DNA of 64,000 nt from Eledone cirrhosa. Its lineage: Eukaryota. The notes below the pieces were generated by a model. The model saw only the letters and a program-made list of their open reading frames with translations. It made no database searches and had not been told where the DNA came from. The translations under genes and the position numbers were made by a program. Positions 1 to 64,000 of this stretch are shown here, in pieces. The stretch lies in the NCBI GenBank assembly GCA_964016885.1, contig CAXHJY010001389.1, positions 62,001 to 126,000 on the forward strand, in the 5' to 3' direction. How positions within the stretch are numbered: position 1 is the first letter of the stretch; each line of letters opens with the position of its first letter.

Positions 1-973
1 TGGACAGCTTCCGTTACCTGGGCGATAAAATCAGCAGTGGGGGAGGGTGCTCTGAAAGTACTGTAGCTAGAGTCAGAACTGGTTGGAAAAAGTTCAGAGA
101 GCTTATACCACTATTAGCTGCTAAAGGGTTCTCACTAAAAATGAAAGGCAGGTTGTACGATGCCTGCATACGAACAGCAATGCTGCATGGCAGTGAGACC
201 TGGGCATTGTGTGCAGAGGATATACGCAGACTAGAGAGGAACGAAGCTTGCATGCTCCGCTGGATGTGTAACAGTAATATACGTGAACGGCAAAGCATAA
301 ACGAACTAAGGAAAAAATTAGAGATAAGAGGGATCAGATGTTGTTTACTCGAGAGAAGGCTACGTTGGTATGGACACGTGATGCGCATGAAAGTCGATAG
401 CTGTATAACAAAGTGCAGGGCAATAAAGATAGACGGTAGTCACGGAATAGGCAGACCTAGAAAAACCTGGGACGAGCTGATAAACTCCGACATCACACAC
501 TTACACCTCTCCAAGACAATGTCACTGGACCGAGACCTTTGGCGGTACTCAGTAACAGAGAAGACCCGCCTTACCTAAATATATAGTAAAACCTACTCCA
601 GCCAGTAGGCATCTCTAACAAAATACACCCCGCCCCACCACCACCACCCCCACCCAATCCACACCACCCCGTTCTATGTAAAGTTATGTTGGTGCCGCGC
701 CATCGAGGCCGAAACAAATGAGATCGTGTAGGTGTCACGACAAAAAAACACACAGTCCACGCTGTAATGTGGCCGTGTAGGCAACACGGTAAAAACCTCC
801 CAGACCCACACTGTAAATGTGGTTGGTGTTAGGAAGGGCATCCAACTGTAGAAAACCTGCCAGACAGTCCTATGCGAGCAAGACAATCACTCTTGCCTCA
901 AGTGGGACTACCCCCGTCCAAACCCATGCAAGCGTGGAACACGGACGTTAAACGTCGATGATGATGATGATGA
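1..973 (+). mobile_element. RTE-clade non-LTR retrotransposon, 3' fragment (subfamily A)
   Basis: ORF 141-578 (RLYDACIRTAMLHGSETW...RRLRWYGHVMR...GRPRKTW) is the typical RTE C-terminus. The 3' UTR ends in (GAT)n at ~957-973 followed by (TA)n. Near-identical to 7661-8630. Confidence 0.9.
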
Positions 974-1058
974 TATATATATATATATATGTAAAGTTAT
1001 ATTTAAAATTGTTGGGTTACAACTAGTAATATTTTTTATAGTTTTCCATTTATTTAAT

Positions 1059-1278
<220 letters not shown>

Positions 1279-1280
1279 TT

Positions 1281-2612
<1,332 letters not shown>

Positions 2613-5455
2613 ATCATCATCATCATCACCGTTTTACGTCCGTTCTTCCACGCTAGCATGGGTTAGACGGGTTGTCCTGTTGTGTGCAGTGTCTGGTCGG
2701 CTGACCATGCCTTGCTCATACAGGAACTGATCTGGCTTGATTTCTACAGCTGGATGCCCTTCCTAACACCAACCTCATTTACAGTGAGTGCTGGGTGCTT
2801 TTTCGTGGCGCCTACATGTCCACTTTACAGTGTGGGCTGGGTGCTTTTTTGCCGTGGCACCTCGACGACCACCTTGCGGTGGGGGGTGTGGGGGCATATT
2901 GTTTATATGCTTCAGCATGTACCCATGGGAGGTCGGGTACTCTGTATTACTGCGTGACGCCAGAAGTCACGGTCGTGTGTCATTGTCTTTGAGACGTGTA
3001 ATTGGGTAAGGTCGGCTTTTATCACCTCATCCCAGGTCATCTTGGGTCTCCCCACTCCGCGGTTTCCATCATCTTCTAGTGCTCTGCACCTTTTTATGCA
3101 GCTGTCATCCTTCATGCGCATCACATGTCCATACCAGCGCAACCGCCTCTCCTGCACACAGCATTTGATTCCTCTTATGCTCAGTCTCTCTCTCAATTCA
3201 TTTATGCTTTGTCGTTCACGTATATTACTGTTACACATCCATCGGAGCATGCAGGCTTCGTTTCTCTCTAATCTACGTAAGTCTTCCACCTTCAGCGCCC
3301 AGGTCTCACTACCATGCAACATCGCTGTTCGGATACACGCATCATACAGTCTGCCTTTCATTCTGAGGGAGAAGCCTTTTGCAGCTAGCAGTGGTAGTAG
3401 TTCCCTAAACTTCTTCCATCCCGTTCTTACCCTAGTTATTGTACTTTCTGAACACCCACCTCCGTTGCTAATTCGGTCACCTAGGTAGCAGAAGCTGTCT
3501 ACTGTTTCTACAGGGCCCTCCCAGAGATTGGTGGTACTTGTTTCCTGTGGCTATTTGCTGCTTGCTGTTTCAGCACAGCTGCTGCATGTGAATCCTACAT
3601 TCTTAATTAAGCTTCCTGAGATCCCGCTACATCTCTTGTGTACCCATTGTTTGCATTTGGGGCAGAGAATGGAGTTCCTACCTACACCTTTCCTACATAC
3701 TGAGCAAGGCCATTTCCCTGAGGGGATCCGGGTTCTGTTTTCTCGTCTACTTACAAGGACCTTAGTCTTTGTCATGTTGACTTTGAGACCCTTTCTCTCT
3801 AGTCCCTGCTTCCAGGTTTGGAATTTATTCTCTAGTTCTATCATAGATTCAGCTATGAGTGCGAGGTCATCAGCATACAGGAGTTCCCATGGGCATCCGG
3901 TCTTAAATTCCTCCGTTATTGCCTGCAGGACTATGATGAACAGGAGAGGGCTAAGAACAGAGCCCTGGTGGACCCCAACCTGTACGCTAAATTCCTCGCT
4001 ATACTCATTGCTAATCCTAACTTTGCTGACTGCTCTCCTATACATGGCTTGTACCGCTTTCACAAGCCATTCATCTACTCCTAGTTTTCTAAGAGCCCAC
4101 CAGATTACAGCACGTGGAACTCTGTCAAAGGCTTTCTCAAGGTCGACAAATGCCAAGTAGAGTGGCTTACTTTTAGCTAGGTACTTTTCCTGTAATTGCC
4201 TCACAAGGAAGAGGGCATCAGTGGTGCCTCTTCCTGGTACAAACCCAAATTGCATCTCGTCTAGTTTCACCCGGTCCCTAATCAGCTGTGCTATAACTCT
4301 TTCTGTTACTTTCATGACCTGGTCCATCAACTTTATACCTCTATAGTTTCCTCTATCTAGTGCGTCGCCTTTGCCTTTGTAGCAGTTGACAATGATGCTA
4401 CTGCACCAATCTTTTGGTATGGCCCCTTCTAGTATTACCTGGTTAACGATACGTGTGGTTATAGTGTGACCTACAGACCCAGATGCCTTCAGCATCTCGG
4501 CAGCTATACCCGATGGACCGGTTGCCTTCCCCATCTTCATATCTCTGATTGCCTTACTTACTACGCTGCCGCTGACTTGTACTGCTGGTCCCTCTATAGG
4601 GTCTACTTGGGGTAGGGTCTCTTCTTCCCATGCATTCTCCTCATTTAGTAATCTATCATAATGACTCTTCCATGCATCTTTCTTCTCAGCACTTGTGAGG
4701 GCAAGCTCACCTTTATCATTCCGGATACACTTCTCTCCAATGACACAACTATCTCTGACACACTGCCTCGCAATCTTGAATACCTCCTGTTTCTGGTCCT
4801 CACGTTGTAAAACATGCTTGAATTTTCTATCCTCTGCTTCCCTCCTAGCTAAGTATACTTGTCGCCTAGCTTCCCTCTTGGTCTCTATGTAATGTACCCT
4901 GCTCCCCCCGTTCTTCCATTCTTTCCATGCCTGTCTCTTGGCCCTGACTGCTTCATCTACCTTATTGTTCCACCACCAAGTCACTCTCCTCCTGCTTGAG
5001 GTCTTACTCCAGCCACAGACCTCGTCCATCGCCTCTAGTAAATTATTTTTTAGGAACTCCCAGTTCTCTTCTACACTAAATGTCTCTATCTGTTCTTCTT
5101 TACTGTCGTAGGCATTGAGTAAAATATCTTTAAATCTGTTACTGGTTGAGGGGACTTTCAGCTTCCAGATCTTTCTTCTCCAGGTTGGCCTCTGTTTCAG
5201 GGCTCGTCTAGTTCTGACCGTGAGGTCGCTGACAACTAAGCTATGTTGGGATGTACATTCCTCACTAGGGAAGGCTTTTGTGTTTACGACCGTCCATCTG
5301 TCACGTCCTCTGATGAGGATAAAATCTAACTGACTAGAGTGCTCCCCTGATCTATAGGTGATCAGGTGGTTGTCGGGTTTTTTAAAGTTTGTGTTACATA
5401 TCGACATGTCATTGGCGTCGCAGAATTCTAGAAGTCTGAATCCTTCCTCATTCTA
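2613..5455 (-). mobile_element. RTE-clade LINE (subfamily B), 5'-truncated within the APE endonuclease
   Basis: ORF 3551-5407 carries the APE end (SQLDFIL), RT motifs (FVDLEKAFDRV, GVHQGSVLSPLLF, YADD) and a PHD-type finger. After one stop at 3551-3553 it continues into the C-terminal ORF 2912-3361. (CAT)n at 2613 is the (GAT)n tail read on the minus strand. Confidence 0.92.
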
Positions 5456-5612
5456 ATACATATATATATATGTATTAGAAAGTGAGGTTTTTTTTACAAA
5501 ATGAAAAATAACCGAGGTGTCCTACACGAGTGAAAGTATAAAGAAAAAGAGATGAAATCGTAAATGCAACTGGAGTCTTATTTTTAAAAAAAATATATAT
5601 ATTTATTTGGTT

Positions 5613-5650
5613 CCTTTACCGGTTTCGCAGTTCTTCTGCTTTTCAAAAGG
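5613..5650 (-). ncRNA. Minimal hammerhead motif (antisense copy of 6067-6104)
   Basis: Reverse complement of CCTT-TTGAAAA-GCAG-AAGAA-CTGC-GAAA-CCGG-TA-AAGG. Confidence 0.75.
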
Positions 5651-6066
5651 TGAGTTGAGATGGAGGGTCTGTGGTTTTTCTCACATCTGGTTGGTCTCTG
5701 AATGTTACTTGTTTTATATGGAAAAAGTGGCTCGAAATGCCAGGTTTTTCGAGAAGTAATTTGATTGGTTTGTCAATAATTATAATAAGTTCCTAAAAAA
5801 TTTTGTGAGCCTCCTTTTTTCAAGTAAAAAGAAATTCAAACACTCATATATGAAAAAACAACCTGTGACAACCCCCCCCCCCCCCCCTCTTATTTGAAGA
5901 ACTATTGTAACGCGAACTGGCGCAAAATTTATTATAATTATTGACAAACCAATCAAATTACTTCTCGAAAAACCTGGCATTTCGAGCCACTTTTTCCATA
6001 TAAAACAAGTAACATTCAGAGACCAACCAGATGTGAGAAAAACCACAGACCCTCCGTCTCAACTCA

Positions 6067-6104
6067 CCTTTTGAAAAGCAGAAGAACTGCGAAACCGGTA
6101 AAGG
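6067..6104 (+). ncRNA. Minimal type I hammerhead motif, U3-A8 core variant, palindromic stem III
   Basis: CCTT/AAGG stem I, TTGAAAA core, GCAG/CTGC stem II, GAAA, CCGG palindrome, GTA triplet (cleavage predicted after 6100). Confidence 0.78.
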
Positions 6105-6183
6105 AACCAAATAAATATATATATTTAAAAAAAAATAAGACTCCAGTTGCATTTTCGATTTCATCTCTTTTTCTTTATATATA

Positions 6184-8630
6184 GTGGTGGAACAGTAAGT
6201 TGGAAGGGTCAATTAAGGCCAAAAAGCAGGCTTGGAAAGTATGGTGGGATGGGGGAAGCAGAGAAGACTATCAAGTGGCCAGGAGGGAAGCTAGGAGACA
6301 AGTGTACTTCGCAAGAAGGGAAGCAGAGGAAAGAAAGTTCAAGCATGTTCTACAACGCGAGGACCAAAAACGTGAGGTGTTCAGGATTGCTAGGCAATGT
6401 GTCAAGGAAAACAGTGATATTGTCGGGGAGAAGTGTGTACTTAATGATGACGGCGTACTTGCCATCACCGACGCTGATAAGAAGGTAGCTTGGAAGTGTC
6501 ACTATGAAAGGCTACTAAATGAGGAGAATAAATGGGAGAAAGACAGTCTCCCCCACATCGACCCAATAGAGGGACCAGCAGTGTTAGTCGAGGGTAGTAT
6601 AATAAGTAAGGCAATCAAAGATATGAAGACGGGTAAGGCAGCTGGGCCTTCGGAAATAGTTGCCGAGATGCTGAAGGCATCTGGTACAGTGGGACACACC
6701 ATGGTCACCCGGATAGTCAACCAAGTCATACAGAATGGGGTTGTTCCGAAGGACTGGTGTAGCAGCATCATCGTTAACTGTTATAAGGGTAAAGGAGATG
6801 CCCTAGATAGGAGTAACTATAGAGGCATTAAATTAATCGACCAGGTCATGAAGGTCACGGAAAAAGTAATAGCGCAACTAATCAGAGAGCGAATTGATCT
6901 AGATGAAATGCAGTTCGGGTTTGTGTCAGGAAAAAGTACCTAGCTCTTTTCATTGTACGACAACTACAGGAGAAGTACCTAGCTAAAAGTAAACCCTTAT
7001 ACTTAGCTTTCGTCGACTTGGAGAAAGCCTTCGACAGAGTCCTCCGTTCCATTATCTGGTGGGCTCTTAGAAAACTAGGTGTCGATGAATGGCTTGTGAG
7101 AGCTATACAAGTCATGTATAAAGAAACAGTCAGCAAGGTTAGAATTAACAACGAATATAGTGAAGAGTTTAGTGTAAAAGTTGGTGTTCATCAGGGCTCT
7201 GTTCTTAGCCCCCTACTATTTATTATTGCCCTCCAGGCTATAACAGTGGAGTTCAAGACCGGCTGCCCATGGGAACTCCTATACGCAGATGATCTAACGC
7301 TCATAGCTGAATCAATGGCCGAGCTAGAGAAGAAATTCCAAACATGGAAGCACGGCCTAGAATCAAAAGGCCTTAAAATTAACCTGGCTAAGACTAAAGT
7401 TCTAGTTTGTAAGAAAGAAAATAAGGCGGCGGTCCCCTCTGGGAAGTGGTCATGCTCAGTGTGTAGGAAAGGCGTAGGTAAAAACTCCATTTTGTGTCCC
7501 AAATGCAAAGTATGGGTGCATAAAAGATGTAGTGGGATCACAGGTAAGCTAACTAAGAACATAGATTTTACATGTGGCCAGTGTTCTGGGGCAATAAGTA
7601 GCAGCAAGTGCCCACAAAATACTAGCTCTTTCAACTGCGCAGAGGGTTCTATAGAAATAGTGGACAGCTTCTGTTACCTGGGTGACAAAATCAGCAGTGG
7701 GGGAGGGTGCTCTGAAAGTACAGTAGCTAGAGTCAGAACTGGGTGGAAAAAGTTCAGAGAGCTTATACCGCTATTAGCCGCTAAAGGGTTCTCCCTAAAA
7801 ATGAAAGGCAGGTTGTACGATGCCTGCATAAGAACAGCAATGTTGCATGGCAGTGAGAGCTGGGCATTGTGTGCAGAGGATATACGCAGACTAGAGAGAA
7901 ACGAAGCTTGCATGCTCCGCTGGATGTGTAATAGTAATATACGTGAACGGCAAAGCATAAACGAACTAAGGAAAAAATTAGAAATAAGAGGGATCAGATG
8001 TTGTTTACTCGAGAGAAGGCTACGTTGGTATGGTCAGGTGATGCGCATGAAGGACGATAGCTGTATAACAAAGTGCAGGGCAATAAAGATAGACGGTAGC
8101 CACGGAATAGGCAGACCCAGAAAAACCTGGGACGAGCTGATAAATTTCGACCTCACATACTTACACCTCACCAAGACAATGTCACTGGACTGAGACCTTT
8201 GGCGGTACTCAGTAATAGAGAAGACCCGCCTTACCTAAATACAAAGTAAAACCTACTACAGTCAGTAGGCTTCTCTAACAAAATACACCCCCGTCCCACC
8301 ACCCCCACTCCATCCACACCGCCCCTTTCAATGTAAAGTTATGTTGGTGCCACAACATCCAGGCCGAAACAAATGAGATCGTGTAGGTGTCACGTCAAAA
8401 AACACAGTTCACGCTGTAATGTGGCCGTGTAGGCAACACGGTAAAAACCTGCCAGCCCCACACTGTAAATGTGGTTGGTGTTAGGAAGGGCATCCAGCTG
8501 TAGAAAACCCGCCAGATAGTCCTATGCGAGCAAGATAACCACTCTTGCCTCAAGTGGGAAAACCCTCCGTCCAAACCCATGCAAGCGTGGAACACGGACG
8601 TTAAACGATGATGATGATGATGATGATGAT
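6184..8630 (+). mobile_element. RTE-clade LINE (subfamily A), 5'-truncated and frameshifted near 6940
   Basis: ORFs 6200-6943 and 7018-8193 contain RT motifs (QGSVLSPLLF, YADD), a PHD-type finger and the RTE C-terminus. (GAT)n tail at ~8607-8630. Confidence 0.92.
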
Positions 8631-8634
8631 ATAA

Positions 8635-8665
<31 letters not shown>

Positions 8666-8887
8666 TATATATATATATTGTTATACTTGGGGAGGGTCAT
8701 ATTTGTGTAATATTGCCAGAATTAATAACAGAACACACTCACTGTTTGGTTGGTTTTCGCTTCTCGTTGTCTTTTATATCTGCGATCTAACTTAATTGGT
8801 CCTCAATGTTGCCATTGACTGACCGACGGTCAAAAATAATACAGATACAATATAGACACAAACACATATATATAGTTTACATAATTT

Positions 8888-8927
8888 ACATAAATCTTTC
8901 GTTGCACATCTGCAACATCGTCAGTGG
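8888..8927 (-). ncRNA. Hammerhead core motif (antisense copy in the inverted pLTR)
   Basis: Reverse complement of 9706-9745. Confidence 0.55.
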
Positions 8928-8987
8928 TGTTATATTTTTTCCTCCTGTTGTGTTGTATGTCTACGCCATTTTTTATTCAGTCTGTAA

Positions 8988-9431
8988 TCCCTGATCAGCA
9001 AAACCTACCCTTTTAAGAAAACCCACTGTACCAATAGGAAATGTATCATATGTAAGGTGAACCCCCGGATAAACTGTAAAACTAGAAACGTAGTCTATAG
9101 CATAAGATGTACAGAGGGTACTTGCAGAAACATGACAACAACATACATAGGTGAGACAGCTCGTAGCATAGGTGAAAGGATAGACCAACACTGGGGGGAA
9201 CTAAAAGGACGAAAAAACGGGTCAGTACTATACGAACATGCTAGACAACAACATGACGGTAACATAGACAACATAGAAATTAGAATAATATCTAAACATA
9301 GGAATGACCCAGCAGATAGGCAAATCAGAGAGGCCAGTGAAATAGAAATTAGAAGACCAAAGCTAAACAGAAAGAATGAGTGGAACAACAACAACACCCA
9401 AACAAACAACACTGACCTAAGAGAAGTATAA
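8988..9431 (+). pseudogene. GIY-YIG endonuclease domain fragment of a Penelope-like element
   Basis: In frame: CTNRKCIIC (Zn-finger-like linker) ... NVVYSIRC ... YIGETARSIGERIDQH ... REASEI ... LNRKNEW. Confidence 0.85.
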
Positions 9432-9705
9432 ATAAGTAAATAAATAAAATAAAATAAAATAAGATAAATAAATAAATACACAAGCACAATAACAACAAGC
9501 ACATAAACACACACTAGTCACCCAGCAGACACAACACTATACACACTAGTCACACAGCACACACAACACTGTACACACACGCAAACGCATGCACAAAGAA
9601 GACAAAATAAAATAAACAAACAAGCAAATAAATAAATAAATATATAGACAGACAGAATAAAAAATGGCGTAGACATACAACACAACAGGAGGAAAAAATA
9701 TAACA

Positions 9706-9745
9706 CCACTGACGATGTTGCAGATGTGCAACGAAAGATTTATGT
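9706..9745 (+). ncRNA. Minimal hammerhead core motif in a pLTR
   Basis: CTGACGA(9709-9715), T, GTTGCA/TGCAAC stem II with a GATG loop, GAAA(9733-9736), GATT, TA. Stem I is weak (CCA/TGT). Confidence 0.58.
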
Positions 9746-10054
9746 AAATTATGTAAACTATATATATGTGTTTGTGTCTATATTGTATCTGTATTATTTT
9801 TAACCGTCGGTCAGTCAATGGCAACATTGAGGACCGATTAAGTTTGATCGCAGATATAAAAGACAGCGAGAAGCGAAAACCAACCAAACAGTGAGTGTGT
9901 TCTGTTATTAATTCTGGCAATATTACACAAATATGACCCTCCCCAAGTATAACAATATTTGTTTCGACACACGATTTCATATAAAAAACCTCGCTAAACT
10001 ATATATATATTTATAAATATATATATATATATATAAATATATATATATATAAAT

Positions 10055-10918
10055 ATTTCCTAATATTGATACCATAACGTTATTAACTTTAATTTAGTTA
10101 TACTGTAATTAATACTCTACTACTATTTAACTTCAAAATTCTGCTTCAAATATTATAAACCTAACTAATTTACACCTTAGAAATCAATATGTTAACTATC
10201 TTTGGTTTAGTTAACATATAGTTAATGATATACTTGTTTATTTTGAGATGCATAGATTTTGCCTTAGTTTTTGTTTGTTGTATTTCCTAACACTGAAAAT
10301 ATGTAAAAACATACATTGGATAAAGATACGGAAAATATTCTATGTTTCTTGAAACATATATTTACTTTGATCCCCTTCTCCAAACCCCCCCTTTCCCCCA
10401 TACTATTATCATCTGTATTTGTAAGCGTCTATGTATGAACATATATGTAGGTAGGTGTCTATATAGGTTTGGGTATTTATATCTAAATATAAAGATACAT
10501 ATATGCGCATGCAAATATGAATGTAAGATTGTGTGTGTATATATGAGTGTGTGTATGTATGTATATGTGTGTATATATGCATGTATATATGTATGTGTAT
10601 GTGAATGTGTGTACGTATATGTGTATGTATGTGTATATATGTGTATATATATATGTATATGTGTATATATAGGAATATATATATGTATATATATATGTAT
10701 ATATATATGCGTGTGTATGTATGTGTGTGTATGTGTGTTGTATATATATGTATGTCTCTCTATTTATATGTCTATCTCAGTATCTATGTGATATATGTGT
10801 GTGTATGTGCATGTATGCACATATATGTGTTTATGTGTATATATGTGTATGTATGTATATATGTGTGTGTGCATGCACACATATATATATGTGAGTGTGT
10901 ATATGTGTCTGTGTATAT

Positions 10919-10951
<33 letters not shown>

Positions 10952-11017
10952 GGTGTCTATGTGTGAATATATGTCTATATTCATATGTGTGTATATGTGT
11001 ATGTATGTGTTTGTATG

Positions 11018-11099
<82 letters not shown>

Positions 11100-11228
11100 T
11101 ATTATTTTTTATTATTATAATATAACTTATGTGTATGTGTGTATAAGTGAAGTTGTGTATATGTATATAATATGTGTATATATAAGTGTAAAAAAATATA
11201 TATATATTTGTGCATGTCTGTTTTTTTA

Positions 11229-11273
<45 letters not shown>

Positions 11274-11377
11274 GTGTGTATATATATCTATATGTGGGTG
11301 TTTGTATGTGTATTTATGGTGGTATGAGTGTGTGGATATCTATGTATATATATATATATATATATATGTGTATGAGT

Positions 11378-11409
<32 letters not shown>

Positions 11410-11790
11410 GTATATGTGTATGTGTGTATATATATATCTCTATTAATGCGTGTGTGTATGTATATACATATGCCTTTTTATTATTATTTTATTTGTATGT
11501 CTGAGTTAGGTGAGGTTGTAGTGGTTTTTTATGTATATACGCATATATGGATGCGTATGTATTTGTATATATGAGTATAAGTAAGTGCATATGTATGTAT
11601 GATTATATTTCTAATTCTATGTATGAATATACATGTATATATATGTGTGTATGTAAGTTGTGTGTGTATGTATGTATATGTCTATGTGTGTGTATATATA
11701 TATATATATGTATATCGATGTACGTATATGTATGTACATGTATGTCTATGTATGTGTGTATGTATGTGTATGTATATTTAGGTGTATGTG

Positions 11791-11841
<51 letters not shown>

Positions 11842-12091
11842 ATATATATATGTATATATCTTTATTATTTATTTATTTTTTTTTTTTATATATATGTGTA
11901 TGTGTGTATGTGTTGCGTGTGTGTGTGTGTGTGTATATATATCTTTATATATGTGTATATGTATGTTCGTGTAGATGTATGTGTGTGTATGACTTTATAT
12001 GTATGTGTGTATGTATGTATGCGTAAATATTTCTATATGTGTGTACATGTATGTATGTGTATATATCTGTATGTGTGTGTATGTGTATTTG

Positions 12092-12132
<41 letters not shown>

Positions 12133-13698
12133 GTTATATATATATATATGTATATGTATATGTGTGTGTATATATATATATACATATATATATATATCTA
12201 TATGTTTTTCTATTTGTATATGTATGTGTGTATAGGTATATACCTTTCTCTTTGTATTTCTATGTTGTGTGATAGTGTAGTGGTGTTTGTATGTATATAC
12301 CGATATATAGATGCGTAAGTATTTGTCTGTATGTATATATGTAAGTCTGTATATATTTGTGTGTATATATAGCTATGTATGTGTATATCTGTATGTATAT
12401 TAGTATGTAAGTGTTGTATATGTGCATGTATGTGTGTGGTTATATATATCTGTGTCTGTATAGTATGTGTGATTATATGTATATGTGTGTGTATATGTAC
12501 GTGTATATACATATATGTGTATATATATGTGTATATATATATATATATGTGTGTGTATATATATATGTGTATTTGTATGTATATGTGTATATGTATGTAT
12601 GTGTGTATATGTATAGGTTTATATATGTGTGTGTATGTATGTTCTTAGTGTGGATGTGTGTATATGTATGTATGTGTTTATATATGTGTGTATATTTATG
12701 TATGGATGTGTGAGTGTCTATGTGTATATATATGTATGTTTTTATATATATATATATGTGTGTGTGTATATGTATATATATATATATATATATGTATGTG
12801 TATATATGTGTATATGTGTATATTTATTTTCTTGATATATTTCTTTTTTCTTTTTTCTTTTTTCTTTTTTCTGTTTTTCTTTCTATTCTTTCCTTCTTAA
12901 TGTTTTATTTATTATATTTTATTTTTTTATTTGTTTATTTTTCTTAGTTTATAGATACATTTATATTAGGCAGTCTACCCAGACCGTTGAATACTGACCC
13001 CCCCCCCCTCCCACCTAATTTCTGTATCTTGATCTGAAAATGTGTGTGCCAGTGTTTTATGTGAGTGAATTAATATCCATGTGCTTATGATTTTATATCC
13101 ACATATATAAATGTGAGTGGGGGTGTGTGTGTGTTTGTATGTTCGTGGTTATGTGTATATTTATGCATATGCGCGCGTGTATGTGTGATTGTACGGATAT
13201 GTGTGAGTATGAAAAATTATATTTATATACTTAACTTCATAGGTGTCAATACGCATCTTATTTGTGCATTATAAACTCACAGAGACATTAACCTTGAAAT
13301 TTTGTATTTGCATCCATCCTTTTAGTATGCGTATACAAATTATACATACATTTTTGTAAAATATGTGTAAGGGTTTTACATGTATATACACACACCGAAC
13401 TGCATTTAACCCTTTGTGTTTTCATTGGTCAATTTTTGTTCCCAAACGGACCTGAAATTTTGAATTGTTGTTATTATCAATAAATATACTTCATTATTTC
13501 TGAAGACGGCGTATATATGTGTTTGGTATGTATATTTAATCTTGATAATTTGTATAATTTTGTATAATTTTGTACATAGATCTGTTGAATATGCATACCA
13601 ATTCTAACACATATATATCCTAGAAACGATCGTTAAATAATGAACTTTTTTTGTTTAATATAAGGAATTGTTTATTCATTATTTGTTTAATATTTTAT
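10055..13698 (+). repeat. 5' direct repeat (pLTR), ~3.64 kb, microsatellite-rich
   Basis: Collinear with 17229-20934; starts ATTTCCTAATATTGATACC and ends GTTTAATATTTTAT in both copies. Confidence 0.95.
13490..13644 (+). ncRNA. Type I hammerhead motif with an extended stem II (5' pLTR)
   Basis: 10-bp stem I TTCATTATTT/AAATAATGAA; CTGAAGA(13500-13506); ~116-nt stem II domain; GAAA(13623-13626); palindromic CGATCG; GTT triplet. Confidence 0.8.
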
Positions 13699-13987
13699 CT
13701 TGACTCTGTATACCGTTTATCTTTCACCGAAAGTGGTTTTTCATTACATCTCTTCTTTCCATGATATCCGGAATACATTGAGTTCTTCATACGGATTGGA
13801 CACTACCGTAAACTCTTGGTAGATTTATCTACATAATTTTGCTCCTATTTTCACGGAAATATTCGTATTTTTGTACTGTATGTGTGTATTAATTTTATAT
13901 TTATGTATATACATATATATATGTATGATTTTGTAAACCCATATACATTTAGTTGAGCTCTTTCAATTGTCCATCATCCATATCACA

Positions 13988-16429
13988 ATGGAAAAACAAT
14001 ATTTAGGAACCTCCTTAAAAAACATACCAATACCTTCTAAGGATGACTTCTTACTCCTTATGATTCAGAAAACTAATAATTTTATCAGAAGGGTTAGATG
14101 GAGAGCCTACCACTTCGATAGAAAATCTAAACAAGCAGATCGGAAATATATGTATGATTTCAATACTTACAAGAATCCACCACACAACTTTTTACTTGAA
14201 GACTTCGAGAAAGACCTTTTTAATTTAATTAAACACCTCAAATTTAAAAAGTATAAATCCGTCTTTCAAAAGGACCTTGATTCTACCCTATTGGACCTAA
14301 AAAAGTCTAAAAAAATCCATGTCCACTCGGACAAAACTGGTAACTTGTATCATATGGATATTGAACATTATAACGAGTTCATATATAAAGAACTCAGAAA
14401 AAATTATAAAAAATCTAATAATCTGTCACTCACCAACATCAACAACAAAACACACAACATAGTAAAAAAACTAAACATTGAAGATAGAACTGAACCTTTG
14501 GCATTGAAAAGACCACACTTCAACCTGAAAGATCACAAATCTAACTTTAACTCAAATCCTTCTATTAGACTTATATGTCCCTCCAAATCAGATATTGGAA
14601 TAATTAGCAAAAAAATTTTAGATAGAGTCATCCCACAAATAAAAAAACACGTTATTTTACCACTCTGGGAAAACACCTCCCAGGTAATTAACTGGTTTAA
14701 AAATATTAGGTGTAAATCTTCTGCTTCTTTCCTACAATTTGATATAGATAATTACTATTCTTCTATATCACCTATACTCCTGAACAAAGCATTGATATTT
14801 GCTAAAAATAGATCTAACTTAACTTTGGATGACATTAACATTATTACACATGCTAGACTAACACTTATTGAATTTCAGAATGAATACTGGACCAGAAACA
14901 CATACAGTAATCTTTTTGATATTACTATGGGTTCAAGCGATTCCGCCCAAATTACTGATCTTGTGGGCCTCTTTCTCCTTTTCAACATAAATGCCTCTTT
15001 TCCCCACCTCAAAGGTGGTTTATATCGTGATGACTGTCTTCTTCTTTCTAAAAACCTTAGCCTTTCAGAAATTGAAAAAAACAAAAAGCATATTAGAACT
15101 TTCCTTAAAGACTATTATAATCTTAATATTACTTTTGAAAAAACAAGTAAAGTAGTAAATTTCCTAGATATAACTTTAGATTTAGCTACGGGTATCTACC
15201 AACCTTACCATAAACCTAACCAAAACTTACATTACATACACTCACAATCTAATCACCCTAAATCTATCCTTAAAAACCTTGCATATAATATATCACTTAG
15301 AATTTCTAACCTTTCTTCTAACCAAGATGTATTTGATAAAAATGCGACCTTCTATAACGAAGCTCTAGATAGAAGTGGCCACAAAAATAGATTAGAGTAT
15401 ATACCTTCTACTAAAAATACTGAAAGCATACAACATAATATTACCAACAAACACCAAATGAAAAGTACACACCTAAATGCCACCCACACTATACCCCAAA
15501 ATACCAAATCTTCTAATATAAAGTATAGTAACTCTCAAAAAACTACTCATCATACAACTCTAATAAATATTAATAATAAAACTCCTAATAAAAAGGATAA
15601 AACACCTAAATCTACAAATATAACTAAAAATAGTCGTGGTGAGATCATTAACATTAATCCTCCTAGTAAAAATCACGATACAACCTATAAAAATAATAAA
15701 AATAATAAACAACATAGAAACCGTAATAGACGGGTTACTTGGTATAATGCTCCTTTTAATTTACAAGTTAAGGATAATATTGCTAAAAAATTTTTTTATA
15801 TCCTTGAGAAAAACTTCCCGCCAAACCACAAATACCATCAAATCTTAAATAGGTCTACAGTTAAATTCTCATACTCTACAACAAATAACATAAAACAAAA
15901 TATAAGTGCATATAATGCATATAAATGTAAGAAAACCATAAGTATACCACCAGTACATCAAATTAACCATAATATCTCCTCAAATACAGAATTAACGAAA
16001 GGATGTAACTGTAGAAACAAAGCAAACTGCCCATTAAAAGGGAATTGTCTTGTTAACAACATAGTCTATAAATGTAATGTTAAAACTAAAGATTCTATTT
16101 GCTCATATATAGGAGCTACCTCTAACAATTTTAAGACAAGGTTTAATACCCACAAGCATAGTTTTAAAAATGCCGCACTGGCTAATACAACATCTCTAGC
16201 TGAAAAAATCAATAGTTATAAAAATAAGAATATAAAATATGATTTGACCTGGAGTGTGCTCAAAAGAGCCACCCCTTATCAAAATAATAGAAATGAATGT
16301 AGATTATGTTCCCAAGAACTATTTGAAATAATGAAGTCTAAGGATATCTTATTAAATAAACGACAGGAATTAATTATATCGTGTAATCATAAACTAAAAA
16401 AAACATTTAAATATTATAAACCTAATTAA
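13988..16429 (+). CDS. Penelope-like (Naiad-type) polyprotein: reverse transcriptase + C-terminal GIY-YIG endonuclease
   Basis: First ATG at 13988 (813 aa). Motifs: N-terminal SLKNIPIP...RWRA, SDKTGNLY, FDIDNYY, TMGS, GLYRDD, FLDI, CNCRNKANCPLKGNC, IVYKC...YIGAT, RFNTH, CRLC, LNKRQE. Confidence 0.92.
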   Translation: MEKQYLGTSLKNIPIPSKDDFLLLMIQKTNNFIRRVRWRAYHFDRKSKQADRKYMYDFNTYKNPPHNFLLEDFEKDLFNLIKHLKFKKYKSVFQKDLDSTLLDLKKSKKIHVHSDKTGNLYHMDIEHYNEFIYKELRKNYKKSNNLSLTNINNKTHNIVKKLNIEDRTEPLALKRPHFNLKDHKSNFNSNPSIRLICPSKSDIGIISKKILDRVIPQIKKHVILPLWENTSQVINWFKNIRCKSSASFLQFDIDNYYSSISPILLNKALIFAKNRSNLTLDDINIITHARLTLIEFQNEYWTRNTYSNLFDITMGSSDSAQITDLVGLFLLFNINASFPHLKGGLYRDDCLLLSKNLSLSEIEKNKKHIRTFLKDYYNLNITFEKTSKVVNFLDITLDLATGIYQPYHKPNQNLHYIHSQSNHPKSILKNLAYNISLRISNLSSNQDVFDKNATFYNEALDRSGHKNRLEYIPSTKNTESIQHNITNKHQMKSTHLNATHTIPQNTKSSNIKYSNSQKTTHHTTLININNKTPNKKDKTPKSTNITKNSRGEIININPPSKNHDTTYKNNKNNKQHRNRNRRVTWYNAPFNLQVKDNIAKKFFYILEKNFPPNHKYHQILNRSTVKFSYSTTNNIKQNISAYNAYKCKKTISIPPVHQINHNISSNTELTKGCNCRNKANCPLKGNCLVNNIVYKCNVKTKDSICSYIGATSNNFKTRFNTHKHSFKNAALANTTSLAEKINSYKNKNIKYDLTWSVLKRATPYQNNRNECRLCSQELFEIMKSKDILLNKRQELIISCNHKLKKTFKYYKPN

Positions 16430-17228
16430 CAACATTATTTTAGAAATTATTTTAATTTAAATGTTAGTTAACCTATAAATTTAATTTAATTAATATTTTA
16501 TTACAGATCAGAATATAAAATATTATGTAATCATAAATTGTGAAAAACCTTTAAATATTACTAATATATACTTAGTAATTTAATTTATAGATTAATTTTA
16601 ATTTATTTAAACCTTTTATTATTTTTATTATAATTCTTTTACAGATAAAATATAACAAAATAATATCGTGTATCCAATGACAGAGAAATAATTTTTAGTA
16701 TTATTGACCTAATTAATATACATTTTAGAAATATATTTATAATTTGGTTTTGGTTTTAATCAACCTAAAAATTTAATTTTAGTTTGCTTAAAATTAATAT
16801 CTTTATACAGACGAATTGCAGAATGTCATGTAATCATAGAATGGGATGTGTTTTGGATATATACCTAGTTAATATATTCTATGCAATTTTTTGAAAAATG
16901 ATATGTATATGTATATGTGTATGTGTATGTGTGTGTGTATGTATGTGTGTATATATGTGTATATGTGTGTGTATATATGTGTGTGTATATATATGTATAT
17001 ATGTATGTGTATCTATATGTATATGTATGCGTATTAATTTTGATTTCTATTTGCATATAATTATATTATGCTATTGATGAAATACAATATCTGCTTTATG
17101 TATTGTATACCTAATTAACATATACTATAGAAATAAATATATAATTTTTAATTTAGTTAACCTATAATCTATATTCTACTACCGATGTACTACTTTATTT
17201 TATTTGTTTTTTCCCTATTACTAATTTC

Positions 17229-18092
17229 ATTTCCTAATATTGATACCATAACGTTATTAACTTTAATTTAGTTATACTGTAATTAATACTCTACTACTAT
17301 TTAACTTCAAAATTCTGCTTCAAATATTATAAACCTAACTAATTTACACCTTAGAAATCAATATGTTAACTATCTTTGGTTTAGTTAACATATAGTTAAT
17401 GATATACTTGTTTATTTTGAGATGCATAGATTTTGCCTTAGTTTTTGTTTGTTGTATTTCCTAACACTGAAAATATGTAAAAACATACATTGGATAAAGA
17501 TACGGAAAATATTCTATGTTTCTTGAAACATATATTTACTTTGATCCCCTTCTCCAAACCCCCCCTTTCCCCCATACTATTATCATCTGTATTTGTAAGC
17601 GTCTATGTATGAACATATATGTAGGTAGGTGTCTATATAGGTTTGGGTATTTATATCTAAATATAAAGATACATATATGCGCATGCAAATATGAATGTAA
17701 GATTGTGTGTTTATATATGAGTGTGTGTATGTATGTATATGTGTGTATATATGCATGTATATATGTATGTGTATGTGAATGTGTGTACGTATATGTGTAT
17801 GTATGTGTATATATGTGTATATATATATGTATATGTGTATATATAGGAATATATATATGTATATATATATGTATATATATATGCGTGTGTATGTATGTGT
17901 GTGTATGTGTGTTGTATATATATGTATGTCTCTCTATTTATATGTCTATCTCAGTATCTATGTGATATATGTGTGTGTATGTGCATGTATGCACATATAT
18001 GTGTTTATGTGTATATATGTGTATGTATGTATATATGTGTGTGTGCATGCACACATATATATATGTGAGTGTGTATATGTGTCTGTGTATAT

Positions 18093-18147
<55 letters not shown>

Positions 18148-18211
18148 TGTCTATGTGTGAATATATGTCTATATTCATATGTGTGTATATGTGTATGTAT
18201 GTGTTTGTATG

Positions 18212-18293
<82 letters not shown>

Positions 18294-18423
18294 TATATTA
18301 TTTTTTATTATTATAATATAACTTATGTGTATGTGTGTATAAGTGAAGTTGTGTATATGTATATAATATGTGTATATATAAGTGTAAAAAAATATATATA
18401 TATTTGTGCATGTCTGTTTTTTA

Positions 18424-18470
<47 letters not shown>

Positions 18471-18574
18471 GTGTGTATATATATCTATATGTGGGTGTTT
18501 GTATGTGTATTTATGGTGGTATGAGTGTGTGGATATCTATGTATATATATATATATATATATATGTGTATGAGT

Positions 18575-18625
<51 letters not shown>

Positions 18626-19009
18626 TATGTATATGTGTATGTGTGTATATATATATCTCTATTAATGCGTGTGTGTATGTATATACATATGCCTTTTTAT
18701 TATTATTTTATTTGTATGTCTGAGTTAGGTGAGGTTGTAGTGGTTTTTTATGTATATACGCATATATGGATGCGTATGTATTTGTATATATGAGTATAAG
18801 TAAGTGCATATGTATGTATGATTATATTTCTAATTCTATGTATGAATATACATGTATATATATGTGTGTATGTAAGTTGTGTGTGTATGTATGTATATGT
18901 CTATGTGTGTGTATATATATATATATATGTATATCGATGTACGTATATGTATGTACATGTATGTCTATGTATGTGTGTATGTATGTGTATGTATATTTAG
19001 GTGTATGTG

Positions 19010-19062
<53 letters not shown>

Positions 19063-19321
19063 ATATATATATGTATATATCTTTATTATTTATTTATTTA
19101 TTTATTTTTTTTTTTTTATATATATGTGTATGTGTGTATGTGTTGCGTGTGTGTGTGTGTGTGTATATATATCTTTATATATGTGTATATGTATGTTCGT
19201 GTAGATGTATGTGTGTGTATGACTTTATATGTATGTGTGTATGTATGTATGCGTAAATATTTCTATATGTGTGTACATGTATGTATGTGTATATATCTGT
19301 ATGTGTGTGTATGTGTATTTG

Positions 19322-19362
<41 letters not shown>

Positions 19363-19390
19363 GTTATATATATATATATGTATATGTATA

Positions 19391-19425
<35 letters not shown>

Positions 19426-20934
19426 CTATATGTTTTTCTATTTGTATATGTATGTGTGTATAGGTATATACCTTTCTCTTTGTATTTCTATGTTGTGTGA
19501 TAGTGTAGTGGTGTTTGTATGTATATACCGATATATAGATGCGTAAGTATTTGTCTGTATGTATATATGTAAGTCTGTATATATTTGTGTGTATATATAG
19601 CTATGTATGTGTATATCTGTATGTATATTAGTATGTAAGTGTTGTATATGTGCATGTATGTGTGTGGTTATATATATCTGTGTCTGTATAGTATGTGTGA
19701 TTATATGTATATGTGTGTGTATATGTACGTGTATATACATATATGTGTATATATATGTGTATATATATATATATATGTGTGTGTATATATATATGTATGT
19801 GTATTTGTATGTATATGTGTATATGTATGTATGTGTGTATATGTATAGGTTTATATATGTGTGTGTATGTATGTTCTTAGTGTGGATGTGTGTATATGTA
19901 TGTATGTGTTTATATATGTGTGTATATTTATGTATGGATGTGTGAGTGTCTATGTGTATATATATGTATGTTTTTTTATATATATATATATGTGTGTGTG
20001 TATATGTATATATATATATATATATATGTATGTGTATATATGTGTATATGTGTATATTTATTTTCTTGATATATTTCTTTTTTCTTTTTTCTTTTTTCTT
20101 TTTTCTGTTTTTCTTTCTATTCTTTCCTTCTTAATGTTTTATTTATTATATTTTATTTTTTTATTTGTTTATTTTTCTTAGTTTATAGATACATTTATAT
20201 TAGGCAGTCTACCCAGACCGTTGAATACTGACCCCTCCCCCCCCTCCCACCTATTTTCTGTATCTTGATCTGAAAATGTGTGTGCCAGTGTTTTATGTGA
20301 GTGAATTAATATCCATGTGCTTATGATTTTATATCCACATATATAAATGTGAGTGGGGGTGTGTGTGTGTTTGTATGTTCGTGGTTATGTGTATATTTAT
20401 GCATATACGCGCGTGTATGTGTGATTGTACGGATATGTGTGAGTATGAAAAATTATATTTATATACTTAACTTCATAGGTGTCAATACGCATCTTATTTG
20501 TGCATTATAAACTCACAGAGACATTAACCTTGAAATTTTGTATTTGCATCCATCCTTTTAGTATGCGTATACAAATTATACATACATTTTTGTAAAATAT
20601 GTGTAAGGGTTTTACATGTATATACACACACCGAACTGCATTTAACCCTTTGTGTTTTCATTGGTCAATTTTTGTTCCCAAACGGACCTGAAATTTTGAA
20701 TTGTTGTTATTATCAATAAATATACTTCATTATTTCTGAAGACGGCGTATATATGTGTTTGGTATGTATATTTAATCTTGATAATTTGTATAATTTTGTA
20801 TAATTTTGTACATAGATCTGTTGAATATGCTTACCAATTCTAACACATATATATCCTAGAAACGATCGTTAAATAATGAACTTTTTTTGTTTAATATAAG
20901 GAATTGTTTATTCATTATTTGTTTAATATTTTAT
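17229..20934 (+). repeat. 3' direct repeat (pLTR), ~3.7 kb
   Basis: Copy of 10055-13698 differing mainly in (TA)n/(T)n tract lengths. Confidence 0.95.
20726..20880 (+). ncRNA. Type I hammerhead motif with an extended stem II (3' pLTR)
   Basis: Same as 13490-13644: CTGAAGA 20736-20742, GAAA 20859-20862, CGATCG, stem I' 20871-20880. Confidence 0.8.
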
Positions 20935-20948
20935 AAATATATATATAT

Positions 20949-21030
<82 letters not shown>

Positions 21031-21031
<1 letters not shown>

Positions 21032-22588
21032 ACTTTGAATAACTTTGAAATGTTTTGGCCAGTATTGGCCCAGGCCATGTCTAACTTAATAGCACCACCT
21101 GGCGAAGTCTTTCAATTCAGGATTTGGGCACTATGGCCCATTCGAGAAGAGAATTACTGTTTGCGGAGACATATCCGGGTGTGGGTGGTTTGTCCGGGAT
21201 TACTTGGAGGAATTTGTCCAAAGACTTCTTGAATTTTGTGTGGTCAGTTTCTGTTTTGACGTGTCCTGGTGTGATGTTGAAGAGAGCAGGGCCGATTGAG
21301 GTGAAATAATTGTGCCGTATTGTTGTTATGAGTTGCGATTTAGATTTTTGAATGGGACGGATAGCACGGGGCCCAAGCCTTGGGTGTATCTTGAAGGCGA
21401 TGCCAACATCATTTGGGCAGTGATGATGGAACATTTTCCACATCATGCAGATAATATAACGCTCACGGCGACGTTGGAGTGAGTAAAGTTTCAGGTTTTC
21501 TAATCGACCCCAGTAGTCAAGGTCTGACATGCCATCTATCTTTTTCGTGATTGCCCTTTGAGGAGCTTCAAGTTTCATGATACTTTGTTTCGTGTGGGGA
21601 GACCACAGTGGACAACAGTATTCAAGGTGTGGTCGGGCAAAAGTAGAGAAGAGAAGGATAATGGTGCGGGAATCTCTCGACTGGAATGTTCTGAGGATCC
21701 AGGAACACATTCTGCGGGCCATGTCAACTTTGCTGCTTATATGCGTGGTCCAGCTTATGTTGCTGTCCACGGTTACTCCCAAGTTTCTGATGTTGTTAGA
21801 TGCCACGAGAGTTTCCCCGGAGGGAAGGGAGTACGGGAGTTTCAGAGCATCCTCTTTTCCAAAGTGGATCAGTTCGAATTTGTCTTCGTTCAGTAACATG
21901 TTGTTCTTTTCTGCCCATTGGGTAACAGCCAGTAGGTCTGAGTGAAGGCTTATCCGGTCATCCACGCCATTGATGACCTTTTGGAGCTTGGAATCATCAG
22001 CGAAAATTTTAATGTTGCTGTGTTTGATGATGTCAGTGATGTCATTAATATAGATGATGAAGAGAAGTGGGCCCAACACAGTGCCTTGTGGGACCCCACT
22101 ACTGACTTTGGCTGGGCTTGATTTGACTCCCTCAACTACAACATGTTGGGTTCTGTTTGACAGGAAGCTCTTGATCCACTGCAGCAGCTTTCCAGTGACA
22201 CCAATATTGGACAGCTTTCTCAGTAGAATGTTATGATCAACCCTGTCAAAGGCCTTGCTGAAATCAAGGTAGATAACATCAGTGTTGGAACCCTCTCCCA
22301 AGGCTCTCAAAATGTCATCAAAGTGATGCAGTAGCTGCGTCAGGCAATCCCTTCCATTACGGAATCCATGCTGGTTGGAGTTCAGCATATTGTTACTCTC
22401 AAGGAAGTGGGTCATTCGCGATCTCACCACTCTCTCAAATACCTTAATGATATGAGAGGTGAGTGAGATTGGACGGTAATTCACGGCAAGGGATTTGTTT
22501 CCCTTTTTGAAAACTGGGATAACAGACTGGGATAGAAGGTTTTCTGGCACATATCCAGCATCCAGTGAGTTCCGCCACAGATTGGCAA
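21031..22588 (-). mobile_element. CR1-group non-LTR retrotransposon, 5'-truncated, RT region uninterrupted
   Basis: Frame open from ~22588 to 21117: [53 protein letters not shown]. Short 3' UTR ends in a tandem TTCAAAGTTA. (TA)n on both sides. Confidence 0.88.
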
Positions 22589-23113
<525 letters not shown>

Positions 23114-25123
23114 CAAGAAAGCTGCATAGAAGAGCCATTTTGAAAGATTACTAAACTAGGAGAATGCCTGGGAAGAAGAGACCCAACTCCAAATAGACCC
23201 TATAGAGGGGCCAGCAGTATAAGTCAGCAGCAGCATAGTAAGTAAGGCAATCAAAGATATGAAGACAGGGAAGGCAACCGCTGAAGGCATCTGGGTCGGT
23301 AGGTCACTCCATAACCACACAAATTGTTAACCAGGTAATACTAGAGGGTGTCATACCAAAGGATTGGTGCAGCAGCATCATTGTCAACTGCTACAAAGGT
23401 AGAGGTGATGCACTACATAGAGGAAACTATAGAGGTATAAAGCTGATGGACCAGGTCATGAAAGTAACGGAAAGAGTTATAGCACAGTTGATTAGGGACC
23501 GGGTGAAACTAGATGAGATGCAATTTGGGTTTGTACCAGGAAAAGGCACCACTGATGCCCTCTTCCTTGTGAGGTAGTTACAGGAAAAGTACCTAGTTAA
23601 AAGTAAGCAGCTCTATCTGGTCTTCGACAGAGTCCTCCGTGCTATAATCTGGTGGGTTCTTAGACAATTAAGAGTATATGAATGGCTTGTGAAAGCTGTA
23701 CAAGCCATATATAGAGAAGCAGTCAGCAGAGTTTGAGTTAGCAATGAGTATAGCGAGGAATTTAGCATACAGGTCGGTGTCCACCAGGGCTCTGTTCTTA
23801 GCCCTCCGCTGTTCATTATAGTTTTGCAGGCAATAACGGAGGAGTTTAAGACCGGATGCCCATAGGAACTCCTGTATGCGGTTGATTTTGCATTTATAGC
23901 TGAATCCATGGTGGAACTAGAGAAGACATTCCAAACATGGAAGCAGGGACTAGAAAGAAAGGGTCTTAAAGTCAACCTGACAAAGACTAAGGTTCTTGTA
24001 ACTAGACGAGAAAACAGAACCCTGATTCCCTCAGGGAAATGGCCTTGCTCAGTATGTAGGAAAGGTGTATGTAGGAACTCCATCCTCTGTCCCAAATGCA
24101 AACAATGGGTACACAAGAGATGTAGTGGGATCTCAGGAAGTTTAACTAAGAATGTAGGCTTCACATGTAACAGCTGCGCTGGGACAGGAAGCAGTAAACA
24201 ACCACAGGAAACAAGTACCACCAAACTCTGGGAGGGCTCTGTAGAAACAGTAGACAGCTTCTGCTACCTAGGTGACCGAATTAGCAGCTGGGGTGGGTGT
24301 TTGGAAAGTACAATAAATAGGGTATGACCGGGATAGAAGAAGTTCAGGGAGCTACTGCCACTGCTAGCTGCAAAAGATTTTTACCTCAAAATGAAAGGCA
24401 GACTGTATGATGCGTGTATACGATCAGGAATGTTACATGGAAGTGAAATCTGGATGCTGTCTGTAGAAAACTTGCACAGTTTGGAAAGAAACTAAGCTTG
24501 CATGCTCCGATGGATGTGTAATAGTAATATACACAAACGGCAAAGTATAAACGAATTGACAGAGAGACTGGGCATCAGAGGAATCAAATGCAGGAGAGGA
24601 GGTTACGTTAGTATGGACATGTGATATGTATGAAGAATGACAGCTGCATAAAAAGGTGCAGAGCACTAGAGTCGATGGAAGCTGAGGAGTGGGGAGACCC
24701 AAGATGACCTGGTATGAGGTGATAAAGGCCGACCTTACCCAATTGCACCTCTCAAGATACAACCTCTGGCGTCATGCAGTAATACAGAAGACCCAACCTC
24801 CCACAGGAACAAGCCAAAGCTGACGCATATAGACAATATGTCCCCACACCCTCCCACTGCAAAGTGGTCGTGGAGGTGCCACGGCAAAAAAACACCCAGC
24901 CCACACTGTAAAGTCGACGTGTAGGCGCCACGGAAAAAAGCACCCAGCACTCACTGTAAATGAGTTTGGTGTTATGAAGGGCATCCAGCTGTAGAAATCA
25001 AGCCAGAATCAGTTCCCATATGAGCAAGACAAGGTCAGCCGACTGGAGACTGCCCACAACAGGACAACCCGTCGAACCCATGCTAAGGTGGAAGAACGGA
25101 TGTAAAACGATGATGATGATGAT
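23114..25123 (+). mobile_element. Degenerate RTE-clade LINE (subfamily B)
   Basis: Homologous to 2613-4690 in reverse orientation, with several stops and indels. PHD-type finger in ORF 23908-24327; (GAT)n tail. Confidence 0.88.
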
Positions 25124-25139
25124 ATATATATGTATATAT

Positions 25140-26425
25140 ATCATCATCATCATCATTTTACATCTGCTTTTCACTGCTTGCAAGGGTGAAACGGGTCCTG
25201 TTCAGCATAGTATCTCTTCATTTGTTACAGTCCTTTGTCATCTCCTCTGTGAGCTTCAGCAATCTGAGGTCAGCTTTCACCAACTCTGGCTATGTTTTTC
25301 ATTCCTCTACACCTAGTTTCCTTAGGGACCACCAGATGACAGATCGGGGTACCTTATCAAAGGCCTTCTCTAGGTCAACAGAAGCTAAGTATAGTGGCTT
25401 ATTCTTCTCTAAGAACCTCTCTTGTAGATGTCTCACTAAGAAGAGGGCATCTGTTGTACTTTTCCCAGGCACAAAATCAAACTGCATCTCATCTAGTTTG
25501 ACACTTTCTCTAATTAGTTGCGCTAATATTCTTTCTGACACTTTCATAACCTAATCCATCAGTTTTATGCCCTTATAATTGCTCCTCTCCATGGCATCCC
25601 CTTTACCTTTGTAATAATTTATGAGAATACTGCTGCACCAGTCTTTGGGTATGACACCGCCACATATAGCTTGATTGATGATGCGTGCAACCAGTTTAGT
25701 GCCTACTTTTCCTGATGCCTTCAGCATCTCAGCAACTAACCGCGACGGTCAAGCGGCCTTACCATTTTTTATTTCCTTAATTGCCTCTTGTACCCTATAT
25801 TCATCACTCTCAATAGCTGGTCCTTCTGTCGGGTCTACTGGGGGTAATTTATTTCTCTCCCATTCGTTCTCCACACTCATCAGTCTCTCATAATGACATT
25901 TCCAGACCTTTTTCTGATCATTAGTGACACTAAGTACACCAGCATCCTTTCCGACACACTTATCTTCAACAACATCCTGATTTACACTGACACACTGCCT
26001 TGCAATGCAGAACACCGCACATCTCTGATCTTCCCATCACAGAACATTGGCAAACCTCTCAGCCTCCCTGTGTGTTAAGTACATCTGATGTCTAGATTCT
26101 CTCTTAATGGTTGTGTATTGGTCTCTACTCCCACCATTTTCCCAAGCGTTCCATGCTAGTCTTTTGTCTCTAATGGCCCTATCTACCGTGCTGGTCCACC
26201 ACCAGGTCACTCTCTGTCTGGTCGGAGCTCTGCTCCAGCCACAAATTTCTTCAGTAGCCTGCAGTAAGTTGTCATGTAAGAAATTCCAGTTATCATCTAT
26301 GTCATACGATTCTAAATCGTCTTCTTTTTCGTCATACACATCTTGAAGGGCTTTCCTAAATTTATATTTTAGTGAAAGGTCTTTTAGCTTCCAGACCTTC
26401 CTTTTCCACAGCTTCCTGTATGTCA
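25140..26425 (-). mobile_element. Degenerate RTE-clade LINE (third subfamily) with an internal deletion near 25290
   Basis: ORFs 26037-26426, 25749-26015 and 25299-25547 match the RTE linker and RT. (CAT)n at 25140. Tail-to-tail with the previous copy. Confidence 0.82.
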
Positions 26426-26858
26426 TATTTTGTCTCTTGAATAGTTGAACAAAAATAGCTTGAGTAAGAGAACATTATATAAGGAGAGGCAGAGTGAGAA
26501 AAAGGGAAGGTATGAGCTAGAGAAGGGAAAGAGAGTGAAAGCAATAAAATACCAGACATGTCAGGGGATATTTAGATATCAAAAAGTCCAAATCATAAAA
26601 GTTTCTGGTGAATGTTCTCAAGGGAATGCATAAATAACACTCTTGATGATGTAGTAAATGTAGAAAAATAGTGTTTCATTGAAAAATAATCAATCTAGAT
26701 ATTTTAGCACCTTATTTACATATAATTTGAAGTTGGTGAAAATCTTCGACATATTGACTTTGTATATAGGCTACTTTACCATCGATTTTTTAAAATCATA
26801 TATTTCTTAGCTTATATACGGTTTGTATATGTAGACACATGTCAATATATATTTGTAA

Positions 26859-27042
26859 GGCGGTGGATTGGCAGTATCGGTAGAGGGTCGGTCGCCATGC
26901 TTTCCAGCATAGTTACGTCCCTTTACGATCTGAGTTCAAATCCCGCCGAGGTTGACTTTGCCTTTCATCCTTACGGGGTCGATAAAATATAGTACCAGTA
27001 ATGAACTGGGTTATTGCTGGCCTTGTGCCTAAAGTAGAAACA
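26859..27042 (+). mobile_element. tRNA-derived SINE with target-site duplication
   Basis: A-box-like TGGCAGTATCGG, B-box GAGTTCAAATCC and central GCCTTTCATCCTTACGGGGTCGATAAAAT. TSD AATATATATTTGTAA at 26844-26858 and 27043-27057. Confidence 0.85.
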
Positions 27043-27194
27043 AATATATATTTGTAAGGTAAATGACACACATACAATAAACAGATGAAACACAAACAAT
27101 GGTTACAAGACACACATCTCATTTTTCTAGACAAAAACATTATGTAAATTAATGAATATAAATGCTAATCAATTACATTTTTATCTCCAATCAG

Positions 27195-27301
27195 GGCTCT
27201 GGATTTTGAATATAAATGTATTAAAGACAAAGGACATTATTTGGAGAACGAATGTAACATGCCTGTTGACTGGCAAGAATCATATATAGAACATGATTGT
27301 G
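27195..27301 (+). CDS. Exon A of a Cys-rich repeat protein (phase 2 to 1): ALDFEYKCIKDKGHYLENECNMPVDWQESYIEHDC
   Basis: Acceptor ttttatctccaatcAG, donor GTGAGT, 107 nt, open frame, ends TGT-G like exons C, E and G. Confidence 0.8.
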
Positions 27302-28846
27302 GTGAGTAACAAAATGTTGGATAGTACTGCACTATTGTTGAATAGTAGTTTAGGATTTGTTCTTGTTTGTTCAATGCCCCGAATTGTTATTGTTTTCATG
27401 ACTGAATAATAATAATATTATAATAATATTATTAATATTCAGTTGATTTGCAAGCAAACAGCCTCATAACACCATGTGTGTTTTCTAGATGACTGACATC
27501 ATCCTTTAGTTTCACCAGTAACAGAGAGAAAACAGTTGACAATTGTTTTGGAGTTATTGCCCCTTAACAACACTATATATCCCATCGTCACAGCTACTCA
27601 CTGGAACTGCTAAGAATACATAGTACTCTCAAAGTTATACATCGGCTGAGTAGCATAATTTGCATACTAAGTGATTTTACAGCCAGCTTTACCAAAAATT
27701 AAAAACAAAATTTGTTTTCACTCTAATGTAATGGATAGCTAAACGAACCAAATATTAATAATATCATTATAGTATAATTCTTATTCACTCATTAATATGT
27801 TTAGGTATCCACCATGTTAGAGCAAAAACAGGTAAAACAATATAATATAGAATTATTAACAACTCAATAATTTTTTTCAACTATTTTCTAAAATATTTTG
27901 TTTTGAGTTATCACATCAGGTTTGGTATTGAAATATCTTTGAAGAAATTTTATCATGTTTACACTTGTTAATTGTTGTTATGATAATTATAATAGCAATT
28001 AATTATATTTTAAAAACAGATATAGCAGTAGTGTTTTCTTATCATTTTATTTGGGTTTAGTTGTTAGGAGATAAACACTGTCCTTTATTTTAAGCTCAAT
28101 TTCTACTCTAAGTAAAGCTGGAAAATATTGATCGAGAGTTAAAATCAAAATAAAACAAAAAGCCTCTAACTCTTAACTCACCATCTTAAATGTTTTAGTG
28201 TTTAATTTGTTTATGTCTTTCACTTTGTAAAATTTTATAAGTATTCAATAAATTGATGATATACAGAAAGTCTTTATTCTAACCAGTGTTTTCACAGAGT
28301 ATTTAGATACTCATGGTTTCAGATTAACTCTTAAGAAAGATAATGAATTATAGAAGCTTTTTATGTTATAATTTAATTTAGGATTCTATAAATTGGTTAG
28401 TAATTTTCAAGGACCAAAATGATACACTCATCTTAACTGATTAATAACAGTACAGCAATGGTACCTCTAGTTCAAAATAGAAACTTGCTTTATATAAATA
28501 AATAAAAGAACATTCTTAGTAGAATAAATCAACTGAGAGACTTTGACTTGAGGATTCTTCCTTCAATGCATTAGTATTGTTAATAAAATGTTATGGGTAA
28601 TATTTACCCTTTTAAAGGGAATATACATGTTGATAAGCAAGAGTAAGTTATTTGGTGATAAAAAAGATCTATGTTACATTATGAATGGAAAGATCTTACT
28701 TTGTGACATTTAGGTTGATGCTTTAGTAAAAAAGATACTTTTTGTCAGAAAATATGTTTATGAAAGGATGCTGCTTTTCTCAAAACAAACCTTTTTTTTA
28801 GGACTATATTTCTGATGTTTAAATTCATTATTCATGCCTATTACAG

Positions 28847-28913
28847 TGGATCGTTGTTATAACCATGGGAAACCAAATTTGGATTTGGAAATCTCAAACA
28901 AATTAAAATGCGA
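28847..28913 (+). CDS. Exon B (phase 1 to 2): (V)DRCYNHGKPNLDLEISNKLKC
   Basis: Acceptor ctattacAG, donor GTAAGT, 67 nt, phase-compatible with A and C, ends TGC-NN like exons D and F. Confidence 0.78.
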
Positions 28914-28937
28914 GTAAGTAGTTTTTATCATATAATT

Positions 28938-29110
28938 CATCATCATCTCATCATCTCATTTTACGTCCACTTTTCCCTGCTTGCAAGGGTGGGACGGGAA
29001 CTGATTCTGGCTTGATTTCTACAGCTGGATGCCCTTCCTAACACCAACCTCATTTACAGTGAGTGCAGGGTGCTTTTTTGCCGTGGCACCTCCACGACCA
29101 CTTTGCAGTG
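28938..29110 (-). mobile_element. Short, internally deleted RTE 3'-UTR fragment
   Basis: Matches the RTE 3' UTR (CTACAGCTGGATGCCCTTCCTAACACCAACC) with a (CAT)n-like end. Confidence 0.75.
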
Positions 29111-29134
29111 GAATGATAGGGACCCCAGTCCCTA

Positions 29135-29280
29135 TCATCTCATTTCTACAGCTGAGTAAACTGGAGCAATGTGAAATAAAGTGTCTTGCTCAAGGAAACA
29201 ACACATCACCCGGTCTGAGAATTGAACTCACAACCTTTCGATTGCAAGGCCAATGCTCTAACCACTAAGCCATGTGCCTC
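29135..29280 (-). mobile_element. tRNA-derived CORE-like SINE
   Basis: The reverse strand reads GGCACATGGCTTAGTGGTTAGAGCA (A-box), GAGTTCAATTC (B-box) and CCTTGAGCAAGACACTTTATTTCAC (CORE-like). Confidence 0.78.
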
Positions 29281-30239
29281 CAATTACATTGATATATTTA
29301 ATGAGAAACATATTAAGAGAAATATTCCTTAGTAAAACGTGTCAAACATTTTGGTGGGTTTAGTTGTCAAACAAATGTATTTTATTTTTAAAAATGAAAC
29401 ATAACTTCTCAACACATTAACTTTTAATGTCCTGTACCACATGAAACCACATTAGCAAGATTTTTTTGAGAAGTACAAAGAAAACAAAAAAAGAGGACTC
29501 TCACTGCATCACATTAAATATTAAGTCTTTATTCTGACACTGCATATTTTCACAATGATTTACCCACTAATAATGATACTATAGAATTAACAGACAATTT
29601 TTAGATATTTTCTGCTAAACAATTGCTGGATGTTAAAATTTGATGGTAGAATAATGTATCAAGCAAGGTTTTAGAGAAATTAACTATGATCCATAATTAA
29701 TTTAAATATAACATACTTTCTAGTGATCAATAAATAAACCACTAATCATCTTTGCTGCATTGAGGACCTATCTAAAGCAGTGGAGAAAGTTGTATGGTGT
29801 TTGTTACAACCTGTCACATAATTTGAAATAAGTATGGACTGTGTTGTAGAAAATACAAGTTGAGCAATTTTTTTTTATTGTGGTCAGAGCAAGAAGTGTC
29901 AAAACTAGATTTGTCAGCTTACTAAACTTATCATCATCATCACCATCATCATTATTGTTTAACATCTGCTTTCTCTTCTAGCAAACTGTAATATATTTGG
30001 GAGAATGGGACACATAATTGGCAGAAGAGGGCACACATTGTTGAGTTAGCCTAGGGTGCTAAATACTAGCCCTGGTTTTTATTCAAGCAAGTTAATTAAC
30101 TTTCCTCTGCTCAGTCTATCTAATTGGTAGAAGTAGCACAAAGAGACACAGTGGAATCTCTATACAATGGATAACTGTTTCTTTGATGATTGTTCATGGA
30201 TACCTGTTTCTTTAGATGCTTGTTCTGTCAGCTCTAACA

Positions 30240-30680
30240 ATAAGTGTTTCAGTTGTTTAACAAAGGGAATGGTTTGTTCATAAAATTAACATGTCCTTTG
30301 TGCATGAATTATAGGGTCATAGTGTCAAGTCTTGTTCAGTTTATGATATTGTTGAACCAGGGTTTTCTTTTTCTGCTTTTCTTCAACCCCTTCAACTGTG
30401 CCCTGGAAAATGGTTATAGACAGAGTGTGATGACAGGATATATGTGTGTACCAGGAGAGCTTTGGTTGTTTCACTGTCATAAGAGTGTTTCTTGCTTTCC
30501 AGTATATTTAGTGACTTGCTGCCTGACAAAGCTATATGTCTTGTGCTTTGTATGTGGGATACATAGCAGGTTTCTGAAGCATTTGAAATTAAATGCCTGG
30601 GTTCTTCATTCCATGTCAGTTGTAAGTGTTCAGGTTTTGTCCCCATAGAAAAGGATGAAAATCACTAGGTGCTTATACAG
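30240..30680 (-). mobile_element. Old degenerate RTE-type LINE fragment
   Basis: The minus strand reads YGDKT*TLTTDME*RTQAFNFKCFRNLLCIPHTKHKT, resembling the RTE C-terminal region. Confidence 0.6.
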
Positions 30681-30713
30681 TTTAAAGTTATTTAATTCAT
30701 AATGTGAATGCTA

Positions 30714-31020
30714 ATAGCTTAGTGGTTAGGGTGTTTGTCCCATGATTGTAAGGTTATGTGTTCAATTCCCAGCTGTGACTTGTGTCTTTGAGCAAAGCAC
30801 TTTATCTCACTATACTCCAATTTATTCAACTGTAAAAAATGAGTTGTATCTGTAATTAAAAGTGTCAGTCTTGTTAGTCTTGTCACACTGAATCATCTTG
30901 AGAATTACATTCATTTTGCACAAGTTTGTAGAATGTTCAGCAATTTTCATGTTACTTTCATGAGTTGACTGTTCTGTTAGTCAAACAAATGGAACATTCA
31001 TCATAGAGACTGTCAAAAGT
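30714..31020 (+). mobile_element. tRNA-derived CORE-like SINE
   Basis: AGCTTAGTGGTTAGGG, GTGTTCAATTCC and CTTTGAGCAAAGCACTTTATCTCAC; same family as 29135-29280. Confidence 0.7.
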
Positions 31021-31156
31021 CTAACAGAATGTATTTAATTTACAGTACATAAAAATATTGATAACTTCAGTTGGAGCAAGTATATGCTTGACATTCATCA
31101 GTTGCTGAGAGATGAAAAGCAGATACAATCCTGGGGAAATTTTGGAGATGACATTA

Positions 31157-34100
31157 AGTACTGTCTATCATATCTACCATAGTACTTCACTTTCTATCAT
31201 ATCTACCATAGTACTTCACTGTCTATCATAGTACTTCACTTTCTATCATATCTACCATAGTACTTCACTGTCTATCATATCTACCATAGTACTTCACTGT
31301 CTATCATAGTACTTCACTTTCTATCATATCTACCATAGTACTTCACTTTCTATCATATCTACCATAGTACTTCACTGTCTATCATAGTACTTCACTTTCT
31401 ATCATATCTACCATAGTACTTCACTGTCTATCATAGTACTTCACTTTCTATCATATATACCATAGTACTTCACTGTCTATCATATCTACCATAGTACTTC
31501 ACTGTCTATCATATCTACCATAGTACTTCACTGTCTATCATAGTACTTCACTTTATATCATATCTACCATAGTACTTCACTGTCTATCATATCTACCATA
31601 GTACTTCACTGTCTATCATATCTACCATAGTACTTCACTGTCTATCATATCTACCATAGTACTTCACTTTATATCATATCTACCATAGTACTTCACTGTC
31701 TATCATATCTACCACAATACTTCACTTTCTATCATATCTAGCATAGTACTTCATTGTCTATCATATCTACCATAGTACTTCACTTTCTATCATATCTACC
31801 ATAGTACTTCACTGTCTATCATATCTACCATAGTACTTCACTGTCTATCATAGTACTTCACTTTATATCATATCTACCATAGTACTTCACTGTCTATCAT
31901 ATCTACCATAGTACTTCACTGTCTATCATATCTACCATAGTACTTCACTTTATATCATATCTACCATAGTACTTCACTGTCTATCATATCTACCACAATA
32001 CTTCACTTTCTATCATATCTACCATAGTACTTCATTGTCTATCATATCTACCATAGTACTTCACTTTCTATCATATCTACCATACTACTTCACTGTCTAT
32101 CATATCTACCACAGTACTTCACTTTATATCATATCTACCATAGTACTTCACTGTCTATCATATCTACCATAGTACTTCACTTTCTATCATATCTACCATA
32201 GTACTTCACTTTCTACCATATCTACCATAGTACTTCACTTTCTACCATATCTACCATAGTACTTCACTGTCTATCATATCTACCATAGTACTTCACTGTC
32301 TATCATATCTACCATAGGACTTCACATTCTATCAAATCTACCATAGTACTTCATTCTCTATCATATCTACCATAGTACTTCACTGTCTATCATATCTACC
32401 ATAGTACTTCACTTTCAATCATATCTACCATGGTACTTCATTGTCTATCATATCTACCATAGTACTTCGCTTTCTATCATATCTACCATAGTACTTCACA
32501 TTCTATCATATCTACCATAGTACTTCACTGTGGATCATATCTACCATAGTACTTCACATTCTATCATATCTACCATAGTACTTCACATTCTATCATATCT
32601 ACCATAGTACTTCACTTTCTATCATATCTACCATAGTACTTCACATTCTATCACATCTACTATAGTACTTCACTTTATATCATATCTACCATAGTACTTC
32701 ACATTCTATCATATCTACCACAGTACTTCACTGTCTATCATATCTACCATAGTACTTCATTGTCTATCAAATGTACCATAGTACTTCACTTTCTATCATA
32801 TCTACCATAGTACTTCACATTCTATCATATCTACCATAGTACTTCACATTCTATCATATCTACCATAGTAGTTCACTTTCTATCATATCTACCATAGTAC
32901 TTCACATTCTATCATATCTACCATAGTACTTCACTTTATATCATATCTACCATAGTACTTTACATTCTATCATATCTACCATAGTACTTCACTGTCTATC
33001 ATATCTACCATAGTACTTCACATTCTATCATATCTACCATAGTACTTCACATTCTATCATATCTACCATAGTACTTCACATTCTATCATATCTACCGCAG
33101 TACTTCACTGTCTATCATATCTACCATAGGACTTCACTGTCTATCATATCTACCATAGTACATCATTGTCTATTATATCTACGATAGTACTTCACTTTCT
33201 ATCATATCTACCATAGTACATCACATTCTGTCATATCTACCATAGTACTTCACATTCTATCATATCTACCATAGTACTTCACTGTCTATCATATCTACCA
33301 TAGTGCTTCACATTCTATTATATCTACCATAGTACTTCACTTTCTATCATATCTACCATAGTACTTCACATTCTATCACATCTACCATAGTACTTCACTT
33401 TATATCATATCTACCATAGTTCTTCACTGTCTATCATATCTACCATAGTACTTCACATTCTATCATATCTACCATAGTACTTCACATTCTATCATATCTA
33501 CCATAGTACTTCACATTCTATCATATCTACCGCAGTACTTCACTGTCTATCATATCTACCATAGGACTTCACTGTCTATCATATCTACCATAGTACATCA
33601 TTGTCTATTATATCTACGATAGTACTTCACTTTCTATCATATCTACCATAGTACATCACATTCTGTCATATCTACCATAGTACTTCACATTCTATCATAT
33701 CTACCATAGTACTTCACTGTCTATCATATCTACCATAGTGCTTCACATTCTATTATATCTACCATAGTACTTCACTTTCTATCATATCTACCATAGTACT
33801 TCACATTCTATCACATCTACCATAGTACTTCACTTTATATCATATCTACCATAGTACTTCACTGTCTATCATATCTACCATAGTACTTCACATTCTATCA
33901 TATCTACCATAGTACTTCACATTCTATCATATCTACCATAGTACTTCACATTCTATCACATCTACCATAGTACTTCACTTTATATCATATCTACCATAGT
34001 ACTTCACTGTCTATCATATCTACCATAGTACTTCATTGTCTATCAAATCTACCATAGTACTTCACTTTCTATCATATCTACCATAGTACTTCACATTCTA

Positions 34101-37100
34101 TCATATCTACCATAGTACTTCACATTCTATCATATCTACCATAGTACTTCACATTCTATAATATCTACCATAGTACTTCACTTTCTATCATATCTACCAT
34201 AGTACTTCACATTCTATCATATCTACCATAGTACTTCACTTTATATTATATCTACCATAGTACTTTACATTCTATCATATCAACCATAGTACTTCACTGT
34301 CTATCATATCTACCATAGTACTTCACATTCTATCATATCTACCACAGTACTTCACTGTCTATCATATCTACCATAATACTTCACATTCTATCATATCTAC
34401 CATAGTACTTCACTGTCTATCATATCTACCATAGTACTTCACTGTCTATCATATCTACCATAGTACTTCATTGTCTATCATATCTACCATAGTACTTCAC
34501 TTTATATCATATCTACCATAGTACTTCACATTCTATTATATCTACCATAGTACATCACATTCTGTCATATCTACCATAGCACTTTACATTCTATCATATC
34601 TACCACAGTACTTCACTGTCTATCATATCTACCATAGTACTTCACTGTCTATCATATCTACCATAATACTTCACTTTCTATCATATCTACCACAGTACTT
34701 CACTTTCTATCATATCTACCACAGTACTTCACTGTCTATCATATCTACCATAGTACTTCACATTCTATCATATCTACCATAGTACTTCACATTCTATCAT
34801 ATCTACCATAGTACTTCACTTTCTATCATATCTACCATAGTACTTCACATTCTATCATATCTACCATAGTACTTCACTTTCTATCATATCTACCATAGTA
34901 CTTCATTGTCTCTCATATCTACCATAGTACTTCATTGTCTATTATATCTACCATAGTACTTCACATTCTATTATACCTACCACAGTACTTCACTTACTAT
35001 CATATCTACCATAGTACTTCACTTTCTATCATATCTACCATAGTACTTCACTTTCTACCATATCTACCATAGTACTTCACATTCTATCATATCTACCATA
35101 GTACTTCACATTCTATCATATCTACCATAGTACTTCACTTTCTATCATATCTACCATAGTACTTCATTTTCTATCATATCTACCATAGGACTTCACTGTC
35201 TATCATATCTACCATAGTACTTCACATTCTATCATATCTACCATAGTACTTCACTGTCTATCATATCTACCACAGTACTTCACTTTCTATCATATCTACC
35301 ATAGTACTTCACATTCTATCATATCTACCATAGTACTTCACTGTCTATCATATCTACCACAGTACTTCACTTTCTATCATATTTACCATAGTACTTCACA
35401 TTCTACCATATCTACCATAGTGCTTTACGTTCTATCATATCTACCATAGGACTTCACATTCTATCATATCTACCACAGTACTTCACTGTCTATCATATCT
35501 ACCATAGTACTTCACTTTCTATCATATCTATCATAGTACTTCACTGTCTATCATATCTACCATAGGACTTGACTCTCTAACATATCTACCATAGTACTTT
35601 ACTTTCTATTATATCTATCATAGTACTTCACATTTTATCATATCTACCATAGTACTTTACATTCTATCATATCTACCATAGTACTTCATTGTCTATTATA
35701 TCTACCATAGTACTTCACATTCTATTATACCTACCACAGTACTTCACTTACTATCATATCTACCATAGTACTTCACTTTCTATCATATCTACCATAGTAC
35801 TTCACTTTCTACCATATCTACCATAGTACTTCACATTCTATCATATCTACCATAGTACTTCACATTCTATCATATCTACCATAGTACTTCACTTTCTATC
35901 ATATCTACCATAGTACTTCATTTTCTATCATATCTACCATAGGACTTCACTGTCTATCATATCTACCATAGTACTTCACATTCTATCATATCTACCATAG
36001 TACTTCACTGTCTATCATATCTACCACAGTACTTCACTTTCTATCATATCTACCATAGTACTTCACATTCTATCATATCTACCATAGTACTTCACTGTCT
36101 ATCATATCTACCACAGTACTTCACTTTCTATCATATTTACCATAGTACTTCACATTCTACCATATCTACCATAGTGCTTTACGTTCTATCATATCTACCA
36201 TAGGACTTCACATTCTATCATATCTACCACAGTACTTCACTGTCTATCATATCTACCATAGTACTTCACTTTCTATCATATCTATCATAGTACTTCACTG
36301 TCTATCATATCTACCATAGGACTTGACTCTCTAACATATCTACCATAGTACTTTACTTTCTATTATATCTATCATAGTACTTCACATTTTATCATATCTA
36401 CCATAGTACTTTACATTCTATCATATCTACCATAGTACTTCACATTTTATCAAATCTACCATAGTACTTTATATTCTATCATATCTACCATAGTGCTTCA
36501 CTTTCTATCATATCTACTCTCATTCTCCTCCTGTTGACGCCAACGCACTTAGGATGCCATCCAGTGCAGACAGGCCTCAGAAAGGCTTACGCGCCGGTTC
36601 GACCAGCACCGCCTTGCTTGTTTTCGTGTGGCCTCCAAACCCCACAGTGGTGCCTGGCTCAATGCCCTGCCCTCCTTCGCCACTGGCATGCAGCTAGACA
36701 ACCATAGCCTGCGAATCGGCGTTTACCTGATGCTTGGCCTCCAGATCTGCGAGCCACACCAAAGTCGGTGCGGTTCCACCGTGGACTGTTTCGGGCTCCA
36801 CCCGCTTTCCTGTCGCCACAGTGCCGGCCATATCCCACGCCATACTGCCCTCAACGAGCTCATTAAGCATGGCTTGGACGCTGCAGGATTCTCTTCCCAG
36901 TGCGAGCCAGTGTGGCTGGATCGTGGGGACGGCAAAAGGCCAGATGGCATGACCATCTTCCCGTTCCGCGATGGTAAACCCCTCGTCTGGGATGCCACTC
37001 TCTGCAGCCACAACCTGGTGCAGTCTGCGACTGACCCAGGTTCTGCTGCACGTTGGGCCGAGGGAGCCAAACTCCTCGAATACCGGTCGTTTTCCAACAG

Positions 37101-38826
37101 GTTTGCGGTCGTTCTCCTGGCAGTGGAAACTTCTGGTGTCCTCGGACCCAGGGCTACCTCCTTACTCACCACCATAGGCACTGAGCTGGCCAGCCGTAGG
37201 TGTGAGCCCCGCGAGTTGTCTATCATATCTACCATAGTACTTCACATTCTATCATATCTACCATAGTACTTCACATTCTATGATATCTACCATAGTACTT
37301 CACTTTCTATCATATCTACCACAGTACTTCACATTCTATCATATCTACCATAGTACTTCACATTCTATCATATCTACCATAGTACTTCACTTTCTATCAT
37401 ATCTACCATAGGACTTCACTTTCTATCATATCTACCATAGTACTTCACTTTCTATCATATCTACCATAGTACTTCACATTCTATCATATCTACCATAGTA
37501 CTTCACTTTCTATCATATCTACCACAGTACTTCACTTTCTATCATATCTACCATAGGACTTCAGTTTCTATCATATCTACCATAGTACTTCACTGTCTAT
37601 CATATCTACCATAGTACTTCACTTTCTATCATATCTACCATAGTACTTCACATTCTATCATATCTACCATAGTACTTTACTGTCTATCATATCTACCATA
37701 GTACTTCACTTTCTATCATATCTACCATAGTACTTCACTGTCTATCATATCTACCATAGTACTTCACTGTCTATCATATCTACCATAGTACTTCACTGTC
37801 TATCATATCTACCATAGTACTTCACATTCTATCATATCTACCATAGTACTTCACTGTCTATCATATCTACCATAGTACTTCACATTCTATCATATCTACC
37901 ATAGTGCTTCACATTCTATTATATCTACCATAGTACTTCACTTTCTATCATATCTACCATAGTACTTCACATTCTATCACATCTACCATAGTACTTCACT
38001 TTATATCATATCTACCATAGTACTTCACTTTCTATCATATCTACCATTGTACTTCACTTTCTATCGTATCTACCATAGTACTTCACATTCTATCATATCT
38101 ACCATAGTACTTCACATTCTATCATATCTACCATAGTACTTCACTTTATATCATATCTACCACAGTACTTCACATTTTATCCTATCTACCATAGTACTTC
38201 ACATTCTATCATATCTACCATAGTACTTCATTGTCTATCATATCTACCATAGTACTTCACTGTCTATCATATCTACCATAGTACTTCACATTCTGTCATA
38301 TCTACCATAGGACTTCACTGTCTATCATATCTACCATAGTACTTCACTGTCTATCATATCTACCATAGTACTTCACTGTCTATCATATCTACCACAGTAC
38401 TTCACATTCTATCATATCTACCATAGTACTTCATTGTCTATCATATCTACCATAGTACTTCACTGTCTATCATATCTACCATAGTACTTCACATTCTATC
38501 ATATCTACCATAGTACTTCACTGTCTATCATATCTACCATAGGACTTCACTGTCTATCATATCTACCATAGTACTTCACATTCTATCATATCTACCATAG
38601 TACTTCACTGTCTATCATATCTACCATAGTACTTCACATTCTATCATATCTACCATAGTACTTCACTGTCTATTATATCTACCATAGGACTTCACATTCT
38701 ATCATATCTACCATAATACTTCACATTCTATCATATCTACCATAGTACTTCACATTCTATCATATCTACCATAGTACTTCACATTCTATCATATCTACCA
38801 TAATACTTCACATTCTATCATATCTA
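31157..38826. repeat. 29-bp minisatellite array (CTATCATATCTACCATAGTACTTCAC[TG/TT/AT]T), ~7.0 kb of repeat interrupted at 36518-37216
   Basis: Periodicity read directly; 20-bp deletion variants occur near the 5' end. Confidence 0.97.
36518..37216 (+). mobile_element. CRE-like non-LTR retrotransposon fragment (Zn-knuckle + restriction-like endonuclease region)
   Basis: GC-rich island. ORF 36628-37266 carries PHSGAWLNALP, CGSTVDCFGLHPLSC, RHTALN, RGDGKRPDG, LVWDAT and VETSG, motifs I recognise as the CRE-clade RLE C-terminus. Confidence 0.8.
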
Positions 38827-38886
38827 TTCCTCCTAAAATATGTTAAATTCTTATTTTAATTGCAATATATTGTTATTGTTTTTTAG

Positions 38887-38975
38887 TGAATTGAACCAAT
38901 ATAATAAAACTTTAGTGGAAAACAACTGCAAGATAACACATGACATGAAGGAAAAATATGAGGAATTAAAATGTG
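38887..38975 (+). CDS. Exon C (phase 2 to 1): (D)ELNQYNKTLVENNCKITHDMKEKYEELKC
   Basis: Acceptor ttgttttttAG, donor GTAAGA, 89 nt, open frame (inside track ORF 38840-39061). Confidence 0.82.
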
Positions 38976-39106
38976 GTAAGATTCTTACATCATGTTCAGT
39001 AATTTTATTAGATGGCCGAGAAGTTGGTGTATTCTCACCACCCATATACTCAAAGTTTTAACCTTTGATGTTATTATTTTTGTATTATTTCATAAATGTT
39101 TGATAG

Positions 39107-39320
39107 AGGTTGATTGGCAGAATTGGTAGGGCGTCCGATATAAGATGTAATTATATTATTTGTTCTCGCTTTTTACATTCTGAGTTCAAATCCCGCCACT
39201 GTTAACTTAGCTTTTAATCCTTCTGGTGTCGATAAAATAAAGTACTAATAAAGAACTGGGGTCAATGGGAATACCACCCAGCCCCCACAGATTGCTGGCC
39301 TCATTCCTAAATTAGAAATC
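39107..39320 (+). mobile_element. tRNA-derived SINE (same family as 26859-27042)
   Basis: TTGGCAGAATTGGTAG, GAGTTCAAATCCCGCC, GTCGATAAAATAAAGTAC, TTGCTGGCC...CCTAAATTAGAAA. Confidence 0.78.
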
Positions 39321-39830
39321 CTTATTTTATATAGTTTTCATTCTGCAAATAAAACTCACTTTACAACTATGTTGAAGAAGCATTAATTAGCTTCATTCAG
39401 CTTATATAGCTTTTTACAAATGTACCTTCACCAACACAGCAGCCTGTTTTGCCATAGAATACAGGAAATAATACTATCATCTCAAAATTTAGGTAGAAGG
39501 TGAAGTGGGGAAAAAATAAAATATTACATAGCAAATTTTGAATAAAATCTCTGACTTCTATTTTGACGGTGTCAATAAATAACAATTTGAGCTCATAGAT
39601 CATAGTGAAAACAATTATTAGCATGTTGGAACTAATTACAATATCTAAGTTAGTAGTGTTGACAACTCTTCTGTATGAGTTAAATGTCTTGACTTCAAGA
39701 AGAATATAGAACAATTGAGGGATTTCTTATGGATTCATTACAATTAATATTGGTAAAATAAAGTCCCTAGCTATTATGATTTTAAAAGGATAAAAGCAAT
39801 ACCGAGAGACCTTAAACACTGCCATTTTAA

Positions 39831-40079
39831 CCCTTTCCTTACCATATTTATCATGAAATACACAGTATTTGAATTAAATAATGAAGAATTTGAAGGGATT
39901 TACTGAAATCATTAATTGTTTCATTATTAGGGTGGTATTTGTAACCCAACCTAAAAGAAAAAGGTTTTTACATTAAATAATGTTGAAATGTTATAATTTA
40001 AATGAAAAAAACCCCTTTAAAATGAGGGAATCTGTTTCATACAACCTGAGGCAGTTTGGGCAGGCTGGTATCAAAAGAG
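39831..40079. mobile_element. piggyBac-like MITE
   Basis: TTAA on both sides (39827-39830, 40080-40083); imperfect TIRs CCCTTTCCTTACCA / TGGTATCAAAAGAG. Confidence 0.55.
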
Positions 40080-40603
40080 TTAATAAAGATTAATATTGAT
40101 CTAAGCCCAACATAAAACAACATAATTAATTATTTTTCTGAAATAAACTAAATAGACAAGAAAATGAAATGACACTGGTCATGAGAGTTAGAAAGTTGAG
40201 TAGAAATACTATCTAATATAGACTAATACTAAGTTGAATCTAGTAGGGAAGGCTGTCTCTTCAGAGAGTTTCTGAGGGCTCTACCAAGGAACACATGCAA
40301 TCAAGGCTGGTGATACCATTAAAGCTAACTAACCAGGTTGCAGACTTTAGAGGGGCACATCACTGACCCTTAAAAGGATGACTGTTTAAATTAAATATAT
40401 CAATAAAATATAACACAAGAAAGTGGTGTGTCTAGGAAGTAGTTACATAGTTTAAGACTTCCACCCCTTAAGATAATAATAAAAAAATAGATACAAACCT
40501 TTAGCTTGTTGTTTGACATCACTTTGAATCTGAATGAAATTGTATTGTGGTTCTAAGCATTGTTTTAATTGTTGTAATTTTAATATAATATTCATGCTGA
40601 GAG

Positions 40604-40765
40604 AGGCAAATTGGCAAAATTGTTAGTATGTCAGACAAAATGCTTTGTGACATTTTTTCTGACCCTTAACATTTTGAGTTCAAATCTTGCCTTTCAGAGT
40701 CAATAAAATATTGTACTAGTATTGGTTCAATTAACTTTGATGGTTGTGTGCCTAAATTAGAAATC
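40604..40765 (+). mobile_element. Degenerate SINE (26859 family)
   Basis: TTGGCAAAATTGTTAG, GAGTTCAAATC, GTGCCTAAATTAGAAA. Confidence 0.65.
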
Positions 40766-41028
40766 AATATAATATTCCTGTTATTTTTTGTACTTTTGAG
40801 TTAGCTTTAAACTCGTTTATATTTCTAGTTTAAATAACTTCCTTTCATGTACAACATCAATTCTCTCAGGAATGGTGGATATATCACATTTCAACAATTT
40901 CTGCATATAAATTAGTTCTGGTTATATACCTATGTAAGTAACTATTATTGTAATTATTTCTACAGATACATGATCTGTTTCATAATTATAATTATGGTAT
41001 TTTTATATTCTTTTTACAATAAATACAG

Positions 41029-41098
41029 ATACATTGTGCAATGAAAGAATGTGCGAGTCTGTATCTGTATTTGGAAGTGACAGAAAGGAGGTCTGCGG
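41029..41098 (+). CDS. Exon D (phase 1 to 2): (D)TLCNERMCESVSVFGSDRKEVC
   Basis: T-rich tract then aaatacAG, donor GTGAGT, 70 nt, phase-compatible with C and E. Confidence 0.78.
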
Positions 41099-41177
41099 GT
41101 GAGTATGTTATGGATATTTTAATTATAAGTTGATTTTCAAAGATATATATAGATCGATTGGTTATTGATTAGGCGAA

Positions 41178-41283
41178 ACCCGCTGATGGAAGCCACATGT
41201 GGCAATTGTGCATAATAAATGCAGACAGTGGATGCTGTGCACTCTATTGCTGCATTAAGTGTGGCTGAAACTTGAGTACGGGT
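41178..41283 (+). ncRNA. Type I hammerhead-like motif in a short TA-flanked element (~41142-41433)
   Basis: Stem I ACCCG/CGGGT; core CTGATGGA (one extra base versus CTGATGA); stem II AGCCACA/TGTGGCT; GAAA 41267-41270; near-palindromic CTTGAG; GTA triplet. Confidence 0.68.
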
Positions 41284-41432
41284 GAAGAGTAAAGATTGAA
41301 GGTACCTATTTACGTGTGTTGTATTGAAGCGAATAACTATGTGGCTACTCTGGGAGTTTACTTAACATACCTATTGAGTACGCTGAGATGCAACCGGTAC
41401 TAGCAGCGAAACCCATGCTAGTTCTGTCAACT

Positions 41433-41466
<34 letters not shown>

Positions 41467-41822
41467 GATAAATGAAACAAAAATAAACTACAGGGATGCA
41501 AAAATACCGAGTGATACTAGGTTGACGGTATATGAAAGTAGTGTGTGATAGGAAAGAAAGGAAGTGTTTAAGGTGAGTATGGAGGTGGTGGAGGAAGGAT
41601 TTTATGTGAGGCATAGTGGATGAGAAGGAATGAGGAGTGTCTGTAGGGAGAGAAAGAGTTGTTGGAAGAGAAGGAAAGAAATGGAGCAAAATTTGAATGA
41701 CAGGTGGGTTGCGTAAGGTAAGTGTAGAAAAATAGTTGATAAATGAAGTAAATCAAACACAGGGATGCAAAAATGCAGAGCATATATAAATATATATAAA
41801 TATATATATATATATATTTCAT

Positions 41823-42712
41823 CACTACGAAAGGCTACTAAATGAGGAGAATAAATGGGAGAAAGACAGTCTCCCCCACATCGACCCAATAGAGGGACCA
41901 GCAGTGCTAGTTGAAGGTAGTATAATAAGTAAGGCAATCAAAGACATGAAGACGGGTAAGGCGGCTGGGTCTTCGGAAATACTTGCTGAAATGCTGAAAG
42001 CATCTGGAACGGTGGGACACACTATTGTCACCCGAATAGTAAACCAGGTCATACAGAATGGGGTCATTCCGAAGGACTGGCGTGGCAGCATCATCATTAA
42101 CTGCTACAAGGGTAAAGGAGATGCCCTAGATAGGGGTAACTATAGAGGCATTAAATTAATTGACCAGGTCATGAAGGTCACAGAAAAAGTAATAGCGCAA
42201 TTAATCAGAGAGCGAATTGATCTATATAATATGCATTCGGGTTTGTGTCAGGTAAAAGTACCACGGACGCTCTTTTCATTGTACGACAACTACAAGAGAA
42301 GTACCTAGCTAAAAGTAAACCCCTATACTTAGCTTTTGTTGACTTGGAGAAAGCCTTTGACAGAATCCCCCACTCCATTATCTGGTGGGCTCTTAGAAAA
42401 CTAGGTGTTGACGAATGGCTTGTGAGAGCTATACAAGCCATGTATAAAGAAACAGTCAGCAAGGTTAGAATTAACAAAGAATATAGTGAAAAGTTTAGCG
42501 TAAAGGTTGGTGTTCATCAGGGCTCTGTCCTTAGCCCCCTCCTATTTATTATTGCCCTTCAGGCTATAACAGAGGAGTTCAAGACCGGCTGCTCATGGGA
42601 ACTCCTATATGCAGATGATCTAACGCTCATAGCTGAATCAATGGCCGAACTAGAGAAGAAATTCCAAATATGGAAGCATGGCCTAGAATCAAAAGGCCTT
42701 AAAATTAACCTG
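41823..42712 (+). mobile_element. RTE-clade LINE internal fragment (subfamily A)
   Basis: ORFs 41904-42308 and 42245-42772 are near-identical to 6500-7385; truncated at both ends. Confidence 0.88.
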
Positions 42713-43129
42713 TCTAGCGTATTTATTTACTGTTTCTTCATAGATGTCTTTTATTCTTATAGCCTGGTCTAATTGATTTTTTGTGTGGTTAATTATGCTG
42801 ATTGGGAGTAGAGATGATGTATATATATTATCAACTAATTCTCTGGACATGCTTTACTCTATAGTATTTCGCTCTGATTAATTTATTAATTCTCCATTGA
42901 GCCACATCGTGAAAAGTTGCCAAAACACATATATACCTGTGACTTTGTTTAATTGGTGTATGTGTAAATATTTATACATATACATATATATATAAATATA
43001 TATATATATACTATAGAGTAAAGCATGTCCAATATATATATATATATATGTATCATCATCTTCATTTAATGTCCATTTTCCACGATATATAAATATATAT
43101 ATATAAAAATATATATATATATGTATTGT

Positions 43130-44744
43130 ATCATCATCATCATCACCACCGTTTTACATCCATTCTTCCATGCTAGCATGGGTTAGACGGGTTGTCCTGT
43201 TGTGGGCAGTGTCCAGTCGACTGACCATGTCTTGCTCATATGGGAACTGATTCTGGCTTGATTTCTACAGTAGGATGCCCTTTCTAACACCAACCTCATT
43301 TACAGTGAGTGCTGGGTGCTTCTTTTCCGTGGCGCCTACACGTCCACTTTACAGTGTGGGCTGGATGCTTTTTTGCCATGGCACCTCCACGGCCACTTTG
43401 CAGTGGGGGGTGTGGCGGCATATTGTCTATATGCTTCATCTTCGTCTTGTACCTGTGGGAGGGGGGGGGGGGTCGGGTCTTCTGTATTACTGTGTGATGC
43501 CAGAGGTCACGGTCGTGTGTCATCGCCTTTGAGAGGTGTAATTGGGTAAGGTCGGCTTTTATCACCTCATCCCAGGTCTTCTTGGGCCTCCCCACTCCGT
43601 GGTTTCCATCGACTTCTAGTGCTCTGCACCTTTTTATGCAGCTGTCATCTTTCATACGCATCACATGTCCATACCAATGCAACCTCATCTCCTGCACACA
43701 GTATTTGATTCCTCTTATGCTCAGTCTCTCTCTCAATTCATTTATGCTTTGCCGTTCGCGTATATTACTATTACACATCCATCGGAGCATGCAGGCGTCG
43801 TTTCTCTCTAATCTACGTAAGTCTTCCACAGACAGTGCCCAAGTCTCACTACCATGTAACATTGTCGTTTGTATACACGCATCATACAGTCTGCTTTCAT
43901 TTTGAGGGAAAAGCCTTTTGCAACTAGCAGTGGCAGTAGCTCCCTGAACTTCTTCCATCCCATTCTTATACTAGTTATTGTACTTTCCGAATACCCACCT
44001 CCGCTGCTAATTCGGTCACCTAGGTAGCAGAAGCTGTCTACTGTTTCTACAGAGCCCTCCCAGAGTTTGGTAGTACTTGTTTCCTGTGGCTGTTTGCTGC
44101 TTGCTGTCCCAGCACAACTGCTACACGTGAAGCCTACATTCTTAGTTAAGCTTCCTGAGATCCCGCTACATCTCTTGTGCATTTGGGGCAGCAAATGGAG
44201 TTCCTACCTACACCTTTCCTACATACTGAGCAAGGCCATTTCCCTGAGGGGATCTGGGTTCTGTTTTCTCATCTACTTACAAGGACCTTAGTCTTTGTCA
44301 GGTTCACTTTGAGACCCTTTCTTTTTAGTCCCTGCTTCCAAGTTTGGAATTTCTTCTCTAGTTCTACCATAGATTCAGCTATAAGTGCGAGGTCATCTGC
44401 ATACAGGAGTTCCCATGGGCATCCGGTCTTAAACTCGTCTGTTATTGTCTGCAGGACTATGATGAACAGGAGAGGGCTAAGAACAGAGCCCTGGTGGACA
44501 CCGACCTGTACGCTAAATTCCTCGCAACAGTCATTGCTAATCCTAACTTTGCTGACTGCTCCACTATACATGGCTTGTACAGCTTTCACAAGCCATTCAT
44601 CTACTCCTAGTTTTCCAAGAACCCACCAGATTATAGCATGGAGAACTCTGTCAAAGGCTTTCTTGAGATCGACGAATGCCAGGTAGAGTGGCTTACTTTT
44701 AGCTAGGTACTTTTCCTGTAACTGCCTCACAAGGAAGAGGGCAT
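43130..44744 (-). mobile_element. RTE-clade LINE 3' part (subfamily B), frameshifted
   Basis: ORFs 44269-44730, 43808-44194 and 43296-43958; (CAT)n at 43130; homologous to 2613-4218. Confidence 0.9.
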
Positions 44745-45470
44745 ATCTTATGTTAACAATTTTTCATCTTGATGTAATAGTCACTTATATGACTGAATTA
44801 TTGTCGGCTTTTTGCTTACATTAATTTCTCTATTTTCATTTATATATTTAAACTCGGAGCTTTCCTTGAGTGCTTACTAATATTTGTGACTAATCCCAGT
44901 TTAAAAAAAAAAAAGCTGCGATAATATTGCTTTATGCTGAACTCCATATTTTTTGTTGAGTTTTTTTTTAATGTTTTGACTGCTGTTTCTTGTAAACAGA
45001 TTTTCTTTCATCCAGGCATCACTAGCCTGGGTCCACATGTGTTTTGTTATTTCAATTCAACACGCTGTTCACTTGCCTGCTATTAAATTCCCCTCTGGCA
45101 TCTTAGCAGTGTGATTTAGTTAACATGTTGAGCACAGCTGATGAACGACCCCAACCGTGACTAACCTCACTGAAAAGTTTCGTGAAATAGTCTTTTAAGA
45201 CTATATAGTGCATTTGCAGATTTCCCCAAATTGACGTTTAAGTATTTTTTCTTGATTTTATTTTGAGTTAAGATTGTATTGGTTTTTTTCCCCAGCTTAC
45301 ACAAAGTCTGACGATAACATTTTTCTTCTTGACTTGTTTTTAATTAAGATTGAATTATTTATCCCAAATCTTACGTTAAACATTTTTCATCTTGAGACTA
45401 TAGTCACTTATATGTCTGAATTATTGTCAGCTTTGTGCTTACATTAATTTCTCTATTTTCATTTATATAT
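44745..45470 (+). mobile_element. Non-coding partial-tandem element (623-nt unit, 103-bp direct repeats) carrying a hammerhead; retrozyme/pLTR-like
   Basis: Direct repeats 44745-44847 and 45368-45470; hammerhead at 45132-45211; 3' end runs into (TA)n. Confidence 0.68.
45132..45211 (+). ncRNA. Type I hammerhead ribozyme motif with a canonical core
   Basis: Stem I GCACAG/TAGTGC (one mismatch); CTGATGA 45138-45144; stem II ACGA/TCGT; GAAA 45184-45187; stem III ATAGTCTT/AAGACTAT; ATA triplet (cleavage predicted after 45205). Confidence 0.8.
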
Positions 45471-45479
45471 ATAAATATA

Positions 45480-45518
<39 letters not shown>

Positions 45519-45522
<4 letters not shown>

Positions 45523-45849
45523 TCATCATCATCACTGTATATGTCCATTCTTCCACGCTAGCATGGGTTAGATGGTTTGTCTTGTTGTGGGCAATGCCAG
45601 GTCGGGTGAACTTCTCTTGCTTATACGGGAACTTTTATCACATCATCCCAGGTCTTCTTGGATCTCCAAGGCTTCCATCGACTTTTAGTGCTCTCCACCT
45701 TTTTATGCAGCTGTCATCCTTCATACGCATCAATATGTCCATACCAACGCAACCTCCTCTCCTGCACACAGCATTTGATTTCTCTTATGCTCAGTCTCTC
45801 TCTTAATCATTTATGTTTTGCCATTTGCATATATTACTATTACACATCG
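45519..45849 (-). mobile_element. RTE 3' fragment with an internal deletion
   Basis: (CAT)n, the 3' UTR start and a C-terminal coding piece homologous to 3020-3240. Confidence 0.75.
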
Positions 45850-46317
45850 AAATATGTATATGTATATGTATATATAAATATATATATATATTTGTGTGTC
45901 AGTGTGTGTGTGTATATATATATAAATATATATGAAATGAATTGGTAGGAGTGTGTAAGAGATGGTCATAAAGTTGTAGGAATCTACTGCTCTCTTGCTT
46001 TGTTTTATCTATCTATAAGCATGAAACTAACAGAAATGGTTTTTGAATCCTTTCTACTTTGTAGGATGATTTTATGTTATTTGATGTTCCTATTGCCTTT
46101 CACTGTGAATTAATAGTAAGAATGTTAATTAACTCCAATAATGATACAAATATTCAATAGGTTGGACAATTAAACTATCAAAATAGTCCCATGCTATCAT
46201 GCTCACTATAATAAATGTAATGACATTTATCAGAACCCAATGTATCAATATGTTTCAAGTAGTAATTAAATAAGTGATAAAAGACTTATACTTTTATATT
46301 GCTTTGCATTATTCATC

Positions 46318-46510
46318 AATGGCTTGACAGAATTGTTAGAGCAATGTTTTATGGCATTTAATTATGGCTTTTTACATTCAAAGTTCAAATCTTGCTGAGG
46401 TCTTATTTACTTTTCTTTCTTCCAGGGTCGATACAATAAAGTAGCAGTCAAATATTTGGGTTGATATAATTGTCTCCTCAAATCACTGACTTTATGCCTA
46501 AATTAGAAGC
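46318..46510 (+). mobile_element. Degenerate SINE (26859 family)
   Basis: TTGACAGAATTGTTAGAG, AAGTTCAAATC, GGGTCGATACAATAAAGTA, TGCCTAAATTAGAA. Confidence 0.65.
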
Positions 46511-46736
46511 AATTATTCTTAATCTATTCCCTCAAGTCCCCAACATGTAGTGTACTGTTTATTTTCTCCATGTCTTCTTGCTATGTTCATATTTACAATA
46601 AATTTCAATAATACAAAAGTAATTGTATAAGTAGATATATAAGTACATTAAAAGCTGGTCAGAAATATATTATTATTCAATATTTTCAATAATTAATTAG
46701 TTTTTATTATGAAAAAATTGGTTTTTACTGTTGCAG

Positions 46737-46822
46737 CTATATATCGGAGCATATCAACTGCCTCAAAACTGCTAACTGTGTAAATCAAGAGGTCCATGAT
46801 AGATACAGTTTTTTTGAATGTG
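46737..46822 (+). CDS. Exon E (phase 2 to 1): (G)YISEHINCLKTANCVNQEVHDRYSFFEC
   Basis: Acceptor tttttactgttgcAG, donor GTAAGT, 86 nt, open frame. Confidence 0.85.
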
Positions 46823-47454
46823 GTAAGTCTTTCTCTTTTTAAATATTGTAATTTGATTAAAAATTAATTGCACTAATAAGGAAATCAGCCAAAGCTAAAC
46901 TAGCTACTTCTAAATTTGCAACTATTTAATGATTATGGTCAATGATACAGAATAAGAAGAGCTCAGCAAGTCAAGATAGTAACATATGTTCCTGGTTGAA
47001 ACTAGTTTATTTCAGTCACATTACTATGTCATTAGAAAATATCTAATTTATATTTCCCCTAAAATGATGGGATCTAATCAAAAGATTGAATATGAGCTGG
47101 GATATTTATAATCTTAGTTAAATAAAAGATCATTATTAAACATTACAGTAATGTACTGGGTAATTGCTGGCCTTGTGCCAAAAGTAGAAACAATTATTAA
47201 ACATTACAATAGCTAAACAATATTGACTCTTTAGCTTAGGATCAAGAAATTAAAAGTGAGAGGAAATAAGATGATAAAACATGACTTTCTCATGGATGAA
47301 GTGGATTCAACAGAAAATGGAATCTGGATCATGACTATAGCCCGTGAAATTGCTCCACAAGTTAAACCTTACAATTACTATAGATTTCTTATAGAGGACA
47401 CATACATTCTTAACATAGCTAGGACCCTATGACTGTTCCATCCCTTCAGAGACA

Positions 47455-47868
47455 GAAATAGGCTCAAGTGAAACCGAGAATGGAGTACTACTCCCACATC
47501 TGGGATGGTGCTGTTGCTACACATACAGATATGCTAGAGCACATCCAGAGAAAAGCTACACAGCTAGATAGTATAAAGTTCCTCACAAACTTTCTCTATT
47601 CTCTGGCACTCAGATGTCGCTGCAATGGTCTATTCTCCTTAGAACTTGCTGGTTTCAAGCCACTTTCTCTCAGACAGTTCTAACTTACACATCTCTTCTC
47701 TTCCCATCACCCATGTTATCTTCAACTCCGTAGATACCACACTAATTATTACACCAAGTCCTTCCTACCCAGAATGTCGATCATCTGGAACTTCCTCCCT
47801 GTTCATGTCTTTACCAAAGTATTAAAACTGTAACAGTTTAAGTAGAACATTAAATGCATCAATCTCTC
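47455..47868 (+). mobile_element. Old degenerate LINE 3' fragment (CR1/Jockey-type RT C-terminus)
   Basis: ORF 47468-47683 KPRMEYYSHIWDG...LEHIQRKA resembles the post-RT motif RPxxEY..xxW...LExIQR. Confidence 0.62.
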
Positions 47869-48935
47869 TGGTCTTCAGAGGTCAATGAAGACCATGGGAA
47901 CTGTCTCTCCCCTTCATATCTGGTCTCTGAGGGTCAGTGAAGACTATGGGAACTGTCTTTCCCCTTCATATCTGGTCTCTGAGGGTCAGTGAAGCCCATG
48001 GGAACTGTCTCTCCCCTTCATATCTGGTCTCTGAGGGTCAGTGAAGACTATGGAAACTGTCTCTCCCCTTCATATCTGGTCTCTGAGGGTCAGTGAAGAC
48101 TATGGAAACTGTCTCTCCCCTTCATATCTGGTCTCTGAGGGCTAGTGAAGACTATGGGAACTGTCTCTCCCCTTCATATCTGGTCTCTGAGGGCTAGTGA
48201 AGACTATGGGAACTGTCTCTCCCCTTCATATCTGGTCTCTGAGGGTCAGTGAAGACTATGGAAACTGTCTCTCCCCTTCATATCTGGTCTCTGAGGGCTA
48301 GTGAAGCCCATGGGAACTGTCTCTCCCCTTCATATCTGGTCTCTGAGGGCTAGTGAAGCCCATGGGAACTGTCTCTCCCCTTCATATCTGGTCTCTGAGG
48401 GCTAGTGAAGCCCATGGGAACTGTCTCTCCCCTTCATATCTGGTCTCTGAGGGTCAGTGAAGACTATGGAAACTGTCTCTCCCCTTCATATCTGGTCTCT
48501 GAGGGTCAGTGAAGACTATGGAAACTGTCTCTCCCCTTCATATCTGGTCTCTGAGGGCTAGTGAAGACTATGGGAACTGTCTCTCCCCTTCATATCTGGT
48601 CTTTGAGGGTCAGTGAAGACTATGGGAACTGTCTCTCCCCTTCATATCTGGTCTCTGAGGGTCAGTGAAGACTATGGAAACTGTCTCTCCCCTTCATATC
48701 TGGTCTCTGAGGGCTAGTGAAGACTATGGGAACTGTCTCTCCCCTTCATATCTGGTCTTTGAGGGTCAGTGAAGACCATGGGAACTGTCTCTCCCCTTCA
48801 TATCTGGTCTCTGAGGGTCAGTGAAGACTATGGGAACTGTCTCTCCCCTTCATATCTGGTCTCTGAGGGTCAGTGAAGACTATAGGAACTCTCTCCCCTT
48901 CATATCTGGTCTCTGAGAGCTAGTGAAGACTATGG
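47869..48935. repeat. 52-bp minisatellite, ~20 copies (GGGAACTGTCTCTCCCCTTCATATCTGGTCTCTGAGGGTCAGTGAAGACTAT)
   Basis: Period 52 read directly (47896 to 47948). Confidence 0.96.
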
Positions 48936-49084
48936 CCATTGATCTCTTTATATAGACCTGCCAATTAAAATAAATGAATAATTTCAGTAATTGAACAGTT
49001 GAAATATGTGAAATATGTTAAAATTAGTCTTAATTATTTTGTTGTTATTTACCTTTTCTCACTCCTCTCAATTTGTATTTGTAG

Positions 49085-49169
49085 GTAGCAGCTGTGATGG
49101 TGTTGCAGCAAAAACTTGTACGGATAATTTAAAAGAGACAGTAAACAGCACCAGGCAAGAACAATGCAG
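49085..49169 (+). CDS. Exon F (phase 1 to 2): (G)SSCDGVAAKTCTDNLKETVNSTRQEQC
   Basis: Pyrimidine tract then tttgtAG, donor CAG/GTAAAT, 85 nt, open frame. Confidence 0.85.
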
Positions 49170-49756
49170 GTAAATTTATAAAACTATCTTTGAAAATTAT
49201 CATATACAAGCTTAAAAGAATGTGACAAGTGCACCCAATTCCACAGTAGCAGCACTATTCGATCCTTACACCTCCAAATTAAAGAGCACATCAACACCAA
49301 CTCCTATTTCTTCCACAAACATCAAATGCTGAGACAGAGACAGTAAAATAATCACCACCATCTTGGCTACTGAGCGCAGTACTGAGAATCAATGAAGGCA
49401 CACCTGATTAAGAAACTAAAGTCTCCCATTAATAATAGAATGGAAAGAAATGTGGCACAATGTCTTAGCTAACTTGTCCAACCTAAATATACCATCATGC
49501 CAGCATCCCAGTTGTCCATTCTAATAAACATTCCTTTCCTAGCCTAATTTGGCCTGACAAATGCTAGCAGCAGATAAATTCCTTATTGGCTTTGAGTGGT
49601 TAGCTAGCAGACAAAGAATGCTTCAGACCAACAATGCTTACACACCTTTACACTTTTATGTCTGAAACATGTGTTCTTCACTACACATACACACTTACAC
49701 ACATACACACATGAATATATATACATACTCACATACTCACACATGTTGCTACACAC

Positions 49757-49959
49757 AAACAGAGCGGTTGCTGGTCCAGCAAAAATTAAGTATTAGTATT
49801 GGTGCTCTGAAATAGCGATGTACACCAGAATTTATGTACAGTATATTTGGCAGTATTCTGTATCTTTAATTAAAAATATTTTGAAGACCATTCCCTATGA
49901 GTTTTAAAGAGCACCAATACTAATACCTAATTTTTGCTTGACCGACAACTGCTCTGTTT
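49757..49959. mobile_element. MITE-like element with ~52-bp imperfect TIRs; partial inverted second copy at ~50124-50242
   Basis: AAACAGAGCGGTTG...AGCAAAAATTAAGTATTAGTATTGGTGCTCT is mirrored by AGAGCACCAATACTAATACCTAATTTTTGCT...CAACTGCTCTGTTT. Confidence 0.68.
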
Positions 49960-51376
49960 AATCAGCTCTTAAATATTACTGGAATTCTATAAGAATCCAG
50001 CTTCTATAATTCTCTACAGAAGCAAAGGAGTGATGGGTCTTGATAAACGCTAACAAGCAAGAAACAGGACTGTCGATCACTCTCGTTTGCTTTTGTCGAG
50101 AATAAGTAATTGACATAGTCACTACTTTAAAACTCATAGCAAATGGTCTTCAAAATGTTTTTAATTAAACATACAGTATATTCCCAAATATAATATATAT
50201 ACATTCATGTATACATTGTTATTTCAGAGCACCAATACTAATATATATATATGTGTGTGTTTGTAAACATACACAGAGTTTTAACACCTGGTGGAGGTAG
50301 AGAGAGGTACTCACAAGACATAATGTGTCTAGAGCATTTTATACGTGGTGGAGTATATCACTTTCCAGATCTGAAGACAACTGATTTCTTCCAGAGAATG
50401 AGAGAGCAAGACAATTAATAAAGAAATATAAAGCCAGAATCGATCTCAGGACACCATTTATCAATCTCAAAAGATGAAAGTCAAAATTGATCTTAATGGC
50501 ATTTGTTATGAGAGCATTGATATCTGAAACAAATACTGCAAAACATTCTATTCAACATCCTAATGATTCTGCCAATTGATAAAATAATAAAATATGTATC
50601 AGTCAAATGATGGGAAATAGCAGAATCTAATTTCTATTCATTCATTTCTTTGACTGCATTTCTTATTGAAGAGTAAAAATTTAGATTCTTTTAAATGCAA
50701 GGATATGAGGAAAATATTGTGAGTTATATCAACCACAACATGTCCCGTCCTGCTGGCGCCAGCTAGGTATACCAGCATTTTATCTTTTCAGGAAGCCCCC
50801 CTCCACTCCTGTGCAAAGACCCCACACGCCCTCTCAAGTCACATTGTCATTGTCAGTACGTATCAGGGGGCGGGGAGCTATTGGTGACTAATTTCTGATG
50901 CATGAAAAATACCACCACAACCAGTGGAATGCTCAATGACCATAATCACTCGATTCCGTGGTAAAAGTTACAACTGTGGTGTTGGACCATTAGTTTTGCC
51001 ACAATCCTGCTATTGTCGCACTGGTTGTGAGGGCTTTCTAAAAGGTCTGATGCAGGGCTACCACCAGGTACTATCTGGCTGGGCCTTCTAGTTTAATGTA
51101 GTGGCAACTAACGTAGCAAGGAAGACAGTGGTGATTTCAGCTGAATGCATCAACATGCTGCTTCATGCTCCCTGTTGTTACCAGTATGACCCTCACTGAC
51201 CTATATTTCCCCCTCCAGTAAACATGCCCATCTCTTCTTTCTATGTAAGTCTGGATGAAATGCTAGTGGCAAGTGTGTGGTTTTCAATAACAGATACGTT
51301 CCTTCACTATCTTCCGACTACAAAGCTAAGGAGGGAAAGCTATTGTGGTGACTCACTGCTCTTGAGACTGAGCTGA

Positions 51377-51787
51377 TCAAATGGCTCTCGCATGAGTCCT
51401 CATCTGCTGAAGGTGAGACTGGCGTTCCTCTTCAGAGTGACCTGCTCCACTGGCTCTCGCATGAGTCCTCATCTGCTGAAGGTGAGACTGGCGTTCCTCT
51501 TCAGAGTGACCTGCTCCACTGGCTCTTGCAGGAGTCCTCATCTGCTGAAGGTGAGACTGGCGTTCCTCTTCAGAGTGACCTGCTCCACTGGCTCTTGCAG
51601 GAGTCCTCATCTGCTGAAGGTGAGACTGGCGTTCCTCTTCAGAGTGACCTGCTCCACTGGCTCTTGCAGGAGTCCTCATCTGCTGAAGGCGTCGTTCGTG
51701 ATCATATTCAGACTCTGCTGCTCTAGTAACATTTTTTTCTTCTGGAAAATCGGATCTAGCGGACAGGCCGGACTTTTTTGGTGGCAT
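51377..51787 (-). pseudogene. Possible Helitron Rep/helicase N-terminal remnant with a 69-bp (23-aa) tandem repeat
   Basis: MPPKKSGLS... followed by ~4.5 copies of MRT(P/H)ARASGAGHSEEERQSHLQQ (51382-51689). Charged repeats like this precede Helitron RepHel domains, but no Rep or helicase motif is visible. Confidence 0.45.
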
Positions 51788-52112
51788 ATCGGCAGTAACA
51801 ATGATTGTTCGAACAGGGTCATGTTTGCTCTTTATATAGGTGTTATTCAGGGGAGGGTGATGCATAGAAATCGAATAACCAATCAAGTTATGAGGGGTCA
51901 ATCATGACTGATAGTGATTGGCTTCAGTTAAAATGTGTTTGCATGCGCGTGTGACAAAAGGTCAAAGGGGGCATTGTGTTGTTTAGTGAGATTGGTGGTG
52001 CTAAACTGTATGCCAGCTACATGGGAAGATGAGAAAGGCCAGCTCTATCGATTTCATTCAATAAATCCACCATTGGTGTGTTCTACGGCATCCATATATA
52101 TATATATATATA

Positions 52113-52854
52113 TATAGCTGACGTACCTAGCTTCGCTTGGATAAACAGGCGATAAGCCGTCTGTGGTTTCATACAGGCGAACTAAATGTAAACAAATCGC
52201 TGCGTAGTTAACAAAATAAATACAATGTTTATATTTTATTTTTGTAGTTCTGTTTTCCGGTGTATTTTGTGTTTTTGTATGCAAAATATTTGTACACGAA
52301 TATATAATTATATATATATAATTAATTAAAAGTTGGTTACAAGCGAAGTCAATGCAGACAGCCAGACATACAGACAGATATTATAAGTGCGCGACAGATA
52401 TTATAAGCGTGCTATGTATCTATCTAAAATGACAGAGTAAAAGAGAGAGAGTAATGTCATATATATATTATATATAATAAAGTACCAGTAATGTACTCCT
52501 CATTTTACATACGGCCGTAGGCTTTATTAATCTAGATAGAGATTGACAATATACACAGAAATTTAATCCATGATACATTAAGAAAAAAGACGATATTATA
52601 TATAAACTGCAAAATATATGAATGGTTATTGAAGCGATCGCTAACCGGAAATGTTGATATTTGAAAATTTTAAAGAAGTGAATCTTTAAATAAACAATAA
52701 AATATCTTTAATCAAGAACGATATTTAGTAGACAAAAATACCCTCACTGTCTCCCTTGGAAAACGTAACATCTATGGTGCAAATTTGGTGCCGTCTGGTC
52801 CAGCCGTTTGGCCAAAAGTTTGTTACATACGGCCGTCAGCTTTACTAATATAGA
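52113..52854 (-). mobile_element. Non-autonomous Helitron-like element (Lep1-style ends)
   Basis: The plus strand starts TAGCTGACGTACCTAGCTTCGCTTGG and ends CAAATTTGG...GGTCCAGCCGTTT...CTTTACTAATATAGAT (5'-TC on the minus strand). The end motif is duplicated internally at ~52506-52537. Confidence 0.55.
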
Positions 52855-52909
52855 TTTCTACACATCATTGTATTTTGTTAATTATTATGTCATTATTTTC
52901 TCTTTCTAG

Positions 52910-52989
52910 CTATTATAAACAAATACGTAGCTGTCATGAGGATAACAGATGTAATACAGATGACGAATATTATGAATTTCTAGAGTGTG
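52910..52989 (+). CDS. Exon G (phase 2 to 1): (S)YYKQIRSCHEDNRCNTDDEYYEFLEC
   Basis: Acceptor ttttctctttctAG, donor GTAAGC, 80 nt, open frame. Confidence 0.85.
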
Positions 52990-53016
52990 GTAAGCAATTG
53001 ATTTCTTCTTATGCAA

Positions 53017-56000
53017 CTGTAGCCTATCTCTACTGTCCAGTGTACATCTGTAGCCTATCTCTACTGTCTAGTGTACATCTGTAGCCTCTCTCTACTGTCC
53101 AGTGTACATCTGTAGCCTGTCTCTACTGTCTAGTGTACATATGTAGCCTCTCTCTACTGTCCAGTGTACATCTGTAGCCTGTCTCTACTGTCTAGTGTAC
53201 ATCTGTAGCCTCTCTCTACTGTCTAGTGTACATATGTAGCCTCTCTCTACTGTCCAGTGTACATCTGTAGCCTTCTAGTGTACATTTGTAGCCTATCTCT
53301 ACTGTCCAGTGTACATCTGTAGCCTGTCTCTACTGTCTAGTGTACATCTGTAGCCTCTCTCTACTGTCCAGTGTACATCTGTAGCCTATCTCTACTGTCC
53401 AGTGTACATCTGTAGCCTCTCTCTACTGTCCAGTGTACATCTGTAGCCTATCTCTACTGTCTAGTGTACATCTGTAGCCTCTTTCTACTGTCCAGTGTAC
53501 ATCTGTAGCCTATCTCTACTGTCTAGTGTACATCTGTAGCCTATCTTTACTGTCCAGTGTACATCTGTAGCCTATCTCTACTGTCTAGTGTACATCTGTA
53601 GCCTATCTTTACTGTCCAGTGTACATCTGTAGCCTATCTCTACTGTCCAGTGTACATCTGTAGCCTATCTCTACTGTCTAGTGTACATCTGTAGCCTCTC
53701 TCTACTGTCCAGTGTACATCTGTAGCCTTCCAGTGTACATCTGTAGCCTATCTCTACTGTCCAGTGTACATCTGTAGCCTATCTTTACTGTCCAGTGTAC
53801 ATCTGTAGCCTATCTCTACTGTCCAGTGTACATCTGTAGCCTATCTCTACTGTCCAGTGTACATCTGTAGCCTATCTTTACTGTCCAGTGTACATCTGTA
53901 GCCTATCTCTACTGTCCAGTGTACATCTGTAGCCTCTCTCTACTGTCCAGTGTACATCTGTAGCCTATCTCTACTGTCTAGTGTACATCTGTAGCCTCTC
54001 TTTACTGTCCAGTGTACATCTGTAGCCTCTCTCTACTGTCCAGTGTACATCTGTAGCCTATCTTTACTGTCCAGTGTACATCTGTAGCCTCTCTCTACTG
54101 TACAGTGTACATCTGTAGCCTATCTTTACTGTCCAGTGTACATCTGTAGCCTATCTCTACTGTCCAGTGTACATCTGTAGCCTCTCTCTACTGTCCAGTG
54201 TACATCTGTAGCCTATCTCTACTGTCTAGTGGACATCTGTAGCCTATTTCTACTGTCCAGTGTACATCTGTAGCCTCTCTCTACTGTCCAGTGTACATCT
54301 GTAGCCTCTCTCTACTGTCCAGTGTACATCTGTAGCCTATCTCTACTGTCCAGTGTACATCTGTATCATCTCTCTACTGTCCAGTGTACATCTGTAGCCT
54401 ATCTCTACTGTCTAGTGTACATCTGTAGCATCTCTCTACTGTCCAGTGTACATCTGTAGCCTATCTCTACTGTCCAGTGTACATCTGTAGCCTCTCTCTA
54501 TTGTCCAGTGTACATCTGTAGCCTCTCTCTACTGTCCAGTGTACATCTGTAGCTTCTCTCTACTGTCCAGTGTACATCTGTAGCCTGTCTCTACTGTCCA
54601 GTGTACATCTGTAGCTTCTCTCTACTGTCCAGTGTACATCTGTAGCCTATCTCTACTGTACAGTGTACATCTGTAGCCTATCTCTACTGTCCAGTGTACA
54701 TCTGTAGCCTATCTTTACTGTCCAGTGTACATCTGTAGCTTCTCTCTACTGTCCAGTGTACATCTGTAGCCTATGTATACTGTCCAGTGTACATCTGTAG
54801 CCTGTCTCTACTGTCCAGTGTACATCTGTAGCCTGTCTCTACTGTCCAGTGTACATCTGTAGCCTCTCTCTACTGTCCAGTGTACATCTGTAGCCTCTCT
54901 CTACTGTCCAGTGTACATCTGTAGCCTATCTCTACTGTCCAGTGTACATCTGTAGCCTATCCATACTGTCCAGTGTACATCTGTAGCCTCTCTCTACTGC
55001 CAAATGTACATCTGTAGCCTATCTCTACTGTCTAGTGTACATCTGTAGCCTATCTTTACTGTCCAATGTACATCTGTACCCTATCTCTACTGTCTAGTGT
55101 ACATCTGTAGCCTATCTTTACTGTCCAGTGTACATCTGTAGCCTCTCTCTACTGTCCAGTGTACATCTGTAGCCTTCCAGTGTACATTTGTAGCCTATCT
55201 CTACTGTCCAGTGTACATCTGTAGCCTATCTTTACTGTCCAGTGTACATCTGTAGCCTATCTCTACTGTCCAGTGTACATCTGTAGCCTATCTCTACTGT
55301 CTAGTGTACATCTGTAGCCTATCTTTACTGTCCAGTGTACATCTGTAGCCTATCTCTACTGTCCAGTGTACATCTGTAGCCTATCTCTACTGTCCAGTGT
55401 ACATCTGTAGCCTCTCTTTACTGTCCAGTGTACATCTGTAGCCTCTCTCTACTGTACAGTGTACATCTGTATCCTTCCAGTGTACATCTGTAGCCTATCT
55501 CTACTGTCCAGTGTACATCTGTAGCCTATCTTTACTGTCCAGTGTACATCTGTAGCCTATCTCTACTGTCTAGTGTACATCTGTAGCCTATCTTTACTGT
55601 CCAGTGTACATTTGTAGCCTCTCTTTACTGTCCAGTGTACATCTGTAGCCTCTCTCTACTGTACAGTGTACATCTGTAGCCTATCTTTACTGTCCAGTGT
55701 ACATCTGTAGCCTCTCTCTACTGTCCAGTGTACATCTGTAGCCTATCTCTACTGTCTAGTGTACATCTGTAGCCCATCTCTACTGTCTAGTGTACATCTG
55801 TAGCCTATCTCTACTGTCCAGTGTACATCTGTAGCCTCTCTCTACTGTCCAGTGTACATCTGTAGCCTCTCTCTACTGTCCAGTGTACATCTGAACCAAT
55901 CTCTATTGTCCAGTGTACATCTGTAGCCTCTCTCTACTGTCCAGTGTACATCTGTAGCCTATCTCTACTGTCAAGTGTTCATCTGTAGCTTCTCTCTACT

Positions 56001-59000
56001 GTCCAGTGTACATCTGTAGCCTCTCTCTACTGTCCAGTGTACATCTGTAGCCTCGCTCTACTGTCCAGTGTACATCTGTAGCCTCTCTCTACTGTACAGT
56101 GTACATCTGTAGCCTATCTTTACTGTCCAGTGTACATCTGTAGCCTCTCTCTACTGTCCAGTGTACATCTGTAGCCTATCTCTACTGTCTAGTGTACATC
56201 TGTAGCCATTTTTCTACTGTCCAGTGTACATCTGTAGCCTCTCTCTACTGTCCAGTGTACATCTGTAGCCTCTCTCTACTGTCCAGTGTACATCTGAACC
56301 AATCTCTATTGTCCAGTGTACATCTGAACCAATCTCTATTGTCCAGTGTACATCTGTAGCCTCTCTCTACTGTCCAGTGTACATCTGTAGCCTATCTCTA
56401 CTGTCAAGTGTTCATCTGTAGCTTCTCTCTACTGTCCAGTGTACATCTGTAGCCTCTCTCTACTGTCCAGTGTACATCTGTAGCCTCGCTCTACTGTCCA
56501 GTGTACATCTGTAGCCTCTCTCTACTGTACAGTGTACATCTGTAGCCTATCTTTACTGTCCAGTGTACATCTGTAGCCTCTCTCTACTGTCCAGTGTACA
56601 TCTGTAGCCTATCTCTACTGTCTAGTGTACATCTGTAGCCATTTTTCTACTGTCCAGTGTACATCTGTAGCCTCTCTCTACTGTCCAGTGTACATCTGTA
56701 GCCTCTCTCTACTGTCCAGTGTACATCTGAACCAATCTCTATTGTCCAGTGTACATCTGTAGCCTCTCTCTACTGTCCAGTGTACATCTGTAGCCTCTCT
56801 CTACTGTCCAGTGTACATCTGTAGCCTATCTCTACTGTCTAGTGTACATCTGTAGCCTCTCTCTACTGTCCAGTGTACATCTGTAGCCTTCCAGTGTACA
56901 TTTGTAGCCTATCTCTACTGTCCAGTGTACATCTGTAGCCTAACTTTACTGTCCAGTGTACATCTGTAGCCTAACTCTACTGTCTAGTGTACATCTGTAG
57001 CCTATCTTTACTGTCCAGTGTACATCTGTAGCCTATCTCTACTGGCCAGTGTACATCGGTAGCCTATCTCTACTGTCTAGTGTACATATGTAGCCTATCT
57101 TTACTGTCCAGTGTACATCTGTAGCCTATCTCTACTGTCTAGTGTACATCTGTAGCCTATCTTTACTGTCCTGTGTACATCTGTAGCCTATCTCTACTGT
57201 CCAGTGTACATCTGTAGCCTATCTCTACTGTCTAGTGTACATCTGTAGCCTCTCTCTACTGTCCAGTGTACATCTGTAGCCTTCCAGTGTACATTTGTAG
57301 CCTCTCTCTACTGTCCAGTGTACATCTGTAGCCTATTTCTACTGTCCAGTGTACATCTGTAGCCTCTCTCTACTGTCCAGTGTACATCTGAACCAATCTC
57401 TATTGTCCAGTGTACATCTGTAGCCTCACTCTACTGTCCAGTGTACATCTGTAGCATCTCTCTACTGTCCAGTGTACATCTGTAGCCTATCTCTACTGTC
57501 CACTGTACATCTGTAGCATCTCTCTACTGTCCAGTGTACATCTGTAGCCTATCTCTACTGTCCAGTGTACATCTGTAGCCTCTCTCTATTGTCCAGTGTA
57601 CATCTGTAGCCTCTCTCTACTGTCCAGTGTACATCTGTAGCCTATCTCTACTGTCCAGTGTACATCTGTAGCCTCTCTCTACTGTCCAGTGTACATCTGT
57701 AGCCTATCTCTACTGTCCAGTGTACATCTGTAGCTTCTCTCTACTGTCCAGTGTACATCTGTAGCATCTCTCTACTGTCCAGTGTACATCTGTAGCCTAT
57801 CTCTACTTTCCAGTGTACATCTGTAGCCTATCTCTACTGTCCAGTGTACATCTGTAGCTTCTCTCTACTGTCCAGTGTACATCTGTAGCCTGTCTCTACT
57901 GTCCAGTGTACATCTGTAGCCTGTATCTACTGTCCAGTGTACATGTGTAGCTTCTCTCTACTGTCCAGTGTACATCTGTAGCCTCTCTCTACTGTCCAGT
58001 GTACATCTGTAGCCTCTCTCTACTGTCCAGTGTACATCTGTAGCCTCTCTCTACTGTCCAGTGTACATCTGTAGCCTGTCTCTACTGTCCAGTGTACATC
58101 TGTAGCTTCTCTCTACTGTCCAGTGTACATCTGTAGCCTCTCTCTACTGTCCAGTGTACATCTGTAGCTTCTCTCTACTGTCCAGTGTACATCTGTAGCC
58201 TATCTCTACTGTACAGTGTACATCTGTAGCCTATCTTTACTGTCCAGTGTACATCTGTAGCTTCTCTCTACTGTCCAGTGTACATCTGTAGCCTATCTCT
58301 ACTGTCCAGTGTACATCTGTAGCCTGTCTCTACTGTCCAGTGTACATCTGTAGCCTGTCTCTACTGTCCAGTGTACATCTGTAGCTTCTCTCTACTGTCC
58401 AGTGTACATCTGTAGCCTCTCTCTACTGTCCAGTGTACATCTGTAGCCCCTCTCTACTGTCCAGTGTACATCTGTAGCCTGTCTCTACTGTCCAGTGTAC
58501 ATCTGTAGCCTGTCTCTACTGTCCAGTGTACATCTGTAGCTTCTCTCTACTGTCCACTGTACATCTGTAGCCTCTCTCTACCGTCCAGTGTACATCTGTA
58601 GCCTATCTCTACTGTCTAGTGTACATCTGTAGCCTATCTTTACTGTCCAGTGTACATCTGTAGCCTATCTCTACTGTCCAGTGTACATCTGTAGCCTGTC
58701 TCTACTGTCTAGTGTACATCTGTAGCCTCTCTCTACTGTCCAGTGTACATCTGTAGCCTTCCAGTGTACATTTGTAGCCTATCTCTACTGTCCAGTGTAC
58801 ATCTGTAGCCTATCTTTACTGTCCAGTGTACATCTGTAGCCTATCTCTACTGTCTAGTGTACATCTGTAGCCTATCTTTACTGTCCAGTGTACATCTGTA
58901 GCCTATCTCTACTGTCCAGTGTACATCTGTAGCCTATCTCTACTGTCTAGTGTACATCTGTAGCCTATCTTTACTGTCCAGTGTACATCTGTAGCCTATC

Positions 59001-62000
59001 TCTACTGTCTAGTGCACATCTGTAGCCTATCTTTACTGTCCAGTGTACATCTGTAGCCTATCTCTACTGTCCAGTGTACATCTGTAGCCTATCTCTACTG
59101 TCTAGTGTACATCTGTAGCCTCTCTCTACTGTCCAGTGTACATCTGTAGCCTTCCAGTGTACATTTGTAGCCTATCTCTACTGTCCAGTGTACATCTGTA
59201 GCCTATCTTTACTGTCCAGTGTACATCTGTAGCCTATCTCTACTGTCCAGTGTACATCTGTAGCCTATCTCTACTGTCTAGTGTACATTTGTAGCCTATC
59301 TCTACTGTCCAGTGTACATCTGTAGCCTATCTCTACTGTCTAGTGTACATCTGTAGCCTCTCTACTGTCCAGTGTACATCTGTAGCCTTCCAGTGTACAT
59401 CTGTAGCCTATCTCTACTGTCCAGTGTACATCTGTAGCCTATCTTTACCGTCCAGTGTACATCTGTAGCCTATCTCTACTGTCCAGTGTACATCTGTAGC
59501 CTATCTTTACTGTCCAGTGTACATCTGTAGCCTCTCTCTACTGTCCAGTGTACATCTGTAGCCTATCTCTACTGTCTAGTGTACATCTGTAGCCTATCTT
59601 TACTGTCCAGTGTACATCTGTAGCCTATCTCTACTGTCCAGTGTACATCTGTAGCCTCTCTCTACTGTCCAGTGTATATCTGTAGCCTCTCTCTACTGTC
59701 CAGTGTACATCTGTTGCCTATCTCTACTGTCCAGTGTACATCTGTAGCCTCTCTCTACTGTCCAGTGTACATCTGTAGCCTATCTCTACTGTCCAGTGTA
59801 CATCTGTAGCTTCTCTCTACTGTCCAGTGTACATCTGTAGTATCTCTCTACTGTCCAGTGTACATCTGTAGCCTATCTCTACTGTCCAGTGTACATCTGT
59901 AGCCTATCTTTACTGTCCAGTGTACATCTGTAGTTTCTCTCTACTGTCCAGTGTACATCTGTAGCCTATCTCTACTGTACAGTGTACATCTGTAGCCTGT
60001 CTCTACTGTCCAGTGTACATCTGTAGCCTGCCTCTACTGTCCAGTGTACATGTGTAGCTTCTCTCTACTGTTCAGTGTACATCTGTAGCCTCTCTCTACT
60101 GTCCAGTGTACATCTGTAGCCTCTCTCTACTGTCCAGTGTACATCTGTAGCCTGTCTCTACTGTCCAGTGTACATCTGTAGCCTGTCTCTACTGTCCAGT
60201 GTACATCTGTAGCTTCTCTCTACTGTCCAGTGTACATCTGTAGCCTCTCTCTACTGTCCAGTGTACATCTGTAGCCTCTCTCTACTGTCCAGTGTACATC
60301 TGTAGCCTGTCTCTACTGTCCAGTGTTCATCTATAGCCTGTCTCTACTGTCCAGTGTACATCTGTAGCTTCTCTCTACTGTCCAGTGTACATCTGTAGCC
60401 TCTCTCTACTGTCCAGTGTACATCTGTAGCTTCTCTCTACTGTCCAGTGTACATCTGTAGCCTATCTCTACTGTACAGTGTACATCTGTAGCCTATCTTT
60501 ACTGTCCAGTGTACATCTGTAGCCTATCTCTACTGTCTAGTGTACATCTGTAGCCTATCTTTACTGTCCAGTGTACATCTGTAGCCTATCTCTACTGTCT
60601 AGTGTACATCTGTAGCCTATCTTTACTGTCCAGTGTACATCTGTAGCCTATCTCTACTGTCCAGTGTACATCTGTAGCCTATCTCTACTGTCTAGTGTAC
60701 ATCTGTAGCCTCTCTCTACTGTCCAGTGTACATCTGTAGCCTTCCAGTGTACATTTGTAGCCTATCTCTACTGTCCAGTGTACATCTGTAGCCTATCTTT
60801 ACTGTCCAGTGTACATCTGTAGCCTATCTCTACTGTCCAGTGTACATCTGTAGCCTATCTCTACTGTCTAGTGTACATCTGTAGCCTATCTCTACTGTCC
60901 AGTGTACATCTGTAGCCTATCTCTACTGTCTAGTGTACATCTGTAGCCTCTCTACTGTCCAGTGTACATCTGTAGCCTTCCAGTGTACATCTGTAGCCTA
61001 TCTCTACTGTCCAGTGTACATCTGTAGCCTATCTTTACCGTCCAGTGTACATCTGTAGCCTATCTCTACTGTCCAGTGTACATCTGTAGCCTATCTTTAC
61101 TGTCCAGTGTACATCTGTAGCCTCTCTCTACTGTCCAGTGTACATCTGTAGCCTATCTCTACTGTCTAGTGTACATCTGTAGCCTATCTTTACTGTCCAG
61201 TGTACATCTGTAGCCTATCTCTACTGTCCAGTGTACATCTGTAGCCTCTCTCTACTGTCCAGTGTATATCTGTAGCCTCTCTCTACTGTCCAGTGTACAT
61301 CTGTAGCCTATCTCTACTTTCCAGTGTACATCTGTAGCCTCTCTCTACTGTCCAGTGTACATCTGTAGCCTATCTCTACTGTCCAGTGTACATCTGTAGC
61401 TTCTCTCTACTGTCCAGTGTACATCTGTAGTATCTCTCTACTGTCCAGTGTACATCTGTAGCCTATCTCTACTGTCCAGTGTACATCTGTAGCCTATCTT
61501 TACTGTCCAGTGTACATCTGTAGCTTCTCTCTACTGTCCAGTGTACATCTGTAGCCTATCTCTACTGTACAGTGTACATCTGTAGCCTGTCTCTACTGTC
61601 CAGTGTACATCTGTAGCCTGCCTCTACTGTCCAGTGTACATGTGTAGCTTCTCCCTACTGTTCAGTGTACATCTGTAGCCTCTCTCTACTGTCCAGTGTA
61701 CATCTGTAGCCTCTCTCTACTGTCCAGTGTACATCTGTAGCCTGTCTCTACTGTCCAGTGTACATCTGTAGCCTGTCTCTACTGTCCAGTGTACATCTGT
61801 AGCTTCTCTCTACTGTCCAGTGTACATCTGTAGCCTCTCTCTACTGTCCAGTGTACATCTGTAGCCTCTCTCTACTGTCCAGTGTACATCTGTAGCCTGT
61901 CTCTACTGTCCAGTGTTCATCTATAGCCTGTCTCTACTGTCCAGTGTACATCTGTAGCTTCTCTCTACTGTCCAGTGTACATCTGTAGCCTCTCTCTACT

Positions 62001-64000
62001 GTCCAGTGTACATCTGTAGCTTCTCTCTACTGTCTAGTGTACATCTGTAGCCTATCTCTACTGTACAGTGTACATCTGTAGCCTATCTTTACTGTCCAGT
62101 GTACATCTGTAGCCTATCTCTACTGTCTAGTGTACATCTGTAGCCTATCTTTACTGTCCAGTGTACATCTGTAGCCTATCTCTACTGTCTAGTGTACATC
62201 TGTAGCCTATCTTTACTGTCCATTGTACATCTGTAGCCTATCTCTACTGGCCAGTGTACATCTGTAGCCTATCTCTACTGTCCAGTGTACATCTGTAGCC
62301 TATCTCTACTGTCTAGTGTACATCTGTAGCCTCTCTCTACTGTCCAGTGTACATCTGTAGCTTCTCTCTACTGTCCAGTGTACATTTGTAGCCTCTCTCT
62401 ACTGTCCAGTGTACATCTGTAGCCTATTTCTACTGTCCAGTGTACATCTGTAGCCTCTCTCTACTGTCCAGTGTACATCTGAACCAATCTCTATTGTCCA
62501 GTGTACATCTGTAGCCTCTCTCTACTGTCCAGTGTACATCTGTAGCCTATCTCTACTGTCCAGTGTACATCTGTAGCATCTCTCTACTGTCCAGTGTACA
62601 TCTGTAGCCTATCTCTACTGTCCACTGTACATCTGTAGCATCTCTCTACTGTCCAGTGTACATCTGTAGCCTATCTCTACTGTCCAGTGTACATCTGTAG
62701 CCTCTCTCTATTGTCCAGTGTACATCTGTAGCCTCTCTCTACTGTCCAGTGTACATCTGTAGCCTATCTCTACTGTCCAGTGTACATCTGTAGCCTCTCT
62801 CTACTGTCCAGTGTACATCTGTAGCCTATCTCTACTGTCCAGTGTACATCTGTAGCTTCTCTCTACTGTCCAGTGTACATCTGTAGCATCTCTCTACTGT
62901 CCAGTGTACATCTGTAGCCTATCTCTACTGTCCAGTGTACATCTGTAGCCTATCTCTACTGTCCAGTGTACATCTGTAGCTTCTCTCTACTGTCCAGTGT
63001 ACATCTGTAGCCTATCTCTACTGTACTGTGTACATCTGTAGCCTATCTTTACTGTCCAGTGTACATCTGTAGCTTCTCTCTACTGTCCAGTGTACATCAG
63101 TAGCTTCTCTCTACTGTCCAGTGTACATCTGTAGCCTCTCTCTACTGTCCAGTGTACATCTGTAGCCTCTCTACTGTCCAGTGTACATCTGTAGCCTGTC
63201 TCTACTGTCCAGTGTACATCTGTAGCCTGTCTCTACTGTCCAGTGTACATCTGTAGCTTCTCTCTACTGTCCAGTGTACATCTGTAGCCTCTCTCTACTG
63301 TCCAGTGTACATCTGTAGCTTCTCTCTACTGTCCAGTGTACATCTGTAGCCTATCTCTACTGTACAGTGTACATCTGTAGCCTATCTTTACTGTCCAGTG
63401 TACATCTATAGCTTCTCTCTACTGTCCAGTGTACATCTGTAGCCTATCTCTACTGTTCAGTGTACATCTGTAGCCTGTCTCTACTGTCCAGTGTACATCT
63501 GTAGCCTGTCTCTACTGTCCAGTGTACATCTGTAGCTTCTCTCTACTGTCCAGTGTACATCTGTAGCCTCTCTCTACTGTCCAGTGTACATCTGTAGCCT
63601 CTCTCTACTGTCCAGTGTACATCTGTAGCCTGTCTCTACTGTCCAGTGTACATCTGTAGCCTGTCTCTACTGTCCAGTGTACATCTGTAGCTTCTCTCTA
63701 CTGTCCAGTGTACATCTGTAGCCTCTCTCTACCGTCCAGTGTACATCTGTAGCCTATCTCTACTGTCTAGTGTACATCTGTAGCCTATCTTTACTGTCCA
63801 GTGTACATCTGTAGCCTATCTCTACTGTCCAGTGTACATCTGTAGCCTATCTCTACTGTCTAGTGTACATCTGTAGCCTCTCTCTACTGTCCAGTGTACA
63901 TCTGTAGCCTTCCAGTGTACATTTGTAGCCTATCTCTACTGTCCAGTGTACATCTGTAGCCTATCTTTACTGTCCAGTGTACATCTGTAGCCTATCTCTA
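53017..64000. repeat. 31-bp minisatellite array (CTGTAGCCTATCTCTACTGTCCAGTGTACAT), ~11 kb, about 350 units, continues past the window end
   Basis: Period 31 read directly (53041 to 53072); 21-bp deletion variants and higher-order duplications present. Confidence 0.97.

Follow-up and report, generated by a model that had tools for sequence, protein, structure and literature searches.

The 64,000-nt window of the Eledone cirrhosa genome analysed here carries exons 7-13 of a 14-exon gene on its forward strand, namely exon 7 (27195-27301, 107 nt, phase 2-1), which forms the second half of module 3; exons 8 (28847-28913, 67 nt, phase 1-2) and 9 (38887-38975, 89 nt, phase 2-1), which form the two halves of module 4; exons 10 (41029-41098, 70 nt, phase 1-2) and 11 (46737-46822, 86 nt, phase 2-1), which form those of module 5; and exons 12 (49085-49169, 85 nt, phase 1-2) and 13 (52910-52989, 80 nt, phase 2-1), which form those of module 6. 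Upstream of each lies a pyrimidine-rich tract followed by AG, and downstream a GTRAG or GTAAA donor; the end phases run 1, 2, 1, 2, 1, 2, 1, and the joined 584-nt frame contains no stop in 194 codons, while the other two frames contain 29 and 11. Positions 1-27194 belong to the 3' part of intron 6, with exons 1-6 (the signal peptide, modules 1-2 and the first half of module 3) lying upstream of the window, and positions 52990-64000 hold the 5' part of intron 13, which is made up largely of a 31-bp satellite. Exon 14, on the same strand downstream of the window (147494-147579 of the window contig, C1416), encodes a GPI-signal-like tail and the stop codon. The initial annotation had drawn the seven exons between 27195 and 52989, with canonical AG/GT sites, alternating phases and one open frame; all seven were recovered at that span, and its translation is identical to the recomputed one. 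Its phase-1-bounded two-exon modules and its real, spliceable gene were borne out by the exon chain that continues upstream and by an intact second copy. The first window exon proved to supply no more than the closing half of its module. The start and stop that it had placed outside the window were both located, and the extension that it proposed in search of a signal peptide or an anchor yielded a signal exon upstream and a GPI-like tail downstream, in agreement with a cell-surface or secreted product.

The complete model comprises 14 exons, 375 amino acids and 32 cysteines, laid out as a signal peptide, six two-exon Cys modules and a hydrophobic GPI-like tail. The scan of the 177-kb window contig for Cys-ending exons of phases 1 and 2 gave 25 candidates on the plus strand, 12 of them exons of this gene, and 4 on the minus strand; its template was taken from the seven window exons, so that its independent result consists only of five further upstream exons, which carry on the same phase alternation. 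On the chromosome-scale contig C6, stricter criteria applied to 660 kb left 13 candidates on the plus strand (11 of them exons of the second copy, hereafter copy B) and none on the minus strand. The chain thus reads as an intact gene, whose splicing and expression are predicted from the DNA. Hydropathy peaks at the two ends of the protein only (19-residue means of 1.89 and 1.93, against 0.35 for the best middle stretch), and by eye and hydropathy the sequence presents a signal peptide, a C-terminal small-residue site with spacer and hydrophobic stretch, and no inner transmembrane helix. The product is therefore likely a GPI-anchored cell-surface protein; the tail, with its mean of 1.93, could alternatively span the membrane as one helix and leave a polar cytoplasmic end of 7 residues.

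The six tandem modules are 50-61 amino acids long, each cut by a phase-2 intron behind C3, and the C3-x8-C4 spacing recurs in 5/6 of them. The six-cysteine pattern claimed at the outset holds for four modules; the other two have four cysteines each, module 1 being without C1 and C5 and module 4 (28847-28913 with 38887-38975) without C2 and C4. Because these cysteines are lost together, the pairing C1-C5, C2-C4 and C3-C6 is proposed. Models of single exons, that is of half modules only (pLDDT 60-72), gave a helix H7-24 for exon 2 (pLDDT 72) and three short helices for exon 7 (pLDDT 60); short peptides are frequently modelled as helical. The helical repeats first suggested are in this way weakly supported by the single-exon models, and each module is probably a small three-helix disulfide-bonded bundle. 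A higher-order repeat of 2 x 3 modules was considered and rejected, as the pairwise module scores instead tie M3 to its neighbour M4 and M5 to its neighbour M6 (z 2.8, with no correction for the 15 pairs). One N-glycosylation sequon is found in exon 9 and one in exon 12.

The initial annotation had recognised no family, and protein, Pfam and PDB sequence searches likewise gave no accepted match, though with pieces of 21-42 amino acids such blanks are weak. The 12 gene exons scanned singly against Pfam matched no family; the word-indexed protein search with a nine-exon alignment returned 93 candidates, none at E<=10, and with exon 11 alone no candidate; and the best PDB match had an E-value of 0.2. 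Two HMMER matches, obtained over 1.84 billion representatives, were discarded because their scores added up short repeats and the Cys pattern was missing. No description of the gene was found in the literature searched, which lay outside subscription papers; the 662 fast genes of PMC13669787 may include an orthologue.

Copy B lies on C6 and conserves 13/13 shared acceptors, 12/12 shared donors and the reading frame despite 49 exon differences. A 200-N gap stands 837 nt ahead of its ATG, and the microsatellite array that reaches this gap goes on, on the same strand, as the first 8.4 kb of contig C1656; beyond this array, the motif is not arrayed again in C1416 or in the 660 kb of C6, and C1656 has just one further small cluster, of 11. 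C1656 in turn dovetails into C1416, whose end carries a 95-98% copy of the upstream region of the gene. The window copy thus most likely fills the scaffold gap just upstream of copy B, and the two copies quite probably stand head to tail in tandem; this order is reasoned from the flanks, as no overlap was found that would join C6, behind the gap, to the C1416 end. The two copies are not an assembly artefact, since read contigs contain each of the two exon-7 versions, set between the same flanks; across three sequencing runs of unstated kind, from one sample that is possibly the source sample, two contained both 147-nt versions and the remaining run the second. Among the runs listed as containing the sequence, none was an RNA run. 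For every searched exon only two versions were found in the genome, and neither the exon searches of the genome, whose counts are lower bounds, nor the 660 kb of C6 revealed a further paralogue. The searches with 10-kb flanks, and a shorter one, were dominated by transposon matches. The copies differ strongly in intron size, intron 6 measuring 47.7 kb in the window copy versus 5.0 kb in copy B and intron 13 measuring 32.5 kb versus 6.7 kb, with the window-copy introns packed with retroelements and satellites.

The fast evolution proposed from the window alone became directly visible in the comparison of the copies; this duplicate with its selection signature, not visible within the window, is the most telling part of the locus, and the earlier interpretation as a whole is partly supported. 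In the single pair of sequences, 45 nonsynonymous differences on 873 sites stand against 4 synonymous on 198 (dN/dS 2.6; one-sided Fisher p 0.035), and 39/357 residues differ. Exons differ at 49/1073 nt (4.6%) versus 284/20993 (1.4%) in the aligned introns, a rate taken from 22 hand-picked collinear blocks with unalignable intron DNA left out. Synonymous-site change matches the intron rate (p 0.35), while nonsynonymous change exceeds both this rate (p 5e-13) and, at p 6e-5, that of the 5' introns, which have diverged more. The divergence is concentrated in modules 3-4 (35 nonsynonymous and 1 synonymous differences), marked as the likely binding face (29/113 residues): the module 3 exons differ at 26/183 nt, compared with 49/1089 in the most diverged intron block (p 4e-6); one 61-aa window holds 21 amino-acid changes, matched in none of 5000 permutations; and exon 7, the most diverged exon, differs at 16/107 nt and 13 amino acids with flanks unchanged (0/60). 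Exon 9 differs at 9/89 nt, and exon 11 shows no difference. Module 3 carries a charge of -7 in the window copy versus +4 in copy B, with charge-changing differences running 16 to 4 toward basic in the latter (p 0.012). Intron differences fall from 193/7515 in the 5' half to 91/13478 in the 3' half, and to 4/2491 directly behind exon 7. No neutral simulation in 20000 combined at most four synonymous differences with the absence of any lost cysteine or stop. The best reading of these patterns is that the copies of a surface recognition protein differ under diversifying selection, with gene conversion apparently levelling the introns between them.

Accounting for the locus as a whole, the preferred explanation, to which we give somewhat less than an even chance, is an intact 14-exon octopus gene in two likely tandem copies, encoding a likely GPI-anchored six-module protein whose modules 3-4 would form a binding face driven apart by selection. 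The exons would be spliced as modelled and the protein secreted and GPI-anchored; each two-exon module would fold as a small helical bundle tied by the three proposed disulfides; and the six modules would form a stalk, whose near-invariant base would consist of modules 5-6 together with the tail. Gene conversion would even the introns of the head-to-tail copies, and selection would keep or drive the exon differences. The packing of the divergence into two modules suggests that an evolutionary arms race has shaped a recognition surface here. From what is generally known of surface proteins that evolve fast, our guess is that the partner is a fast-changing foreign protein, with a pathogen or parasite as its most likely source, and that the copies serve it as alternative receptors or decoys. 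A partner on the gametes comes as a close second.

With the same gene, fold and selection, the partner would then be a sperm or egg protein and the copies would match different partner variants in the manner of Juno or Bouncer, which are GPI-anchored gamete-recognition molecules. The signal peptide, GPI-like tail and Cys-rich ectodomain fit such a role, and amino-acid change above intron change together with a charge shift is also known from abalone lysin. Between sibling octopus species, gamete-recognition genes are described in the fast tail, including a Juno-like gene at dN/dS 1.69 (PMC13669787). However, the 12 singly scanned exons match no Pfam family, and the divergence lies between two copies of one animal rather than between species, so that this partner is considered possible but unlikely. 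A more speculative idea, rather improbable on the present data, is an undescribed octopod recognition locus encoding a new helical receptor of six tandem modules. Its two head-to-tail copies would carry oppositely charged binding faces, one of the copies would be confined to one chromosome, and the locus would work as a switch for gamete compatibility or self/non-self, with the acidic and basic forms possibly binding each other.

A further alternative takes the two sequences as divergent alleles of one locus under balancing selection of the self/non-self type, C1656 and C1416 representing an unpurged haplotype. The window contig is unplaced, the 3' introns are 99.3% alike between the copies, only two versions of each searched exon were found, and C1656 could simply supply the upstream sequence that C6 lacks at its gap. 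However, the 28 kb of C1416 behind the gene do not align, repeats apart, to the 100 kb of C6 behind copy B, and the 95-98% likeness of the upstream-region copy at the end of C1416 equals the 5' intron divergence, as expected of a head-to-tail duplicate; alleles are accordingly judged improbable.

Still less credit is given to an RGM- or neuritin-like co-receptor of an endogenous ligand, of the BMP/TGF-beta type or neural, whose tandem copy was retuned in the absence of an arms race. Neuritin/CPG15 (PF15056), like DUF19 (PF01579), is a small six-Cys helical GPI-anchored protein, and human NRN1 appears to have two introns, one of phase 1 behind its signal exon and one of phase 2 within the codon that follows the third Cys, an arrangement that would match the present gene; neuritin is one conserved module, in contrast to six fast-evolving ones here. 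No literature source for this intron position was found. The NRN1 profile, searched exon by exon through the genome, gave nothing over the cut-off (best E 2.0, elsewhere) and matched none of the 12 single exons, scanned as single-exon pieces rather than joined modules, while the equivalent DUF19 genome search was blank, uninformatively so, as its controls were equally blank. Conserved endogenous ligands seldom drive change such as the 16% nonsynonymous change of one module, which also speaks against this explanation. The RGM-N domain (PF06535), found in BMP co-receptors that are GPI-anchored, is described as having three helices and three disulfides (PMC7354924); the six cysteines, the C-x8-C core and the GPI-like tail are similar to it, helices and disulfides being predicted only in our case. 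Its spacing is 4/21-28/8/7/21 (C-x4-C ... C-x8-C-x7-C-x21-C), which module 5 resembles with 4/13/8/5/13, the other gaps of the modules being shorter or variable, and local hhalign aligns the C-x8-C core. Membership, raised as a comparison by the initial annotation, is not supported: an RGM_N HMM built from 107 of 120 RGM proteins gave 0.5-5.0 bits on 12 modules, the best module was equalled by 13/300 Cys-fixed shuffles with 1/12 modules under 5%, and hhalign gave a probability of 0.4% (E 0.16). The RGM C-terminal domain is absent from the 375-aa model, and the Pfam search of the genome picked out its true RGM, on C5, but not the present locus. Unlike RGM, the gene has shorter loops, six tandem modules and a phase-2 intron behind C3, which the octopus RGM N domain lacks. 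The RGM-N/neuritin likeness thus rests on Cys spacing.

Drift in one decaying duplicate under relaxed constraint is very improbable and already disfavoured. In its favour one may cite the much larger, retroelement- and satellite-filled introns of the window copy, and a published analysis that attributes dN/dS>1 in most octopus genes showing it to relaxed constraint or noise (PMC13669787). Drift, however, predicts exon change no higher than intron change, the opposite of what is observed, and neither copy has lost a cysteine (32/32), a splice site, the frame, the signal exon or the tail, every Cys being kept without a stop in 50 of 20000 neutral simulations.

The preferred explanation, two likely tandem copies held apart by selection, has a parallel in the ATP1A1 R/S genes of Leptodactylus, described as same-orientation tandem copies with gene conversion and selection-held amino-acid differences (bioRxiv 10.1101/2020.08.04.234435), and in the present pair nonsynonymous differences exceed both synonymous and intron differences. 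The Leptodactylus case concerns 12 residues of a known enzyme, with known function and a 35-My history across species, whereas here 39/357 residues of an orphan surface protein differ in one genome, with putative conversion. Conotoxin genes likewise combine a molluscan Cys framework, a conserved signal exon and intron ends with a hypervariable exon, but encode short secreted venom peptides in large families (PMC3862624), in contrast to a predicted membrane-tethered protein of 375 amino acids in two copies.

To our knowledge, few cephalopod cell-surface proteins of pathogen, self or gamete recognition have been characterised, and the locus offers a candidate in which selection already marks the likely binding face, modules 3-4, together with a natural variant pair of opposite charge usable for binding tests. 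Should the module prove to be an RGM-N/neuritin-type bundle, a fast-evolving receptor would have taken up that small domain again, as a repeat of two exons spread by shuffling. Read-contig depth was higher for copy B in 9/9 linked comparisons, with a ratio of 1.8; this would fit copy A, that of the window, on one chromosome only and is not counted as evidence, since depth, here uncalibrated against a single-copy baseline, is no measure of copy number. About 287 kb of contigs are likely absent from the chromosome scaffold.

The seven exons that the initial annotation had placed at 27195..52989 of the window (plus strand) were borne out by the sequence check: their splice sites are canonical, their phases alternate, and joined they give an open frame of 584 nt, against 29 and 11 stops in the two other frames. 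A template scan recovered the same seven and five upstream exons keeping the phase alternation, and the whole model comprises 14 exons, 375 aa and 32 Cys. Its start and stop lie, as had been anticipated, beyond the window: the coding part of exon 1 at C1656:100220-100274 on a separate contig, exons 2 to 6 at C1416:24102-24189, 35079-35167, 35779-35839, 40027-40115 and 41436-41511, and the coding part of exon 14 at C1416:147494-147579 (all plus strand), C1416 being the unplaced contig of 177 kb, in a genome of 3.0 Gb, that carries the window at 62001-126000. The suggested extension of the model towards a signal peptide and a membrane anchor yielded an 18-codon signal exon, which ends in a phase-1 donor and has a TATA-like box some 55 nt 5', and a last exon that encodes small residues and a hydrophobic stretch before the stop, followed by AATAAA sites; hydropathy peaks are confined to both protein ends. 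The tail would quite probably be a GPI-anchor signal, a short-tailed transmembrane helix being the less likely reading. The twelve exons in between build modules of 50-61 aa, each from a phase 1-2 exon followed by a phase 2-1 exon. The six cysteines claimed per module hold for four of the six, while, by position, C1 and C5 are missing from module 1 and C2 and C4 from module 4; since these are lost together, the disulfides may pair C1-C5, C2-C4 and C3-C6. Single exons, each half a module, are predicted with modest confidence to fold as helices. A second in-frame acceptor at window position 46701, 36 nt 5' of exon 11 in both gene copies, would give 12 extra codons including two Cys, and is possibly an alternative splice site, or chance.

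The gene is real and apparently undescribed; the literature search found no description of it, and searches with exon-sized queries revealed no homologue. In Cys spacing and layout the modules resemble neuritin. They likewise recall RGM-N, which the available text of PMC7354924 describes as a domain with three helices and three disulfides, found in GPI-anchored co-receptors. For this likeness, raised by the first reading, membership was not supported: a profile built from 107 RGM-N domains did not match the modules, whose inner intron is absent from octopus RGM, and the gene is therefore not classed as an RGM. The RGM gene of this genome (G000:C5:106,850,511-714, minus strand) is 92% identical to Octopus sinensis RGM and 80% to that of Argonauta, which places the animal among the octopodids; two named octopod RGM models have 760 and 805 aa, where most of the other listed animals have about 450. 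Conotoxin genes (PMC3862624, in its available part), to which the present gene may be likened, are known to combine a hypervariable exon with conserved intron ends. As judged from its sequence, the protein would be an orphan variant of the small GPI-type Cys-helical surface proteins.

Every exon searched gave exactly two strong genome matches, copy A, to which the window exons belong, and copy B on the chromosome-scale contig C6 (96,798,682 to 96,857,960), where a template scan of the surrounding 660 kb returned 13 plus-strand matches, 11 of them the gene's exons, and none on the minus strand. Copy A is divided between C1656 (exon 1) and C1416, the end of the former overlapping the start of the latter. 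The homology of the copies hugs the transcription unit, and the 28 kb 3' of copy A gave no alignment with C6 behind copy B except repeats. A 200-N gap lies on C6 837 nt before copy B, the microsatellite array reaching the gap resumes in C1656, where it occupies the initial 8.4 kb, and C1416:163726-166404 duplicates, at 95-98% identity, the DNA that lies 3-5 kb 5' of exon 1. The simplest order would be C6, C1656, C1416 and copy B, i.e., a head-to-tail duplication, with the upstream copy, on contigs totalling about 287 kb, omitted from the scaffold. A search for an overlap joining the end of C1416 to C6 before copy B found none. The two scaffold gaps of 200 N are at G000:C6:96,668,800-999 and 96,797,646-845, and C1656 and C1416 have 99%+ transposon copies in common with the C6 stretch around both, in line with their lying near these gaps.

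The fast evolution that had been supposed was directly shown by comparison of the copies, which over 357 codons are separated by 45 nonsynonymous and 4 synonymous changes (dN/dS 2.6, p 0.035). The divergence is 49 of 1073 nt in exons and 284 of 20993 in aligned introns, the intron rate being taken from 22 hand-picked collinear blocks; synonymous-site divergence is in keeping with this rate, nonsynonymous-site divergence exceeds it, and module 3 is more diverged than even the most diverged intron block. The amino acid changes are clustered (4, 3, 21, 8, 1 and 2 in modules 1-6, and 0 in the tail), while the signal exon and the tail are conserved, as are every Cys and every splice site. Among the charge-changing differences, 16 of 20 are towards a more basic copy B, with net charges of -13 in copy A versus +4 in copy B (-7 versus +4 in module 3). 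Both versions of exon 7 (27195..27301) are present, flanked by common sequence, in read contigs from runs that may be of the source sample, so the difference is not a polishing artefact. The intron divergence is mosaic, amounting to 2.6% over the 5' half, 0.7% over the 3' half and 0.16% directly behind the exon differing by 15%. This fits gene conversion that would homogenise introns while selection holds exons apart, as in the conversion opposed by selection described for Leptodactylus ATP1A1 in the available text of bioRxiv 10.1101/2020.08.04.234435, and the evolutionary pattern is of a known kind; a recent duplication followed by very rapid adaptive change, or unequal crossover, is equally compatible in one genome.

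The product may be pictured as six small helical bundles forming a tethered stalk, with the membrane-near modules and both ends nearly fixed and modules 3-4 as the contact face. Selection for change at a single face of this surface protein, together with the reversal of charge, suggests that the partner, too, is changing, and a pathogen or parasite protein is ranked first; the statement as a whole is the leading one at somewhat under even probability. A gamete partner, ranked second, is distinctly less probable. Divergent alleles at a self/non-self locus are improbable next to the head-to-tail order, and keep a small share because the last join has no closing overlap. Slightly lower stands a co-receptor retuned for an endogenous ligand. 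Decay of one copy is very improbable. Among the fast octopus genes, the available part of PMC13669787 lists gamete, defence and surface genes, but it takes most of this tail to be relaxed or noisy; such a reading is opposed here by the comparison with introns and by the retention of all cysteines.

Intron 6 contains an intact 830-codon frame (13937-16429, plus strand), on which Pfam found no family and whose motifs we take to be those of a Penelope-type retroelement (RT plus GIY-YIG); related pieces occur in C1416 and C1656. It is flanked by near-identical blocks of TA/TG repeat and unique spacer, about 7.2 kb apart (10521-13574 and 17714-20810), which suggest terminal repeats of the element or else a local duplication. 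Two opposed retroelement frames (3551-5452, minus, and 6907-8193, plus) carry RVT_1 then a PHD finger. Intron 8 is filled by a 29-bp satellite (31160-38826), as it is in copy B, and a 31-bp satellite begins 28 nt 3' of exon 13 (53017-64000 and beyond) and extends over 29 kb in about 945 copies, versus about 83 copies in copy B. On the opposite strand of C6, a neighbour gene with spaced EGF exons (G000:C6:96,895,984-96,958,444, minus; Pfam EGF on all four tested), presumably agrin- or perlecan-like, would serve well as a synteny anchor in a search for orthologues.
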